DNA from: Oscillospiraceae bacterium
GTDB taxonomy: Bacteria; Bacillota; Clostridia; Oscillospirales; Oscillospiraceae
Reading direction: 5' to 3'
Length of the DNA stretch: 64,000 nucleotides
Assembly: GCA_031262405.1 (NCBI GenBank)
Contig: JAISHS010000033.1
Coordinates: 10,863-74,862 of the forward strand
Position numbers and translations under genes: made by a program. Shown in pieces: positions 1 to 64,000 of this stretch. Each line of letters opens with the position of its first letter. Position 1 is the first letter of the stretch. The notes under the pieces are model-generated. The model saw only the letters and a list, made by a program, of their open reading frames with translations. It ran no database searches and was not told the DNA's origin.

Positions 1-86
1 TGTATAATTTTTGCAAAAATATTAGTGTATAGTAAATGTTTATGCATTTCACAGGTAAACAACAGCGGCGGGGCTGAAAAAACTAA

Positions 87-114
87 AATAAGAGGGCACA
101 ATTGCCCTCTTATT
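87..114 (-). terminator. Rho-independent terminator downstream of spoVT
   Basis: 12-bp stem aataagagggca / tgccctcttatt with a 4-nt loop. A U-rich run follows on the minus strand. It lies about 10 nt past the spoVT stop. Confidence 0.55.
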
Positions 115-123
115 TTAAATAGT

Positions 124-663
124 TTACGCTTCCATTTGTTTTCCCAAGAAACTGGCGACGGTCGTGATGAGCTTGACCTGAACCTCGCCGGGGAATTCGC
201 CTTCTTCCTTTGCGGCGAAGAGCGCGCAGCCCATGAGGTCGCCCTCAGAGATAATCGGCGCCGCTACGCTTACCCAGAAGCCGTCCTTGCCGTCCGCGAG
301 GGGGATAACCGCGCCCGGCTCCGCGCGAAAAGTCTTGCGCGTTTCCATGATGGAATTGAGCTCCTCGCTTATGCGTCTGTCGCTCAGCTCCTTCTTCGGT
401 ACTCCCGCGCAGGCGATTACGCTGTCCCTGTCGCAGATTACGGCGATGGCGTCCGCGGACTTGTACAGCGACTCGCAAATCTTTCCGGCGAAGTCGCTGA
501 GCTCACTAACCGGCGAGTATTTCTTAAAAATGACCTCGCCGTCTTTTTCAGTATAAATCTCCAATGGGTCGCCGTCGCGAATGTGCAGGGTGCGGCGTAT
601 CTCTTTAGGTATAACGACGCGTCCAAGATCGTCTATGCGGCGTACTATTCCCGTTGCTTTCAT
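124..663 (-). CDS. spoVT: Stage V sporulation protein T (AbrB/SpoVT-type DNA-binding domain plus GAF-like domain)
   Basis: The N-terminus MKATGIVRRIDDLGRVVIPKEIRRTLHIRDGDPLEI is the canonical SpoVT/AbrB swapped-hairpin motif. The length of 179 aa is typical. Confidence 0.9.
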   Translation of the reverse strand: MKATGIVRRIDDLGRVVIPKEIRRTLHIRDGDPLEIYTEKDGEVIFKKYSPVSELSDFAGKICESLYKSADAIAVICDRDSVIACAGVPKKELSDRRISEELNSIMETRKTFRAEPGAVIPLADGKDGFWVSVAAPIISEGDLMGCALFAAKEEGEFPGEVQVKLITTVASFLGKQMEA

Positions 664-822
664 AGCTTACCTCCAGTCTGCTTTCGCAGATATTGTCACA
701 ATTGCTCACGGCACTATTGTTTGTAAGCCCGGCGGTCATTATTCCCCGACGTTTACAAATGAGGAAAAAATTTTAATGGAGGATTTGCTGCCGGAGGAAG
801 AAGGGAATTTTTAAGCTTTGTG

Positions 823-1671
823 TCACTGTGCAAATCTTAATTCTGCGAATTTGCACACCACATGGTAGCCGATTTTGCGATATATCCCGCAGGAGACGGG
901 GTTATCTGCGTCGGCGAATAAGAAACAAAACTTTTTGCCGCGGTTCAAGCCTAACTGCGAAGCTTGGGCAACAAGCGTTTGCGCATAGCCCTTGTTGCGA
1001 TACATCGGCGGCGTATACACACAGGTAACGCCTATGCCGTTTTCGGTAGCGCGGGCTAGCTTTGCCATGGCAACGGGCTTTCCGTCAACCTCCCATAAAA
1101 ATGTGAAGTCAGATATAGCAGCACCCCACCGCACCGTATTGCTAATGTGGTAATCGAGCGAACACTCAATTTCATTTAGTCTGCATTCTGTGCTAAAGGC
1201 GGTGCTCCAATACGGCAAAAAGTAAAAATCGGTAGTTTCGGCAGGGCGAAAAGTTCCGCCGGCAGCCTTTATAGGGTTAACTTCATCGCACTGCATTATG
1301 TACTGATCGTGCGCTGTCGCGTAGTCAAGCCCCATCGCCTCAGCAAAGGAGTGAGCGAGCTTAGTCTCCGCCAACACTCCGGGAACAGTAGTTTCGGACG
1401 AGCGCAAATAGTCAACCAGCGCGCAAATCGCGTCGCCGTTGACGGCATTGTCAACCGCAAACAGCACTATGTTGTGCGGGGGCGTCATAGCCGCGATCAA
1501 AGACGCAGCCGAATTCTCGTCATAGACAACCGAGAGGAACCAACCGGCGGCCTGCTCATCCGGTGTATGCGCGAACATCAGCAAAAGGTTATTCTGAACC
1601 TCTTGTGTCATCAGCGCGTCGAAGGCCGCTGCCTTGAACTCCGACGGCGAAGCGTATTTTTTAAGTCTCAT
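823..1671 (-). CDS. GNAT family N-acetyltransferase
   Basis: The C-terminal half has the acetyl-CoA motif YRNKGYAQTLV (R-x-x-G-x-A). 282 aa. Confidence 0.7.
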   Translation of the reverse strand: MRLKKYASPSEFKAAAFDALMTQEVQNNLLLMFAHTPDEQAAGWFLSVVYDENSAASLIAAMTPPHNIVLFAVDNAVNGDAICALVDYLRSSETTVPGVLAETKLAHSFAEAMGLDYATAHDQYIMQCDEVNPIKAAGGTFRPAETTDFYFLPYWSTAFSTECRLNEIECSLDYHISNTVRWGAAISDFTFLWEVDGKPVAMAKLARATENGIGVTCVYTPPMYRNKGYAQTLVAQASQLGLNRGKKFCFLFADADNPVSCGIYRKIGYHVVCKFAELRFAQ

Positions 1672-1962
1672 ATAGTATACCTCACTTTAATAATCGCAAA
1701 AAACACAGTTTTCTCTATATTATCACATTTTCCTAAGATAGCCGCTGTAATCGAGTGCTTTCACACATTAATCTTCTTCATCGCCAAATCATTTTACTCA
1801 TCATACCCCTAAACGAGTAAGAATTCAAGTGAAATGAAGGGAACTTACTGTTGCTTACATACCAAATATTGCATGACAAAACTAGAGCGTCGTGATATAC
1901 TAAGTACGGAGAAAGGTTAACCTTTTTCCTTTACGCCGGGTTTGAAAGGCAGAAATCAGCAT

Positions 1963-3507
1963 ATGCGATATATAACGAACGCCGTTCCGCCGGAGACTGA
2001 GCGGCTTAAATATGACGCGGTGATTGTCGGCTGCGGAATCGCGGGGCTCTACACGGCGCTGCATATAGACGAGAGCTTTTCCTGCTGCATACTCACCAAG
2101 GAGAATGTTGAGGTCTCGAACTCCTGGCTGGCGCAGGGCGGAATTGCCGCGGCGATTTCCGTGGACGACAAGCCGCTATATCACTTCGAGGACACTATGC
2201 TTGCCGGAGCGGGGCTGAACGATCCGGACGCCGTTCGGCTGCTCGTGAGCGAGGCGCCGCGCGAGATTCGCGCGCTGGTGGATATGCAGGTGCCCTTTGA
2301 TCTCAATCCCGACGGGGAGCTGGACATAACGCGCGAGGGCGGGCACCACCGCCGAAGAATTGTCCACGCGGGCGGCGACGCCACCGGGCGCGAGACGGTG
2401 AAGGCCTTGGCGGCGCTTGTTCTAAAGCGTCCGAACGTCGTCTTGAGGCCGCACAATTTCTTTGTCGACGTGCTTACGGACTCTGACGGCGCGGTAACGG
2501 GCTGCACCGTGCTGGATTCTGATGGGAAGCTTGTTATTATCGACTGCGCGAATATCGTGATTGCGACCGGTGGCATAGGTCAGCTCTACACCAGCAGCAC
2601 GAATCCCGCCGTCGCCACCGGAGACGGTCTTGCCGCCGCGGCGCGCGCCGGGGCGAAGCTGCGCGACATGGAGTTTATTCAGTTTCACCCGACGGGGCTA
2701 TGGACTGAAAAGCCCGAAGAACGGGCGTTTCTGATCTCGGAGTCCGTGCGCGGCGAGGGCGGCAGGCTCGTAAACGCCGCCGGTGAGCGTTTTATGGTCG
2801 GCAGACACGAGCTTGCCGAGCTTGCTCCGCGTGATATTGTAGCGCGGGAGATTTTCCGCGAGATGTTAAACACCGGCGCGAAAAGTGTATTCGTGGACAT
2901 AAGCTTCAAAAGCGCGGAATATTTGCGCAGCCGTTTTCCGACAATATTTACCGAGTGCCTGAGCCGGGGAATAGATATTTCAAAGGAGCCGATTCCGGTC
3001 TGCCCGGTGCAGCACTATCTCATAGGCGGAATTGAGACGGATCTCACCGCGCGCAGCACGGTTTTGGGGCTGTATGCCTGCGGCGAGGCGGCCTCCTCCG
3101 GGGTGCACGGCGCGAACAGGCTGGCTTCGAACTCTATGCTCGAGTGTCTGGTTTTCGGTCACGCCGCCGCGCGGGACATTAACCGACGGCTGGAAGCGCA
3201 AGCGCCGGTGAAGAGCTCTCTGCCGGATATGCAGCCGCGCCCAGAGGCGGAACTCGACTGCCGCGAGGCGAGGAGTCAGCTTCAGAAGAGCATGACGGAA
3301 AATTGCGGCGTGCTGAGAAGCTCCAAGGGGCTTACGAAGGCGATTTCTGATGTGCAAGCGCTCTTCGAGCGGCTGAGCTGCGTTTTTGTGCCGGATCGTG
3401 CCTATCTCGAGACGCTCAACCTCACGGAGCTGGCAAGGGTTATTCTCTGCGCGGCGCTCTCTCGTACCGAGGGCGTGGGCGCGCATTACAGGGAGGACGA
3501 ACAATGA
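1963..3507 (+). CDS. nadB: L-aspartate oxidase
   Basis: FAD dinucleotide fold YDAVIVGCGIAGLY, and a succinate dehydrogenase/fumarate reductase-like flavoprotein body (RGEGG, HYLIGGI). It overlaps nadC by 4 nt. The start could instead be TTG at 1942. Confidence 0.85.
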   Translation: MRYITNAVPPETERLKYDAVIVGCGIAGLYTALHIDESFSCCILTKENVEVSNSWLAQGGIAAAISVDDKPLYHFEDTMLAGAGLNDPDAVRLLVSEAPREIRALVDMQVPFDLNPDGELDITREGGHHRRRIVHAGGDATGRETVKALAALVLKRPNVVLRPHNFFVDVLTDSDGAVTGCTVLDSDGKLVIIDCANIVIATGGIGQLYTSSTNPAVATGDGLAAAARAGAKLRDMEFIQFHPTGLWTEKPEERAFLISESVRGEGGRLVNAAGERFMVGRHELAELAPRDIVAREIFREMLNTGAKSVFVDISFKSAEYLRSRFPTIFTECLSRGIDISKEPIPVCPVQHYLIGGIETDLTARSTVLGLYACGEAASSGVHGANRLASNSMLECLVFGHAAARDINRRLEAQAPVKSSLPDMQPRPEAELDCREARSQLQKSMTENCGVLRSSKGLTKAISDVQALFERLSCVFVPDRAYLETLNLTELARVILCAALSRTEGVGAHYREDEQ

Positions 3508-4343
3508 ACTATTTGGGGCTTGACGAGCTACTGCTCTCCTCGCTGCGCGAGGACCTTGGCGGAGGGGACATAACGACCGAGTGCTGCGTTGCCGAGGACG
3601 CCGTCTCCGGCGGGCGCTTTGTCGCGAAGGCTGACGGGGTAATCTGCGGCCTTGCCGTCGCGGCGCGGGTGTTTGCGCTGCTTGACAGGAAAATCGTGTT
3701 CACGCCGAGAACGCTCGACGGCGAGCGTGTATCGACGGGCGAGGTCATCGCCGAGATTGAAGGCCCGTCGCGCGGGATTTTAACGGGCGAGCGGCTGGCG
3801 CTCAATCTCTTGCAGCATTTAAGCGGCGTCGCGACGATGACGGCGCAGGCGGCGTCTCAGATTAGCGGCACCGGCGCGAAAATCGTTGACACGCGCAAGT
3901 GCACGCCGGGTCTGAGGGTTTTGGAAAAATACGCCGTGCGCGTGGGCGGGGGAAGTAATCACCGCTTTAATCTCTCTGACGGCGTGCTCATAAAGGACAA
4001 CCACATCGCCGCGGCAGGCTCGATTAGCTCTGCGGTTTCGGCGGCGAAGGCCACAGTACCGCACACTATGAAGATTGAGGTGGAGGTCTCCTCGCTCGAG
4101 GGCGTGAGGGAGGCTCTTGACGCGGGGGCGGATATTATCATGCTCGACAACATGGACTGCGCCGCGATGAGCGAAGCTGTGAGCCTGATTGACTCTCGCG
4201 CTCTTACCGAGGCCTCCGGGAATATGGGCGAGCGCGACCTGCGCGAGGTGGCGGAGACGGGAGTGGACTTTATTTCCATCGGCGCGCTGACGCATAGCGT
4301 GAAGGCGCTGGATATAAGCTTGCAGATAACAGATAAGAGATAA
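3504..4343 (+). CDS. nadC: Nicotinate-nucleotide (quinolinate) pyrophosphorylase
   Basis: Typical NadC length and motifs (ILTGERLALNLLQHLSGVAT, KDNHI, MLDNM). It is translationally coupled to nadB. The last 5 codons and the stop lie inside a heptamer array. Confidence 0.9.
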   Translation: MNYLGLDELLLSSLREDLGGGDITTECCVAEDAVSGGRFVAKADGVICGLAVAARVFALLDRKIVFTPRTLDGERVSTGEVIAEIEGPSRGILTGERLALNLLQHLSGVATMTAQAASQISGTGAKIVDTRKCTPGLRVLEKYAVRVGGGSNHRFNLSDGVLIKDNHIAAAGSISSAVSAAKATVPHTMKIEVEVSSLEGVREALDAGADIIMLDNMDCAAMSEAVSLIDSRALTEASGNMGERDLREVAETGVDFISIGALTHSVKALDISLQITDKR

Positions 4344-4358
4344 GAGATATTAGATAAT
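4324..4358 (+). repeat. Tandem heptamer array (5 units): agataac agataag agataag agatatt agataat
   Basis: Read directly. The nadC stop TAA (4341-4343) is in unit 3. Confidence 0.9.
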
Positions 4359-4374
4359 TTTCACAATTTGTTTG

Positions 4375-4402
4375 TTGCTTTTAATCCAATTTATGTTATA
4401 AT
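4375..4402 (+). promoter_or_regulatory. Sigma-A-like promoter upstream of hpf (TTGCTT-16-TATAAT, with TG upstream of the -10)
   Basis: Hexamers read directly. The -10 lies in the left arm of the 4394-4425 palindrome. Confidence 0.4.
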
Positions 4403-4425
4403 GTCAGTAGGCTGACATTATAACA
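4394..4425. repeat. Perfect 14-bp AT-rich palindrome (tgttataatgtcag tagg ctgacattataaca)
   Basis: Read directly. Confidence 0.85.
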
Positions 4426-4593
4426 GCAGATCGGCACGATTCGCTCTCCGGCTTCGCCGGAAACCGCGAACGATGCCAATTATACCAAATTGCTACGCAA
4501 TTATGGTATAATGGCTGTTAGTGAACCCCAAACAGGGCTGCGACGGGCTGATTTTTGTAGCGCGTCAGGCCCCTAAAGGAAGGAGTAAACAGT

Positions 4594-5127
4594 ATGAAAT
4601 TTACAATTACCGAAAAGAAACTGCGCGTGTCGGACGAGATCAAGCAGTATGCCGAGCGCAAGCTCGGAAAGATTGACAAATTCTTCAAGGGCGAGGCGGA
4701 GGCTTTCTTGACCTTCGGCGCCGAGCGCGGGCGTTACAGCGCCGAGGTGACGATCGAGAACAACGGCACCTATTACCGCGTGAGCGAGAGCACCCACGAT
4801 ATGCGCGCGACTATCGACTCGGCCGTCGCGGCGATTGAGCGGCAAATCCGCAAAAACAAGACCAGACTCGAGAAGCGTCTGCGCGAGGGAGTGTTTGATA
4901 AGGACGCCGGAGCGGCTGAGTTTGACGACACGCCGGAGGAGCGCGACTTTGAGATTATCCGCGCCAAAAAGTTCCCCATCAAGCCCATGACCATTGAGGA
5001 GGCCATTTTGCAGATGAATCTGCTGGAGCACGAATTCTTTGCCTTTAAGGATCAAGACAACGGCAATGCCTTCTCCGTCGTATACCGCAGAAAGAGCGGC
5101 GGCTACGGGCTGATCAGCGACGTTTAA
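4594..5127 (+). CDS. hpf: Ribosome hibernation promoting factor, long form (RaiA/HPF family)
   Basis: MKFTITEKKLRVSDEIKQYAERKL matches the HPF N-domain. The C-terminal dimerisation domain is KPMTIEEAILQMNLLEHEFFAFKD. The RBS is aaggaagga. Confidence 0.9.
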   Translation: MKFTITEKKLRVSDEIKQYAERKLGKIDKFFKGEAEAFLTFGAERGRYSAEVTIENNGTYYRVSESTHDMRATIDSAVAAIERQIRKNKTRLEKRLREGVFDKDAGAAEFDDTPEERDFEIIRAKKFPIKPMTIEEAILQMNLLEHEFFAFKDQDNGNAFSVVYRRKSGGYGLISDV

Positions 5128-5237
5128 AGCATATTTTTGTAAAGACCGATTTTTGAATAGTTTTACCTCATTTGGTTATCCTAAGGCTGATACCAATACG
5201 CGGGAGAGCGTTTTTCGCGTAAAAAAGGAGTGCTAAA

Positions 5238-5450
5238 ATGAGGTTAATTGACAGAATCGCCATGATTCTTATAATCATAGGCGGTATCTACTGGGGGCTT
5301 ATCGGCCTGTTTCAGTATGATTTGGTCGCCGGGCTCTTCGGGGGTCAGGACGCCACGATCAGCCGTATAATCTATACGCTTGTGGGTCTGTCCGCGCTGT
5401 GGTGCATATCACTGCTCTTCCGCGCCCGCGACTACGAAGAGGCAGAGTAA
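5238..5450 (+). CDS. DUF378 family small membrane protein
   Basis: 70 aa with two TM segments. IGGIYWGLIGLF...DLVAGLFGG is the DUF378 signature. Confidence 0.7.
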   Translation: MRLIDRIAMILIIIGGIYWGLIGLFQYDLVAGLFGGQDATISRIIYTLVGLSALWCISLLFRARDYEEAE

Positions 5451-5458
5451 AAGAGAAT

Positions 5459-5487
5459 GGCGGAAGAGGGATAATCCCTCTTCCGCC
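5459..5487. terminator. Bidirectional terminator hairpin between convergent genes
   Basis: 13-bp perfect stem ggcggaagaggga / tccctcttccgcc with loop taa. Confidence 0.6.
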
Positions 5488-5500
5488 AATTACATATCTG

Positions 5501-6235
5501 TTATCTGCCGCTTAAGCGGTTTGACATATATTCATGCGCGGCACTCTCCAGCTCGTCTTCCAATGGTGCAAGCTCGGCGTCCGGGTATTTTCGGCGCAGG
5601 GCGGTTTCCAATAGAAAGTCGGCGAACCTCGGGTTCTTCGGGAGCATCGGGCCGTGGTAATAGGAGCCGAACACGTTCTTATAGCGCGCGCCCTCGGTCT
5701 TGTCCTGCCCGTTGTTACCGAAGCCGGAGATGACGGTGGCAAGAGGAGCTAAATTCGCGCCCAGAAATGTCCTGCCGCTGTGGTTCTCGAAGCCGACAAG
5801 CTCCGCGCCGGAGCTGTCAGGCGTGCAGCGGGACATACAGTTTCCAATCATGCGCTGCTCCGAGCCGACGGTGTAGAGGTCGAGCGCGCCGATGAAATCG
5901 ATTTGCGAGCCGGTATAGGTCTCGTAATACTGCCCGAGCATCTGGTAGCCGCCGCAGATAGCCAAAACCACGCGCTCGTCTTCAATCGCGGAGATTAGCT
6001 CCCGAGCCGCGCCCCGGTTTAGGCTCTCCAAGAGTACCTCCTGCTCGAAATCCTGGCCGCCGCCCACGAAGAAGAGATCAAAGTCCGAAAAGTCGGGCGT
6101 GTCGCCGATTTTGAATTGCGAGACCTCACAACTGAGCCCGCGCCAAGCCAGACGGCGCGCAAGACAGGCGATATTGCCAGTGTCGCCGTAGAGATTGAGC
6201 ACGTCGGGATATAGGTGGCAAATTTTCAGCTTCAT
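5501..6235 (-). CDS. gatD: Lipid II isoglutaminyl synthase, glutaminase subunit (CobB/CobQ-like GATase)
   Basis: MKLKICHLYPDVLNLYGDTGN start and the catalytic motif AICGGYQMLG. It lies immediately downstream of murT. Confidence 0.85.
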   Translation of the reverse strand: MKLKICHLYPDVLNLYGDTGNIACLARRLAWRGLSCEVSQFKIGDTPDFSDFDLFFVGGGQDFEQEVLLESLNRGAARELISAIEDERVVLAICGGYQMLGQYYETYTGSQIDFIGALDLYTVGSEQRMIGNCMSRCTPDSSGAELVGFENHSGRTFLGANLAPLATVISGFGNNGQDKTEGARYKNVFGSYYHGPMLPKNPRFADFLLETALRRKYPDAELAPLEDELESAAHEYMSNRLSGR

Positions 6236-6245
6236 CCTTTTTCTC

Positions 6246-7616
6246 CTATTCCCAGAATGCGCCGCCGCCGAAGCGGGCGCTCATTTTTTCGCGCAAATCC
6301 ATCATCGCGGTGTAGGTCGGCATGATGACAACAGGCTTGTCCTGCTGCGCCATAGCGTCGATGAGCGCGTCGTAATCGTCGAAAATTTGAAGCTTCTCGG
6401 TCGGGAGCCCGGCGTATTTGAGCCGCAGAGCCATGTCCGCGCGCCGTTCACCGGCGACGAAGACCGCCGGGAGAAGGTCAATTTGCCGCGCCAAAAGCTC
6501 AAAATTCGCGTCCCAGATCCAAGAGATGTCCGTGCCGTCGGCGAAATTGTCGTTCAGGCAGCAGACGAAGAGGGTCTCGTCCGTGAGTCCGGAGAGGTAG
6601 TTGAGCGCCTGATTGCAGCCTGCGGGGTTCTTCACGAGCAGCATTCGGGCGGTGGTTTTTCCCAGCTCGAAGCGTTCCATGCGCCCGAAGCCGCAGTCAA
6701 AGCCCGCTACAGCGCATTTTGCCGCCTCGCGCGGAAAGCCGGCGGCCTCGCCGAGTGAGAGCGCGCCCACGGCGTTATAGATATTGTAGCCGCCGGGCAG
6801 GTTGATTATATATTCATCCTCCTCGCCGAAGAGCTGCGCCTTCACGGTGCTGGACGCCTCGCCCAGCTCCAAAATCTCGGTTACGGAGATTTGCGGTTCG
6901 GGGCGGCGGTAGCCGCACTCAGGGCAGCGAAAGCCGCCGAGGTGGCCGTAGGTGCGATAGTCATATTCATAGGCGTGCTTGCAGCGGATGCAAAACGGCG
7001 CGTCGGAGACCTCATCTATTTCGCCTTTGTAAATCGGAACGTCCACGCCGTAAAACAGGATTTCGTTCGAAACCTCGCAGCTTATGGATACGGAGAGCGA
7101 GTCGTCGGCGTTTAGGCAGACCTTGGCGTTCGGCGCGTTTTTGATGGCGGTCAGGACGCTACTTCGCGTGTGGGTGACCTCGCCGTAGCGGTCGAGCTGG
7201 TCGCGGAAGAGATTGGTCAGCAGTATAGCCTCCGGCTGAATGAAGCGGCAGACCTCGCGCGAGGCCGCCTCGTCCGCCTCGACGACGGCGAAGCTTAGGC
7301 GAGCTCTGCCCGTGAGGGTGCAGTTATCAATAAAGAGCGTCGTTATTCCGGTTATGAGATTTGCGCCCGAGCGGTTCGAGATGAAGCTCTGACCGGCTTG
7401 GGTGCACATTTCGCCGACGATTCTGGCGGTCGTGGTCTTGCCATTCGTGCCGGTGATTACGACGCTGCGCACCCCGCGCGAGACCCTTTGCAGGATGTCC
7501 GGGCAAATTTTCAGCGCGACGCGCCCGGGCAGGGTCGTGCCGCCCCGGCGCAGGAGGCGCAGAGCGGTCTTTGTCAGTTTGCAGGCGGCGATAGCCGCGA
7601 TTTGGCGAAGCGACAT
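6246..7616 (-). CDS. murT: Lipid II isoglutaminyl synthase, Mur-ligase-like subunit
   Basis: P-loop GTNGKTTT, a Cys4 ribbon CIRC...CPEC and a C-terminal DUF1727-like region. It is paired with gatD. Confidence 0.85.
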   Translation of the reverse strand: MSLRQIAAIAACKLTKTALRLLRRGGTTLPGRVALKICPDILQRVSRGVRSVVITGTNGKTTTARIVGEMCTQAGQSFISNRSGANLITGITTLFIDNCTLTGRARLSFAVVEADEAASREVCRFIQPEAILLTNLFRDQLDRYGEVTHTRSSVLTAIKNAPNAKVCLNADDSLSVSISCEVSNEILFYGVDVPIYKGEIDEVSDAPFCIRCKHAYEYDYRTYGHLGGFRCPECGYRRPEPQISVTEILELGEASSTVKAQLFGEEDEYIINLPGGYNIYNAVGALSLGEAAGFPREAAKCAVAGFDCGFGRMERFELGKTTARMLLVKNPAGCNQALNYLSGLTDETLFVCCLNDNFADGTDISWIWDANFELLARQIDLLPAVFVAGERRADMALRLKYAGLPTEKLQIFDDYDALIDAMAQQDKPVVIMPTYTAMMDLREKMSARFGGGAFWE

Positions 7617-7627
7617 GGATTTTTCCT

Positions 7628-9717
<2,090 letters not shown>

Positions 9718-9776
9718 AAGACGGAAGAGCACAATGACACAATGGTTTCTGCTTGTGATTGGTATTAGGTAAGCCC

Positions 9777-10472
9777 CTAAATACCGGCGGTGAGATAAGT
9801 TTCGGGTACGCGGCCGACGATTATCGTCTCGGCGATTAAGACCTCGCAGTCCACCTCGTCCGACTGCACCTTCCAAGGCAGGAGAATGTCAATCTCGACT
9901 CGCAGCTGGAGGATGATCTGGTGCTTGCTCTGGTTGATGCCCACGCTTGTCAGCTCGTTTTTGAAATCGGAATAGGAGCTGGTGAGCACAACCACCTTGA
10001 CGGGGATTTTCGGGCCGCGCCCCAGTGTGAGGGGCGAGCCGATGAGGGTGCCCAGGGGAATGCCCTCGCTCAAGGGAGCCGTCGCCGTGGCGTTAATAAC
10101 CTGCTTGAGAATCTTTGCCGAGAAGGCGTTTATGCGCGGCATATTCGCCGAGAGTGAGGTGACGGCGCCCTCGCTGTCCTTTTGCATGGTGACAAAGTAA
10201 TTATAGTCATAATCTCCGCTGCCTAAAATCTCCAGAACCGTCTCGTTGACCGTGGAGGTCACCAGATCCTTGGCGTCAGAAATCGCCATCGACCCTGCCA
10301 CCTCGTTCAGGAAATCCCGTGCCGGCAGGAAGATGAGCAGAAACGCGATAAGAATCAGCAGCAAGCCCAGCAGGACCTTGGTAATCCGACTGTTAGGCCT
10401 CCCCTGCCCCTGCGGATGATAGCGGGGGCGCATCGGTGAGTGAATAATGATAGGTTTTCTTAATAATGGCAT
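9777..10472 (-). CDS. yunB: Sporulation protein YunB
   Basis: N-terminal TM anchor, then a YunB-like body ending ...IAETIIVGRVPETYL. The start ATG at 10472 is preceded by GGAGG at 8 nt. Confidence 0.6.
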   Translation of the reverse strand: MPLLRKPIIIHSPMRPRYHPQGQGRPNSRITKVLLGLLLILIAFLLIFLPARDFLNEVAGSMAISDAKDLVTSTVNETVLEILGSGDYDYNYFVTMQKDSEGAVTSLSANMPRINAFSAKILKQVINATATAPLSEGIPLGTLIGSPLTLGRGPKIPVKVVVLTSSYSDFKNELTSVGINQSKHQIILQLRVEIDILLPWKVQSDEVDCEVLIAETIIVGRVPETYLTAGI

Positions 10473-10553
10473 AATTAAGACCTCCATATGGAGCGGTACT
10501 TACTATAACCATTTATATGCAAGGAAAAGCCCGAAAATATGAGGGGGCTAGTC

Positions 10554-11828
10554 CTATTTTGACAAAAGCTCTTCCACCGCTGTCATTACGCCGATTTTGC
10601 CTGCTTCATAGGTGAGGCCGCCCTGCATATAGCCCCAAAAAGGCTCTCGCATAGGCCCGTCGCAGCTCAGCTCGATTGATGAGCCTTGGATGAAGGCTCC
10701 GGCTGCCATGACGACCTCGTCCGAGTAGCCGGGCATAGCCCAAGGCTCGGGGGTCACGAAGGAATCCACCGGCGCGCCGCGCTGCAGCCCGGCACAGAAG
10801 CGCAGGAGCTTTTCTTTGGTTCCGAAGCGGACGGTCTGGATGATGTCGTTGCGCTCGGCGTCGGGCGCGGGTGATGTCTCCAGCCCCAGACTCTCGAGCA
10901 TAGCCGCGGCAAAGGCGGCGGTCTTGAGCGCCTGACAGACGGCGTGGGGAGCCATGAAAAAGCCCTGAAAAAAGCTCCTGTTTAGTCCCAGGCTCGCCCC
11001 GCACTCGCCGCCGATTCCCGGAACGGTCAGCCGCTCGGCGGCTCTTTCCACAAGCTGAGCTTTCCCCGCGACATAGCCGCCCGTCGGGGCGAGTCCGCCG
11101 CCGGGGTTTTTTATCAGCGATCCGGCGATGAGGTCTGCGCCGACCTGTGTCGGCTCTTCTAAGCCCGTGAATTCGCCGTAGCAGTTGTCTACGACTATTA
11201 CGGCGGCGGGATTAACCGAGCGCACGGCGGTGATTATTTCGCCGATATCGGGAACAGACAGGGCTCGGCGGGGGCTGTAGCCCCGCGAGCGTTGGATGAG
11301 CACGGCGCATACGTCGTTTGAGGCCGCTGCGCGTTTAATTTCGGGAAGATTCGGCTCGCCGACGAGGTCATGCTCCACTTCGCTGCTGCCGCCGAACTTT
11401 AGCGCCACCTCGCGGTAGCCGACGCCGTAAAACCGCAGGGAGCCGTGGCCGCCCGAGATAGTCTCGAGTAGGGTGTCATAGGGGGAGCCGGTGGCAGCGA
11501 GCAGGGTCTTCCCCGGCTGACAGGCGGCGAAAAGCGCCGAGGCTATGGCGTGGGTGCCGTTTACGAAGCCGAGGCGCACGAGGGCGCTTTCCGCTCCGAA
11601 AGCTCTCGCATAGACCCGCTCGAGGGTCGCGCGGCCAAGATCGTCGTAGCCATAGCCGGTACTGCCCGCAAAGCAGGCCTCCGACACGCGCTCCGCTCGA
11701 AAGGCCGCCAGAACCTTAGCCGTGTTAGCCTCGGACACGCGCTCAAAGCGCGCGAAGCTCTCGTGCAGCCGCGCCTCGGCGGCTCCAGCGAGGGCTATGA
11801 CCTTGGGTGAGAAGTAGTTTTCAAGCAT
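10554..11828 (-). CDS. Methionine gamma-lyase family / aluminium-resistance (YnbB-like) PLP enzyme
   Basis: 424 aa. The N-terminus MLENYFSPKVIALAGAAEARL and the overall pattern are typical of this family. Confidence 0.65.
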   Translation of the reverse strand: MLENYFSPKVIALAGAAEARLHESFARFERVSEANTAKVLAAFRAERVSEACFAGSTGYGYDDLGRATLERVYARAFGAESALVRLGFVNGTHAIASALFAACQPGKTLLAATGSPYDTLLETISGGHGSLRFYGVGYREVALKFGGSSEVEHDLVGEPNLPEIKRAAASNDVCAVLIQRSRGYSPRRALSVPDIGEIITAVRSVNPAAVIVVDNCYGEFTGLEEPTQVGADLIAGSLIKNPGGGLAPTGGYVAGKAQLVERAAERLTVPGIGGECGASLGLNRSFFQGFFMAPHAVCQALKTAAFAAAMLESLGLETSPAPDAERNDIIQTVRFGTKEKLLRFCAGLQRGAPVDSFVTPEPWAMPGYSDEVVMAAGAFIQGSSIELSCDGPMREPFWGYMQGGLTYEAGKIGVMTAVEELLSK

Positions 11829-11858
11829 GGGTCAAATCTTTCTTTAGTCGTTTTCATC

Positions 11859-11917
11859 GGGGGGATTCCGGGTCAAGCCCGGAATGACGGTGGAGTCGCA
11901 TGGAATGACGGTGGAGT
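11859..11917 (+). repeat. REP-like hairpin unit plus a 16-nt tandem duplication of its 3' flank
   Basis: ggggggattccgggtcaagcccggaatgacggtggagt, then cgcat, then ggaatgacggtggagt. Confidence 0.85.
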
Positions 11918-12937
11918 TTCATTTACCAGTGACTCAAGAAATAGCATAGCGAGCCTCGGGATGGTTTCGAAATCCTCGATTTTCGCGACGCTTATGGGGG
12001 CGTGCAGACTGCGCACGGGAGCGGAAATCGCGGCTGTAGCGACCCCCGCGCCGCTGCGCTGGATGACTTGAGCGTCCGTGCCTCCGGCAATGAGACCCTT
12101 GGTCTGCCATTTGATATTGTTTGCGTCGCAGAGCGCGGTGAGCGCCGAATAAAGCTCGCGGCTGTACATTGCTCCCTTGTCCATATAGGGCAGGACTAAG
12201 CCTTCGCCGAGGCGGCAGACGGTTTTCCCCTCCGGCACCTCCGGCAGGTCGGCGGCGGTCGTACTCTCGATTATAATCGCGACGTCAGGATTTAGCCGCG
12301 CGGAGGCGACCTTCGCGCCGCGCGCGCCGACCTCCTCCTGAGCGGTGAAAACAAAGTCGCAGTCAAGAGGAAGCTCACTCTCTATGAGCTTAATCAGCGC
12401 GGCGCAGCCTATGCGGTCGTCGAGCGCCTTCGCCGCAAGGAATCCCTCGCCGAACTCCGTGACTTGGTCGGAAAAGACGCCGACATCGCCGAGGCAGACC
12501 AGCTCTAAGGCGCTCTTGCGGTCGGGCGCGCCGACGTCGATATACATAGCGGAAAGGCTCGGGATTTTCTTCTCCTCCTCGCGGCTGACAAGGTGATGAG
12601 CCTTAATGCCGATAACTCCCGGCACGCGGGCGAAGCCGAGGCAGACGCGCTTTCCGATGGCGACGCGGCGATCGACGCCGCCTATGAAGTCGAAGCGCAA
12701 GAAGCCGTCGTCGTCGGCTCCGGTTATGATAACGCCCACCTCGTCCATGTGCGCGAAGAAGGCAACGCGCTTGTCTCCGGGGACTTTGCCCTTTTTGTGC
12801 ACGATGAGATTGCCTAATGAGTCCGTTTCAAGCTCGTCGGCGTAGGGTAAAACGCGCTCTAGGATATAGTCGCGCACCTCGTCTTCAAAACCGGAGACCC
12901 CGCTCAGCAGACAGAGGGTTTTAGTCGTGTCAAGCAT
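11873..12937 (-). CDS. M42 family metallopeptidase (glutamyl aminopeptidase / FrvX-like)
   Basis: FAHMDEVG motif and M42 layout. The last ~16 codons and the TGA stop are encoded by the REP element. Confidence 0.8.
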   Translation of the reverse strand: MLDTTKTLCLLSGVSGFEDEVRDYILERVLPYADELETDSLGNLIVHKKGKVPGDKRVAFFAHMDEVGVIITGADDDGFLRFDFIGGVDRRVAIGKRVCLGFARVPGVIGIKAHHLVSREEEKKIPSLSAMYIDVGAPDRKSALELVCLGDVGVFSDQVTEFGEGFLAAKALDDRIGCAALIKLIESELPLDCDFVFTAQEEVGARGAKVASARLNPDVAIIIESTTAADLPEVPEGKTVCRLGEGLVLPYMDKGAMYSRELYSALTALCDANNIKWQTKGLIAGGTDAQVIQRSGAGVATAAISAPVRSLHAPISVAKIEDFETIPRLAMLFLESLVNETPPSFHATPPSFRA

Positions 12938-13967
12938 TTTGCGCCTCCCTTCCCGCCGCGAGGACGAATTCGGTTACGAGCCTAACGCAGCACTCGGCGT
13001 CTTTTAGGGAAACAAGCTCCGACGGGGTGTGCATATAGCGCAGGGGCAGGGAGATAAGCCCCGTGGGAACGCCCGTGCGGCTGACTTGAATCACCCAGGC
13101 GTCCGTGCCGGAGGAGCCGGGGAGGACCTCTGTCTGGACGGGAATTTCTTTTTTTCGCGCCAGCTCCAAGAGCTTTCCCGAAATTTCGCGGCTGAGATTC
13201 GGTCCCACGCCGACGGCAGCACCGGCGGCGAGCTTCACGGTCTCGCCCTTTTTGGAGTCCGGCGTGGCGGCGTGGGTCACGTCCAGCACGAGGGCTCTGT
13301 CCGGCCTTAGAGCAAAGGCGCCTGTTTGAGCTCCGCGATATCCCAGCTCCTCCTGTGTGCTGATGAGCAGGGAGACGTTGACGGCGAGCTCTTTCTCGGC
13401 GAGCTCTTCCATTGCCTTTATGAGAATCGCGACACAGGCTCTGTTGTCCAGAGCCTTGCCGAGGAGCCGCTCCCCCGCGAGAAGCTCGGGCGCCTCGTCG
13501 AAGACGGCGGCGGTACCGAGCGGGATTTTCGCCTTCGCGGCCTGCTCACTCAGGCCGACGTCTACGAAGAGCTTGTCCGCAGAAACGGCCTCGTCTTCTT
13601 CCCCGGTTTCCTGAATGTGCGGGGGCAGGGCTTCTATGACTCCGAAGATCGGCGGATTTGTAAGAATTCGCAGACGCTGCGCCGGAAGCACTCGGGGGTC
13701 CACGCCGCCGATTTTGGCAAAGCGCAAAAAGCCCGCCTCGAAGCCAGTTATAATCAGTCCGATTTCGTCCATGTGCGCCTCGAGCATGAGCTGCTCGGCA
13801 TCAGGTACGCCGCAGCGTTTTACGGCGAGAAGGTTTCCGAGGGCGTCGGAGGCTATTTCGTCGACGTAGGGTGCGAGCAGCTCCTGCACACGGGCAAAGA
13901 CGCTCTCCTCAAAGCCGGAGGGAGCCGTAGCGGCGGACAGCCGCGTTATCAGGTCGTATAGCTGCAT
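12930..13967 (-). CDS. M42 family metallopeptidase (paralogue)
   Basis: EAHMDEIG motif and similar architecture. It overlaps the downstream paralogue by 8 nt. Confidence 0.8.
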   Translation of the reverse strand: MQLYDLITRLSAATAPSGFEESVFARVQELLAPYVDEIASDALGNLLAVKRCGVPDAEQLMLEAHMDEIGLIITGFEAGFLRFAKIGGVDPRVLPAQRLRILTNPPIFGVIEALPPHIQETGEEDEAVSADKLFVDVGLSEQAAKAKIPLGTAAVFDEAPELLAGERLLGKALDNRACVAILIKAMEELAEKELAVNVSLLISTQEELGYRGAQTGAFALRPDRALVLDVTHAATPDSKKGETVKLAAGAAVGVGPNLSREISGKLLELARKKEIPVQTEVLPGSSGTDAWVIQVSRTGVPTGLISLPLRYMHTPSELVSLKDAECCVRLVTEFVLAAGREAQNA

Positions 13968-13970
13968 TAT

Positions 13971-15353
13971 CTACTCCAATTCCTGTACAATCTTGCGGAA
14001 GCACTCGCCCCGCTGCATGAAGTTTTTAAATTTGTCGAAGGATGAGCAGGCGGGCGAGAGGATTACAATGTCGCCGTCCTTGGCGCTTTTCGACGCCGCG
14101 AGAACGGTCTCGGTGAAGTCGTCGATGACATAAATCGGCAGGGTGAGACGGTTGTAGCCCGGGGTGTCGAGCACCGCCTGTTTTATGCGCTCGGCGGTCT
14201 CGCCGGTGAGATAGAGCGCCTTTACGCGCTCGACAATCTCCGTGCCCAGAGCGTCGAAGGGAATGTGCTTATCGTGTCCCCCGGCGATGAGAATCGGCTT
14301 TACCTTGGTAAAGCAGCGCAGCCCCGCGATTGTGCGCGTGGGCGAGGAGGCTATTGAGTCGTTGTAATAGCGCACCCCGCGAAGAGAGCGCACCAGCTCG
14401 ATTCTGTGGGGCACTCCGGGGAAGGTGCGGGCGACATGGCGGAAGGCGCTGTCTGGGATATAGCCGTCGAGGGCGGCATAAGCCGCCAGGTAGTTGTCGA
14501 TGTTGTGGCGGCCGGGGATAAGTATAACCGCGGCGGGCATAAGCTCATTCACCTCATAGTTGCGCGCGGAATACATAACCTCCTCGAGGCAGAAGGCCCC
14601 CGAGGGCACGGAATGGGTGTTGCTGAAAAGCCGCACCTCGGCGCGGGTCTCCTCCGCGAAGCGGGCGCAGTGCTCATCGTCTGCGTTGAGAACCAAGCGG
14701 CAGGAGGCGTCCTGATTGAGGAAGATGCTGCGCTTGGCGCCTACATAGTCCTCAAAATCGGGGTGGACGTCCAGATGATTCGGCGAGACGTTGGTTATAA
14801 CCGCGATATCCGGGCGGCATACCATGCTGTGCAGCTGAAAGCTCGACAGCTCCAAGACGGCAAAGTCCGAGGGGCTCATCTCCGGCACGCGGCTCAGCAG
14901 CGGCGCGCCGATGTTGCCGCCGAGAAAGACGGTGTATCCGGCTTCTTTGAGAAGCTCTGAGATTATTGTTGTGGTTGTGGTCTTGCCGTCGCTGCCCGTG
15001 ACGGCGATAGTCTTGCAGGGGCAGACGGCGAAAAAGACCTCCATCTCGCTCGTGACTATGCTGCCGCGCTCGCTTGCGCGCCTTAGCTCCGGTGTGAAGG
15101 GGTGCAGCCCCGGTGTGCGAAAGATTACGTCCTCGGTGAGATCGTCTAAATATCCCGCGCCAAGAACGAGCTTCACCCCGGCGGCGCTCAGCGGCGCAAA
15201 GTCCTCAAAGTCGCGCTCTTCGCGTTTATCGCGCACTGTAGGCTCAAGGCCGCGCTCCAAGAGCAGCTTCACCAGCGGGATGTTTGAAACGCCGTAACCC
15301 ACCACCGCTATGCTCTTGCCGGAGAGGGAGCCAAAATATTCATCCAAGGTCAT
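13971..15353 (-). CDS. murD: UDP-N-acetylmuramoylalanine--D-glutamate ligase
   Basis: VVGYGVSN Rossmann-like N-terminus and P-loop GSDGKTTTTT. The start is taken at MTLDEYF. Confidence 0.85.
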   Translation of the reverse strand: MTLDEYFGSLSGKSIAVVGYGVSNIPLVKLLLERGLEPTVRDKREERDFEDFAPLSAAGVKLVLGAGYLDDLTEDVIFRTPGLHPFTPELRRASERGSIVTSEMEVFFAVCPCKTIAVTGSDGKTTTTTIISELLKEAGYTVFLGGNIGAPLLSRVPEMSPSDFAVLELSSFQLHSMVCRPDIAVITNVSPNHLDVHPDFEDYVGAKRSIFLNQDASCRLVLNADDEHCARFAEETRAEVRLFSNTHSVPSGAFCLEEVMYSARNYEVNELMPAAVILIPGRHNIDNYLAAYAALDGYIPDSAFRHVARTFPGVPHRIELVRSLRGVRYYNDSIASSPTRTIAGLRCFTKVKPILIAGGHDKHIPFDALGTEIVERVKALYLTGETAERIKQAVLDTPGYNRLTLPIYVIDDFTETVLAASKSAKDGDIVILSPACSSFDKFKNFMQRGECFRKIVQELE

Positions 15354-15760
15354 AAAGATCTCCATCCTTTTATATCAATCGGGCGCAAACCCTAATACTA
15401 ATATCTGCCAAGGTATTATATCGTAATATGCAAAATTTTACAACACTAATATGCCGAGAGCTTTTTGTGTCCTAAGGGGAAGCAAAGAATTGTTGTCAAA
15501 AAGTCTTGCATAAATTTGGTGAATGAGTTAAAGTGTGTGAGGCGACGAGGGTCCGCCGGACGCGCAGGTGTATCCGATGGGTTGCATCACGGCGCCGGAT
15601 TCAGGCCGGAACGACGAAAGGATCATTGAGAGTCCCTTCGCCGATCCGACCTGTAATAGCTATCGTGACATTTCAGAGCTGCCCGCGCATATCTTCAGTG
15701 AGATGGTACATCTTTTCAAGGTGTATTAGGCCTTGGAGGAAAAAGAAGGCAGAATTTTTC

Positions 15761-15789
15761 TTGCGCGAAATCCGAAAGTAATGTACAAT
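15761..15789 (+). promoter_or_regulatory. Sigma-A-like promoter for rpe (TTGCGC-17-TACAAT, TG immediately upstream)
   Basis: Hexamers read directly. A ~160-nt leader with two hairpins follows. Confidence 0.4.
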
Positions 15790-15949
15790 GGACACGTGGT
15801 ATGCCCAGAAGCTCGGGGACGGCAGCGGCCCGTTGCCGTCCCCGTATATAAAAGCCTTCGCTTGCGCTCCGGCTATAAGATACTATGCCGCGCCGGAGCT
15901 TATCGTCACTCAGTGGACAAGCAGCGGCCTCACGGGAGGACAACGATTC

Positions 15950-16612
15950 ATGATTAAAATTGCCCCATCTATTCTCACTGCGGATTTTGCGCGGCTGGAA
16001 CACGAGATAAAAGACCTAGAAATCGCGGGTGCAAATTATTTACATCTTGATATTATGGACGGCTGCTTCGCGCCCAACATTACCTTCGGCGCGCCTGTCG
16101 TCCGCTGCCTTCGTCCGATAACCGCGCTGCCCCTGGACGCCCACCTCATGGTCGAGCGTCCCGTGCGCTATGTGAGGGATTTCGTAGAGGCGGGAGCCGA
16201 TATTATCAATATACATGTCGAGTCCGACACTCATGAGAATATTCTCGCGGCGCTCAGCCAGATTAAGGCCGCGGGATTGCGCGCCGGACTGACGCTCAAG
16301 CCCTTTACCTGTCCCGCGGCGATTGATGAGTATCTGGAGCTTGTCGATCTGATCCTCGTTATGACGGTTGAGCCGGGCTTCGGCGGGCAGAAGTTCATGC
16401 CGGATATGCTGCATAAAATTGAGCGGCTTCGCAAGACGCTTGACTCACGGGGGCTCTCTGCGGAGCTTGAAGTAGACGGCGGCATCAACCCCGAGACGGC
16501 AAGGCTCTGCAGAGACGCCGGAGCGGACGTTTTCGTCGTGGGCAGCGCCCTGATAAAGCAGGACGACCGCGCGGCTTATATGAAAGAATTGAGAATAGCA
16601 ACTGATTTTTAG
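15950..16612 (+). CDS. rpe: Ribulose-phosphate 3-epimerase
   Basis: MIKIAPSILTADF is the canonical Rpe N-terminus, with RBS gggagga 8 nt upstream. The 54-codon upstream extension in the ORF track is not Rpe-like. Confidence 0.9.
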   Translation: MIKIAPSILTADFARLEHEIKDLEIAGANYLHLDIMDGCFAPNITFGAPVVRCLRPITALPLDAHLMVERPVRYVRDFVEAGADIINIHVESDTHENILAALSQIKAAGLRAGLTLKPFTCPAAIDEYLELVDLILVMTVEPGFGGQKFMPDMLHKIERLRKTLDSRGLSAELEVDGGINPETARLCRDAGADVFVVGSALIKQDDRAAYMKELRIATDF

Positions 16613-16624
16613 GAGAAACCGACC

Positions 16625-17224
16625 ATGGCATATTTCCCCGCACCGCTGGAAAACCTCATAGACTGCTTCGCCGCCCTGCCGGGAATCGGCAAAAAGAGCG
16701 CCCAGCGCCTTGCCTTTCATGTCCTCTCCCTTCCGGAGGGGCGCGCCGAGGCCTTCGCGGCGGCAATTATGGAGGCCAAGAGCAGCGTTCACACCTGCCC
16801 CGTCTGCCAGAATCTCACGGACGGCGAACGCTGCGCTATATGTGAGGACGACCGGCGCGACAGCACTCTTATCTGTGTCGTCGCGGAGCCGCGCGATGTG
16901 CTCTCCTTCGAGCGCGCTCGGGAATTCGGCGGGGTCTATCATGTGCTGCACGGGGTGATGAGCCCCATGAACCGCATCGGGCCGGACGATTTGAAGATTT
17001 CGGAGCTTGTCGAGCGCATCGCCGGAGGGCAGGTGCGCGAAGTGATTATGGCGACGAACCCCGATACGGAGGGCGACACCACGGCGATGTATATTTGGCG
17101 GCTGCTGAAGCCCTTCGGCGTCAAGGTCACGCGTCTTGCCTACGGCGTGCCCGTCGGGGCGAACCTTGAATATGCCGACGAAGCCACTTTAGCGCGCGCG
17201 CTGGAGGGGCGACGGGAGATGTGA
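16625..17224 (+). CDS. recR: Recombination protein RecR
   Basis: HhH N-terminus LPGIGKKSAQRLAF, Zn finger CPVCQNLTDGERCAIC and a Toprim domain. Confidence 0.9.
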   Translation: MAYFPAPLENLIDCFAALPGIGKKSAQRLAFHVLSLPEGRAEAFAAAIMEAKSSVHTCPVCQNLTDGERCAICEDDRRDSTLICVVAEPRDVLSFERAREFGGVYHVLHGVMSPMNRIGPDDLKISELVERIAGGQVREVIMATNPDTEGDTTAMYIWRLLKPFGVKVTRLAYGVPVGANLEYADEATLARALEGRREM

Positions 17225-17242
17225 GCGCGGCGCGGCGCGCGC

Positions 17243-17295
17243 AGATAATAGATAATAGATAATAGATAGATGTTGTCGCGCGGAGCGCGACAACA
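17243..17295 (+). repeat. Heptamer array (agataat x3, agataga) plus a 10-bp GC hairpin tgttgtcgcg/cgcgacaaca
   Basis: Read directly. It lies 19 nt after the recR stop. Confidence 0.9.
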
Positions 17296-17407
17296 TTATA
17301 AAAGTGTACTCGCGTGGGGCGAGTAAATCAGAAATTTTCATTATATTCGCGAAAATATCGGGATATAATGTGTTTGCTACATAACAACTTAAGGAGAAAA
17401 TTTTTTA

Positions 17408-19066
17408 ATGGCGGCAAAACTAAAGATAATTCCTCTTGGCGGTCTCAATGAGATTGGCAAGAATTTAACCGTGTACGAATACGGGGACGATATTTTGGTC
17501 GTAGACTGCGGCCTGGGCTTCCCTGATGAAGAGATGTACGGGGTTGACATTGTCATACCCGATATCACGTATCTCGTGCAGAACAAGGAGAAAATCCGCG
17601 CCTTCGTGTTCACCCACGGACACGAGGACCACATAGGGGCTATCCCCTATGTCCTGCGGCAGATAGACGCGCCGATTTACGCCACGCGCTTGACGGCGGG
17701 GCTCATTGAGATTAAATTGCAGGAGCACGGGCTGCTCGAGACCACGAAAATCGTCACCCTCGAGGCCGGCGAGAGCTTCCGCGCGGGGGTCTTCGGTGTA
17801 GAGCTGATTCATGTTAACCACAGCATTCCGGACTCCGTTGCGCTCGCGATTAAGACGCCGATTGGCATGATTGTCCACACCGGCGACTTTAAAATAGACG
17901 TTACGCCCATAGATATCGACCTCATCGACCTCACGCGCTTCGGCGAGCTGGGCAAGCAGGGCGTACTCATGCTACTCTCGGACTCGACGAACGTCGAGAA
18001 GCCCGGGCACTCGGACTCTGAGCGCAAGGTTGGCGCGCGCTTTGACCAGCTCTTTAAGGACTGCGACAAGCGGATTATAATCACGACCTTCGCCTCAAAT
18101 GTCCACAGGGTGCAGTCTATCATAAACAGCGCCGCGAAATACGGCAGGCGCGTCGCGATAACCGGACGCAGCATGGAGAACATTATGCGCGTCTCGACGG
18201 AGCTGGGCTATATGAAGGTTCCCAAGGACACGCTCATCGACATCAACCAGATTTCGCAGGTGCCGCGCGACAAGCTTGTTATCATAACCACCGGCAGTCA
18301 GGGCGAGAGTATGTCCGCGCTATACCGCATGGCGTTTTCCGGGCACAGGCAGGTTGAGATTACAAGCTCTGACCGCGTGATTATCTCCGCTTCGGCGATT
18401 CCGGGCAACGAGAACACGATTAGCCGCGTCATAAACGAGCTGTTCCTCAAGAGCGCGGAGGTTATTTACGACCGCTTAGACGAGCTGCACGTCTCCGGCC
18501 ACGCCTGCATGGAGGAGCTGAAGATGATGCTCGCGCTCGTCAGACCGAAGTTCTTCATGCCGGTGCACGGCGAACAGAGGCATCTGCACCGCCACGCGGA
18601 GCTGGCGCGGTTCATGGGCGTCGAGCCCAGCCATATTGTAATCGGCGATCTGGGTAAGATTGTCGAGGTGACACGCAAGAGCGCAAAGCTTGCCGGAAGC
18701 GTCACGGCGGGCAGAGTTCTCGTGGACGGCACCGGCGTCGGCGACGTGGGCAGTGTTGTGCTCCGCGACCGGCGGCATCTGGCTCAGGACGGAATGCTCG
18801 TCGTGGTTATGACTCTCTCGGCGGAGGACTCGACCCTCATCTCGGGGCCGGACATCATCACGCGCGGCTTCGTCTATGTCAAGGAGTCCGACGCGCTCAT
18901 GGAGGAGCTAAAGCGCGTGGTGCTCGAGAGTCTCGACGGCTGCGAGCGCTGCAACATCACCGACTGGGCGACCATCAAGGCGAAGGTGAAGGCGAATCTC
19001 TCCGGCTATCTGTATAAGCAGACCAAGCGCAGCCCGATGATCCTGCCGGTAATCATGGAGGTTTAA
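17408..19066 (+). CDS. rnj: Ribonuclease J
   Basis: Metallo-beta-lactamase motif THGHEDHIG, a beta-CASP domain and an RNase J C-terminal domain. 552 aa. Confidence 0.9.
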   Translation: MAAKLKIIPLGGLNEIGKNLTVYEYGDDILVVDCGLGFPDEEMYGVDIVIPDITYLVQNKEKIRAFVFTHGHEDHIGAIPYVLRQIDAPIYATRLTAGLIEIKLQEHGLLETTKIVTLEAGESFRAGVFGVELIHVNHSIPDSVALAIKTPIGMIVHTGDFKIDVTPIDIDLIDLTRFGELGKQGVLMLLSDSTNVEKPGHSDSERKVGARFDQLFKDCDKRIIITTFASNVHRVQSIINSAAKYGRRVAITGRSMENIMRVSTELGYMKVPKDTLIDINQISQVPRDKLVIITTGSQGESMSALYRMAFSGHRQVEITSSDRVIISASAIPGNENTISRVINELFLKSAEVIYDRLDELHVSGHACMEELKMMLALVRPKFFMPVHGEQRHLHRHAELARFMGVEPSHIVIGDLGKIVEVTRKSAKLAGSVTAGRVLVDGTGVGDVGSVVLRDRRHLAQDGMLVVVMTLSAEDSTLISGPDIITRGFVYVKESDALMEELKRVVLESLDGCERCNITDWATIKAKVKANLSGYLYKQTKRSPMILPVIMEV

Positions 19067-19121
19067 GGGCAGATAATAGATATTAGATATTAGATATAAT
19101 GAGCCGCGCATTGCGCGGCTC
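19062..19121 (+). repeat. Heptamer array (tttaagggc, agataat, agatatt x2, agatata) plus hairpin gagccgcgc/gcgcggctc
   Basis: Read directly. The RNase J stop TAA (19064-19066) is in the left flank of the element. Confidence 0.9.
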
Positions 19122-19170
19122 AGTTTGAATGTAATGTTGTGTTGGCTTGGAATTATGGGGAGTAATGACT

Positions 19171-19593
19171 ATGAAAGCAACTGATAAGCGCGGCAGGTGG
19201 GTTATGATTGCAACATTTATCCTGTTAGGGCTGTCGTTGTGGGGAAATGTTGTTCAAGCGACTTGGCCAGAGAAGGAGTATTCCATCGTTGGCACTTTCA
19301 CTGAGAAGAGCGAGGTGCTGCCGCCGGATAGGTACTACTATGCCTTCGTGTCTGACGGCACGTTTCAATTTTATCAAAATGGAGTCGTTCTCGGGAGTGG
19401 CAATTATTCTCTATTGGATGAGGCGGAAGGGATATACGCCATCGAGGACTTCCATCGAATAGATGGTGATTACCTGCTTATGTTCCGGGACGGCAAGCTG
19501 TATCGCTTGGGAAACGGATCCTACGTTGTATATGAAAAAATCATAGACTCACCGCAGCTTTTGGGCGACGACGCACCACGCTACGTGGAATAA
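19171..19593 (+). CDS. Hypothetical membrane-anchored or secreted protein
   Basis: N-terminal hydrophobic segment WVMIATFILLGLSLWGNVV. RBS ggggag lies 8 nt upstream of ATG 19171. G+C looks lower than its neighbours. I recognised no family. Confidence 0.5.
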   Translation: MKATDKRGRWVMIATFILLGLSLWGNVVQATWPEKEYSIVGTFTEKSEVLPPDRYYYAFVSDGTFQFYQNGVVLGSGNYSLLDEAEGIYAIEDFHRIDGDYLLMFRDGKLYRLGNGSYVVYEKIIDSPQLLGDDAPRYVE

Positions 19594-19602
19594 GGAGAAT
19601 AT

Positions 19603-20010
19603 ATGAAAAACATTGTACTTTACTATTCGTTTACGGGGCATAGTCGGGAGTTTGCGGAGGCTTTCGCGAAGGAGCACGGCTATGAGGCGACCGAGGTGAC
19701 GACGCCGAAAAAGCACGGCATGGCGTATGCCTTTATCATCGGCTGCCCGAAGTCGCTCTCCGGCGGCTCCGTCGCGATTAAGCCGCTCGCGCTGAGCCTT
19801 GAGGACGTGGACGAGGTTCACGTTTTCGCGCCCGTCTGGGCAGGCTGCTGCGCTCCGGCGATGAACACCGCGCTCAAACAGCTTCCGAAGGGCACGAAGG
19901 TCTATATGCACATGGTCTCCTCCGGCGGCGAGAGCAACCGCTCTATGATTGAGGGTTATTTGGAGCATTGGGGGCTCAATCTCGCGGGCTTCGAGGACAT
20001 AAAGGGCTGA
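19603..20010 (+). CDS. Flavodoxin-like protein
   Basis: MKNIVLYYSFTGHSREFAE is a flavodoxin-type FMN phosphate loop. 135 aa. Confidence 0.65.
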   Translation: MKNIVLYYSFTGHSREFAEAFAKEHGYEATEVTTPKKHGMAYAFIIGCPKSLSGGSVAIKPLALSLEDVDEVHVFAPVWAGCCAPAMNTALKQLPKGTKVYMHMVSSGGESNRSMIEGYLEHWGLNLAGFEDIKG

Positions 20011-20035
20011 ATTTTGCATAGCGCGTCGAAATTGC

Positions 20036-20063
20036 TTGACAAGCCTGTTAAATAATGTATAAT
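20036..20063 (+). promoter_or_regulatory. Strong sigma-A promoter of the rpsF operon (TTGACA-16-TATAAT)
   Basis: Both consensus hexamers were read directly. Confidence 0.7.
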
Positions 20064-20180
20064 ATTAAGGCTTGCTCTTAGGGGCTAGGGATTCAAACCC
20101 GTGTCGCCTGTCGGCGCCTCTAGGCAAGCTATCCTTGCTCATGCTCAGACATGGGCCACAGTCCAGAAGGAGGTGCTCAA
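20064..20180 (+). promoter_or_regulatory. 5' leader of rpsF (candidate S6:S18-binding autoregulatory leader)
   Basis: A ~115-nt GC-rich leader lies between the consensus promoter and rpsF. An rpsF-leader RNA motif is known in Firmicutes. I did not verify the structure. Confidence 0.35.
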
Positions 20181-20477
20181 ATGGCAAAGACAACCGAAAA
20201 GTACGAGCTGATGTACATTATCAAGCCGGATCTCTCTGAAGAGGATACCGCCGCGATAGTCGAAAAGTTCAAGGCGCTCGTCGAAGAACACGGTACGATT
20301 GACGAGCTTGAGCTGATGGGTAAGCGTAAGCTCGCCTATGAGATCAACTATATCGCTGATGGCTACTATGTTCTCGTAAAGTTCACATCCGCCCCGGATT
20401 TCCCGGCGGAGCTCGATCGCGTTCTCGGCATAACCGACAGCGTGATTCGCAGTCTAATAACCGTGCGTTACGAATAA
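20181..20477 (+). CDS. rpsF: 30S ribosomal protein S6
   Basis: MAKTTEKYELMYIIKPDL is the canonical S6 start, with RBS aaggagg. Confidence 0.95.
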   Translation: MAKTTEKYELMYIIKPDLSEEDTAAIVEKFKALVEEHGTIDELELMGKRKLAYEINYIADGYYVLVKFTSAPDFPAELDRVLGITDSVIRSLITVRYE

Positions 20478-20488
20478 GGGAGGAGCTT

Positions 20489-20941
20489 ATGCTGAACCAT
20501 ATCTCGCTTATGGGTCGCCTGACGCGTGACCCGGAGCTTCGCTCTACCCCATCCGGGACAAGCGTTGCTTCCTTCACCCTGGCAGTTGACCGGGACTTTG
20601 CCTCGCGCGAGAGCGGAGAGAGGCAAACTGATTTTATCGACGTCGTGGCATGGAGACAGACGGGCGAATTTGTGTCCAAATACTTTCAAAAAGGGAGCAT
20701 GGCGGTGGTTTCCGGCAGGCTTCAGATTCGTGACTGGCAGGACAGAGACGGAAACAAGCGCCGCAGCGCCGAAGTCGTCGCCGAGAATGTTTATTTCGGC
20801 GAGAGCAAGCGGCGTGAGGGCGACGGCTCGTCTAATCGCGGAGAACCCGCGCACCGCTATTCCGGCGGCGGCTTTGCCGCGGAGAATAAGGGCTCTAGCT
20901 TCTCGGAGCTGGACGACGGCGACGGAGATCTGCCGTTCTAG
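20489..20941 (+). CDS. ssb: Single-stranded DNA-binding protein
   Basis: OB-fold N-terminus MLNHISLMGRLTRDPELR and an acidic tail ending DGDLPF. Confidence 0.95.
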   Translation: MLNHISLMGRLTRDPELRSTPSGTSVASFTLAVDRDFASRESGERQTDFIDVVAWRQTGEFVSKYFQKGSMAVVSGRLQIRDWQDRDGNKRRSAEVVAENVYFGESKRREGDGSSNRGEPAHRYSGGGFAAENKGSSFSELDDGDGDLPF

Positions 20942-20996
20942 TTGAGGGCTTGCTGTTACAATTACAACAATTAAATAACGATAGGAGGTAAAAACC

Positions 20997-21254
20997 TTGG
21001 CATACGAGAACAATAATAACAACAGAGACAGAAACAATAAAAATCGCAAGCGCAAGAAGGTCTGTCAGTTTTGCGCGGATAAGAGCTCATATATAGACTA
21101 TAAGGACACCGCTAAGCTGCGCCGTTTCCTCTCCGAGCGCGGGAAGATTCTTCCCCGCCGCACAACCGGAACCTGTGCCGCGCATCAGCGCGACCTGACC
21201 GAGGCCATCAAGAGGGCGCGTCAGGTGGCTCTGCTGCCCTATGTGCTGGATTAA
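20997..21254 (+). CDS. rpsR: 30S ribosomal protein S18
   Basis: [10 protein letters not shown]...[17 protein letters not shown]. The TTG start has aggagg 8 nt upstream. The N-terminus is Asn-rich. Confidence 0.9.
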
Positions 21255-21273
21255 GTAGTCTGAATTTATAACC

Positions 21274-21316
21274 AAAAGTTGGAGCACGGCGAGAGCTGTG
21301 CTCCAACTTTTATTTT
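21274..21316 (+). terminator. Rho-independent terminator of rpsF-ssb-rpsR
   Basis: agttggagcac / gtgctccaact stem followed by ttttatttt. Confidence 0.8.
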
Positions 21317-21370
21317 GTCCGCCGACCGGAAAAGAGTGCTTTCTCAGTCGGCGTTAATTATAATCTTTCT

Positions 21371-22201
21371 ATGCAAATTATATATGTTGACGACGTTTTT
21401 TTGCTAAATTTGGTCATAAATTACTTCATTCTGCTTGCCACGGCAAAGCTTTGCGCCTTTCCCCTAAAACGGCTTTTATTCGCATTTTCGGCGGCGGTCG
21501 GGGCTGTTTACAGCGTTCTGATACTTATTTGGGGCTTTCTGGGGCTGCTGCCCATAAAGCTCTGTCTCGGAATTGTTATGGTTCTGATTGCTTTTGGGAA
21601 ATGTAGGCACTTATTCAAGGCGTTTTGCGCCTTTCTCTGCGTTTCCGCCGCCTTTGGAGGGGCGGTTTATGCCGCGAGTATGCTGGTCGGGACGACGCCG
21701 GGGAAACTGGGCTACATCTCCCTGTCTATGCGGACTCTGGCGATTTCCTTTGCGGTTTGCTACATAGCTTTGACGCTGGTTTTTAAGCGCTTGGGCGCGA
21801 AAAACCGCAGGGGGCGCAGTATGGGTGTAGAGGTGGTGCAGGGGGGGCGGAGAGCGGTCTTCAGGGCGCTGTACGATACGGGCAACGAGCTTTATGATCC
21901 CCTGAGCGGTTTGCCGGTCATGGTCGCCGAGGCGGAGAGCCTGAGGGAGCTTTTTCCGGAGGCGCTGCTCGGCGCGCTCGCTAAGAGTCCGGTGGATTTC
22001 ATTGCCGAGGCCTCGGAGAGCGGCGCGCTCAAGACGCGGTTTCGCTTGGTGCTCTATACGAGCGCCGGGGCCTCCAGCGGGCTGCTTCCGGTTTTTAAGC
22101 CGGACAGACTGACCATTGACGGCAAGCCCCGTGACGACATACTCATCGGGCTGTGTCCGCACAAGCTCTGTGCCGACGGAGAATTTTCAGCTATCTTATA
22201 A
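21371..22201 (+). CDS. spoIIGA: Sigma-E processing peptidase SpoIIGA
   Basis: Five N-terminal TM segments starting MQIIYVDDVFLLNLVINYF. The aspartic protease motif is YDTGNELYDP. It lies directly upstream of sigE. Confidence 0.9.
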   Translation: MQIIYVDDVFLLNLVINYFILLATAKLCAFPLKRLLFAFSAAVGAVYSVLILIWGFLGLLPIKLCLGIVMVLIAFGKCRHLFKAFCAFLCVSAAFGGAVYAASMLVGTTPGKLGYISLSMRTLAISFAVCYIALTLVFKRLGAKNRRGRSMGVEVVQGGRRAVFRALYDTGNELYDPLSGLPVMVAEAESLRELFPEALLGALAKSPVDFIAEASESGALKTRFRLVLYTSAGASSGLLPVFKPDRLTIDGKPRDDILIGLCPHKLCADGEFSAIL

Positions 22202-22215
22202 GTTAGGAGACGACT

Positions 22216-22953
22216 ATGCGGTTTTTCAGTGAGTTAAAATTAAAGTTTGATTTGGCGGTGCGGCCGCTGCTGGAGAAGCTGGGGCTGCTTGAGACCCCGG
22301 GGATAAACTACATAGGCGGCAGCGAGACCCTTCCGCCGCCGCTTCCGCGCGATGAGGAGGAGGAGGCGCTTGAAGCACTCTCCGAGGGCAGCGACGCGGC
22401 GAAGCGTCTGCTCATTGAGCACAATCTGCGGCTCGTGGTGTATATTTCGCGCCGCTTTGAGAATACGGGCGTGGGGCTGGAGGATCTCATTTCCATCGGG
22501 ACGATTGGGCTTATCAAGGCGATCAATACCTTCAACTCGGAGAAGAAGATAAAGCTGGCGACTTATGCCTCGCGCTGCGTCGAGAACGAGATTTTAATGC
22601 ACCTGCGGAAAATAAGCTCGCAGAAGTCGGAGGTCTCGCTCGACGAGCCGCTCAACACCGACTGGGACGGAAATGAGCTGCTGCTCTCCGACGTCTTGGG
22701 TACGGACGGGGACGAGATTTCGCGCCCGCTGGAGGACGACGCGGACAAACGAATGCTGATGGATGCGGTGTTTTCGCTGGCAGAGCGCGAGCGGAGCATT
22801 ATTATAATGCGCTTCGGGCTGCTGGGCTCCTCGGAGTATACGCAGAAAGAGGTCGCGGACAAAATGGGCATCTCGCAGTCCTATATCAGCCGACTAGAGA
22901 AGCGGATAATCTCGAGACTGAAGCGGGAAATGTTAAGGGCAGATAATAGGTAA
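22216..22953 (+). CDS. sigE: Sporulation sigma factor SigE (pro-sigma-E)
   Basis: Pro-sequence followed by [12 protein letters not shown]. Sigma-70 regions 2 and 4 are present ([12 protein letters not shown]). The last codons lie in a heptamer array. Confidence 0.9.
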
Positions 22954-22975
22954 GAGATATTAGATAATAGATATT
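22933..22975 (+). repeat. Heptamer array (ttaagggc, agataat, aggtaag, agatatt, agataat, agatatt) with a degenerate GC segment after it
   Basis: Read directly. The sigE stop TAA (22951-22953) is in unit 2. Confidence 0.9.
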
Positions 22976-23071
22976 TTTATAGAGAGTCGCGCGCGGCGGG
23001 GTTAGATAGGTGCTTATCCTGTCAGAAAATTGTCAACAGTATTTAAATTTTATTGCTAACCATTTAAACGC

Positions 23072-23100
23072 TTGATTCGCGAAAGAAAAAATGCTATAGT
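23072..23100 (+). promoter_or_regulatory. Sigma-A-like promoter (TTGATT-17-TATAGT) for the antiporter gene
   Basis: Hexamers read directly. A ~120-nt leader follows. Confidence 0.45.
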
Positions 23101-23224
23101 ATATATTAAGGGAATGAAGTTCTCCCTGTGCGTAGTAACGCCAAACCGCTTTTAATGCTGATGACTTCTGCGACTAAATGTGCGCGGAAGCTGTCAGCTT
23201 TTTTGCGCGGAAAGAGGATCAAAA

Positions 23225-24400
23225 ATGTTATTCAGTCTTGGCGTTATGGTGTTGTGCGGTCTGCTTCTCAGCGGGATTATGAAAAAGCTGAAGCTCCCCG
23301 GACTAATCGGAATGCTAATAACGGGAATCATACTCGGGCCTTTTGCGCTTGACATTATCTCGCCCGAAATACTAAACATCTCGGCAGACTTACGGGAATT
23401 GGCTCTCGTTGTGATACTCACACGCGCGGGTTTGTCGCTTGATATAGCAGACCTTAAAAAGGTCGGCAGGTCGGCAATTTTGATGTGTTTTGTTCCCGCA
23501 TTGTTTGAAATAGCGGCTGTCACGCTGTTTGCTCCCATGATTTTCGGTATTTCAAGACTGGACGCGGCTATTATGGGGGCTGTGTTGGGTGCGGTGTCGC
23601 CCGCCGTAATTGTTCCGAAAATGCTGTCCATCATGGAAACTGGCTACGGAAAAGCAAAAAGTGTACCGCAATTGGTGTTGGCGGGTGCTTCGGTTGACGA
23701 TATATTTGTAATTGTCTTGTTTGCTGCTTTCATGGGGATGCACGACGGGAGTGCATTTGATATATCTTCTATCATAAAAATACCGATTTCAATTCTTGTA
23801 GGCGGCGGAATCGGCGTCCTGTTCGGATTAGGCATGAACCAGTTGTTTCGCAGAATCCATATGCGTGATACAGTAAAAGTTCTTATTCTGCTTAGTGTTT
23901 CGTTGTTGTTAGTCGCGCTTGAATCCACGATTAAGAGGTTCGTTCCCATGTCAGGGCTGCTTGCGGTCATGGCGCTCGGCTGCACAATTCTAAAAACGAA
24001 TCCGCTAACCGCCAACCGCCTGTCCAATAAATTCTCGAAAATATGGGTAGCGGCAGAGCTAATGCTGTTTGTACTTGTGGGTGCGGCGGTTGATATTTCG
24101 TATGCACTAAACGCAGGACTTTTAGCTTTACTGCTCATTTTTATCGCGTTGTGCTTCCGACTTTGCGGTGTGTTTACAAGCCTTGTCAAAAGTCCACTTA
24201 ATCGTAAAGAACGGCTATTTTGTGCGGTTTCCTATCTGCCAAAAGCTACCGTGCAAGCAGCAATCGGCGGGTTACCGCTTGCTGCCGGAATAGCATCGGG
24301 CAATTTGATACTGACCGTAGCGGTGCTTGCTATCTTGATAACCGCTCCGTTAGGCGCGTTTCTTGTTGATATATCGCATAAGCGGTTGTTGGAAAAGTAA
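23225..24400 (+). CDS. Cation:proton antiporter (Na+/H+ exchanger family)
   Basis: Polytopic membrane protein. MLFSLGVMVLCGLLLSGIMKKLKLPGLIGMLITGIILGP is a typical CPA N-terminus. G+C is visibly lower than the neighbours. Confidence 0.75.
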   Translation: MLFSLGVMVLCGLLLSGIMKKLKLPGLIGMLITGIILGPFALDIISPEILNISADLRELALVVILTRAGLSLDIADLKKVGRSAILMCFVPALFEIAAVTLFAPMIFGISRLDAAIMGAVLGAVSPAVIVPKMLSIMETGYGKAKSVPQLVLAGASVDDIFVIVLFAAFMGMHDGSAFDISSIIKIPISILVGGGIGVLFGLGMNQLFRRIHMRDTVKVLILLSVSLLLVALESTIKRFVPMSGLLAVMALGCTILKTNPLTANRLSNKFSKIWVAAELMLFVLVGAAVDISYALNAGLLALLLIFIALCFRLCGVFTSLVKSPLNRKERLFCAVSYLPKATVQAAIGGLPLAAGIASGNLILTVAVLAILITAPLGAFLVDISHKRLLEK

Positions 24401-24451
24401 AGCTGCATTAAGAAAATAGATATTTTCCTAACCCTAATATTCTGTAGCCGT

Positions 24452-24482
24452 GGGGGATTGCGGGTCAAGCCCGCAATGACGG
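24452..24482 (+). repeat. REP-like hairpin unit gggggattgcgggtcaagcccgcaatgacgg
   Basis: Read directly. Confidence 0.9.
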
Positions 24483-24487
24483 AAAAC

Positions 24488-24543
24488 AGAAGACAGTGGC
24501 GAGAGGACTTAAGGCAGATATTATGAGTCGCGCGGGGCGCGAC
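24488..24543 (+). repeat. Heptamer array (agaagac agtggcg agaggac ttaaggc agatatt) plus hairpin gtcgcgc/gcgcgac
   Basis: Read directly. Confidence 0.8.
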
Positions 24544-24558
24544 GGGAATATAATAAAT

Positions 24559-24626
24559 AAGGCGTCGCGAAGCCGCGACGCCTTATATCTTTCTATCTTT
24601 TATCTATTATCTCTTATCTTTTATCT
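24559..24626 (-). repeat. Minus-oriented element: six heptamers (agataaa agataag agataat agataaa agataga aagatat) plus an 11-bp hairpin aaggcgtcgcg/cgcgacgcctt
   Basis: Read directly. The P-type ATPase stop (24621-24623) is in the first unit. Confidence 0.9.
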
Positions 24627-27341
24627 GCTCTTCGCTGCCTTTCGCTGGAAGAACTTCACAATCTCGACGATTGGGATCATGAGGGCTGCCATTCCGAGGG
24701 CGATGACGAACTCCATCGCGTTGATGTGCTCGAGGCCGAAGGCGTTGTTGAGGAAGGGGATATAGAGCAGCGCCGCCGTGAGCAGCAGGCTGACGACTGC
24801 CGCGCCGTAGAGGAAGGTGTTCGAGGTCTTGAGCTTGAATATGCTGCCGCGCTGGCTGCGCATATTGAGACTGTGGAAAATCTCCGCCATGGACATCGTG
24901 ACAAACGCCATCGTCATGCCGTCTGCGCTGTTCGTGATCTCCCAGACGCCGGACTCGATATAGTGACCCACGAAATAGGCGGCGAGCGTGAGGATTGAAA
25001 CCGCTATGCCTTGATACGCAACGTCCACTCCGACGCCGCCGGCAAAGACGCCCTCAGAGGAGCTGCGGGGACGGCGGAGCATGATATCGCTCTCGGCCTT
25101 CTCCATGCCCAGCGCGAGCGCCGGAAAGCAGTCCGTGACGAGGTTAATCCAGAGCAGGTGAATCGGCTCGAGGATGATAAAGCCGAACATTGTGGCTACG
25201 AAAATACTTATGACCTCGGACATATTGGAGCTGAGGAGGAACTGAATCGCCTTGCGGATGTTGTCATAGATGCGGCGTCCCTCTTCAACCGCGCCGACGA
25301 TTGTCGCGAAGTTATCGTCCGCGAGAACCATGTCGGCGACGTTCTTGGTGACGTCGGTTCCGGTGATGCCCATGCCTACGCCGATATCGGCGCTCTTGAT
25401 GCTGGGCGCGTCGTTGACGCCGTCGCCGGTCATCGCGGTGATGAAGCCCGCGCCGCGCCAGGCGTTTACTATGCGCACCTTGTGCTCCGGCTGGACTCTG
25501 GCATACACCGAGAAGTCTCTGAAGCGGCTTTCAAATTCCTCGTCGCTCATGTTGTTGAGCTCGCTGCCGGTAATAGCGCGGTCGCCCTCTTCGAGGATGC
25601 CGAGCTCTCGGGCTATTGCCGTTGCGGTGTCGATATGGTCGCCGGTTATCATGATCGGGCGGATGCCCGCCGTGCGGCACTCGACAATAGCCGCCTTGAC
25701 CTCCGGGCGGATCGGGTCGATCATGCCGCAAAGTCCCATGAAGCAGAGATTCTCTTCAAGTGCGGCGGGTGAGAACTCTGTCGGAGCTTTCTCATATTTG
25801 CGTGAGGCGCAGGCGAGAACGCGAAGAGCTTTATCGGCCATCGACTTATTCGCGCGGAGAATCTCGTCGCGCTTGGCGTCAGTCATGGGCTGAATGGCGC
25901 CATTCTCATCGAGATAGCCGGTGCAAAGCCTTAAAATCTCGTCCGGCGCGCCCTTGGTATATTGGAGGATTCCGGCGGCGGTCTCGTGGACGGTGCTCAT
26001 CATCTTTCTGGAGCTGTCGAAGGGGGCCTCGCCGATACGCGGGGAGGCTTCTTTGAGCTTGGGCTTGGGAAGGCCGATTTTATCAGCCCAGTAGACCAGC
26101 GCGTTCTCCGTCGGCTCGCCTCTCACGGTGCCGTCCTCGTTGAGCTCGGCGTCGCAGCACAGGGCGAAGCCCTCCGCGAGAAGCTTCTCGTCGCAGCCGA
26201 AGTGCTCGACCACGGTCATCTTGTTCTGGGTGAGGGTGCCGGTTTTGTCCGAGCAGATGATCTGGGCGCAGCCCAGAGTCTCGACCGCCGTCAGCTTGCG
26301 GATAATGGCGTTGCGGCGGCTCATGTTGGTGACGCCGATGGAGAGCACTATCGTGACGACCGCGACAAGTCCCTCCGGTATCGCCGCCACGGCCAGAGAG
26401 ACCGCGATCATGAAGCTGCTTAGGATGGTGTCAAATTCGAAGCTGCCCGCGCGGATGAGACCGATTGCGAAGATAACAACGCAGATTCCGAGCACGAGCC
26501 AGGTGAGGATTTTTGAGAGCTGAGCAAGCTTGATTTGCAGGGGGGTCAGCCCATCCTCCGCCGCTGCCAAGGCGCCGGCGATCTTGCCCATTTCGGTGTC
26601 CATGCCGGTCTCGGTTACGACTGCCATGCCGCGCCCGTAGACGACGGTGCTGCCCATATAGACCATGTTTTTGCGGTCGCCGAGCGGAACTTCCTTCGCG
26701 CCGTCCTCGAGATATAGAATATTGATGAACTTGTCGACCGGGACGCTCTCGCCCGTAAGGGCGGCCTCCTCAATTTTGAGGCTGTTCGACTCGATTACGC
26801 GCCCGTCCGCCGGTACAGCGTCGCCGGCCTCGAGGATAATAACGTCGCCGACGACAAGGTCTTCGCTCTTTATGACGACAATTTTGCCGCCGCGCAGAAC
26901 CTTACTGGTTGCCGCCGCCATCTCCTGCAGGGCTTCCAGCGCCTTTTCGGCCTTGTTCTCCTGATATACGCCGAGAACGGCGTTCACGACGACGACGAAG
27001 AGGATTATGATAACGTCCGCGAAGCCCTCTCCGCCCTCAAAAATGGCGATAGCGGCAGAGACAGCCGCCGCAACCAGCAGAATGATGATCATGGGATCGG
27101 CCATCTGCTGGAAAAAGCGCTTGATCAGCGAGTCCTTCTTCCCCTCCGCGAGCTTGTTCTTGCCGTTTTCCACCAGTTTTTTCGCGGCGGTCTCCGGAGA
27201 AAGCCCCTCCCTTGACGAGCCGGTTTCAGCCAGAACATCTTCAATTTCTCTTGTGTAGGAATTCAATTTTCTTTGTTCCTCCCTCTCTAGATTTGCCGGT
27301 AATTTCGGGGTATGACGGTTGCCGATTTGAGTGGTTCCCAT
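24621..27341 (-). CDS. P-type cation-transporting ATPase (P2/Ca2+-ATPase-like; probable Mn2+/Ca2+ exporter)
   Basis: The phosphorylation site is ICSDKTGTLT and the hinge is TGDGVNDAP, with a TGES motif and 10 TM segments. A Mn2+-riboswitch-like leader precedes it. The start could instead be an internal TTG about 27 codons in. Confidence 0.9.
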   Translation of the reverse strand: MGTTQIGNRHTPKLPANLEREEQRKLNSYTREIEDVLAETGSSREGLSPETAAKKLVENGKNKLAEGKKDSLIKRFFQQMADPMIIILLVAAAVSAAIAIFEGGEGFADVIIILFVVVVNAVLGVYQENKAEKALEALQEMAAATSKVLRGGKIVVIKSEDLVVGDVIILEAGDAVPADGRVIESNSLKIEEAALTGESVPVDKFINILYLEDGAKEVPLGDRKNMVYMGSTVVYGRGMAVVTETGMDTEMGKIAGALAAAEDGLTPLQIKLAQLSKILTWLVLGICVVIFAIGLIRAGSFEFDTILSSFMIAVSLAVAAIPEGLVAVVTIVLSIGVTNMSRRNAIIRKLTAVETLGCAQIICSDKTGTLTQNKMTVVEHFGCDEKLLAEGFALCCDAELNEDGTVRGEPTENALVYWADKIGLPKPKLKEASPRIGEAPFDSSRKMMSTVHETAAGILQYTKGAPDEILRLCTGYLDENGAIQPMTDAKRDEILRANKSMADKALRVLACASRKYEKAPTEFSPAALEENLCFMGLCGMIDPIRPEVKAAIVECRTAGIRPIMITGDHIDTATAIARELGILEEGDRAITGSELNNMSDEEFESRFRDFSVYARVQPEHKVRIVNAWRGAGFITAMTGDGVNDAPSIKSADIGVGMGITGTDVTKNVADMVLADDNFATIVGAVEEGRRIYDNIRKAIQFLLSSNMSEVISIFVATMFGFIILEPIHLLWINLVTDCFPALALGMEKAESDIMLRRPRSSSEGVFAGGVGVDVAYQGIAVSILTLAAYFVGHYIESGVWEITNSADGMTMAFVTMSMAEIFHSLNMRSQRGSIFKLKTSNTFLYGAAVVSLLLTAALLYIPFLNNAFGLEHINAMEFVIALGMAALMIPIVEIVKFFQRKAAKSR

Positions 27342-27499
27342 AAAAAAAGCCTCATAGACGGGGAAAACCCATCCATGAGTCTCGTCATTTTAGGAATCTC
27401 TGATTAAATCAGAACTTCCTTAATACAAGCCAGACAGAGCAAAAAGTCTGCCGAGATGTTGACTTGAAACGCTCGGGGCGCCGACTACTCCCTCATTTA
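27342..27499 (-). promoter_or_regulatory. Probable yybP-ykoY (Mn2+) riboswitch with terminator expression platform
   Basis: The minus strand reads atga-GGGAGTAG...GTCAACAT...GAGAC-tcat. P1 is atga/tcat (27496-27493 and 27378-27375). The P1 3' strand is shared with terminator gactcatgga/tctatgaggc, followed by T7. That run abuts the ATPase ATG. Confidence 0.65.
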
Positions 27500-27505
27500 C
27501 AGTTA

Positions 27506-27534
27506 AATTTAACATTAAATCCCGCGCTTGTCAA
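27506..27534 (-). promoter_or_regulatory. Sigma-A promoter for the riboswitch-ATPase transcript (TTGACA-17-TAAATT)
   Basis: Hexamers read directly on the minus strand. The predicted start is a few nt before the aptamer. Confidence 0.55.
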
Positions 27535-27638
27535 TAGATGATTGAGGGAATATCGAGAGTTGGGCGGTAAAGCGAAGAAGAAACGATATTTCAAGCGTTT
27601 TTTATCAGAGGAAGCTTTGAAATTATTTTTACAGCGGC

Positions 27639-27667
27639 TTGATTATTACCGTAAATTCGGCTATAAT
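27639..27667 (+). promoter_or_regulatory. Sigma-A promoter (TTGATT-17-TATAAT) for the AAA ATPase gene
   Basis: Hexamers read directly. Confidence 0.5.
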
Positions 27668-27706
27668 AACATCAGATGTTAGATTAGCCGAAAGGAGCCA
27701 TCGCTC

Positions 27707-28930
27707 ATGTATATAAAACGCCACGCGGAGGACGCGCTTCGCAAACTTGCCAAAATGTTCGGAGCGGTGCTTGTAACGGGCTCCCGCCAAGTGGGGAAAA
27801 GCACTCTGCTCACGGAAATTGCCGAGGTGAAAAGCAGCGTCACGCTCGATGATCCGCTCCTCAAACAGAGCGCAAAGGAGCAGGGCGGCACTTTTTTCAA
27901 GGATAACCCGCCGCCCGTTTTGGTGGACGAAATCCAGTACGCGCCGAATCTGTTTCCATATATCAAAATGGCGCTCGACAAATCTAAGCAAAAGGGGCAG
28001 TTCTACCTCACAGGCTCGCAGCAGTTTGAGATGATGAGCAGCGTCACTGAGTCTCTCGCTGGGCGAATTGGGATACTGATGCTGCTCGGTTTTTCCCTGC
28101 GGGAGCGCAAGGGCGTCGCTTTTACCGACCCGTTTCTTCCGACTGACGAATACTTTACCGCCCGAAAGAAGGACATGGCGGAGTACGCCTACGATGAAAT
28201 TTGGAGCATCATCCACCGGGGCTGTATGCCCGAAATCGCCCTCAATGACGATTACGACTGGCAGCTGTTTTTCGGTTCGTATGTGCGGACGTATTTAGAG
28301 CGTGACATCCGCCAGCTGTCGCAGGTAGCCGACGAGGAGAAGTTTCTGAATTTCATGACTGTGACGGCAAGCTGTACGGGGCAGCTGCTCAATCTCGCGT
28401 CGCTCTCGCGCGACGTCGGCGTGAGCGAACCCACCGCGTCGAGATGGCTCTCCATTCTCGTTACTTCGGGGCTTGTATACCTCTTGAAACCATATTCCAA
28501 CAACATCACTAAGCGGACGGTGAAAACGCCGAAGCTGTATTTCCTCGACACGGGTTTAGCTGCCTATCTGACCCGTTGGAACACGCCGGAGGTGCTGAAA
28601 AGCGGCGCGATGGCGGGCGCGTTTTTCGAGAGCTTTGTGGTTGCCGAGATTATCAAGAGCTATTACAACCGCGGCGTGTTAGATTTGCCGCTGTATTTCT
28701 ACCGCGACCGTGACATGAACGAGATTGACCTTATAATTGAAGATAACGGGACGCTCTATCCGCTTGAAATCAAGAAACACGCTGACCCGCAAAAAAGCGA
28801 CCTTGCCGCGTTTCGGCTGCTCGACAAAATCCCGAACCGTAAGCGCGGCAGCGGCGGTGTGATTTGCCTGTATGATAGGCTTATCACCTTGCAGGGTGAG
28901 GATCGAGTGATACCGGTGAGCTATTTGTAA
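27707..28930 (+). CDS. AAA+ ATPase with C-terminal DUF4143-like domain
   Basis: Walker A is VTGSRQVGKSTLL and Walker B is VLVDEIQ. The C-terminal region is typical of the AAA_14/DUF4143 'ATP-binding protein' family. Confidence 0.7.
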   Translation: MYIKRHAEDALRKLAKMFGAVLVTGSRQVGKSTLLTEIAEVKSSVTLDDPLLKQSAKEQGGTFFKDNPPPVLVDEIQYAPNLFPYIKMALDKSKQKGQFYLTGSQQFEMMSSVTESLAGRIGILMLLGFSLRERKGVAFTDPFLPTDEYFTARKKDMAEYAYDEIWSIIHRGCMPEIALNDDYDWQLFFGSYVRTYLERDIRQLSQVADEEKFLNFMTVTASCTGQLLNLASLSRDVGVSEPTASRWLSILVTSGLVYLLKPYSNNITKRTVKTPKLYFLDTGLAAYLTRWNTPEVLKSGAMAGAFFESFVVAEIIKSYYNRGVLDLPLYFYRDRDMNEIDLIIEDNGTLYPLEIKKHADPQKSDLAAFRLLDKIPNRKRGSGGVICLYDRLITLQGEDRVIPVSYL

Positions 28931-29022
28931 GGGCGAATTCGTATTGACAATTGCTCTGGAGTAATGATACTATTACCCAATTCAGAATGCAAATATCATA
29001 AGTAGAAAGGCGTCAAATCTAT

Positions 29023-29997
29023 ATGTATATTATACGAAATGACTCGACGGAGGCGGCGGGGAATCTTGCGCTGGAGGAATATCTGCTCTGTCAGACGCAG
29101 CTGGAGCTGATAATGCTCTGGCGAAATGCGCCGTCCGTGATAATCGGGCAGAACCAAAACGCCTTTGCCGAGCTGGACCTCGATTATGCAAGCTCTCACG
29201 GGATTAAGGTTATTCGCCGTCAATCGGGCGGCGGGGCGGTTTTTCACGACCTCGGGAACATCAATTACACGGTGATTCACCCGCTGGGGGAAAAGGACTT
29301 TAATAATTACGCCAAGTTCACTTCTCCCATCGTGGATTTTCTGCGGGAGCTGGGGGTGCAGGCATATCTGTCCGGGCGCAACGACCTGCTCATCGACGGG
29401 CGCAAGTTCTCCGGAAACGCGCAGGCTGTTAGGGCTGGGCGCATAATGCACCACGGGACGCTCATGTATTCGGCGGACGTCTCCGAGCTTTCCAAGGTGC
29501 TTCGCCCGGACTCCGGGAAGATTTCGGGCAAAGGCATTGCCTCTGTGCGAAGCCGCGTGACGAATATCGCCGACCACATGAGCTCTGCAATGTCGGTTGA
29601 AGAGTTCATGAGCCGGCTGTATGACTTCTATTTGAGCCGCCCCGGCATGGAGGGCTATGAGCTGACGCACTCCGACCTTGCCGCGAGGGATAGGCTTGTC
29701 GCGGAGAAATACGGCACCTGGGACTGGAACATCGGGAAGTCGCCCTCCTATGATTACACGAACAGCGCGCGCTTTCCCTTTGGCGGCGTGAGCGTGAGCG
29801 TGAGGGCTAAGGGCGCCGTTATGGAAAGGGTGAGCATACGCGGCGACTTTTTTGGCCTGAGCGATATCTTGGAGCTGGAGGGCGCTCTGCGCGGAGTAGC
29901 GCATGACAGGGACGCGATACTGGGCGTTTTGAGGGGGCTGGACCTAGGCGCTTATATTAGCGGCATGACGGCGGAGGAGTTAGCGGAGTTGTTTTAG
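29023..29997 (+). CDS. lplA: Lipoate--protein ligase
   Basis: RRQSGGGAVFHDLGNINYT and GRKFSGNAQ motifs. The 3' end overlaps the convergent PHP gene by 4 nt. Confidence 0.85.
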   Translation: MYIIRNDSTEAAGNLALEEYLLCQTQLELIMLWRNAPSVIIGQNQNAFAELDLDYASSHGIKVIRRQSGGGAVFHDLGNINYTVIHPLGEKDFNNYAKFTSPIVDFLRELGVQAYLSGRNDLLIDGRKFSGNAQAVRAGRIMHHGTLMYSADVSELSKVLRPDSGKISGKGIASVRSRVTNIADHMSSAMSVEEFMSRLYDFYLSRPGMEGYELTHSDLAARDRLVAEKYGTWDWNIGKSPSYDYTNSARFPFGGVSVSVRAKGAVMERVSIRGDFFGLSDILELEGALRGVAHDRDAILGVLRGLDLGAYISGMTAEELAELF

Positions 29998-30680
29998 GGA
30001 AGCGTAAGCAGCGCGCTGGTCTCGGGCAGCTCGCGAAGGCGGGAGCCGACGGCGGCGAGATTGTGGGCGTCTGAGGATGAGATTATCTCCCTGCCGGGGG
30101 GCAGGAAGCCTCGAGAGACGAGGGCAGGATACTTATCGGGGTCGGCTAGCTCGAGGATCGGAAAATCGAGATCGTCCGGACAGAAGCCCAGCACGCTCAA
30201 GAGACTGTAGCTGTCCTTCTCCGCATGGGCGGGCACGCACAGGCCGCCGAGGGACTCGCACAGGCGCTTGACCTCATAGATGTCCAGCGAGCACGCCGCC
30301 GTGAGAAGCTTGTCAACGCGCCCGATGACAGCGTCGTTCTCATCCATTACGAGCTGAGCGCCCCAGATTTTGGGGTCGTAGTGCACGGCGGGCAGCTTTT
30401 CATAGATTGTTTCGCCCATCTTGAGGGCGTTTTCCACACTTGGGAAATAGCACAGCAGGTGAATTTCCTCCGCAGAATTGACCTCAATTCCGGGCAGCAG
30501 CCGTATGCCGTATTCCCGCGCGGCAATCTCGGCGGCGGGGAGGTTGAGGGCGCTGTTATGGTCCGTAACGGCGGCAAAGCCCGCCCCGGCGAGGCGAGCC
30601 AAACCGATTACCGACGCGGGGGTCATGTCATCCTCCGCGCAGGGCGAGAGTGCGGTGTGGAGGTGTAGGTCGTATAACAC
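29994..30680 (-). CDS. PHP domain phosphoesterase
   Basis: LYDLHLHTALSPC and AVTDHNS metal-binding motifs. I place the start at GTG 30680 (GGAGG 8 nt upstream). The longer ORF start at 30707 falls inside a heptamer array. Confidence 0.7.
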   Translation of the reverse strand: MLYDLHLHTALSPCAEDDMTPASVIGLARLAGAGFAAVTDHNSALNLPAAEIAAREYGIRLLPGIEVNSAEEIHLLCYFPSVENALKMGETIYEKLPAVHYDPKIWGAQLVMDENDAVIGRVDKLLTAACSLDIYEVKRLCESLGGLCVPAHAEKDSYSLLSVLGFCPDDLDFPILELADPDKYPALVSRGFLPPGREIISSSDAHNLAAVGSRLRELPETSALLTLP

Positions 30681-30703
30681 GGGAAGTGCCTCCAGTGCAG
30701 CAA

Positions 30704-30757
30704 ACAATTGACAATTGACAATTGAGAATTGACAATTGTGGAGTCGCCAAAGGCGAC
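30704..30757 (+). repeat. Heptamer array (acaattg x3, agaattg, acaattg) plus hairpin gtcgcc/ggcgac
   Basis: Read directly. The array creates four overlapping TTGACA hexamers. Confidence 0.9.
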
Positions 30758-30779
30758 GGATTTGAAAGGGACGAGAGGC

Positions 30780-33125
30780 TTAGAACGCGGAAATGACTAC
30801 TTTTTCCTCCGCTGCGGAGAGGGCGACGCGGGAGACCTTGCCGTGGAGGGTGTCGATGATCTCAGAGGCTATGCAGTCCTCGACCTCCTTCTGGATCAGA
30901 CGGCGCAGATTTCTCGCGCCGTAGGTGAGCGAGAAGCTCTTCCCTGACAGATAGTCCGTGAGCGCATCGTCATAGGTGAGCGTGATGTCCTTTTCCGCCA
31001 TGACGCCTCGAAGCTCCTCGAGCATTAGGGCGGCTATTCGTCGGAAGTCCTCCTGCGTGAGCTTGTTGAAGTAGACGATTTCGTCTACGCGGTTTATAAA
31101 TTCCGGCCGCAGGAAGTCCTTTAGCGCCTTTATGCTCTTCTCCTTGCCCTGGTCGGAGATTGAGCCGGCAAAGCCGACGGTACCGTCCTTACGGTCGCTT
31201 CCGGCGTTCGTGGTCATGATTATGACGGCGTTTTCAAAGTTGACCGTTCTGCCCTGAGCGTCAGTTATGCGCCCGTCGTCCAGAATTTGGAGCAGGACGT
31301 TGAGAACGTCCGGATGGGCTTTTTCAATTTCGTCGAAGAGAATAACGCTGTAGGGCTTTCTTCTCACCTTTTCCGTGAGCTGACCGGCCTCGTCATAGCC
31401 GACGTAGCCTGGGGGAGAGCCGATTATCCGCGAGACGGAGTGCTTTTCCATGAACTCCGACATATCGAGCCTTATGAGCGCTTCGGGAGCATTGAAGAGG
31501 TCTGCCGCCAGACGCTTTACAAGCTCTGTTTTGCCGACGCCGGTGCTGCCGACGAAGATGAAGCTGACGGGCTTGTGCTTGACCGCGAGCCCGATGCGGT
31601 TGCGCTTGATGGCGGCGCAGACCAACTCGACGGCCTCGTCCTGGCCGATTATATGTTGCTTTAGGCGCTCGTGGAGCTTGCCTAAACGCTCAAATTCGTC
31701 CTCGCGGATGTTACTCGCGGGGATTTTTGTCCATAGCTCGATTACCCGCGCTAGGTTCTCCTCCGTCAGGCGGGGTCTGCCATGCGCCTTGAGCATATTC
31801 AGCTCGTCGGTCAGCTGGAGACTTGCGCTGCGGATTGCCGCCAGCCGCTCGAAATGGTCGTTTTCGACGTCGGCAAGGAGCAGATCGCGCTCCTTATCGA
31901 GGTCTGCGATTTGCTTTTCTATAAAGTCGGTGCGCTCTATGTCCGGATTCTTGAGGTTGACGTCTGAACAGGCCTCGTCAATGAGGTCTATTGCCTTGTC
32001 GGGCAGATAGCGGTCGGTTATATAGCGCTCGGAGAGCAGCACCGCCTTGCGGCACATCTCAGCCGAGATTTTGACGGAGTGAAATTCCTCGTAGTAGTGG
32101 GCTATGCCCTTTAGAATCTCGATACTGTCTTCAATCGAAGGCTCCGTGACGGTTACGGGCTGGAACCTACGCTCAAGGGCGGCGTCTTTTTCGATGTGCT
32201 TGCGGTATTCGGAGAAGGTTGTCGCGCCGATTACTTGAATCTCGCCCCTAGAGAGGGCGGGCTTTAGGATGTTTGCGGCGTTCATGCTGCCCTCGGCGTC
32301 GCCGGCGCCGACGATATTGTGAACCTCGTCGATGACGAGAATGATGTTGCCTTCTTTTCGGACCTCCTCGATAAGCCCCTTCATGCGGCTCTCGAACTGG
32401 CCGCGAAACTGAGTTCCGGCGACGAGAGAGGTCAGATCGAGGAGCATGACTTCTTTATCGCGCAGCTTATAGGGCACAGTGCCGTCCGCGATGCGGGAGG
32501 CAAGCCCCTCGGCTATGGCGGTTTTGCCGACGCCCGGCTCGCCGATTAGGCAGGGGTTGTTTTTCTGGCGGCGGTTGAGGATTTGAATTACGCGTTCTAA
32601 TTCCTCCGCGCGGCCAATCATGCTGTCGAGCTTTCCGCTGCGGGCGCGGTCGGTGAGGTCGATGCAGTAGTTGTCCAGAAATTTGCGCTTGGAATTCGGG
32701 CGGCTTTGAGCCTCGCGGGAGTCGCGCTTTTGCTGGCTGCGCTCTGATGCGTTGCGCTCGGCGGGGGGCTGGGAGAAGGCGTTGCTTAAGGGATTTAAGC
32801 CGCCGTCCATCCCGAAGAGGCGATTGAAATAGGGAAAGGTCGCCGTTTTCCCGGCGTCCAAATCGTCGTCGCCGGAATTCGGCTCGATAGGCTCGATGCC
32901 CAGAACGTCTTCCAACCCTAAGGCGTTTGTCATCTCGTTTGAAAAAGCGTCCAGAGCATCGTCAGTAATGCCCATACGCGCGGCTATGTCCTCGACGGGC
33001 TTGATGTGCAGCTCCTTGGCGCATTTGAGGCAGAGACCGTCTGTCTGTGAATGGCCGTTTTCAGTTCTCTGTATAAATACTATAGCCACATTTTTCTTGC
33101 AGCGAGAGCAGATTGTTGGTTGCAT
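30780..33125 (-). CDS. Clp/Hsp100 AAA+ unfoldase with N-terminal zinc ribbon (ClpE-like)
   Basis: N-terminal CSRC...CLKC. There are two AAA modules ([16 protein letters not shown]) and a ClpA/B signature. Confidence 0.8.
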
Positions 33126-33169
33126 AGTTTACTCCAATGAAGTACAAAAAGGTTATTAAGAGGCTTTCT

Positions 33170-33889
33170 CTAAATACTCAAGTATTTTGAGAGAAAGTTC
33201 ATTTTTACAAAGTATTTTGATAGGCTCCCGAGCTGCTCCTCGGGCAGGAGCTTTCCGGTGAATTTGAGTATCCACGCCAGTACGCAGCAGAAAGCGAACG
33301 CCACGGCGAGTCCCAGTACCGCGCCGCCGATCATATTCAGTTTATCCATATTCGGTATTTTAAAACTCAGGTTAGTTATGTTGCCCAGAACGGTAAGCAA
33401 AATGAGTACGACCGCGAAGAATAAAATGAAGCAGACATAATAGGTAAGCTTGGCGCACATGACTTCAATTATCGAATATGAGAGGGTTCTGCCGCTCAGC
33501 TCATATTGTTCATACGCCTCCTGCGCCATTTGCTCTGACGTTGCAGCGTAAATGCCCATGTTGAGATAGCTGAGCCTTGCGATTTCGACGGCCTTGTCGG
33601 CGTCGCCGCCTATAATATCCTCCTCGGAGAGGATTTCGGAGGCGGTTCCCGAGACCTCGGTCAGCGCCAGCTCAATCGCGCCGTCGGCGCCCTCCATATA
33701 GCCCGAGACAAAGGGGCGCAGCATGGGCGTTGCCATGGACGAGAAGGTGTCCGACAGCAAATCTCCGGCGAAGAGCGAGACAACAATAATAAGTATGCTT
33801 CCTACGGTCATAACGAGACCCTTTTTGTATCCGCCCCAGACGCAAGCTATAATTATAGCTATAAAAACCAGCTCAATCAATAATTTCAT
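33170..33889 (-). CDS. CvpA family membrane protein
   Basis: MKLLIELVFIAIIIACVWGGYKKGLV is a CvpA-type N-terminus, with multiple TM segments. The start is ambiguous (TTG 33901, GTG 33898 or ATG 33889). Confidence 0.6.
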   Translation of the reverse strand: MKLLIELVFIAIIIACVWGGYKKGLVMTVGSILIIVVSLFAGDLLSDTFSSMATPMLRPFVSGYMEGADGAIELALTEVSGTASEILSEEDIIGGDADKAVEIARLSYLNMGIYAATSEQMAQEAYEQYELSGRTLSYSIIEVMCAKLTYYVCFILFFAVVLILLTVLGNITNLSFKIPNMDKLNMIGGAVLGLAVAFAFCCVLAWILKFTGKLLPEEQLGSLSKYFVKMNFLSKYLSI

Positions 33890-33956
33890 TTCCTGCACCA
33901 ATCCCCCGCTAAGTATATATTGTGAGTTAATTTATGTTTTAGTATGTAAAAAAGCC

Positions 33957-35066
33957 TCATAGCTTCAGTTTCTCGCCGTGGTAGGGCGAGAGCAGCAGCG
34001 CATCGCCGTCTGGCAAAAGAACGCCGTCGCCAAAGCCCGCGGGCGCGCTCGCTCGCGAAACGGATTTTAGGTTGCGCGAGAACACCACAGCCTCGCCGCC
34101 GCCGAGGGCGAGAAGCCTTCCGCCCGAGGCCGTCAACGAGAGCGGCTCGAAGCTCAGTTCTACTGAGCCCAGAGTCTCGCCGTCGCCTCCGAAACTGAGC
34201 AGCGTAACCGCGCCGCCGGAGACATAGCGGCTGAGCGCAACGGCGCAGAAATCCTCTGAAATGTGAAAGGCCGAGAGCGACATATCCTCAAAATCTATCG
34301 TGTTCACGGCGCCTGAGTCCGGCTTTTCGGCGTCATAGAAGCGAAGGGCGCTCTCCGAGAGGAGGGCGAAATTTTTTGAGGAGCCGGAGGTAAAATCAAG
34401 CTGAAACGCCAGCTCGCCGGGAAGCGATATCGAGGCAAGCTCAGCTTCGCTGCTGCGGTCAAAGATATGTACCACGCTGCCCGAGGTCTCGACGCACAGT
34501 GCCGCGAAGGTGCGATTGTCCGAGGAGAGGGCGGCGTCGAGCAGATAGCCCGAGCCGGAAAACCACTTGTAGACCTCCTGCCCGGTCTCGTCCAGAATGG
34601 TGACGGAGCCCTTGTAGCCCGACTCCTCCGTACCGACGAGAAGGAAGCCTCCCGACCCTAAGTCCGCGCAGATAATTGGGTTTTTTGTATCGAGATTTAT
34701 TAGCCTGCCGCCGGAGTAAAATCGAAGAGCAGTTCCGCCGACGTCATAGAAAACGCAGCTGCTTTCACTTGCGGAGAGCGCGGGATTTTTTGCGGAATAG
34801 ACCTGTCTCTCGAGGGCAAAGCCCTCGCCGTCGAGCAGCTGGAGACCCGTTGAGGAGGAAATGGCAAGCTTATTGCCCACGAGCGCAAAGCGGGCAAGCG
34901 CGCCGTATTCATAGGAATACGCAAGCCGCTCATCGGCGTTTTCGCCGTTGCGGTTTTGGGCAAGCTTGTCTCGGTTGGCGATAAGCAGCACCGTCGCTAT
35001 GGCGATAAACGCGAGCACGATTATTAAAACGGGTCGGCTCTTGCGCTTTGTTACTGTTTCAGGCAT
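33957..35066 (-). CDS. Hypothetical membrane-anchored protein, repeat-rich extracytoplasmic domain
   Basis: N-terminal TM anchor PVLIIVLAFIAIATVLLI followed by a beta-rich region. I cannot name the family confidently. Confidence 0.5.
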   Translation of the reverse strand: MPETVTKRKSRPVLIIVLAFIAIATVLLIANRDKLAQNRNGENADERLAYSYEYGALARFALVGNKLAISSSTGLQLLDGEGFALERQVYSAKNPALSASESSCVFYDVGGTALRFYSGGRLINLDTKNPIICADLGSGGFLLVGTEESGYKGSVTILDETGQEVYKWFSGSGYLLDAALSSDNRTFAALCVETSGSVVHIFDRSSEAELASISLPGELAFQLDFTSGSSKNFALLSESALRFYDAEKPDSGAVNTIDFEDMSLSAFHISEDFCAVALSRYVSGGAVTLLSFGGDGETLGSVELSFEPLSLTASGGRLLALGGGEAVVFSRNLKSVSRASAPAGFGDGVLLPDGDALLLSPYHGEKLKL

Positions 35067-35190
35067 AGAATAACCTCTATACTATAACATAAAAAAGTTG
35101 TCAATGGTAGATATTTTGAAAATTTTCGCGTCTGACTAAGTACACAGCAGTAGCGAGAGATTTTTTCGTCAGACGAGGGAAAAATATCCG

Positions 35191-35955
35191 CTACTTAAAC
35201 ATCAGACCTGCCGCTCCCGGATACCATACTCGTGACATATACAGCCCGCCGGGGGGCATGGTGGGCCCCGCGAGGCGGCGCTCGCCGCGCTCAAGAAGCG
35301 CGGGAATGTCATCGGGCTTAATTTTGCCCGCGCCGCACCAGACTACGGTGCCCATAATGGCGCGAACCATGTTGTAGAGAAAGCCGTCCGCGCAGACGCT
35401 CATAGTATAGACGTCGCCGGCTCTCTCAATGTTACACCAAAAAACGGTTCTGACGGTACTTTTTGTTTCGGAGCCGACGCTGCGCACGGCGGCAAAGTCG
35501 TGAGTGCCGACAAACTTCTCGCAGGCGGCGCTCATGCGCTTGTAATCCAGCGCGCCGGGATAGAAGCAGGCGCGGTTTTGGAGAAAGGGGTCGCGGATGC
35601 GAGTATTGCTAAGCTTGTAGATGTATTCCTTCTTTTCGCAGGAGAGGATGGCGTTAAAATCCCCCAACTCCTCGCAGGCGTCGAGAACCGAGATATCGTC
35701 CGGCAGGGCGGTGTTGAAGGCAAGCGGCATTCGCGGGACGGGAATTGTGCAGTCGGTTTTGAAGCCCGCGCAGTAGCTCAGCGCGTGCACCCCGGCGTCC
35801 GTGCGCCCGCAGCCGGTTGCCTTTACCTCGTGGCCGCAAACCCGCGAGAGGGCGGCCTCCAACGTTGCGCCGACCGTCGGCACGCCGGGCCTTTGAACCT
35901 GCCAGCCGTGGTAGGCTGTGCCATCGTAGCGCAGCTTTAAGGCTATGTTTCTCAT
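35191..35955 (-). CDS. truA: tRNA pseudouridine(38-40) synthase
   Basis: MRNIALKLRYDGTAYHGWQ and the catalytic motif GCGRTDAGVHA. Confidence 0.9.
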   Translation of the reverse strand: MRNIALKLRYDGTAYHGWQVQRPGVPTVGATLEAALSRVCGHEVKATGCGRTDAGVHALSYCAGFKTDCTIPVPRMPLAFNTALPDDISVLDACEELGDFNAILSCEKKEYIYKLSNTRIRDPFLQNRACFYPGALDYKRMSAACEKFVGTHDFAAVRSVGSETKSTVRTVFWCNIERAGDVYTMSVCADGFLYNMVRAIMGTVVWCGAGKIKPDDIPALLERGERRLAGPTMPPGGLYMSRVWYPGAAGLMFK

Positions 35956-36761
35956 ATTCCAAACCTCACAGCCAAAAAGATAATAGTCGCGAGCATAAAG
36001 GCGGAAAAAGCCAGAAAGCCTAAGTCCGCACCGGACATTTTGAGAACGCTCATGCGAGTTCTGCCGTCGCCGCCGTTATAGCAGCGCGACTCCATAGCTG
36101 TAGCAAGCTCGTCCGCCCTGCGAAAGGCACTTACAAAGAGCGGAATTAAAAGCGGCAGCAGCGCCTTTGCGCGCTGTGTCAGGCGACCGGTCTCAAAGTC
36201 CGCGCCGCGCGCCTTCTGGGCGTTCATGATCTTGTCGGTCTCTTCTATGAGAGTGGGGATAAAGCGCAGGGCAATGCTCATCATCATGGACAGCTCGTGC
36301 ACCGGAAAGCGGATGCGTTTCAAGGGACTCAGCAGCTTTTCCATACCGTCAGTTATGGCAAGGGGCGTGGTGGTATAGGTCAGCATGAGCGTTCCCATGA
36401 TGAGCAGCATTATGCGCAGTATCATGTAGCCCGCGCGGATTAAGCCCTGATCGGTTATCGTGATGATCCAGAAGGAGGCAAGCACTCTTCCCTCGCGCTG
36501 ATAGAGCAGATTTAAGATAGCGGTCAGAACGATTAGAAAGGCGATGGGCTTCAGCCCGCTCACGAGCGCCGAGGCGGGGATTTTCGCGACGATTACCATT
36601 GCGAGAAAGACCGCGAGGATGATGCAATAGGAAATCCAGCTCTTGGCTATGAAGAGCGCCGCGATATAGATAACCGTGAAGAGCAGCTTGCTTCTCGGGT
36701 CGAGGCGGTGGATAAACGAGCTTCCGGGGAAATACTGCCCTAAGGTGACGTCCTTTAGCAT
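35952..36761 (-). CDS. ecfT: ECF transporter transmembrane (T) component
   Basis: Membrane protein downstream of two EcfA ATPases, with conserved ARG...F/A-R motifs. Confidence 0.85.
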   Translation of the reverse strand: MLKDVTLGQYFPGSSFIHRLDPRSKLLFTVIYIAALFIAKSWISYCIILAVFLAMVIVAKIPASALVSGLKPIAFLIVLTAILNLLYQREGRVLASFWIITITDQGLIRAGYMILRIMLLIMGTLMLTYTTTPLAITDGMEKLLSPLKRIRFPVHELSMMMSIALRFIPTLIEETDKIMNAQKARGADFETGRLTQRAKALLPLLIPLFVSAFRRADELATAMESRCYNGGDGRTRMSVLKMSGADLGFLAFSAFMLATIIFLAVRFGI

Positions 36762-37618
36762 GGCGCTCCCCCCTTTCTCAACGCGCAGATCGCGTGCTTG
36801 AGTCCGGAGAGGGTATAGCAGTTTTCGGGCACGTCGAGACCGAGCTCGCGCAGCTTTCCCGCGATTGCCGTCGCGGCGGGCACATCCAGCCCGATTGCAC
36901 GGAGAGCCTCGCTGCGGGAGAAGACTTCCTCCGGCGTGCCGTCCATTACCACGCGGCCAGAGTCGAAGACGATGAGCCGTGAGGTATATCTCGCGACAAG
37001 CTCCATGCTGTGTGAGACAAAGATGACCGTCGCGCCGGTCTCATGCCGATAGGCTTCGATGTTGCGCATCAGCTCCTCGCAGCCTTTGGGGTCAAGACCC
37101 GCCGTCGGCTCGTCGAGGACGAGCGCGCCGGGGCGCATGGCTATTACCCCAGCGATTGCGACCCTTCGCTTCTGTCCGCCGGAGAGCTCCAAGGGGGATA
37201 AGTCAAACAGCGACTCGGAAAGACCCACGAAGCGGGCGGCCTCATGCACTCGCTCGTCAATCTCGGCCTTGCTCAGTTTCATGTTGTGCGGGCCGAAGGC
37301 AATGTCGCGGTAAACAGTCTCTTCAAAGAGCTGGTATTCCGGATATTGAAACACCAGACCGACCTTGAAACGGGCGTCGCGTCGCGACGCCTTCGAGGCG
37401 TTTATGTCCTCGCCGTCGAGAAAAACCTGTCCGGAGCTTGGGCAGAGCAGTCCGTTTAGGTGCTGCACGAAGGTGGTTTTACCGCTGCCGGTGTGGCCGA
37501 TTATGCCGACGCTGGAGCCGGAAGCTATCTTAATATTTATATTTTCAATCGCCGTGTTTTTAAAAACAGTGGCGGGGCTGTAGACATGGGTTAGCAGCCG
37601 CGTTTCTATTGTCGGCAT
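36755..37618 (-). CDS. ecfA2: ECF transporter ATPase component A2
   Basis: Walker A is GHTGSGKTT and the signature is LSGGQKRRVAIA. The start ATG is at 37618 (MPTIETRLL). Confidence 0.85.
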   Translation of the reverse strand: MPTIETRLLTHVYSPATVFKNTAIENINIKIASGSSVGIIGHTGSGKTTFVQHLNGLLCPSSGQVFLDGEDINASKASRRDARFKVGLVFQYPEYQLFEETVYRDIAFGPHNMKLSKAEIDERVHEAARFVGLSESLFDLSPLELSGGQKRRVAIAGVIAMRPGALVLDEPTAGLDPKGCEELMRNIEAYRHETGATVIFVSHSMELVARYTSRLIVFDSGRVVMDGTPEEVFSRSEALRAIGLDVPAATAIAGKLRELGLDVPENCYTLSGLKHAICALRKGGAPC

Positions 37619-38463
37619 TCCTGTTCCTTTTGCAGCGCGGCGAAAATGGCTCCGGCGCACTCGTCAAGAGTGAGCGCGCCCTGCGGGACGGGAAGTCCCT
37701 CCTCGCGCAGCTGCGAGAGTAAATTTACGGCGTCGGGGACGGTCAGTCCCAGCGCCTCCAGCTCCCCCGCGCGCGCAAAAATCTCGCGGGGGGTGCCCTG
37801 CATGACGATTTTTCCGGCGTCCATGACGCAGAGCTTATCCGCGCTAGAGCCCTCCTCCATGTGGTGGGTGATGAGGATTATTGTGGTTCCGAAATCGCGG
37901 CACAGACGCTTTATCGCGGAGATAACCTCGCGGCGGCCGGAGGGATCGAGCATAGCCGTCGGCTCGTCGAGCACAATGCAGCGGGCGTCCTGAGCGATTA
38001 CCCCGGCGAGCGCCACGCGCTGCTTCTGCCCGCCGGAGAGAAGGTGGGGGCTGTGATGGCGGTATTCGTACATATCGACCTGCTTTAGCGCGGCGTCCAC
38101 GCGCCGCCTAATCTCCGCCGGTTCGACGCCGAGATTTTCCGGAGCGAAGGCGACGTCCTCCTCCACCACGGAGGCGACCAGCTGATTGTCCGGATTTTGA
38201 AACACCATCCCCACGAGCCTTCGTATGCTGAGGAGCTTCTCTGAGTCGCGGGCGTCCATACCGCCGACGAGCACGCGCCCGGCTCTCGGGGTGTAGATAC
38301 CGTTGAGCAGCTTTGCCAGAGTGGATTTTCCGGAGCCGTTGCGCCCTATTATAACGACGAAGCTTCCGGGGGCAACGTCCAAGGAGACGCCGCGAAGCGC
38401 GTCGGGCGCACCGTCGCCGCCGTAGCTGAAATAGACGTCCTCGACCTTTATAATCGGCTCCAT
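37606..38463 (-). CDS. ecfA1: ECF transporter ATPase component A1
   Basis: Walker A is GRNGSGKST and the signature is LSGGQKQRVALA. The start ATG at 38463 forms an ATGA overlap with the upstream gene. Confidence 0.85.
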   Translation of the reverse strand: MEPIIKVEDVYFSYGGDGAPDALRGVSLDVAPGSFVVIIGRNGSGKSTLAKLLNGIYTPRAGRVLVGGMDARDSEKLLSIRRLVGMVFQNPDNQLVASVVEEDVAFAPENLGVEPAEIRRRVDAALKQVDMYEYRHHSPHLLSGGQKQRVALAGVIAQDARCIVLDEPTAMLDPSGRREVISAIKRLCRDFGTTIILITHHMEEGSSADKLCVMDAGKIVMQGTPREIFARAGELEALGLTVPDAVNLLSQLREEGLPVPQGALTLDECAGAIFAALQKEQECRQ

Positions 38464-39326
38464 CAGCGCGCCTCCCATCGGCAAGCTGCGCCGCAGGGTA
38501 AAAACAGTCCCGAAGCCGTCACCGGCAGAGCAAGCTCCCGACTTTCGCTGTGTCCGGCAAAGCGCTTTGAGAAGACGCTCTCGGCGATATAGCTGAGGGT
38601 CGAGGGGGAAAGCCCCGTCGTGTAGGAGTTTATTATCACAAAGAGCGGCTCGTCCGTCAGCAGCCGCGCCGTGAGGGAGACGAAGTCCCAGAGGCTCTCC
38701 TCGAGCTTCCAGGTCTCGCCGCGCGGGCCGCGCCCGAAGGAGGGCGGGTCCATTATAATCGCGTCATATTTCACCCCGCGCCTAATCTCGCGCTCGGCAA
38801 ATTTCACGCAGTCGTCGATGATCCAGCGGATCGGCGCCGACTCCAGCCCGCTCTCTCGGGCGTTCTCCCGCGCCCAAGACACCATGCCCTTCGCGGCGTC
38901 CACATGGCAGACCTTTGCCCCGGCTCTAGCGCAGGCGAGGGTCGCCGCGCCCGTATAGGCGAAGAGGTTGAGCACGCTCACGTCGCGCCCGGCAGAGCGG
39001 ATTTTTGCTCCGGCATAGTCCCAGTTGACCGCTTGCTCGGGGAAAAGCCCCGTGTGCTTGAAGTTCATGGGCTTTATGTTGAAGGTAAGCTGTCCGTATT
39101 TAACCTGCCAGCGTTCGGGAAGGCGCTTTATGTCCCAAAATCCGCCGCCGGAGTCGGCTCGCTTGTAGACGGCGGAGGGCTTTTTCCAAGCGGGCGAGAC
39201 TTTTTCGGTTTTCCAGATGACCTGAGGGTCGGGGCGTATGAGAAGCTGGCTGCCCCAGCGCTCTAACCGCTCGCCGTCGGAGCAGTCTAGCAGCTCATAG
39301 TCCTTCCAATTGTCTGATACCCACAT
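38463..39326 (-). CDS. Class I SAM-dependent (RlmI/RlmK-like) methyltransferase
   Basis: SAM motif LNLFAYTGAATLA and catalytic motif IIMDPPSFG. Confidence 0.7.
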   Translation of the reverse strand: MWVSDNWKDYELLDCSDGERLERWGSQLLIRPDPQVIWKTEKVSPAWKKPSAVYKRADSGGGFWDIKRLPERWQVKYGQLTFNIKPMNFKHTGLFPEQAVNWDYAGAKIRSAGRDVSVLNLFAYTGAATLACARAGAKVCHVDAAKGMVSWARENARESGLESAPIRWIIDDCVKFAEREIRRGVKYDAIIMDPPSFGRGPRGETWKLEESLWDFVSLTARLLTDEPLFVIINSYTTGLSPSTLSYIAESVFSKRFAGHSESRELALPVTASGLFLPCGAACRWEAR

Positions 39327-39345
39327 CGTTTTACCTTTCAGGTAA

Positions 39346-39381
39346 TTGAATAATGCAGTCGCTGTGCGACTAATTATTCAA
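39346..39381. repeat. Extended hairpin ttgaataat-gc-agtcgc tgt gcgact-a-attattcaa
   Basis: Read directly. It has the same GTCGC core as the other hairpins. Confidence 0.8.
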
Positions 39382-39384
39382 CGA

Positions 39385-39435
39385 AAATAATAAATAAAAA
39401 ATAATAGATAATAATTATTGAGTCGCTAAAGCGAC
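39385..39435 (+). repeat. Heptamer array (aaataat aaataaa aaataat agataat aattatt) plus hairpin gagtcgc/gcgac
   Basis: Read directly. Confidence 0.8.
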
Positions 39436-39517
39436 AACATTATATACAAATAAAAAATCAGATTATTATAGCATATATAAGAACAAACGTCAAACGGCAA
39501 AAAAATATTGAAACCTC

Positions 39518-39546
39518 TTGCATATTCCCCGCGTCTTAATTATAAT
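39518..39546 (+). promoter_or_regulatory. Sigma-A promoter (TTGCAT-17-TATAAT) for the SGNH hydrolase gene
   Basis: Hexamers read directly. Confidence 0.55.
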
Positions 39547-39598
39547 AGACGGGCTGGCGTTTTAAAGAGAGAAATCTTATTACGGGGGGGTGAGCTGT

Positions 39599-40441
39599 GT
39601 GAAGCGGGCTGAAAAACATTACATACATATTCGCATTCCGGCGCTTTTTCTTGTTTTGATAATGCTGCTCTCAATGGCTTCCTGCTCGCATTCGGAAGAC
39701 TCTCCGGCAGCTGAGGAGCCTTCGGAGTCCCCGTTCGACAGCCTTGGCGTTGAAATCGAGCCGCCGGAAATAAAGCCCCTCGCGCCGATTCCGCCGGAAA
39801 CAAGCCTTGAGCTGCCCTCCCCTACTCCGTCGCAGCTTTTGCCCCCCAACATTCCGGAGCAGCCGCGCGCCGACGATGATTTCTTCGCGGACGCCGCCTT
39901 TATGGGCAACTCACTCATGGACGGCTTTCGGATGTTCTCGGGAATTGCAACCAGCGACTATTTCGCCGTTACCAGCATGACGGTGCTCGGCGTTTCAAGC
40001 TCTGTTTGCGTCACGCTTGACAACGGCGCGGCGGGGACGATTATTGACGGTCTGACCCAGAAGCCCTATGGCAAGATTTACACCCTGCTGGGCATAAACG
40101 AGATCGGGATGGCTGTCGACGCCTTTATAGAAGAATATGGGTCTATGCTTGACAAAATTATCGCGGCTCAGCCAGACTGTGACATATATGTGATGGGCAT
40201 AACGCCCGTCAGTCAGGCGAAAAGCTCGTCTCACGAGCTTTTCAACATGCCCCGCATAAACGAATATAACGCGGCGCTCAAGGAGCTTGCCGCGGACAAG
40301 GGCTGCTATTACATGGACCTGGTAGAGGCTCTTGCCGGTGAGGACGGCTTTTTGCCCGCCGCCGAGACCTCGGACGGGGTGCACTTCTCAGCATCGCTGT
40401 ATGAGACCTGGGCGGAATATGTAAGAACGCATTACGTATAG
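39599..40441 (+). CDS. SGNH/GDSL-family hydrolase lipoprotein
   Basis: Signal peptide with lipobox LSMASC, block I FMGNSLMDG and block V DGVHFS. The GTG start at 39599 follows a G7 run by 8 nt. 39590 is an alternative start. Confidence 0.7.
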   Translation: MKRAEKHYIHIRIPALFLVLIMLLSMASCSHSEDSPAAEEPSESPFDSLGVEIEPPEIKPLAPIPPETSLELPSPTPSQLLPPNIPEQPRADDDFFADAAFMGNSLMDGFRMFSGIATSDYFAVTSMTVLGVSSSVCVTLDNGAAGTIIDGLTQKPYGKIYTLLGINEIGMAVDAFIEEYGSMLDKIIAAQPDCDIYVMGITPVSQAKSSSHELFNMPRINEYNAALKELAADKGCYYMDLVEALAGEDGFLPAAETSDGVHFSASLYETWAEYVRTHYV

Positions 40442-40466
40442 CCGATGGCTATACGTAATGCGTTCT
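40424..40466. repeat. Perfect 20-bp palindrome whose left arm is the last 5 codons plus stop of the SGNH gene
   Basis: agaacgcattacgtatagcc gat ggctatacgtaatgcgttct. Confidence 0.9.
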
Positions 40467-40474
40467 AATAATAT

Positions 40475-40548
40475 GTAGGGGCGCGCATTGCGCGTCCGCG
40501 TCTCCAACGGGTGCGATCGTGTGGCGGACGCGCGATGCGCGCCCCTAC
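40475..40548. repeat. REPIN-like doublet: 25-nt arms starting GTAG, inverted, separated by a 24-nt spacer
   Basis: gtaggggcgcgcattgcgcgtccgc ... gcggacgcgcgatgcgcgcccctac, with one mismatch. Confidence 0.8.
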
Positions 40549-40557
40549 GGGTGAGAT

Positions 40558-40590
40558 CGTCATTGCCGGGCTTGACCCGGCAATCCACCC
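40558..40590 (-). repeat. REP-like hairpin unit (reverse orientation): cgtcattgccgggcttgacccggcaatccaccc
   Basis: Read directly. Confidence 0.9.
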
Positions 40591-40605
40591 GTCAAAAAAC
40601 CTCCG

Positions 40606-41394
40606 TCATCTGTCTTGTGCTATCAGCAGCTTCATTGCCTCGACGGCGGCTTTTACGGAGTTCATGGTGCTGTGGTCGGGCTCCTCGTGCAGACCCGCCA
40701 GCTCGCGCTCCTGATTCCAAATGACGTGGAAGCAGGCTCCGCAGCGGACGCCGAGCGCCGCCGCGACAACGAAGAGCGCGGCCGCCTCCATCTCGCTTGC
40801 CTTGACCCCCAGTCTTTTCCAAGACTCCCACTTATTCAGAAGCTCGTAGTAGACCGGGGACGCCTTTGGGCTGTGCTGACCATAGAAGCTGTCCTTGCTC
40901 TGGACAACGCCCGAGTGGACGGGGATTTTCAGGGACTTTGCCGCCTGCACCAAGGCATTCGCGACGTCCAAATCCGCGACCGCCGGAAACTCGATAGGCG
41001 CATATTCTAAGCTCGTGTGCTCAAAGCGCACGGCGCCCGTCGCCACGACAATGTCGCCGGACTTTACGCCGAGGTCGATTCCGCCGCAGGTGCCCGTGCG
41101 GATGAAGGTGTCCGCCCCGCAGCGGCGCAGCTCCTCCATCGCGATTGCGGCGGAGGGGCCGCCGATTCCGGTGGAGCAGGCCGTTACCTTTTCGCCCAGC
41201 AGATAGCCCGTAAAGAGGTTAAACTCGCGGTTATGGGCTATCTGCTTTGCGTTGTCAAGAAGCTCGGCAATGGCGGGAACCCGCCCCGGATCGCCGGGCA
41301 GGATGCAATAGCGCCCGACGTCCTCCGGCGAGCACTGGATGTGGAAGGGCTTTTCCATAGAGTCTAGCATTTCGGCCTTCTTATCTTCGTTCAT
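40606..41394 (-). CDS. udp: Uridine phosphorylase (PNP/UDP_1 family)
   Basis: ILPGDPGRV...HREF...[17 protein letters not shown] closely parallels Udp. The start ATG is at 41394 with RBS aaggaga. Confidence 0.8.
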
Positions 41395-41511
41395 GAGCAG
41401 TTCTCCTTTGGAGTTGTTGTTACTATAATACAACAGCTTTCAGTTCTAATCAAGAGTAGTGGTATATAATTACAAGATACAAATAGATTTTGGTTTTTTA
41501 TTCACACAGGC

Positions 41512-41540
41512 TTGCATTTTTTGTCAATTTACTCTATAAT
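41512..41540 (+). promoter_or_regulatory. Sigma-A promoter (TTGCAT-17-TATAAT) for putP
   Basis: Hexamers read directly. Confidence 0.55.
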
Positions 41541-41604
41541 AGCGAATTAAGCTGCCGAGCCTTGGGTTTGGCGGTGAAAATGAGGATTGTAAGGGGGAAA
41601 CACA

Positions 41605-43164
41605 ATGGCTCCTGACGTAGTTCAGAGATTGGTGGCCATGGTCATCTACATGCTCGCAGTCATCGCGATTGGAATTGCGTTTTCTAAACGCGCGAACTCC
41701 AGCTCCGAGCATTACTTTTTAGGCGGGCGCAGCTTAGGCCCGTGGGTCACGGCGATGAGCGCGGAGGCTTCGGATATGTCCGGCTGGCTGCTCATGGGTC
41801 TGCCTGGGGTCGCATATTGGTGCGGCATCGCCGACGCCGCCTGGACGGCGATCGGTCTGGCAGTGGGAACTTATATCAACTGGCTTATCGTCTCTAAGCG
41901 GCTTCGCCGCTACAGCGTTAAGGCCAACAACTCGATTACCCTTCCGGAATTTTTCTCGAACCGCTTCCACGAGAAGAAGAAGGTCATTGAGACAATTTCT
42001 GCGGTGTTTATCCTCGTGTTCTTCACGGTCTATGCCGCCAGCTGTCTTGTCACCTGCGGAAAGCTCTTTTCGACGGTGTTCGGCGCCAGCTACATCAGCA
42101 TGATGCTTGTCGGCGCGGCCTTCGTCCTGCTGTATACCCTGCTGGGGGGCTTCCTTGCCGAGAGCGCCTCGGACTTTATGCAGGCCTTGGTTATGATCGT
42201 TGCCCTCACGGTGGTCGTAGTTATCGCCACCACGCAGGCGGGGGGCTTCGGGGCCGTTATTGACAATGCCAAGAGCATTGACGGCTTCTGGGACTTCTTC
42301 GGAATTGCCTCTCCGACGGTGGAGAACGGCACTCAGCTCGTCGAGGGCACTAAACCTCTCTTCGGAGCCGCCGGAAGCTATGGGCTGCTCACGATTCTCT
42401 CGACAACCGCCTGGGGTCTTGGCTACTTCGGAATGCCGCAGGTGCTTCTGCGCTTCATGGCTATTCGCAGCGAGCACGAGCTCAAGCGCTCCCGCCGCAT
42501 AGCGACCGTCTGGGTCGTGATCTCTCTGGCGATCGCCGTGTTCATCGGCGTCGTGGGGCGCGCGCTCTATCCGACGGAACTGCTGACCGCGTCAACGGCG
42601 GAGAATGTTTTCATCCTGCTCTCGACAAATCTCTTGCCTCCGCTGATCGGCGGCTTAGTTATGGCGGGAATTCTTGCCGCGGCTATCAGCTCTTCGGACT
42701 CCTATTTGCTCATCGCCTCGAGCTCCGTTGCGAAGAACATCTTCCAAGGGCTCTTTAAGAAGAACGCGACTGACAAGCAGGTCATGACCGTTTCGAGGAT
42801 AACCCTTGTTGCGATAGCGGTAATCGCCGCTGTAATCGCGCTCGACGAGAACAGCGTAATCTTCACCATCGTCTCCTTTGCCTGGGCGGGCTTCGGCGCA
42901 ACCTTCGGACCGCTCATGCTCTTCTCGCTGTTCTGGAAGCGCATAAACCGCGCCGGAGCAATCGCCGGAATGATCGGCGGCGGCGGAATGGTCTTCTTCT
43001 GGAAGCTGTTCATCCGCGTTCAATTTGCCGGAACGGTGCTGGATATCTATGAGCTGCTCCCGGCCTTCATCTTCTCGAGCATACTCATCGTTGTGGTGTC
43101 CTGCCTCACGGCAGAGCCCTCCGACGAGATAAAAGCGGAGTTCGACGCAGTGAAGATCGGATAA
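41605..43164 (+). CDS. putP: Sodium/proline symporter (SSS family)
   Basis: YFLGGRSLGPWVTAMSAEASDMSGWLLMGLPG matches the PutP N-terminal signature. About 13 TM segments. Confidence 0.85.
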   Translation: MAPDVVQRLVAMVIYMLAVIAIGIAFSKRANSSSEHYFLGGRSLGPWVTAMSAEASDMSGWLLMGLPGVAYWCGIADAAWTAIGLAVGTYINWLIVSKRLRRYSVKANNSITLPEFFSNRFHEKKKVIETISAVFILVFFTVYAASCLVTCGKLFSTVFGASYISMMLVGAAFVLLYTLLGGFLAESASDFMQALVMIVALTVVVVIATTQAGGFGAVIDNAKSIDGFWDFFGIASPTVENGTQLVEGTKPLFGAAGSYGLLTILSTTAWGLGYFGMPQVLLRFMAIRSEHELKRSRRIATVWVVISLAIAVFIGVVGRALYPTELLTASTAENVFILLSTNLLPPLIGGLVMAGILAAAISSSDSYLLIASSSVAKNIFQGLFKKNATDKQVMTVSRITLVAIAVIAAVIALDENSVIFTIVSFAWAGFGATFGPLMLFSLFWKRINRAGAIAGMIGGGGMVFFWKLFIRVQFAGTVLDIYELLPAFIFSSILIVVVSCLTAEPSDEIKAEFDAVKIG

Positions 43165-43221
43165 CAGATAAGAGATAATAGATAATAGATAGATGGTGGT
43201 CGCGCTTGAGCGCGACCACCA
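43159..43221 (+). repeat. Heptamer array (ggataac agataag agataat agataat agataga) plus a 12-bp hairpin tggtggtcgcgc/gcgcgaccacca
   Basis: Read directly. The putP stop TAA (43162-43164) is in unit 1. Confidence 0.9.
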
Positions 43222-43471
43222 TTAAAAAATCTTCGTCCCAGCTACGTACCCACGGCAGTAGCGACTGTTACGAAGTAAAGGAGCGACCCTGACCGCGTAG
43301 CGGCACGCTCCAACAGAGCGAAGCGTCATTGGGCTCCTTTCTTTGCGGGGAGTCAAGAGGGGAGCTTTTCTTTCCGCAGAAAGAAAGCTTCCCTTTTGCG
43401 CCGTCCGCGCAGGACGCCTCGCCGTGGCAACGGCGCGTCCTTGCTGTCGCTGTAGCGACAGCTAATACTAA

Positions 43472-45640
43472 TTACAAATAGTGTTTTAGTTTTTCAATAA
43501 TCTCATTGAAGTTCACGGGCTTTGCTATGTGGTCGTTCATTCCGGCGTTGAGGCAACGTTCGACGTCCTCCTTGAAGGCGTTGGCGGTCATGGCGATAAT
43601 GGGGAGCATCGCGCCGGACTCGCGAATAAGGCGCGTTGCGTCATAGCCGTTTAGCTCCGGCATTTGAATATCCATCATGACAAGGTCAAAGCTGTCCGGA
43701 GCTTCAAGGAAAATGTCGACGGCGGCGGCACCGTTTACGGCGCAGACGACCTCGGCAAGAGTTTCCTCCAGCATGGACAAAATGATTTCGCGGTTAATTT
43801 CAATGTCTTCGGCCAAGAGTATGCGCTTGCCCTTGAATATACCCTTTATCGAAAGGTCGTTCATGCGGGCGGCGCCGCTTTGAAGTTCATATGAGGGGGC
43901 TTCTTCGCTGCTCTTGCGCGCGTGACCGACGGGAACCCGTATTGAGAAATAGAAACGGGAGCCCTCGCCCAAGACGGATTTTACTTCGATAACCCCGCCC
44001 ATCTGCCTTATGATATTCTGGGAAATCGCAAGCCCAAGCCCCGTGCCGCCGAAGGTCTGAGAGATGTTCGCGTCGGCCTGACGGAAGTCTTGAAAAAGCT
44101 TTTCCTGAGTTTCCTTTGACATTCCGATGCCCGTGTCGTTTACGGAGAATTCGAGTATGCACCAATCCGAAACCCACTCGGGACATCTTACCGCAAGCTC
44201 AATCGTGCCGCCCTCGGGAGTAAACTTGACGGCGTTTGTGATTAGATTTAAGATTACCTGTGAGAGCCTCTGAGGGTCCGAGACGATAGCCTCGGGGGCG
44301 TCCTTACCGATGGTAACCAAGAGCTTTTGGTTTTTTCGCTGAGCGCGGTCGCCGACGAGCATGATGGTGTTGTCGATCATCTCGTCGAAGCGGAAGTCAA
44401 TGCTGGCAAGCTCCAGCTTTCCGGCGTCTATTTTAGACAAATCGAGAATGTCGTTTATAACGCCCAGAAGGTGAAGCGCAGAGACATTGACCTTGTCCAG
44501 ACAGTATCTCATGCGCTCTATGTCCGCTGAGGAGCGGGCAAGCTCGCTCATGCCGATAATAGCGTTCAAGGGCGTTCGTATTTCGTGGCTCATGTTCGCG
44601 AGAAAGGCGGCCTTTGCCTTTGCCGAATCCTCCGCCGCTTCCTTCGCGGCAATCAGCTCCTCGCGGTTGAGCTTGAGCATGAGGGCGTTGACTATAAGCC
44701 CCGCGACAAGCTCGGCGAAGACGACGTCCTTCTCCTCTTCAAAGGCGGCCTTCGGCTTGGGATTGACCAAGTCCTCCGTCTCGGGTATGGGAGTGCATTT
44801 TTCAAAACGGATAAGTCCGTAACAGCTTTCGTTGATTATCAGCGGAACGGTTATGAAGGCATGAACGCCGGAGTCGAAGAAGGGTCGGAAGGTCTCGTCG
44901 GTCTCGGTGTTTTGACAGAAAAGCCGCCCGCGCCTGCGCTCTCCGAAAATGCTCTTGAGGCTTATGTAGTCGTGACGCGGCCGATTAGCGTGGTCCTCCG
45001 CAGCTTCGGGGGCAAAGCGCGCCCCACTAAACCAGACGCGCTCAACCGTCAGTTCGTGAGACTCCGGGTCGCATTTGAAGAAGAAGGCTCGATCGAGCTT
45101 CATGAAGAGGCAGGAGGCTCTGAGCATACCGAAAATCTGCTCGTCCTGATCCCCGGAGGAAATGAGGCTCTCAGCCATTTGGCTAAAGAGATTCTGCTGC
45201 TCAAGCCTTGCCGCGAGCATCTCCTCATTGAGCTTGAGATCGGTAATATCAACGCCCTGTTCAAAGTGAACCGTGCGCCCGTCATACCAAGTCATCAGAG
45301 AGTCATAGTTGCGAAAGCGCCCTTGGGTTATTCCGGGCAGATTCTCATCCCAGCTGTAGCTCTCGTCCGGGTGCTTAAGAAGATAGTGCATCCCGCAGAA
45401 GCTGCAACGCTCTGTCTGACGGGCAAAGCTCTCGTAACACTTCGTCCCGATAGGATCGATTTCCACATCGTAATCGCGTCTTATTTTGTTGTTGGCGAAG
45501 ATTATGCTGTCGTTTGAGGCGTCGGTTATAAGCAGCTGTATGTTGAGGTTCTTGAGGATAGTCAGATACATATCGCGCTCCCGGCGCGTCTGCTCAAGAA
45601 GCTTTTCCAAGCTTTCTGTTTTTTCGTTCGGGTTTTCCAT
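43472..45640 (-). CDS. Hybrid sensor histidine kinase / response regulator (PAS, GAF-like, HisKA, HATPase_c, REC)
   Basis: H-box MSHEIRTPLNAI, G-box GTGLGLAIS and a receiver domain DLVMMDIQMPELNG. Confidence 0.85.
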   Translation of the reverse strand: MENPNEKTESLEKLLEQTRRERDMYLTILKNLNIQLLITDASNDSIIFANNKIRRDYDVEIDPIGTKCYESFARQTERCSFCGMHYLLKHPDESYSWDENLPGITQGRFRNYDSLMTWYDGRTVHFEQGVDITDLKLNEEMLAARLEQQNLFSQMAESLISSGDQDEQIFGMLRASCLFMKLDRAFFFKCDPESHELTVERVWFSGARFAPEAAEDHANRPRHDYISLKSIFGERRRGRLFCQNTETDETFRPFFDSGVHAFITVPLIINESCYGLIRFEKCTPIPETEDLVNPKPKAAFEEEKDVVFAELVAGLIVNALMLKLNREELIAAKEAAEDSAKAKAAFLANMSHEIRTPLNAIIGMSELARSSADIERMRYCLDKVNVSALHLLGVINDILDLSKIDAGKLELASIDFRFDEMIDNTIMLVGDRAQRKNQKLLVTIGKDAPEAIVSDPQRLSQVILNLITNAVKFTPEGGTIELAVRCPEWVSDWCILEFSVNDTGIGMSKETQEKLFQDFRQADANISQTFGGTGLGLAISQNIIRQMGGVIEVKSVLGEGSRFYFSIRVPVGHARKSSEEAPSYELQSGAARMNDLSIKGIFKGKRILLAEDIEINREIILSMLEETLAEVVCAVNGAAAVDIFLEAPDSFDLVMMDIQMPELNGYDATRLIRESGAMLPIIAMTANAFKEDVERCLNAGMNDHIAKPVNFNEIIEKLKHYL

Positions 45641-45833
45641 TGACGGCCTCCAAGCTGCGGGCATAGATAATGCTGCTAAGCAAAAACAATTTCGTGATTA
45701 TATCAAAAAAATTGCCGACGAGCGGTGAGAATAAAAAACGGTTATACTTAATCGTATCATGTTTTTAAAAAACTTGCAATGAATTTTTAGAGAAGTGATA
45801 TTTATTTTGCAATATTGTTACAATATGGCATTA

Positions 45834-45876
45834 AAAGCCCTGCGGATATGAACGAGATTCAAATCCGCAGGGCTTT
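45834..45876 (-). terminator. Terminator downstream of the sigma/anti-sigma operon
   Basis: 14-bp stem aaagccctgcggat / atccgcagggcttt, with a U-run on the minus strand. Confidence 0.6.
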
Positions 45877-45914
45877 AGGGTTATATACCGCTAGGATGTT
45901 TAGTGCGCGGTTAC

Positions 45915-46892
45915 CTAGTCGTCTTTTGTCTTTTTCGTCAGTCCCAACGCGAGCAGCAAGGCTCCCGCGGCGACGCCGACTATGAGGATTAGCAGCGTGA
46001 TGTTGTTGTCGGTCGTGGTCTCGTTCCAGAGTGTGAGGTTGACCTGGGCAATGCTCGGAGTCACTTTGCCGTAAATTATCCAGTTTATGGCGTCCTCGAT
46101 GAAGCCGAGATAGACGCCGGTGAAGGCGGTGCAGATTCCCGCCCTGATTAGGGCGCTCGCGCGGAGGTAGTGGATTACGAGGAAGAGTACCCAAGGCAGG
46201 GTGATGGCGATAAGCGCCGAGGGTATGGCGTTCGGCAGGCGGGAAAGCCCGCCGTTATAGCCCAGCCCCGCGACTATAAGTCCAAACAAGAGTACCGTGT
46301 CTGCCGCCATAACGAGCAGTCCGCGATTTTCCGCTGCGAAGCCCCGGAGCGGGAGGCGATTTGTCACATAGGGCAAAAAGCAGATACTCAGCCCGAACAC
46401 GATAGACAGCGCAGTGATGAAGAACCAATCCCCGCCGCTATATAGGCAGCAGCTCAGGAGCAGCAGCAGGAGGCTCCCCGTAAAGCTAACGAGCGTCCAG
46501 AAGAATTTCTCCTCGCTGACCATGAGGGGCACGACCGTCAGCGACGCGAGGGTCATGAGCGCGGTCAATACGATGAAGAACCAGTCGAGCGCGCTCCCCG
46601 TGGCGATGTTTACAATCAGACAGACGAGAATCGGTATCGCGAAAATCCCCGCCATTGTTGCGCCGACGACAAAGGATTTGCGCTTCTCGGTCTTGGCGTG
46701 GCGGGTCAGAACCCCGCTTCTCTCTCTCGTTATGGTTTCGTCTAAAGAACCCGATTTCATTTTCTCCAAAAGTGCGCGGCAGTCGGCGCACTCGTTTAAG
46801 TGCTCCTCCACGAGCTCGCGGCTCGCGGCGCTTAGAACCCCGTCGCAATACAGCGGCAGCAGATCTCGAATTATTTCACAGCTTGTTTTCAT
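45915..46892 (-). CDS. Anti-sigma factor (zf-HC2) with polytopic membrane domain
   Basis: N-terminal C-x25-H-x3-C-x2-C (CEIIRDLLPLYCDG...HLNECADC). It overlaps the ECF sigma gene by 4 nt. Confidence 0.75.
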   Translation of the reverse strand: MKTSCEIIRDLLPLYCDGVLSAASRELVEEHLNECADCRALLEKMKSGSLDETITRERSGVLTRHAKTEKRKSFVVGATMAGIFAIPILVCLIVNIATGSALDWFFIVLTALMTLASLTVVPLMVSEEKFFWTLVSFTGSLLLLLLSCCLYSGGDWFFITALSIVFGLSICFLPYVTNRLPLRGFAAENRGLLVMAADTVLLFGLIVAGLGYNGGLSRLPNAIPSALIAITLPWVLFLVIHYLRASALIRAGICTAFTGVYLGFIEDAINWIIYGKVTPSIAQVNLTLWNETTTDNNITLLILIVGVAAGALLLALGLTKKTKDD

Positions 46893-47368
46893 AACAGCTC
46901 CATCCTTTCAATTAGCTTAAGTCTGGCGCGATGATAGGTCACCCGCGCCCAGTTTTCGGTTTTGCCGAAGATCAGCGCGATTTTCGCAAAGGGCAGCTCG
47001 CCGAACACCCGCAGAGAGAATACCTCTTTATATGGCTCGGGCAGCTCGTGGAGCGCCCGGTGCACCCGGAGGGCAGCTTCTCGGTCAAGCAGCGTCTCCT
47101 CGAAGCTTTCGGCGGCGGACTGCTCGTCAGAAAGCGGCGCGAGGCCGCTTTGCGCGCGCAGCTCGTCGGCAAAGAGGTTCTTGGCAATTGAACACAGCCA
47201 GGTCAGCTCGGAGGCCTCGCCCCGGTGCTTTGAGACCGCGGTGAGTGCCTTGAAGAAGGTCTTTTGGGTGATTTCCTCTGCCAGCTCGCGGTTTTTCGCC
47301 AGCGTCATCACGAAGGAATAGACGCTCATGTAATACGTGTTGTAAAGCTGCTCGGCACTCGAGTCCAT
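46889..47368 (-). CDS. ECF-type RNA polymerase sigma factor
   Basis: Sigma-70 region 2 and region 4 (LPEPYKEVFSLRVFGELPFAKIA). 159 aa. Confidence 0.85.
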   Translation of the reverse strand: MDSSAEQLYNTYYMSVYSFVMTLAKNRELAEEITQKTFFKALTAVSKHRGEASELTWLCSIAKNLFADELRAQSGLAPLSDEQSAAESFEETLLDREAALRVHRALHELPEPYKEVFSLRVFGELPFAKIALIFGKTENWARVTYHRARLKLIERMELL

Positions 47369-47389
47369 ATCATCACCAGCCCTCTTGAC

Positions 47390-47425
47390 GGCATTTTATC
47401 AAAAAAAGTGTTTTGATAAAATGCC
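47390..47425. repeat. Perfect 15-bp palindrome ggcattttatcaaaa / ttttgataaaatgcc
   Basis: Read directly. It lies 22 nt upstream of the ECF sigma start. Confidence 0.85.
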
Positions 47426-47430
47426 TTAAT

Positions 47431-47484
47431 GAACAATGAACATTGAACATTGAACAATGAATAGTTGTTGAGTCGCTGCGCGAC
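47431..47484 (+). repeat. Heptamer array (gaacaat gaacatt gaacatt gaacaat gaatagt) plus hairpin gtcgc/gcgac
   Basis: Read directly. Confidence 0.9.
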
Positions 47485-47558
47485 ACATTTAGTTTTTTGA
47501 GATCTCGCAGGTTAGACGCAGAAGAAGAGGATTCGTTACAAGGAAAATGTAAATACTT

Positions 47559-47587
47559 CGTCATTGCGGGCTTGACCCGCAATCTCC
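47559..47587 (-). repeat. REP-like hairpin unit (reverse): cgtcattgcgggcttgacccgcaatctcc
   Basis: Read directly. Confidence 0.9.
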
Positions 47588-47616
47588 ATACTATAACGTA
47601 GATTACTCTATTACAC

Positions 47617-47658
47617 GGGGGGATTCCGTGTCAAGCACGGAATGACGGTGGGGTCGCC
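47617..47658 (+). repeat. REP-like hairpin unit ggggggattccgtgtcaagcacggaatgacggtggggtcgcc
   Basis: Read directly. Confidence 0.9.
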
Positions 47659-47714
47659 GTCCCCCGTCCTTCGTCCCTCGTAATCTGTCCTCTGTCTTCT
47701 CGCCTCTGTCCTCT
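47659..47714 (-). repeat. GC-rich heptamer array, 8 units (minus strand: agaggac agaggcg agaagac agaggac agattac gagggac gaaggac gggggac)
   Basis: Read directly. Confidence 0.85.
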
Positions 47715-47718
47715 GGAA

Positions 47719-47766
47719 GGGTCTTATTGTTTTTACGCGCGAAGCAGCGTAAAAACAATAAGACCC
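47719..47766. repeat. Perfect 20-bp palindrome gggtcttattgtttttacgc / gcgtaaaaacaataagaccc
   Basis: Read directly. A second small hairpin plus a T-run follows at 47764-47793. Confidence 0.85.
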
Positions 47767-48008
47767 TGACACCGTCAGGGCCTTACTGTTTTTGAGAGAG
47801 GATTGTTATAGAGGATGAGGGGAAGAAAATCGAAACTATCTGTCATGCCTTGTCTGCCGCTTTGCCATACGTCAGCTTCAGCATGATTGTATGATAAAAT
47901 ACACTTTTGTCCCTGTCGTGAATACATTATGAAAACTTTGTAAACTTATCCAAGGTTATCTAACTCACCGTTAAGTTTCCCGTTAATATGTCTTGAGCCC
48001 GTTAGCGC

Positions 48009-49457
48009 TCAGCCTTTCTTGCTCTCCTTCTCCTTTTCCTTGAGCTTCACCGTGAAGACGAAGCGCGTCACACCGTCGCGGCTGGTGACGGAGACGTCCT
48101 CATTGTGGTTATTTAAAATTGTCTTGGCTATGGACAGCCCCAGCCCGACGCCGTCGCGGTCGCGGCTGCGCGATTTGTCGAGCTTGCGGAAGCGGTCGAA
48201 GATGAAGGGCAGCTCCTCGGGGTCTATTGTCTGTCCCCGGTTTTCCACCGCGACATAGGCTCTGCCGTCCTGTTTCCAGAGCGAGACCGTTATAACGGAG
48301 CCCTTCTCGGCGAACTTTACCGCGTTGTCGAGCAGATTATAAAACACCTGCGTCAGCGAGTCCTCGTCGCCGCGCACAAGAATTCTCTCCTCAGGAAGGC
48401 GCGCGTCCACGTCGAGGCCGCCCGAGGTAATTTTGTTTTCAAACGCAAGCAGCGTACGCACGACGACCTCCGCAATGTCGAAGCTTCCGGCGAGCAGCGA
48501 CGGCGTATCAACGTTCTGGATTCGGCTCATGTGGAGCATCTGCCTTACCATGCGGGAGAGGCGTTTGGTCTCGCTGCTTATGACCTCCAGATATTTATCC
48601 TGCTCCGCCTTGGGAATTGTCCCGTCCAGAATTCCGTCGGCGAAGCCGCCGATGGTCGTCATGGGCGTTTTAAGCTCGTGCGAGACATTGGCGATAAATT
48701 CGCTTCGCAGCTGCTCAGACTTCTCCAGCGACTCCGCCATGGAGTTGAAGGAGTCGGCGAGCGCGGCGATCTCGTCCTCCGAACGCCTTGGAGTAACCCG
48801 CGCCGAGAAATCGCCGTAGGCGAATTTGCGTGCCGCCGCCGCTATCTCGTTTATAGGCTCCGCCTGACGGCGGGAGGCATAGAAGCTAAGCACGATTGCT
48901 ATCAGCAAAACCGAGACCGCAAGCAATATAAACAGCTGCGAGGTATTCCCCCAGGTCGCCACAATGTCCGTGAAATCGCTGCCGACGAAGGTATATGCCA
49001 TGATAGTCGTGCCCGCGACGATGACGGGCGCGGCGACGAAATAGTAAGAGCCGCCGCCGGAGGTGTTCTCGAAGCCGAAGCTGCCTCCGCTCAGGGTCTG
49101 ACTGATAACGCTCTCCATGAGCTTTGGTTCCAGAACCGTGCCCTCGTTTATGGCAAGCCCCTCGCGCGGGGCAAAATTGACGACCGTGCCGTTAGTGCTC
49201 GTGATGAAGATGACGTTGCCGGTGCTGTCTGAAACCGTGGAGAGGATTATTTTGAAGTCCCAGGAATCGAGGTTGTCATACTCGAGAAACGCCGCCGCCG
49301 TCCGGCTCATAGTCTCCGCGTTGAGGAGTATGCTGTCCTTTCGGGTGTCCACAGCGAAGCTGCGCCCGAGCGTTATAAACGACGCCCCCAGAAGCGTGAA
49401 GCTGAGCGCCACGAGCAGAGCCAGCAGAGAGAAGTTCTTTAGAAAAATGCTGTTCAT
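48009..49457 (-). CDS. Sensor histidine kinase (2 TM, HAMP, HisKA, HATPase_c)
   Basis: H-box VSHELKTPMTTI and G-box GVGLGLSIAK. Confidence 0.85.
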   Translation of the reverse strand: MNSIFLKNFSLLALLVALSFTLLGASFITLGRSFAVDTRKDSILLNAETMSRTAAAFLEYDNLDSWDFKIILSTVSDSTGNVIFITSTNGTVVNFAPREGLAINEGTVLEPKLMESVISQTLSGGSFGFENTSGGGSYYFVAAPVIVAGTTIMAYTFVGSDFTDIVATWGNTSQLFILLAVSVLLIAIVLSFYASRRQAEPINEIAAAARKFAYGDFSARVTPRRSEDEIAALADSFNSMAESLEKSEQLRSEFIANVSHELKTPMTTIGGFADGILDGTIPKAEQDKYLEVISSETKRLSRMVRQMLHMSRIQNVDTPSLLAGSFDIAEVVVRTLLAFENKITSGGLDVDARLPEERILVRGDEDSLTQVFYNLLDNAVKFAEKGSVITVSLWKQDGRAYVAVENRGQTIDPEELPFIFDRFRKLDKSRSRDRDGVGLGLSIAKTILNNHNEDVSVTSRDGVTRFVFTVKLKEKEKESKKG

Positions 49458-49461
49458 AGCG

Positions 49462-50157
49462 TCAGAGTTCCTCGTCCAGCTCGAACTTATAGCCCACTCC
49501 CCAGACAGTTTTCAGCATCCACTGATTCGAGACCCCCTCGAGCTTCTCACGCAGGCGCTTGATGTGCACGTCTACCGTGCGCGAGTCGCCGAAATAGTCA
49601 AAGCCCCAGACCTCGTCGAGCAGCTGATTGCGCGTATAGACGCGGTTCGGCGTCGCGGCGAGGTGATAGAGCAGCTCCATCTCTTTAGGCGGCGTGTCGA
49701 CTTTTTTCCCGTCGACAATCAACTCATAGGAATCGAGATTTATAACAAGCCTGTCGAAGGTGAGCTTCTTCTCGACAACTACGGCCTCCTCCGGCTCATA
49801 GCGGCGCATGACGGCGTGAATCCGGGCAATCAGCTCCTTGATCTCAAAGGGCTTGACGACATAGTCGTCCGCGCCCATCTCAAGCCCCGTCACCTTGTCG
49901 AAGGTTTCGCCCTTCGCGGTGAGCATGATTATCGGCACCTTGGAGGTCTCGCGAATCTTCCGGCAGACCTGCCAGCCGTCAAGCACTGGCAGCATAATGT
50001 CGAGCAGTATGATATCCGGTTCCTCATCCAGCGCCCTTTGAACGCCTAAGCCGCCGTCAGCGGCGGAAATGGTCTCAAAGCCGTCCTTCTCCAGATACAG
50101 CCTCAAAAGCTGGGCAATGTTGCTGTCGTCCTCAATTATCAGCGCTTTCTTCGCCAT
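49462..50157 (-). CDS. OmpR-family response regulator
   Basis: MAKKALIIEDD, DIILLDIMLP and a winged-helix C-terminus. The 19-codon upstream extension (MNIYYLISNIYYL...) is reverse read-through of a heptamer array. Confidence 0.9.
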   Translation of the reverse strand: MAKKALIIEDDSNIAQLLRLYLEKDGFETISAADGGLGVQRALDEEPDIILLDIMLPVLDGWQVCRKIRETSKVPIIMLTAKGETFDKVTGLEMGADDYVVKPFEIKELIARIHAVMRRYEPEEAVVVEKKLTFDRLVINLDSYELIVDGKKVDTPPKEMELLYHLAATPNRVYTRNQLLDEVWGFDYFGDSRTVDVHIKRLREKLEGVSNQWMLKTVWGVGYKFELDEEL

Positions 50158-50176
50158 AAAAACACCCCCGTAGAAC

Positions 50177-50211
50177 AGATAATAGATATTAGATATTAGA
50201 TAATAGATATT
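50177..50211 (+). repeat. Heptamer array agataat agatatt agatatt agataat agatatt
   Basis: Read directly. Confidence 0.9.
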
Positions 50212-50222
50212 CAAACAAAAAC

Positions 50223-50251
50223 GTATAATGGATTGCGTGAATCCATTATAC
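50223..50251 (-). terminator. Terminator of the lipoprotein operon
   Basis: 12-bp stem gtataatggatt / aatccattatac followed on the minus strand by gtttttgtttg. Confidence 0.65.
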
Positions 50252-50282
50252 CCTATGTTCTGACATATAAGTTAATAATCTG

Positions 50283-51341
50283 TTAATCTGTCCTAAACTC
50301 CCGTGTCCCGTCCACCGTCTCCAGCTCTATGAGGTGCTCGCCTATGAAGCTGAAATTGTCAACGTCGCGGAAGGAGCTGAATCTTTCATCGTCGCAGATA
50401 ATCTGAACGTAGGAGGCGTCGTAACAGTTTTCGAAGTTCACAACCCCCGACTCGCGGCGCTCGGCGTCCGTCATGCCGAAGTAGCGCAGTCCGGCGAAGC
50501 CGAAGGTTGAGTCCCAGGTCGGATCGCAGTGGTAGTATTCCCCGTCAATGCGCACGACGAGCCACATATGGGTCTCATCCTTTTCCGTCATCTCACCGAT
50601 GAAGCGCAGGCACTCAATCCCGAGCTGCTGAAGGGCAAATTCGCACAAATAGGTGTAGCTGTGGCAGACGCCGAGATTCGTGGACAGCGCCTCATAAATC
50701 TCAATGTCGGGGATCCAACCTTCTTCTGCGGCATATAAGGCGTCCAGCCAGTTGTAGTTATAGCTGATGCGCAGGGCGAAATAGCGATACACCGCCAGAA
50801 CCTTATCCAGCTCGTTCATGCCCGGCTCTATAATCTCGTTGAGGAGCGTGAGGTATTCGTCCTCTATGAATTGTTTCATCCGCTCCTGCTCCGCCTCGTC
50901 ATAGGCATAGGTGAAACGGATTGTGCCGGGATACTCCAAAAACTCCATTACCTCCACCAAGAAATAGAGCGGGTTATTCTGCATGGCGCCGTAGCTTTCC
51001 AGGTTCGTGTCCAAATCGTCCGACAGCTGTACAAATTCTTCGCGGGCAAGCACCGCGTCTAAGAGCTTGTGATAGCCCTCGACGGCCTCCTCGGAGATAT
51101 AGCTCTTGACGTCGGCTTTAATTACACGGAAGTCTATCTCCGTAAAAAGTATCGGCTTCGGAGTAGCAGTAGGAGTCGGCTCCGGCGTAACGGCGAGCGC
51201 TGGGGTACTCTCCGGCAAAACGGGCGCAGAAGAGACGCCCGGCGAGCCGAGCGTCTCTTGCGTGTTTTGAATATTCGCGGGAGAACAGGCTGAAAGCAGT
51301 ACAGCGCAGAGAATAATAAACGATAGTACCTTTTTCAGCAT
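50283..51341 (-). CDS. Transglutaminase-like (Cys-His-Asp) lipoprotein
   Basis: Lipobox LLSAC. The putative catalytic triad context is LGVCHSYTYL, THMWLVV and HCDPTWD. Confidence 0.6.
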   Translation of the reverse strand: MLKKVLSFIILCAVLLSACSPANIQNTQETLGSPGVSSAPVLPESTPALAVTPEPTPTATPKPILFTEIDFRVIKADVKSYISEEAVEGYHKLLDAVLAREEFVQLSDDLDTNLESYGAMQNNPLYFLVEVMEFLEYPGTIRFTYAYDEAEQERMKQFIEDEYLTLLNEIIEPGMNELDKVLAVYRYFALRISYNYNWLDALYAAEEGWIPDIEIYEALSTNLGVCHSYTYLCEFALQQLGIECLRFIGEMTEKDETHMWLVVRIDGEYYHCDPTWDSTFGFAGLRYFGMTDAERRESGVVNFENCYDASYVQIICDDERFSSFRDVDNFSFIGEHLIELETVDGTREFRTD

Positions 51342-51369
51342 AGTTTCTCCTCTAAAAAATCGCTGTGCT

Positions 51370-51404
51370 ATTATCTGTCCTCTGTCCTCTCGCCTCTGTC
51401 CTCT
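51370..51404 (-). repeat. Heptamer array (minus strand: agaggac agaggcg agaggac agaggac agataat) between two lipoprotein cistrons
   Basis: Read directly. It is near-identical to part of 47680-47714. Confidence 0.9.
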
Positions 51405-51408
51405 GGTT

Positions 51409-52398
51409 TTACCAAGCTCCGAAGTCCATATTATTCAATATGTTGCTTGCGACAAAGTAGAACTGCTCCTGCATATTCTCCACGGTTATGCAGGTCGCGG
51501 ACAGGACATAGCCCGTAGGTCCCGCATAGCGCAGCTCCGTAACGGCGTAATACTCGCCGGGCTCTGCGTCCTTGAACGCGTCTTGGTTCACGATGTAGGT
51601 GACAACGTAGGCGTAATAACCTTCAGCATCCACAAAGTCTGTGGCTATCTCGGAGACATAGCTGCCGTTTGCGTAGAGCTGATCCCTGATTAGGCTCCAG
51701 ACATAGGCATACTCCTCTTCGTTACCCGTGCTGAGCCGCGCGTCAAAGCTGCTGTCAATGCCGGTGAGGTCGATGGCGAGGCTATTCACGCCGACTTCCT
51801 CATTGCGCGCCTCCAACTGGACGCGGTTTATCTGGTCATCGGCCTTGTCGGCCACGCGCATGGTGGAGGGATAGGGCACGGTTACGACAAATTCGCCGGT
51901 GTCGACATTAAACAGATCCGCCGATTTGTCGAGCGGGTCGGCGTCGCTGGGAATCGGTATAGGCTCAGTATCCGGCTCGGGCGGCTCAGTCTCCGCAACA
52001 GTATAGCCCTCGACGTAATAATCTTTACTTGCGCCATCCTCCAAGGTGACGGTGAGCATCAGATCGTCAGACCAATAGACGTCAATTTCGGCGTTCGCAC
52101 CGAGTGCTAGGTTTTGAAAGTCATACTCATTGTCATACTCATCCGTTATGAGCAGGTCGTAGGAATTAAACTCAAGGGTCGGCAGAGACGCCTTGAAGGA
52201 GTCGCCTGCCATCAGGACGTCTTCACCCAGCAGATCCTCGCCCATGTCGCTCGTGCCGGAGATATAAAGCGTGAAGATATCGAAGCCGCTGCTGTTAATG
52301 ACGCTTACGTCAATACCCTTGTTCCCGCCGCAGGCCGTGAGCGTGAATGCCAGCGCCAGAGCCGACAGCAGGGCTAAAACTCTGTATCTGCTTCTCAT
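51409..52398 (-). CDS. Uncharacterised lipoprotein (paralogue A)
   Basis: Lipobox LTACGG. The N-terminal ~100-aa module is homologous to the upstream gene. The start ATG at 52398 has GGGGG 5 nt upstream. Confidence 0.6.
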   Translation of the reverse strand: MRSRYRVLALLSALALAFTLTACGGNKGIDVSVINSSGFDIFTLYISGTSDMGEDLLGEDVLMAGDSFKASLPTLEFNSYDLLITDEYDNEYDFQNLALGANAEIDVYWSDDLMLTVTLEDGASKDYYVEGYTVAETEPPEPDTEPIPIPSDADPLDKSADLFNVDTGEFVVTVPYPSTMRVADKADDQINRVQLEARNEEVGVNSLAIDLTGIDSSFDARLSTGNEEEYAYVWSLIRDQLYANGSYVSEIATDFVDAEGYYAYVVTYIVNQDAFKDAEPGEYYAVTELRYAGPTGYVLSATCITVENMQEQFYFVASNILNNMDFGAW

Positions 52399-52409
52399 GC
52401 GCGCCCCCG

Positions 52410-53222
52410 TCAACGATAGTTAAACTCGCAGTAATAACCCTGCGCGTCGCCGTCCCAATAGATATCGACATAGTCCAGATCATAGGTCGTGAACCACTGA
52501 CTCTCAATGCTGGTATCGCCCACGGAGTCCTGAATATACATATACCAAGCGGTGGTGCCTTCATACTCGGTGCCCGCTAAGTTCGCGTCAACAACGTAGG
52601 ATTCGCCGGCGGCAAGCACGCCCTTTTCGGCGAGAATATCGGTCTCCGGCGCATCAATGTTCTCCGGAGTTATGTTTATAAAGTGAATTTCATAGTCCGT
52701 CTCATTATACACCGTGAAATACATGGGATTATAGTCAATTCCGTCGCCCGAATCCGTCTGCTCGCCGCCGTCGTCGCCGCCGCTGTCAGCCACAGAGCCG
52801 GAATCTTCGCTGTCGGGGTTCATCACACCCTCAAACTCGGCTGAGGAGCCGTCCTTAGCGGTAACTGTCGCGACAAGGCCGTTGTCCCAGCTGATGGCAA
52901 TCTCGGAGCCGTCGCCAAGGCTCACTCTGGAGAACTGATACACGTCATCGTCCTCGTCCACAATGCGGACGTCATATGTATCAAACTCATATTTCATTAC
53001 CTTAATATCGAAGGAACCGCCGTCTTTAAGTATGGTGGTGCTGCCGAAGAGGTCGTCGCCGAAGTCATTCTGCGCCGTCGGCGTAACATAGAGCTGTTCG
53101 AAGGTATAGCCCGAGGAATTGGTAACTCTCACGTCCAAGCTGTCGGATTTTCCGCCGCCGCAGCCTGCCAGCATACTGAAAGCAAGTATAAGCACCAGAA
53201 GGATAGATAGCGTCTTTTTCAT
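52410..53222 (-). CDS. Uncharacterised lipoprotein (paralogue B, two copies of the module)
   Basis: Lipobox LAGCGG. The module VRVTNSSGYTFEQLYV...YDVRIVDEDDDVYQF is repeated in diverged form in the C-terminal half. Confidence 0.6.
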   Translation of the reverse strand: MKKTLSILLVLILAFSMLAGCGGGKSDSLDVRVTNSSGYTFEQLYVTPTAQNDFGDDLFGSTTILKDGGSFDIKVMKYEFDTYDVRIVDEDDDVYQFSRVSLGDGSEIAISWDNGLVATVTAKDGSSAEFEGVMNPDSEDSGSVADSGGDDGGEQTDSGDGIDYNPMYFTVYNETDYEIHFINITPENIDAPETDILAEKGVLAAGESYVVDANLAGTEYEGTTAWYMYIQDSVGDTSIESQWFTTYDLDYVDIYWDGDAQGYYCEFNYR

Positions 53223-53291
53223 TGTAGTCTCCCCTTAAAATAAATTTCGCCGACTACATTTTAGCATACAATTAGTAGATATCCGCGAACC

Positions 53292-53344
53292 TTAACAAAA
53301 AATCAGAATAGAGTACAACAGCCTTTAGCTGTGGTACTCTATTC
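53292..53344 (-). terminator. Terminator after the ABC-transporter operon
   Basis: 11-bp stem gaatagagtac / gtactctattc enclosing the stop codon, followed by tgattttttg on the minus strand. Confidence 0.55.
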
Positions 53345-54128
53345 CTGCCAAATCGGTGACAATTGCGTCGACTTCGCCCGCGTCGAGGGCGGTGAAGCAG
53401 TCGTCCACGCCGCCGGGGAGCACTACTATATAATCCGGTGCAGAGGTTATGGAGGAGTCGGAGCTCAGAGCGAAATAGAAGAGCCCGCTCTCGCTGACGG
53501 CGAGAGTCTTGCCGCCGAGGGTATTTTTTCCGGAAATTCCGGAGCCGAGCAGCGTTGCGACGACGAGGGTGTTATTCATATAGACCGGGGAGAAGCTAAG
53601 CTCCGGCGGCGGGCTTTCCGGCAGGGCGAGGGCGCCCCAGACGCAGTCTACATTGCCGCTCTTTAGCTCGACGAGCGCATTTGAGACGTCGACGGCGATG
53701 AAGCGCGCAGTCCAGCCGAGCTCCTGACAGACGGCTCGGGCAAGCTCGACGTCGAAGCCCGTGGGCAGAGCGTCCTCCACGCCCGAGAAGGGCAGGTGCG
53801 CGGCGTCGTACCCGACGATGAAGACGCGTGCGGAGGCCTCCCTATCCCAATCGTCAAGAGCGCCTTCATCTCCGCGCAGGCGGGACAAATCATCGTCGAA
53901 CCAGTCGCGAGACAGGCGCGAAACGTCGCCCCGATCCTCAAGGACTGCCAGAGCGTTCGTGACGGCGTCGCAGGCGGTGTCCCCGGCGCGAAAGGCGATA
54001 GCCAGCTTTTGCTCAGAAAGCCTTGCGACGACGTGATATTTAGAGGTGTTCCCTGTGCGGCAGCCGCTTAAAGCCGGCAGCAACGACAGACAGAGCACGC
54101 AAATTACAGCGCGGAATTGTTTTTTCAC
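53325..54128 (-). CDS. Substrate-binding-protein-like lipoprotein (SBP_bac_3-like)
   Basis: Lipobox LSGC and a periplasmic-binding-protein type 2 pattern. The GTG start at 54128 has gagg 8 nt upstream. Confidence 0.55.
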   Translation of the reverse strand: MKKQFRAVICVLCLSLLPALSGCRTGNTSKYHVVARLSEQKLAIAFRAGDTACDAVTNALAVLEDRGDVSRLSRDWFDDDLSRLRGDEGALDDWDREASARVFIVGYDAAHLPFSGVEDALPTGFDVELARAVCQELGWTARFIAVDVSNALVELKSGNVDCVWGALALPESPPPELSFSPVYMNNTLVVATLLGSGISGKNTLGGKTLAVSESGLFYFALSSDSSITSAPDYIVVLPGGVDDCFTALDAGEVDAIVTDLAGIEYHS

Positions 54129-54138
54129 TGATGAAACC

Positions 54139-54921
54139 TCATCCAGAATAGCGCGCGAGAAACTGCCTTGTGCGCTCCTCACGCGGGTTGCCGAAGACCT
54201 GTTCGGGGGCGCCCTGCTCGACGATCACGCCGTCGTCCATGAAGATTACGCGGTCGGAGACCTCGCGCGCGAACTGCATCTCGTGGGTGACGATTATCAT
54301 CGTGGTGCGTTTCTCCGCGAGAGAAGAGATGACCTTGAGAACCTCTCCGGTGAGCTCCGGGTCAAGGGCGCTCGTCGGCTCGTCGAAGCAGAGAATGTCG
54401 GGAGAAAGCGCGAGCGCGCGGGCTATTGCGACGCGCTGCTGCTGGCCGCCGGAGAGCTGGTGGGGATAGAAATCCAGCTTGTCCGTCAGCCCCATCTGGG
54501 CGAGAATGTCGCGGGCATTGAGTTCAAGCTCCTTGAAAATCGCAGCCCGATTGCCCTTATAATCCTCACGCTCCTTCGCCAGTAGCTGGGGGGCGAGGGT
54601 GACGTTTTGCAGGGTCGTGTACTGCGGAAAGAGATTGAAGTTCTGGAACACCAGACCAAAATACAGGCGGTTGTGGCGAATTTCGTCGCTCTTGAGCGAG
54701 AGGCGCTCTGAAGCGTCAAAAATCGTCTTTCCGTTTACTGAAATTGTGCCCTGATCGGGGCTCTCTAAAAAGTTGAGACAGCGCAGCAGCGTTGTCTTTC
54801 CGCTGCCGGAGGAGCCGATTATGGCGAGAGCCTCGCCGCGCTCGAGATCAAAATCTATGCCCTTCAGAACCCGGAGGGAGCCGAAATTCTTTTGGATGCC
54901 CTTGACTTCCAAGACTTTCAT
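54139..54921 (-). CDS. Amino-acid ABC transporter ATP-binding protein (GlnQ-like)
   Basis: Walker A is GSSGSGKTT, the signature is [12 protein letters not shown] and the Walker B is [12 protein letters not shown]. Confidence 0.9.
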
Positions 54922-54934
54922 AGTATATTCCTCC

Positions 54935-55690
54935 TTATCTGAAGTAGCTCAAACGCCGCTCCGACCAGTTCAGAGCAAGCGTTAGAATACCGACGAAAAC
55001 AAGGAAGAACAGCGCCGTTGAAAACAACGGCCAGATGAGTCCCTTCGCGCTGTATTCCTGAGCCATCATGATGATTTCCTTGTTGGCGATGATACGAGCC
55101 AGCGAGGTGTCTTTAATGAGGGTTATTATCTCGTTGCCCATGGGCGGCACTATGCGCTTTACCACCTGCAAGAGAGTTACCTTGAAAAATATCTGCGAGC
55201 GAGTCATGCCTAGAACCTGTCCGGCCTCGTTCTGACCGCCGTGAATGCTCTCAATACCGCCGCGATATATCTCGGAAAAATAGCAGGCATAATTTATAAT
55301 AAAGGCGATGCCCGTGGCAAGAAGGCGGCCGCTCCCCCAGGGAGAGGGAAGACCCTTGCTCACGGCGATTATTGACGGAACATAGAAAATAATGACCACC
55401 TGGAGCATAAGCGGTGTGCCGCGGACTATCCAGACGATTATTTTCGTCAGCCAGCTTATCGGACGCCATTTTGCGATGGCTCCGACGAGAATACTGATAA
55501 TTTTTTTCCAGCGTTTACCGTCGGGTCTTTTTAGCTTGCCCGGCAACCACTCGAACGGCTGCCATTTGCTCATGGAGCCGAAGGCTATGACGAGTCCCAA
55601 GGGCAATCCGAAAAGCAGAGTCATGCCAAACAACTCAATGTTGATGACAAAGCTCTCTGTCAATCGCTGAAAAATAACGGCAATGTCCAT
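54935..55690 (-). CDS. Amino-acid ABC transporter permease (His/Glu/Gln/Arg/opine family)
   Basis: The EAA-like loop is [23 protein letters not shown] ~30-aa basic insert follows TM1. Confidence 0.8.
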
Positions 55691-55723
55691 TTATCCCACA
55701 ACCCTCTGTATACCAGAATACAA

Positions 55724-55755
55724 ATAAGGCGAGAGGGGAGAGCCTCCCGCCTTAT
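55724..55755 (-). terminator. Intra-operon hairpin after the binding-protein gene (possible partial terminator or stabiliser)
   Basis: 13-bp stem with one mismatch, ataaggcgagagg / cctcccgccttat. Confidence 0.4.
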
Positions 55756-55774
55756 GCCGCGTTTTTTAAAAGAG

Positions 55775-56632
55775 TCAGCCGGCAATTGCCGGAGCAAGCG
55801 AGAGACCGTATTTCTCGGCGAGCGCGGGCAGAGTGCCGTCGGCAACAAGCTGCGCAATAATCTCGTTTACCTTCGCCGTGACGTCGCTGCCCTGACGGAA
55901 AGCGATTCCATATTCCTCGGTTGCAAGCTCAAGATCCATGATCATCACGAGGTCAGAATAGTCGGTGCCTTCGCCGATCATGCTCTTTGCAAGAGTCCAG
56001 TCGAGAACGGCGGCGTCGGCGGTTCCCGCCTTGACCTCAAGCAGGCAGTCGGTCTGCTTTGCCATGGAGATATAGGTTGCCTGGGCAAGATTTGCCTCGG
56101 GCTCGGTTTCGTCGTCGCCGATTATCTGAAGCTCACCGGCGGAGGCGACCTCCGCGACGACGGTCTTGCCGACGAGATCAGCCGTAGATGTGATGCCGCT
56201 GTCGGCGTGGACAACTATTACCTGAGCGTTCTTGACATAGGGATCGCTTATGCTCATCGCTGCCTTACGGTCGGCGTTGATCGTCAAACCGTTCCAGATG
56301 CAGTCGATGGTCTTCGCGGCAAGCTCAGTCTCCTTGGTGTCCCAGATGATCTCGACGAAGTCCGGCTCTACGCCGAGCTTTTCGCAGACGGCCTCGGCAA
56401 ACTCGGTGTCAAAGCCGGTGAATTTGCCGTCGGCGTCGGTATAGTTCATGGGCTCATAGACCGTGTAGCCGATAATCATTTTGCCGTTGCCGGTTATGTA
56501 GGCAAGGTCGCTTTCGGGTTCCGGAGCGGTGCTCGCGGGAGCGGCGGATTCCTTTGCGCCGCAGCCGGCAAAGAGTGATAGGCACATGACCAGTGCAAGA
56601 GTCAGTGCGATAATGCTTTTGGTTTTCTTCAT
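55775..56632 (-). CDS. Amino-acid ABC transporter substrate-binding lipoprotein
   Basis: Lipobox LFAGCG and an SBP_bac_3 pattern (DCIWNGLTI, YGIAFRQG). Confidence 0.85.
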   Translation of the reverse strand: MKKTKSIIALTLALVMCLSLFAGCGAKESAAPASTAPEPESDLAYITGNGKMIIGYTVYEPMNYTDADGKFTGFDTEFAEAVCEKLGVEPDFVEIIWDTKETELAAKTIDCIWNGLTINADRKAAMSISDPYVKNAQVIVVHADSGITSTADLVGKTVVAEVASAGELQIIGDDETEPEANLAQATYISMAKQTDCLLEVKAGTADAAVLDWTLAKSMIGEGTDYSDLVMIMDLELATEEYGIAFRQGSDVTAKVNEIIAQLVADGTLPALAEKYGLSLAPAIAG

Positions 56633-56727
56633 AAATTCGTTTCCTCCTGTAGTATCCGCAACTGCAAGACACAGTTACTTGTTGATTATACCACGTTACT
56701 GGGATAAAGCAACATTTTTTTCCGTTT

Positions 56728-56756
56728 TCGGGAAGTTGCTGTAATCGGGAAGTTGC
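56728..56756. promoter_or_regulatory. 12-bp direct repeat tcgggaagttgc x2 (5-nt spacer) in a divergent promoter region
   Basis: Read directly. It lies just upstream of the -35 of the minus-strand ABC promoter (TTGCTT-16-TATAAT). Confidence 0.4.
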
Positions 56757-56829
56757 CGAACAGAAAACTTTGTGCTAAAATTAAGAGTCTGCTGACACAA
56801 AATGAGAATGCAACAAGGGGATAGCTTAT

Positions 56830-58113
56830 ATGAAGCTGCGAAAATTCATAGACAAATACTTCAACCCCGCGCTGCCGCTTAATATACAGGCGTTTAATAT
56901 GCTGGCGATTGTGGGAATAGGCGTGGGACTGCTCACGGCTGTGGCGAATGTGATAACGAATTCCGGGGTGCTTCCGATCGTGATTTGCCTAATGTCAAGC
57001 GTTCTTGCGGTGGCGCTGATTGTTTTCACTCAGAAGACGGGGCGCTATTACGCGGCGTCGCGGGTAACGGTCGCGCTGCTCTTTTGCGTGGGGTTTCCGG
57101 TGACCTTCTTCACGGCGGGCGGCTATCACAGCGGTATGCCCAGCTTTTTTATCTTCGCCATCCTCTTCACGGCGATTCTCCTGCCGGACGGGGCGCGGGG
57201 TCTTTGGCTCGGCGTTGAGTTTGTTCTATATGGCGCGCTCTTTGCCGTCGCCTATAGCAGGCCGGAGCTTGTGACGCGCCTCCCCTCGGAGGCGGACACG
57301 ATTCTTGACATTATAATCTGCTTTGCCGTGGCGAGCATTGCGCTTTTGGCGGCGAATATGCTCAACATCCGCAGTTACAAGAACCAGCAGAGCCGTCTTG
57401 AGGCGAACAGTCAGATGAAAACTCAGTTTCTCGGCAATGTATCCCACGAGATTCGCGCGCCGCTCACGCTGATTCGCAGCTATGCTCAGGACACGGACAC
57501 GATTTTAAAGGGCTTTCCCGATCAGAGCGCGCCGGACCTAGTAATGCTGCGGGATAATATGCGCTGGCTGCTGCTGGCGCAGGAGCGGCTGCTGCGCATG
57601 ACGGAGCAGCTTCTGGACATTTCCGCCCTCGAGGAGGGCGGCTTCAAGCTCAGAATTCAAAACGTCTCGCTGCGCGATGTTACGCAAGATGTGGAGCTTT
57701 ATTTTTCCACCACGGTGCCGCAAAACGACAACACGCTGACCGTTGATATTCCGGAGGATTTTCCGGAAATACTGGCGGATTTTGAGCGGACGGTTCAGGT
57801 TTTTATCAATCTTCTTTCAAACGCAAACAGGCATACGAGGCAGGGGACGATAACAATTTCGGCGCGCAGAAGCGGCGCGACGGCTCTCGTTACGGTCTCG
57901 GACACGGGCACGGGCATAGCCCCCGAGACGATAGGCCACCTCTTCGAGAGGTATCCCAAGGATGAGCGGGTGGGTCTCGCCACGGGGATTGGACTGGGGC
58001 TGTATATCTGCAAGCAATATGTTGAGGCTCAGGGCGGACAGATCAGCATAGACAGCACCCCCGGAGCGGGGACCGCCGTCACATTCACGCTGCCGTTTGC
58101 GCAGGAGGGTTAA
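56830..58113 (+). CDS. Sensor histidine kinase with multi-TM N-terminal domain
   Basis: H-box VSHEIRAPLTLI and G-box GIGLGLYICK. Confidence 0.85.
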   Translation: MKLRKFIDKYFNPALPLNIQAFNMLAIVGIGVGLLTAVANVITNSGVLPIVICLMSSVLAVALIVFTQKTGRYYAASRVTVALLFCVGFPVTFFTAGGYHSGMPSFFIFAILFTAILLPDGARGLWLGVEFVLYGALFAVAYSRPELVTRLPSEADTILDIIICFAVASIALLAANMLNIRSYKNQQSRLEANSQMKTQFLGNVSHEIRAPLTLIRSYAQDTDTILKGFPDQSAPDLVMLRDNMRWLLLAQERLLRMTEQLLDISALEEGGFKLRIQNVSLRDVTQDVELYFSTTVPQNDNTLTVDIPEDFPEILADFERTVQVFINLLSNANRHTRQGTITISARRSGATALVTVSDTGTGIAPETIGHLFERYPKDERVGLATGIGLGLYICKQYVEAQGGQISIDSTPGAGTAVTFTLPFAQEG

Positions 58114-58119
58114 AACGAT

Positions 58120-58809
58120 ATGGGCCGATATACAATTTTGATGGTGGACGACGACGAGGGAGTTTTGAACATAAACGAGCGCACGCTCTCGCGCTTTTTA
58201 GGCGGCGAGCTGACCTTCATCACGGCGACGTCTCTCGGACGTGCCAGACAGCTTCTGGAGGCAAAGCCGCCGATTGACCTCGTGCTGCTTGATCTCATGC
58301 TGCCGGATGGGGACGGCAGGACGCTTGTGGAGGAGATACGCAGATACTGCGCCGCGCCGATTCTCATGCTGACGGGACGGCGGCGTCAGGAGGAGATCAC
58401 GCAGGGGCTGCTCTCCGGCGGCAACGACTATATTACAAAGCCCTATGACAACGACGAGCTGTGCGCCAGAGTGCGCGCTATGCTCTCGCTCGTGGAGCTT
58501 AGCCGCGGAGAGCTTCCCAAGCAGATTGTCTGCGGTCCGCTCAGATTTGATCTTGCCGCGCAGCGCGCGTTCATAGACGGCGCGGCGCTCAGCCTCACGC
58601 AGAAGGAATATGCGATTTTATATTACCTGACCATCCACCGCGGCAGAATTGTGCCGGTAAAGGAGCTGTATGAGGCGGTCTGGGAGCTGCCCTTTAACAG
58701 CAGCTATAACACCCTGCAGGCGATTATCTCAAAGCTCCGCCTAAAGCTGCGCGGCAGCTCCTGCAGCATTGACAGCTTTAGAAGAGAAGGATATCAGATA
58801 AGCTTATGA
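58120..58809 (+). CDS. OmpR-family response regulator
   Basis: ILMVDDDEG, DLVLLDLMLPDGDG and a winged-helix C-terminus. The last codons form the left arm of a 23-bp palindrome. Confidence 0.9.
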   Translation: MGRYTILMVDDDEGVLNINERTLSRFLGGELTFITATSLGRARQLLEAKPPIDLVLLDLMLPDGDGRTLVEEIRRYCAAPILMLTGRRRQEEITQGLLSGGNDYITKPYDNDELCARVRAMLSLVELSRGELPKQIVCGPLRFDLAAQRAFIDGAALSLTQKEYAILYYLTIHRGRIVPVKELYEAVWELPFNSSYNTLQAIISKLRLKLRGSSCSIDSFRREGYQISL

Positions 58810-58847
58810 GTAAGGAGCCGCGAGCGGCTCCTTACTCATAAGCTTAT
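58798..58847. repeat. Perfect 23-bp palindrome containing the response-regulator stop codon
   Basis: ataagcttatgagtaaggagccg cgag cggctccttactcataagcttat. Confidence 0.9.
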
Positions 58848-58851
58848 CTGA

Positions 58852-58920
58852 AGATAATAGATAATAAATAATAGATAATAGATAAAAGCTAGGAGTTGCG
58901 CTAATGCGCGACTCCTAGCT
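58852..58920 (+). repeat. Heptamer array (agataat x2, aaataat, agataat, agataaa) plus a 15-bp hairpin agctaggagttgcgc/gcgcgactcctagct
   Basis: Read directly. Confidence 0.9.
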
Positions 58921-58924
58921 ATGT

Positions 58925-60055
58925 CTATTTATCTTCATCTGCCTCGATACTTTCCAGTAGTTTTAAAAGGCTCTTGTGAACTGCGTTCGGGTCCAGAGTC
59001 GCCTTCACCTGAGCGGTTGTGTTCAGCACTTCTTCCTTCCGCTGCTCGTAGGCGTCGATTAGGGCTTGCTGCGCCCCCTGATTGGGATTTGCTCCGACTT
59101 TGTTTCCCACACTCAGCGCCGCAATGAAATCTGACATCCCGCGGTAATACTCCATATTCAGCTTACCGTCTTTCATCGGACTCAGTCCCTTGCCTACGCT
59201 GTTTTCGAATAAGTATTGATAGTCTATTACCAAATCCATCGGTGCGGGTTCGCCTCCGGCGGAGACAGTGTTGCGCCTCAGATAGCCGGGGATGGGGTCG
59301 TTTTTATAAATCCCGTCTACCTTGTAGCCCTGCTCACGCAAGGTCTCTTTCTTATAGAGCTTCTGCACCGCCTCTAGAAACGCCTCTTTGTCGGCGCTGT
59401 CGGTGATGAGTTCGTCCGCTATGCTCTGCGCGTTTAATAGAGCGGTCTCGCGCAGCGTGACGCGCTCCGTGAGCGTAGCCGCCTTCTCGCCGACAACTCT
59501 ACCCTCCAAGCCCTCTACAAGGTCTCTTGCGATGTTATATTCATTATCTGTGTAGGCGTTAAGCGCATTTCGCATATTGGTTCTGGCGATTCCATCGGAA
59601 TTTTTCGTTCTTAAATATTCCTTTTCGGCTTCGTCCAAAATCGACCGTTGCTGAGCTTGAAAATCCTCTGTTGTCATTTTGAGCTGCCGAGCCATATCCG
59701 GGTCGTCAATGACGATGTCGACAAGCTCATTGAACTCACTTTGGCTCAATTCAATGCGCTCAAACTCGAAGATGGATTCCTCTTCGGTGAGCAAGCGAAA
59801 TAAAGGCTCCGACTCCTTGGCGGCTTCGGATTTCTGCCGCGCCTCATCCGAAATTTCAACTGTCGCCGCCGGTTCGTCGGTCGAGTCGAGCCGCTCGGCG
59901 TTTTTATTGTTCACCCAGCCGAGGTGCTTGCCGTTATTCGTCTTTCCGGATTCCTCCGTCGCCGGGGCCTCTTGTGTTTTCCGGCGAATAAGGGTCGTAT
60001 ACCCGCCCTTATAGCTCGTGATGCTCATGAGGTTCGTCATATCTATGGATAACAT
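58925..60055 (-). CDS. Hypothetical protein (376 aa, acidic, helical-looking, no signal peptide)
   Basis: A long ORF with coding-like composition but lower G+C. I recognised no family or motif. Confidence 0.55.
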   Translation of the reverse strand: MLSIDMTNLMSITSYKGGYTTLIRRKTQEAPATEESGKTNNGKHLGWVNNKNAERLDSTDEPAATVEISDEARQKSEAAKESEPLFRLLTEEESIFEFERIELSQSEFNELVDIVIDDPDMARQLKMTTEDFQAQQRSILDEAEKEYLRTKNSDGIARTNMRNALNAYTDNEYNIARDLVEGLEGRVVGEKAATLTERVTLRETALLNAQSIADELITDSADKEAFLEAVQKLYKKETLREQGYKVDGIYKNDPIPGYLRRNTVSAGGEPAPMDLVIDYQYLFENSVGKGLSPMKDGKLNMEYYRGMSDFIAALSVGNKVGANPNQGAQQALIDAYEQRKEEVLNTTAQVKATLDPNAVHKSLLKLLESIEADEDK

Positions 60056-60132
60056 AAGCCAATTCCTCCTTGCCTAATACTCTCCTATTTCGATTATCGG
60101 TTGATAGTTGGGTAAACTTAACTGTAAACGCA

Positions 60133-60173
60133 AAAACTCCGCAGCGATTTTCACCGCTGCGGAGTTTTGTTTT
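60133..60173. terminator. Bidirectional terminator
   Basis: 14-bp stem aaaactccgcagcg / cgctgcggagtttt with T-runs on both strands. Confidence 0.65.
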
Positions 60174-60177
60174 ATGT

Positions 60178-60233
60178 GTCGCGCTTTGCGCGACTCCACC
60201 TATCTATTATCTATTATCTTTTATCTATTATCT
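60178..60233 (-). repeat. Minus-oriented element: heptamers agataat agataaa agataat agataat agatagg plus hairpin gtcgcgc/gcgcgac
   Basis: Read directly. The DRTGG gene stop (60228-60230) is in the first unit. Confidence 0.9.
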
Positions 60234-60554
60234 GTTTACAATGCCGCTCGCCAGAGCGGCATTGTAAACCGGCTCCTCCGTCGCCAAAATCACAATCTCT
60301 TCCCTTACGGCGCGCTCGAGCGCGTCTTGAGAGAGCGCGGAGCCGTGGCAGAGCACGATGCAGGCACAGTCGCTCAGCGCGGCGACCGCGACGGCGTTTA
60401 GATTTCCCATCACAGTAAACCAGGCGTCCCCCCGGGACACGCGGCTCATCGCCCAGCTGAGCAGGTCGCCCGCGAACGCACCCTCAATCTCCTTCGGCGG
60501 CGCCTCGGTCAGCTTCCTAAAACCGCATTTCGCGGCAAGCTCGTCCGTATTCAT
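60228..60554 (-). CDS. DRTGG domain protein
   Basis: 108 aa. GDLLSWAM...VMGNLNAVAVAAL pattern. It is paralogous to 62296-62649. Confidence 0.65.
   Translation of the reverse strand: MNTDELAAKCGFRKLTEAPPKEIEGAFAGDLLSWAMSRVSRGDAWFTVMGNLNAVAVAALSDCACIVLCHGSALSQDALERAVREEIVILATEEPVYNAALASGIVNR
60234..60269. repeat. Perfect 16-bp palindrome inside the last 13 codons of the DRTGG gene
   Basis: gtttacaatgccgctc gcca gagcggcattgtaaac. Confidence 0.9.
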
Positions 60555-60556
60555 AG

Positions 60557-61831
60557 TTAACCTTCCTTTCCCAGCGCCTTCAAAACGGCCTCCATGCGCT
60601 GCCGCATCAGAATAGTGCAGTCGTCTACCTCGCTATAACCCCTAACTATGTCCTCGGCAAAGGCGCGGCAGGTCGGCGCGCCGCAGCAGCCGCAGTCAAG
60701 GGCGGGAAGCTTCTTTAAAATCTGCTCCATCTGGGTATATTTCTCCATGTTTTCCGTCCGGCTTTTGCCGAGCTGAAACACGGGATTGAATTGCACCAGC
60801 GCATCCCAGAACATCTCGATAGGAATCCGCTCCTCAAGATGGTTCATACTAACGGGGGTGTAGCGGCGCATTTTTTTAATCTTCGCCTTCGCAATATACG
60901 GGTTCTCGACCTGCAGGACTCCGCCGACGCAGCCGCCGGGGCAGACATTCAGCTCGACAAACTCTAAGCTGCTGTACTTCTCGTCCTCGAGGTCCTCGAG
61001 AACCTTAATGACGTTCTCGATACCGTCCGCCGCGAGATAGCTGTCCGTGCTCATGAGCGCGGCAGCCTCGCCGCCGCTCTCCGCCCAGCTCATTCCGATC
61101 CGCCCGACCTTGGCGAGCGTTTCGGTGTCGCCTCCCTTTCTCATCGCGGCAAGCAGCGCCGTATAGACGTCCTTGACGGCGATAGCCCCGTCTACGAAGC
61201 TGACTTGACTTCCCAGCGGCGCGTGCACCGCCGTGACCTTCGCGGGGCAGGGCGTGATGAAGAAGCAGCCGATTTTCTCCGCCGGAAGACCCGTTTTCTC
61301 CATGGCGGCGCGCTTTGCCTCGCGCGCGGCTAATTCCATCGGAGACACCAGCGGAAGAATGTTGTCTATGAGGTGCGGAAAGCGCACGCGGATCAGCCGC
61401 GTCACCGCCGGACAGGCGGAGCTTATCTGCGGACGCTTACCGTCCTTCCATGCTAAAAGCCGCCGTGTCGCGTCGCTAATTAGCTCCGCCGCCGCCCCGA
61501 CCTCAAACACCTCGTCGAAGCCAATAGAGAGCAGCGCGTTTAAAATTATGTCCTGATCGTCCATGTTGTTGAACTGCCCGTAGAGACTAGGCGGGGGCAG
61601 AGCAATTTTATAGGTATAGCCGGATAACTTCTCCAGCGGATCGCTGACTGCCTTTTTCGCGTGGTGCGGACAAACTCTTATGCACTCTCCGCAGTCGACA
61701 CAACGCTCGTTTAGGATGTGCGCCTTGCCGTCGCGCACGCGAATCGCCTCCGTGGGACAGCGCTTTATGCAGTTAATGCAGCCGCGGCACAGCTCGCGAT
61801 CCAGTGCAACAGCGTGAAAATGCTCGGTCAA
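60557..61831 (-). CDS. [FeFe]-hydrogenase-like protein, putative sensory type (2x[4Fe-4S] ferredoxin domain, H-cluster domain, C-terminal CxCCx4C Fe-S domain)
   Basis: The ferredoxin motifs are CRGCINCIKRCP and CVDCGECIRVCP. The H-cluster motif variants are SSACPAV, TPCPAKVTA and ELNVCPGGCVGG. The C-terminal motif is LDCGCCGAPTCRAF. Confidence 0.75.
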   Translation of the reverse strand: MTEHFHAVALDRELCRGCINCIKRCPTEAIRVRDGKAHILNERCVDCGECIRVCPHHAKKAVSDPLEKLSGYTYKIALPPPSLYGQFNNMDDQDIILNALLSIGFDEVFEVGAAAELISDATRRLLAWKDGKRPQISSACPAVTRLIRVRFPHLIDNILPLVSPMELAAREAKRAAMEKTGLPAEKIGCFFITPCPAKVTAVHAPLGSQVSFVDGAIAVKDVYTALLAAMRKGGDTETLAKVGRIGMSWAESGGEAAALMSTDSYLAADGIENVIKVLEDLEDEKYSSLEFVELNVCPGGCVGGVLQVENPYIAKAKIKKMRRYTPVSMNHLEERIPIEMFWDALVQFNPVFQLGKSRTENMEKYTQMEQILKKLPALDCGCCGAPTCRAFAEDIVRGYSEVDDCTILMRQRMEAVLKALGKEG

Positions 61832-61880
61832 TTATCTCATCTCCTCATTTAAAGGGAAGGAATGTATTCGTTCGGCGCCC

Positions 61881-62306
61881 TCAGCAATTAATCTCCATCG
61901 TGACCACAGTGCCCACGCCGGGCGTGCTTTGTATGTCGAAGGAATCTGAATATTTAATCATGTTCGGGATACCCATGCCCGCGCCGAAGCCCAGCGAGCG
62001 AATCTCGTCCGGGGCGCTGCTCCAGCCCTCGCGCTTGGCAAGCTCAATATCCTCAATTCCGGGACCGGAGTCACTCAAAACGAGCTTAATCCGATCGCCG
62101 GAGACTGTAACCTCAATCTCCCCGCCTCCGGCGTGAATCACAAGGTTAATCTCTCCCTCGTAGAGAGAAATCGTGACCTTGCGGATCACGTCCGCCGGAA
62201 AACCCATCGTGCGCAGGCGGCTCTTCAAATCGGCGCTGGCGGTGCCCGCCTGCGTGAAATCGTCGCCCGTGACGGTATAATGAATACGAATCGGCTCAGC
62301 CATCAT
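61881..62306 (-). CDS. RsbW/SpoIIAB-like GHKL serine kinase (anti-sigma regulatory factor family)
   Basis: LSDSGPGIEDIE and GFGAGMGIPNM...STPGVGTVVTMEI. About 141 aa. The start is at one of the tandem ATGs at 62306 and 62303. Confidence 0.7.
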   Translation of the reverse strand: MMAEPIRIHYTVTGDDFTQAGTASADLKSRLRTMGFPADVIRKVTISLYEGEINLVIHAGGGEIEVTVSGDRIKLVLSDSGPGIEDIELAKREGWSSAPDEIRSLGFGAGMGIPNMIKYSDSFDIQSTPGVGTVVTMEINC

Positions 62307-62649
62307 TCTTCGCCCCGCGCAGCCCCGCCTCATAGAGCAGTCCGCAAGCCGTGAACATTGTCATATGGCTTGAGAGAACGACAATGCCCCTCTCGCTTGC
62401 CAAATTTAAAAATGTCTCGTCTGGGATTTTCCCGCGTACCAGACAGATGCAAACCATGTCCATCATGTCGGCGGTTCTCACGACCTGAGGGTTATTCAGC
62501 CCCGTCACCAAAACCGCCTGGTCCTTCACATATGCGAGCACATCGCTCATCATGTCCGCGCCGCAGGCCGCGTGAACCTGCGTCGACAGCTCAAGCTCCG
62601 GCGTCAGAAGCTCCGCGTGCAGCACGCTGCGCACCTCTTTTATAGTCAT
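62296..62649 (-). CDS. DRTGG domain protein
   Basis: GADMMSDVLAYVKDQAVLVTGLNNPQVVRTA pattern. 117 aa. Confidence 0.7.
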   Translation of the reverse strand: MTIKEVRSVLHAELLTPELELSTQVHAACGADMMSDVLAYVKDQAVLVTGLNNPQVVRTADMMDMVCICLVRGKIPDETFLNLASERGIVVLSSHMTMFTACGLLYEAGLRGAKNDG

Positions 62650-62935
62650 CTGCCGTCCTCCAAAAAAAATATAGTGACCAAAAGGCCGAATTGTTGTCTG
62701 CCGACATTATACAGAAAATTCCCCGGTCTTGCAACGGTATTTTACTCCCTGCAAAACAAATTTTGGGTTTATATTTAATTGTTAATTTTGTGAAATTTTC
62801 ATAAAATTTTACAATTTGTTTGGTACAAATTAATTGTCGTATTTTTAACACATTTCTGTTATAATGAGCGTTGACGTGGCAGCGTCGCTTTTTGCGGCGC
62901 GGCGCCGCGCAATTTACGGGAGGTTATCATATAAA

Positions 62936-63427
62936 ATGAGACGCATTTCAACCGTACCGTTCAAGGGTACAAAGCAGCAGGAGCAGGAGCTTTCCGCCTG
63001 GTTTGAGGAGAATCGCGATATGCCCGGCGCGGCGCTGCCGGCACTGGAAAAAGCGCAGGAGATTTATGGCTATCTGCCGATAGAGGTTCAGGAGATGGTC
63101 GCAAAGGCCCTGGACATGCCGCTTGCGGAGGTCTATGGGATAAGCACCTTCTATTCAATGTTCAGCCTGTATCCCAAGGGCGACTATCAAATCAGGGTCT
63201 GCCTAGGTACCGCCTGCTACGTTAAGGGCAGCGGTGATATTTATGAAAATCTTAAGACGAAGCTGGGTATAAACGGCGGCGAGTGCACCCCTGACGGAAA
63301 GTTCTCTCTCGAGGCTTGCCGCTGCATCGGCGCCTGCGGTCTGGCTCCCGTTATGATGATTAACGACGACGTTTACGGCAGACTGACCGTGGACGCGCTG
63401 GACGGCATTATTGCCAAGTACAAATAA
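62936..63427 (+). CDS. NuoE-like [2Fe-2S] subunit of an NAD(P)-linked (bifurcating-type) hydrogenase (HydC-like)
   Basis: Thioredoxin-like [2Fe-2S] cysteines in RVCLGTACYVKG and EACRCIGACGLAP. I place the start at ATG 62936. Confidence 0.8.
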   Translation: MRRISTVPFKGTKQQEQELSAWFEENRDMPGAALPALEKAQEIYGYLPIEVQEMVAKALDMPLAEVYGISTFYSMFSLYPKGDYQIRVCLGTACYVKGSGDIYENLKTKLGINGGECTPDGKFSLEACRCIGACGLAPVMMINDDVYGRLTVDALDGIIAKYK

Positions 63428-63987
63428 TGCAGGAGCTGTCGATGAACGTGCTCGACGTCGCGCAGAACTCAGTCGCGGCGGGCGCAAAGCTTATCGAGAT
63501 AAGCCTTGAAATCGACACTCCCGAGCGGCGCTTGTTAATCGTTATCGCCGACGACGGCTGCGGAATCGACTCTGAGATGCTCAAAACCGTTACAGACCCC
63601 TTCACGACAAGCCGCAAAACGCGGCGCGTCGGTCTGGGGCTGCCCTTCTTAAAGGAAGCGGCGGAGAGCACGGGCGGTGCTCTTAGCATTACGAGCAGCC
63701 CCGGCGTCGGAACAAAGGTAGAGGCTCTCTTCACTCTGGGGCACATTGACCTCATGCCGATCGGCGATATTGCGGGCACAATCACGACGCTTGTTCAGTT
63801 CACCCCCGGTACGGACTTTATTTTCACCGCCCGCGCGGATGAGAGTAGCTTCACGGTGGACACGCGGGAGCTTCGAGAGTTACTGGGACCCGACGTCGGC
63901 TTCGACGTGCCCGAGGTGGCGCGCTGGCTCAATGAATATTTACAGGAAAACACAGCTGAATTTCTAAAAAGGAGTATTATTATATGA
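63427..63987 (+). CDS. GHKL (histidine-kinase-like) ATPase domain protein
   Basis: DDGCGI, GLGLPFL and SSPGVGTKV boxes, with no HisKA domain. It overlaps the upstream stop (TAATG). Confidence 0.7.
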   Translation: MQELSMNVLDVAQNSVAAGAKLIEISLEIDTPERRLLIVIADDGCGIDSEMLKTVTDPFTTSRKTRRVGLGLPFLKEAAESTGGALSITSSPGVGTKVEALFTLGHIDLMPIGDIAGTITTLVQFTPGTDFIFTARADESSFTVDTRELRELLGPDVGFDVPEVARWLNEYLQENTAEFLKRSIII

Positions 63988-64000
63988 AATCATTAGCGGA
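63984..64000 (+). CDS. Start of the next gene in the hydrogenase operon (truncated by the window edge)
   Basis: ATGAAATCATTAGCGGA overlaps the previous stop (ATGA), with aaaggag upstream. It is too short to identify. Confidence 0.3.

Follow-up and report, generated by a model that had tools for sequence, protein, structure and literature searches.

Heptamer repeats of the STRR type were reportedly described in cyanobacteria by Mazel in 1990. The classical intervening sequences (IVSs) of rRNA genes, which in the known cases are substrates of RNase III, are not known to have been reported as assemblies of heptads or as members of a repeat family that also lies between genes. Intergenic heptanucleotide tandem repeats form a described but unexplained class (PMC4679880, PMC4692102) that includes the TAACTGA repeats of Beggiatoaceae, cyanobacteria and Bacteroidetes (PMC4679880), the GGGAATC repeats of Xanthomonas (PMC4692102) and the TTTTGAA repeats of Nostoc (bioRxiv 10.1101/2022.06.06.494920), and REP elements are defined as a tetranucleotide plus a palindrome (PMC8266576). 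An earlier note on the DNA analysed here had implied that nothing like its intergenic modules had been described; the modules are, in fact, related to heptamer SSRs/STRR, REP elements and IVSs.

The window, a 64,000-nucleotide stretch of the metagenome-assembled genome (MAG) of an uncultured, gut-type member of the Clostridia (Oscillospiraceae), contains 14 arrays of period 7 (TRF, score of at least 40), compared with 0 in 20 dinucleotide shuffles. When up to 2 mismatches are allowed, the pattern (AGATAWN)2AGATA has 27 overlapping matches where 0.01 are expected, and GTCGC-N0-14-GCGAC gives 13 against 2.9 expected. All 14 arrays are intergenic or cover the last codons of genes, array sites occur about once per 4.6 kb, and 8 of the 10 intergenic hairpins begin within 20 nt 3′ of an array (P ~1.6e-9). 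In the 10 arrays that are followed by a hairpin, the hairpin is invariably on the 3′ side of the purine-rich strand. The composite of array and hairpin is thus confirmed as genuine and non-random, with both orientations present, as the earlier note had proposed, and the content described for its 13 composite sites was found at every one (Table 1). The list was incomplete, as two GGACAGA-type arrays on the minus strand had been overlooked, and some assignments hold only in part. The site at 24488-24543, called an AGATAAT-type array, has one AGATATT unit, and its remainder is a degraded copy from a different heptad family; those at 30704, 39385 and 47428 are heptads, but with ACAATTG, AAATAAT and GAACAAT units; and the AT-rich palindrome of the first site is real but lies 36 nt past the end given for that site.

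Table 1. Heptad arrays and associated hairpins in the window
Feature	Position	Strand	Array	Hairpin	Context
Module 1	4324-4358	+	AGATAAN x5	no GTCGC hairpin; AT-rich 14-bp hairpin (4394-4425)	covers last 6 codons and stop codon of nadC
Module 2	17243-17297	+	AGATAAT x4 (17243-17270)	13 bp, ATGTTGTCGCGC-gga-GCGCGACAACAT	begins 18 nt past recR stop codon
Module 3	19071-19122	+	AGATAWT x4 (19071-19099)	GAGCCGCGC-att-GCGCGGCTC	begins 4 nt past rnj stop codon
Module 4	22941-23001	+	five heptads (22941-22975)	half hairpin only, GAGTCGCGCGCGGCGGGG (22984-23001)	array supplies last 4 codons and stop codon of sigE
Module 5	24488-24543	+	decayed GGACAGA-like array (24488-24508), TTAAGGC, one AGATATT	GTCGCGC-ggg-GCGCGAC (24527-24543)	faces module 6 (inverted pair)
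Module 6	24557-24626	-	AGATAAN x5 (24626-24592)	13 bp, AAGGCGTCGCG-gctt-CGCGACGCCTT (24586-24557)	unit 1 supplies stop codon of P-type ATPase gene; faces module 5
Module 7	30704-30757	+	ACAATTG x5, TGGA	GTCGCC-aaa-GGCGAC	antisense to flanking genes; on minus strand, between clpC-like stop codon and SD/GTG start of PHP-domain gene
Module 8	39358-39435	+	AAATAAT x4.3 (39385-39414)	A, AGTCGC-tgt-GCGACT (39358-39370); B, GAGTCGC-taaa-GCGAC (39422-39435)	divergent intergenic region
Module 9	43159-43223	+	five heptads	14 bp, TGGTGGTCGCGC-ttga-GCGCGACCACCA	unit 1 (GGATAAC) supplies stop codon of sodium:solute symporter gene
Module 10	47428-47484	+	GAACAWT x5, TTGA	GTCGC-tgc-GCGAC (weak 5-bp stem); long AT-rich hairpin directly 5′ of module	640-nt intergenic region crowded with other repeats
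GGACAGA-type array	47684-47715	-	x4.6	no GTCGC hairpin	near-identical to array at 51374-51405
Module 11	50177-50251	+	AGATAWT x5 (50177-50211)	AT-rich, GTATAATGGATT..AATCCATTATAC (50223-50251)	on minus strand, hairpin and T-run (canonical terminator), array, then SD/ATG of response-regulator gene
GGACAGA-type array	51374-51405	-	x4.6		begins 3 nt past stop codon; ends 32 nt ahead of next start codon
Module 12	58852-58920	+	AGATAAT x5	15 bp, AGCTAGGAGTTGCGC-taat-GCGCGACTCCTAGCT; further hairpin ahead of array (58811-58834)	between convergent genes
Module 13	60178-60233	-	AGATAAN x5 (60233-60199), TGGA	GTCGCGC-aaa-GCGCGAC (60194-60178)	unit 1 supplies stop codon of orf108; canonical terminator directly downstream

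Runs of the AGATA core in the window comprise 112 singles, 6 doubles, no triples, 3 runs of four units, 6 of five and 1 of six. The sharp peak at five units (35 nt) agrees with the array length of about 35 bp noted earlier, and the mean over 66 arrays from Clostridia loci is 4.9 +/- 0.9 copies. The restriction to 4-6 copies with no triples, and the invariable placement of the array 5′ of the xGAG hairpin, indicate that the module is a discrete unit. Within arrays, heptad positions 1-5 are 98-100% conserved and positions 6-7 vary by 30-37%, with position 7 near-random in the Soudan_22 MAG. Of the 9 AGATAA-type window arrays, 8 have a C immediately ahead of unit 1, and four window arrays finish with AGATAGR. 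Several heptads (AGATAAT, ACAATTG, GAACAAT and GGACAGA) coexist in this one genome.

The hairpin is a perfect palindrome of 12-14 nt with a 3-4 nt loop and a conserved xGAG directly 5′ of it, and its core in the window is xGAG-TCGCGC-loop-GCGCGA. The outer stem and loop vary between copies while complementarity holds, and the hairpin tails are not conserved. The view that structure rather than sequence is conserved thus needs revision, as the core GAGTCGCG..CGCGAC is conserved in sequence and variation is confined to the outer stem and loop. Nor can the hairpin be set apart from classical REP, as had been suggested, since a perfect palindrome with a 3-4 nt loop and xGAG ahead of it is the REP plan (PMC8266576). 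A canonical GTAG REP doublet is also present in the window and has a 13-nt core, CGCGCATTGCGCG, in common with module 3. Dispersal by copying is indicated by the two dispersed, near-identical GGACAGA arrays, which have the same internal variant unit, and by a 17-nt hairpin, GTCGCGCGGAGCGCGAC, that is identical in module 2 and in an insertion in a 23S rRNA gene.

No rRNA gene is present in the window. In a metagenome, however, modules of the same kind are found as intervening sequences in terminal loops of rRNA genes: inserts of ~150 nt and 133 nt occupy two hairpin loops of 23S rRNA, and an insert of 142 nt occupies a loop of 16S rRNA. All three inserts consist of heptad arrays and hairpins, with folding z-scores of -12.6, -9.6 and -11.7, and their sites are presumably helix 45 and helix 25 of 23S rRNA and variable region 1 of 16S rRNA.

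Arrays are positioned with respect to the ends of genes. Of 51 cases, 37 have the end of a gene as the upstream neighbour of the array, and the median distance from the array is 13 nt to the stop codon versus 178 nt to the start codon that follows. At five sites in the window the stop codon itself comes from the array, and in many other Clostridia the array begins at or inside the upstream stop codon. Orientation tracks the direction of the gene across 20 sources (the window and 19 Clostridia loci), with the purine-rich strand usually being the sense strand (25 versus 9, p = 0.009). A role as a terminator cassette in this genome is doubtful, because most window hairpins have no sense-strand U-tract and the three module hairpins flagged by a terminator scan are on the strand opposite the array, one of them being flagged on both strands.

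The modules are restricted to particular lineages. Relatives with RNase J 81-87% identical have no array of at least 3 heptads in 86,916 bases, and at a TRF score of at least 30 yield only two chance doublets (2.1 and 2.4 copies), both at one locus (L124). Ordinary hairpin and T-run terminators are present downstream of rnj in three relatives, this being the only matching site that was compared. Modules of the window's plan are found in many other Clostridia, where the purine-rich heptads differ and the hairpins are specific to the lineage, and inverted pairs such as that of modules 5 and 6 are found at five further loci (L012, L066, L090, L104 and L111). A single strain is on record for the species, and neither a target-site duplication nor a terminal inverted repeat nor an empty/filled polymorphism could be defined.

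At about an even chance, the explanation that we favour is that the modules are a REP/BIME-type family of small, non-autonomous mosaic repeats that is spread by an enzyme encoded in trans. The absence of a transposase, noted earlier, was upheld by Pfam searches of 63 gene-map open reading frames (ORFs) and two alternative ORFs in the window. At 22 other loci, the 129 ORFs beside arrays included no transposase and no enriched family, and neither the window ORFs nor these array-flanking ORFs include a RAYT or other mobilising enzyme. The array-free relatives, the near-identical GGACAGA copies and the modules in rRNA genes all fit the earlier suggestion of a mobile non-autonomous element. Each module has a fixed polarity and size, consisting of about five heptads (35 nt, on the purine-rich strand), a short purine-rich junction (..GGAG/TGAG) and a REP-like perfect palindrome. 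Within a lineage, modules would be copied by an enzyme whose gene lies elsewhere in the genome. The leading candidate is a single-strand HUH/RAYT-type activity that recognises the xGAG-hairpin, with the heptads perhaps acting as iterons, that is as iterated recognition units read singly by a factor. Copies may persist only at sites where they do little harm. These would include the ends of transcription units, right after or across the stop codon, where a TAA or TGA in each heptad would halt translation in all three frames; positions beside existing hairpins; and, as inverted pairs, the terminal loops of rRNA helices, where two arrays pair to form the long stem of an intervening sequence. Once settled, a module would be transcribed within the 3′ UTR as an unstructured 35-nt spacer and a stable stem-loop that could block exonucleases or serve as a weak or opposite-strand terminator. 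The conserved positions 1-5, varying positions 6-7 and differing loops and outer stems also fit old copies held by selection at the level of the host for a cellular function. The sense-strand bias could likewise reflect a function in RNA instead of mere tolerance, and different heptads on one plan are not easily explained by a single sequence-specific enzyme.

A host regulatory RNA module, in which each subunit of an oligomeric RNA-binding protein would take up one heptad (in a NAG-N4 or AGAUAA-N register), is a rather unlikely alternative. The HutP site has three UAG triplets spaced by 4 nt, and HutP (UAG every 7 nt), TRAP and cold-shock proteins (~7 nt per domain) are candidates that, when bound beside the stem-loop, would set read-through, 3′-end formation or decay at the ends of many transcription units. 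The succession of stop codon, iterated short motifs, hairpin and next gene is the layout of the hut attenuator. The sense-strand bias and the proximity to stop codons also agree with an RNA target, as do the length, fixed at about five units in many lineages, and the units themselves, which are not homogenised and in each of which 5-6 of 7 positions are conserved and one is free as a spacer. For the TAACTGA heptads of Beggiatoaceae, cold-shock, S1 and CsrA proteins have already been proposed as binders (PMC4679880). However, genes for HutP, TRAP, CSD or KH proteins are absent from the window, a single genome has heptads of different sequence, 3-4 of the window modules run antisense to their genes or occupy a divergent region, and most hairpins are without a U-tract, with module 13 followed by a canonical terminator. 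Close relatives with the same genes do without modules, and insertion into rRNA is not expected of a regulator of mRNA. The heptads might instead be read in DNA by a ribbon-helix-helix (RHH) or similar dimer binding cooperatively to 7-bp units, as a nucleoid-organising or insulating site beside a cruciform-prone palindrome. We regard this as improbable. A precedent is the omega repressor of pSM19035, whose binding sites are runs of WATCACW heptads; the complementary-strand unit of the window arrays, TATCTNW, has WATC in common with this heptad, and ATTCACT (the complement of AGTGAAT at locus L037) matches it at 6 of 7 positions. Fixed length and units that are not homogenised are also consistent with a protein array. 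Of 13 window modules, 11 have their purine-rich side on the + strand irrespective of gene direction (p = 0.02), and the + strand has a positive GC skew in genes of both orientations, but the bias drops to 11 of 15 (p = 0.12) when the GGACAGA arrays are counted. The tie between orientation and gene direction, the adjacency to stop codons and not promoters, the absence of an RHH gene from the window and the pairing of the same modules as RNA in rRNA all argue against a DNA site.

It is likewise improbable that the arrays are ordinary microsatellites, in which polymerase slippage expands AT-rich sequence beside terminator hairpins with neither an element nor a function involved. Units of 7 nt are said to be the ones that slippage favours (Mrazek 2007, as cited in PMC4679880), and in many bacterial genomes no class of long SSR is more over-represented than the heptanucleotides. 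Bacteroidota and other phyla have many kinds of long, pure heptamer array; at L104, the period outlasts drift of the unit sequence. Yet copy number is bimodal (1-2 or 4-6, never 3) with no steady decay, adjacent units differ at positions 6-7, the junction to one specific hairpin has a fixed polarity, variant patterns are common to dispersed copies, and the same kind of composite is found in rRNA. Two assemblies of the strain (one from run SRR14710920), which are perhaps not independent, are identical at modules 2 and 3. Orphan CRISPR-like units, in which hairpin, 35 nt and hairpin would correspond to repeat, spacer and repeat, are effectively refuted, as there are no arrays of identical repeats. 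Although the 35-nt arrays are often flanked by hairpins on both sides, the hairpins of module 8 start 64 nt apart and the hairpin tail GATTGAAAT at L024 resembles the 3′ handle of CRISPR repeats, the would-be spacers are themselves repeats, hairpin tails are not conserved, and a regular repeat-spacer series, unique spacers and cas genes are all absent from the window.

With regard to known systems, the modules share with described heptamer repeats the short tandem series of 7-nt units (2-6 copies in Beggiatoaceae), a strongly intergenic location, hundreds of sets per genome, a patchy phylogenetic spread and occasional inverted pairs. They differ in being fixed near five copies, in the joining of the array at fixed polarity to a REP-like hairpin, in the use of several heptad sequences on one plan and in the presence of the same module in rRNA; they also lie mainly at or over the upstream stop codon, whereas Beggiatoaceae repeats lie just ahead of start codons. 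In HutP/TRAP attenuators, too, a stop codon is followed by a series of NAG-type motifs (spaced at 7 nt in hut) and then by a stem-loop, but these are single, operon-specific sites with a U-tract terminator and the cognate protein gene nearby, whereas the modules recur about once per 4.6 kb with no cognate gene within the window. The omega (RHH) operators of Inc18 plasmids likewise consist of adjoining 7-bp heptads in which the core is conserved and the edges vary; unlike the modules, they are plasmid promoter and centromere sites of 7-10 WATCACW heptads with no hairpin or tie to gene ends.

REP/BIME/REPIN elements, which are mobilised by RAYT (TnpA-REP), likewise have extragenic palindromes that are 12-16 nt long, enclose a loop of 3-4 nt and directly follow a conserved tetranucleotide ending in AG. 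Further similarities are high copy number, mosaics that combine palindromes with motifs that are conserved but not palindromic, the occurrence of inverted doublets, location at gene 3′ ends and an element that is itself free of transposase. The window modules carry xGAG where REP carry GTAG, their host belongs to a Clostridia lineage, and tandem heptads are undescribed as the extra-palindromic part of BIMEs. In rRNA, the modules at L141 and L132 replace the terminal loops of helices with extended stems of 130-150 nt, which is the classical IVS form, and this occurrence joins two old puzzles, the heptamer repeats of bacteria and the intervening sequences of their rRNA.

At a TRF score of at least 40, period-7 arrays occur at 14 sites in the window compared with none in 20 dinucleotide-preserving shuffles, and no period besides 7 is enriched in the window over the shuffles. 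The 7-nt units stand head-to-tail in 3.7-6.3 copies at these sites, and each of the 14 arrays lies between genes or runs over no more than a gene's last codons. Likewise, (AGATAWN)2AGATA with up to 2 mismatches has 27 overlapping matches in the window where 0.01 are expected. The 13 sites of the earlier note each match their description on inspection, aside from corrections of detail, but two GGACAGA-type arrays on the minus strand had been overlooked. These two arrays are near-identical (CCAGAGGACAGAGGCGAGArGACAGAGGACAGAT), and their shared odd unit, GGCGAGA, is on sequence grounds a sign of copying; module 5 holds a decayed copy of the same array.

The arrays have a preferred length near five units. 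Runs of the AGATA core in the window comprise 112 singles, 6 doubles, no triples, 3 quadruples, 6 quintuples and 1 sextuple, the ACAATTG, GAACAAT and GGACAGA arrays likewise hold 4.6-5.4 copies, and the mean over 66 arrays from the window and 24 Clostridia loci is 4.9 +/- 0.9 copies. Across 43 window units, 3 of 215 cells depart from AGATA at positions 1-5, while positions 6 and 7 vary in 30% and 37% of units, so that the arrays are not homogenised. The base before the first unit is C in 8 of 9 AGATAA-type window arrays. A low-GC MAG, Soudan_22, contributes 100 units in which position 7 is near-random (C25, A19, T39, G17) and most other positions are 94-100% conserved, position 3 being at 86% and differing mainly in a terminal AGTTAAG unit. 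A slippage-driven microsatellite is an improbable explanation: the length distribution peaks at 5 without triples instead of decaying, and units are unlike one another at positions 6-7. The arrays share head-to-tail 7-nt units and intergenic enrichment with the heptanucleotide SSR/STRR class and show neither the pure units nor the broad or variable copy number expected of slippage; a same-strain assembly (run SRR14710920) is identical to the window at modules 2 and 3.

The second part of the module is a short GC-rich palindrome. GTCGC-N0-14-GCGAC has 13 matches in the window against 2.9 expected, and the 10 that are intergenic fit the REP/BIME kind of short extragenic palindrome, which is 20-50 nt long and numerous. 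Eight of these 10 begin within 20 nt of an array 3′ end (chance ~1.6e-9, given 5.6 kb of intergenic DNA), and on the purine-rich strand the array is invariably 5′ of the hairpin. Stems are 5-15 bp long with energies of -6.5 to -29.9 kcal/mol; modules 1 and 11 carry AT-rich hairpins of another family instead. It had been proposed that structure, not sequence, is conserved among copies. This holds for the outer stems, which together with the loops vary among copies while the stems stay complementary (ATGTTG/CAACAT, TGGTGG/CCACCA, AGCTAGGAG/CTCCTAGCT, AAGGCG/CGCCTT), but not for the core, which is sequence-conserved in alignment A1 of the hairpin copies with the consensus GGAG-TCGCGC-nnn-GCGCGA-C. 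Two compensatory changes occur within this core, GCCGCGC/GCGCGGC in module 3 and GTCGCC/GGCGAC in module 7. In the same alignment 12 of the 13 copies have the G two bases before GTCGC and 9 have the A, which yields xGAG.

Other small repeats in the window often adjoin modules. A REPIN-like inverted doublet with a canonical 5′ GTAG (GTAGGGGCGCGCATTGCGCGTCCGC) has a 13-nt core, CGCGCATTGCGCG, that is identical to the module 3 hairpin, which hints, as far as sequence goes, at a RAYT-type system in the genome and at a relationship of the module hairpins to REPs. A second dispersed palindromic repeat, GATTGCGGGTCAAGCCCGCAATGACG, is present in 4 copies against 0 expected. One copy lies in the ligA-yunB junction, where the spacer is 121 nt in the window and 0-18 nt in relatives, so that this copy is an insertion relative to them.

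Coordinates of features in the window and in the compared loci
Feature	Sequence	Position	Strand	Remark
GGACAGA-type array	window	47684-47715	minus	
GGACAGA-type array	window	51374-51405	minus	
REPIN-like doublet, first half	window	40475-40499		canonical 5′ GTAG
REPIN-like doublet, second half	window	40524-40548		canonical 5′ GTAG
GATTGCGGGTCAAGCCCGCAATGACG repeat	window	9692-9717	plus	
GATTGCGGGTCAAGCCCGCAATGACG repeat	window	11864-11889	plus	
GATTGCGGGTCAAGCCCGCAATGACG repeat	window	24456-24481	plus	
GATTGCGGGTCAAGCCCGCAATGACG repeat	window	47559-47584	minus	
Hairpins related to GATTGCGGGTCAAGCCCGCAATGACG repeat	window	near 9660, 40565, 47630		
Two ORFs without Pfam match	window	19147-20019		between rnj and rpsF
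Fluoride riboswitch	window	23101-23177		44.6 bits; between modules 4 and 5
Na+/H+-exchanger-family gene	window	23180-24400		directly 3′ of riboswitch
End of contig inside module 2	L127 (same strain)	1-50		
AATGAAT x8 module and start of group II intron	L066 (other genome)	6046-6393	minus	
Period-7 tracts with constant hairpin	L104 (Ruminococcaceae MAG)	3465-3835		
AGATATT array abutting TAAACCC run	L044 (Chryseobacterium sp. JUb7)	~4400-4475		
23S insert region, first	L141 (metagenome contig)	185-352		
23S insert region, second	L141 (metagenome contig)	812-972		
16S insert region	L132 (metagenome contig)	2575-2750		

The window (G+C 55.6%) is otherwise ordinary in gene content. Pfam searches with the full set of 63 ORFs from a gene map based on length, and with two alternative ORFs, identified housekeeping and sporulation genes, among them nadB-nadC, hpf, ligA, yunB, rpe, recR, rnj, rpsF-ssb-rpsR, spoIIGA-sigE, a clpC-like gene, ABC transporters and two-component systems. 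The same searches found no transposase, integrase, reverse transcriptase or cas gene among these ORFs, nor a HutP, TRAP or cold-shock protein, and no tnpA-REP (Y1 HUH) gene within the 64-kb window; no tRNA genes were found there. The sole Rfam match in the window is the fluoride riboswitch, and no Rfam family at gathering threshold covers a module in the window or in 15 other loci.

With regard to placement, the window modules all lie at transcription-unit boundaries, and none is within a tightly packed operon junction. Across the window and 19 other Clostridia loci, a purine-rich array has on its 5′ side the end of a co-oriented gene 37 times and a divergent gene start 14 times (p = 0.002); where the flanking genes are co-directional, 25 arrays have the purine strand as the sense strand and 9 as the antisense strand (p = 0.009). 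As medians, an array is separated by 13 nt from the stop codon upstream and by 178 nt from the start codon that follows, and in 20 of 25 cases (p = 0.004) it is the stop codon that lies nearer. At five window sites the stop codon itself is part of the array: the first unit reads xGA TAA at the ends of the P-type ATPase, symporter and orf108 genes, while nadC and sigE read into the array for 6 and 4 codons, the nadC Pfam domain stopping right at the array start. Modules give housekeeping genes stop codons and C-terminal residues, which matters for annotation. Modules 7, 10 and 11 are antisense to their neighbours and module 8 is in a divergent region; for modules 7 and 11 the order on the minus strand is upstream stop codon, hairpin, pyrimidine-rich array, SD and start codon. 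No protein family is enriched beside arrays among 129 ORFs from 22 other loci, where the flanking genes (tsf, frr, uppS, thyA, argS, pth, gyrB, rny and others) are again housekeeping genes.

Several simpler roles were considered and rejected. For a motif oriented by replication, the strand bias of the window is merely suggestive, and gene orientation fits the larger data set better. Promoter-like hexamers do occur, TTGACA within ACAATTG arrays and GATAAT/TATTAT within AGATAAT arrays, and module 11 occupies a site that calls for a promoter, but the majority of arrays come after stop codons, which argues against a promoter as the general role. A three-frame stop cassette as the sole cause of the sequence does not account for AGA being as conserved as TAA, or for GGACAGA, AGGGAAC and GAGGAGC arrays without stop codons. 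A CRISPR-like reading fails on the lack of a repeat-spacer series and of cas genes in the window, where TRF and a repeat search found no regularly spaced identical repeats with unique spacers. Neither terminal inverted repeats nor target-site duplications of the MITE type are evident, since solo modules are asymmetric, with the array at one end and the hairpin at the other, and inspection of the flanks of the window modules found no direct duplication.

The module hairpins were also compared with intrinsic terminators. A GC-rich stem-loop does lie 3′ of the stop codon, but a U-rich tract right after the stem is mostly not present on the transcribed strand, the sense-strand 3′ tails being AACAUUAU, AGUUUGAA, ACAUAAAA and similar. 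A terminator consensus scan covering 20 kb (15000-34999) called modules 2 and 3 on the opposite strand only, on which the T-rich complement of the array comes after the stem; module 6 was called on both. A canonical terminator lies immediately 3′ of module 13 and the window has ordinary terminators at other places; its module hairpins are mostly not terminators in the sense direction. Across lineages there is more structure 3′ than 5′ of arrays in 41 of 66 cases, a weak excess (p = 0.07) because hairpins often flank both sides. In the Soudan_22 MAG the module tails are T-rich, and at locus L066 a group II intron begins right after one such hairpin and its TTTTTT, in a module with an AATGAAT x8 array that includes the stop codon of the gene upstream. 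A hairpin followed by a T-run is the usual target of terminator-seeking group II introns, and the L066 intron appears to have used the module stem-loop as a terminator-like homing site. The T-rich tails and the intron site imply that the stem-loop can act as a terminator in some lineages, but that this is not its defining property.

The modules have a restricted distribution among close relatives. The ligA-yunB-...-rpe-recR-rnj synteny is retained in relatives with RNase J 81-87% identical (L121-L126), yet their 86,916 bases hold no array of at least 3 heptads, against ~19 expected at the window density of 14 per 64 kb; at a TRF score of at least 30 only two chance doublets of 2.1 and 2.4 copies were found, both in L124. 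Plain hairpin and T-run terminators follow rnj in L121, L122 and L124. In the closest relative, L126 (87% RNase J identity), no array lies downstream of rnj, and the flanks are too diverged to set insertion boundaries. The two ORFs between rnj and rpsF in the window are also missing from L126, where rpsF starts ~150 nt after rnj, so that the window carries an insertion of ~0.9 kb there, adjoining module 3. A search for strain-level empty sites by exact-protein matches (recR, rnj, spoIIGA, rpsF) returned only the same strain, from one sequencing run. The contig of that assembly breaks off inside module 2, indicating that modules break short-read assemblies.

The clearest insertions come from rRNA genes. 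A metagenome scan for an array with GTCGCG returned 20 loci, 2 of them of the module family; both contigs are from one sample and both are rRNA genes by Rfam LSU/SSU alignment. In the 23S contig, the loop at model positions 1212-1219, which we take to be helix 45, is replaced by ~150 nt in the order (ACAGATA)x6, GAAGGA, GTCGCGCGGAGCGCGAC, spacer, GTCCGGCGAAGCCGGAC, ACCAC and an inverted 5-unit array. A second insert of 133 nt in the loop near model position 1760 has the same construction, and in the 16S contig an insert of 142 nt, containing AGATAAA units and GAGTCGCGCTTAGCGCGAC, lies near model position 80. The two arrays of each insert are predicted to pair into a long interrupted stem capped by hairpins, with folding energies for the ~150-, 133- and 142-nt inserts of -83.6, -86.7 and -79.6 kcal/mol (z = -12.6, -9.6 and -11.7). 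An extra stem-loop thus replaces the terminal loop of a conserved helix in these contigs, though not in the window, and judged by alignment and predicted fold the inserts are intervening sequences in form. Because the ancestral state of rRNA is known, they are true insertions. The 17-nt hairpin of the first 23S insert is identical to that of window module 2, although the organism in this sample may differ from the window's species; convergence on an identical 17-mer is not credible, and the intergenic modules and rRNA inserts are therefore copies of one family. Host stem arms occur twice around two of the three inserts (CTCCATTC..GAATGGAG; CCAATCTC..GAGATTGG), an ambiguous pattern that could be a duplication of the hairpin.

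The same plan recurs in other lineages. Among the matches listed for a species-representative scan with (AGATAWN)3AGATA, most are long Bacteroidota microsatellites, and many Clostridia loci share the module design, in which 4-6 purine-rich heptads, often preceded by a hairpin, lead through a purine-rich SD-like junction (AGTTAAGG, GGTGGAG, AAGGTG) to a lineage-specific hairpin. Heptads among these matches include AGATAAN, AGTGAAT, AATGAAT, GAATTAA, CAGAGAA, GAGGAGC and AATTGAC, carried by the Soudan_22 MAG (6 loci), Gemmiger, Ruminococcus, Ruminococcaceae, Oscillospiraceae, Acutalibacteraceae and Subdoligranulum, and AGGGAAC arrays occur in one Armatimonadota MAG. An Oscillospiraceae locus, L024, has AATTGAC x4.6 with GTGTCGC-ttc-GCGACA, close to window module 7. 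In a Ruminococcaceae MAG (L104), tracts of ~150 nt keep the 7-nt period while the unit drifts (TCAGGGG, ATAGGTA, TGAGGAG, AAAGTGG), and between the tracts stands an unchanging hairpin, TAGGGACAAGCCTCGCTTGTCC, so that the whole forms a higher-order tandem. Unlike heptamer arrays lie side by side at many Bacteroidota loci, and in Chryseobacterium sp. JUb7 an AGATATT array abuts a run of the plant-type telomere repeat.

We give roughly even chances to the modules being a non-autonomous, mosaic REP/BIME-like element spread within the lineage by a trans-acting enzyme. Dispersal would be by an enzyme acting in trans, and copies would persist where they are harmless, that is at gene ends (where all-frame stops help), at existing hairpins and, if paired, in rRNA loops. 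The constancy of AGATA beside floating positions 6-7 might reflect recognition by the mobilising enzyme, a cellular protein binding in heptad register, or templated synthesis. Since several causes are possible, confidence in a mobile element goes no higher, and some weight stays with a cellular protein, oligomeric and RNA-binding, that reads the arrays in heptad register at transcription-unit ends, which we consider unlikely. A broader proposal is rather more doubtful: that five-unit arrays are made or kept by the enzyme that also recognises the adjoining xGAG hairpin, or read by a heptad-register RNA-binding protein as a genome-wide 3′-end code in Clostridia. Such an enzyme might be a HUH/RAYT-like single-strand nuclease-ligase for which the AG/CT found in nearly all heptads provides staggered sites of cleavage and joining, or a reverse transcriptase copying a 6-7 nt template with one untemplated position. 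If a shared enzyme were responsible, bacterial heptamer repeats and rRNA intervening sequences would have one enzymatic origin.

To our knowledge, many bacterial phyla have an excess of short intergenic heptamer repeats, for which no origin or function has been accepted since their first cyanobacterial description in 1990, and we know of no better settled origin for rRNA intervening sequences. Through the modules, heptamer repeats and intervening sequences alike are linked to a REP-like hairpin, with the polarity fixed and the length set at five units. Clostridia lineages with modules include isolates (Gemmiger formicilis, Heliorestis), so that the cognate enzyme or binding protein, module movement and effects on mRNA 3′-ends become testable. 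No earlier description of the array-hairpin composite, or of heptad arrays in intervening sequences, was found in a literature search whose coverage leaves out many subscription journals, and a search on cyanobacterial heptamer and small dispersed repeats yielded nothing further.

Compared with known systems, the module matches the concept of REP/BIME elements, contrary to the earlier note, which had set it apart from classical REP. The REP is a palindrome directly after a tetranucleotide that is conserved and usually reads GTAG, of which the AG positions are most critical for cleavage (PMC8266576); xGAG agrees with GTAG at these last two positions and not at position 2. The REP/iREP doublet also has its counterpart, as modules 5 and 6 face each other, inverted pairs are found in the rRNA inserts and in loci L012, L066, L090 and L104, and facing pairs are frequent in other Clostridia loci. 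The non-palindromic part of the module is the heptad array, of a kind long known as intergenic heptamer repeats and described, unexplained, in earlier work (PMC4679880, PMC4692102) and in Nostoc (bioRxiv 10.1101/2022.06.06.494920). Collectively, the module is like REP/BIME elements in its short perfect palindrome and the conserved non-palindromic motif joined to it, in part also in its 5′ tetranucleotide ending in AG, and in being extragenic, numerous, at times arranged as inverted doublets, and without an enzyme of its own.
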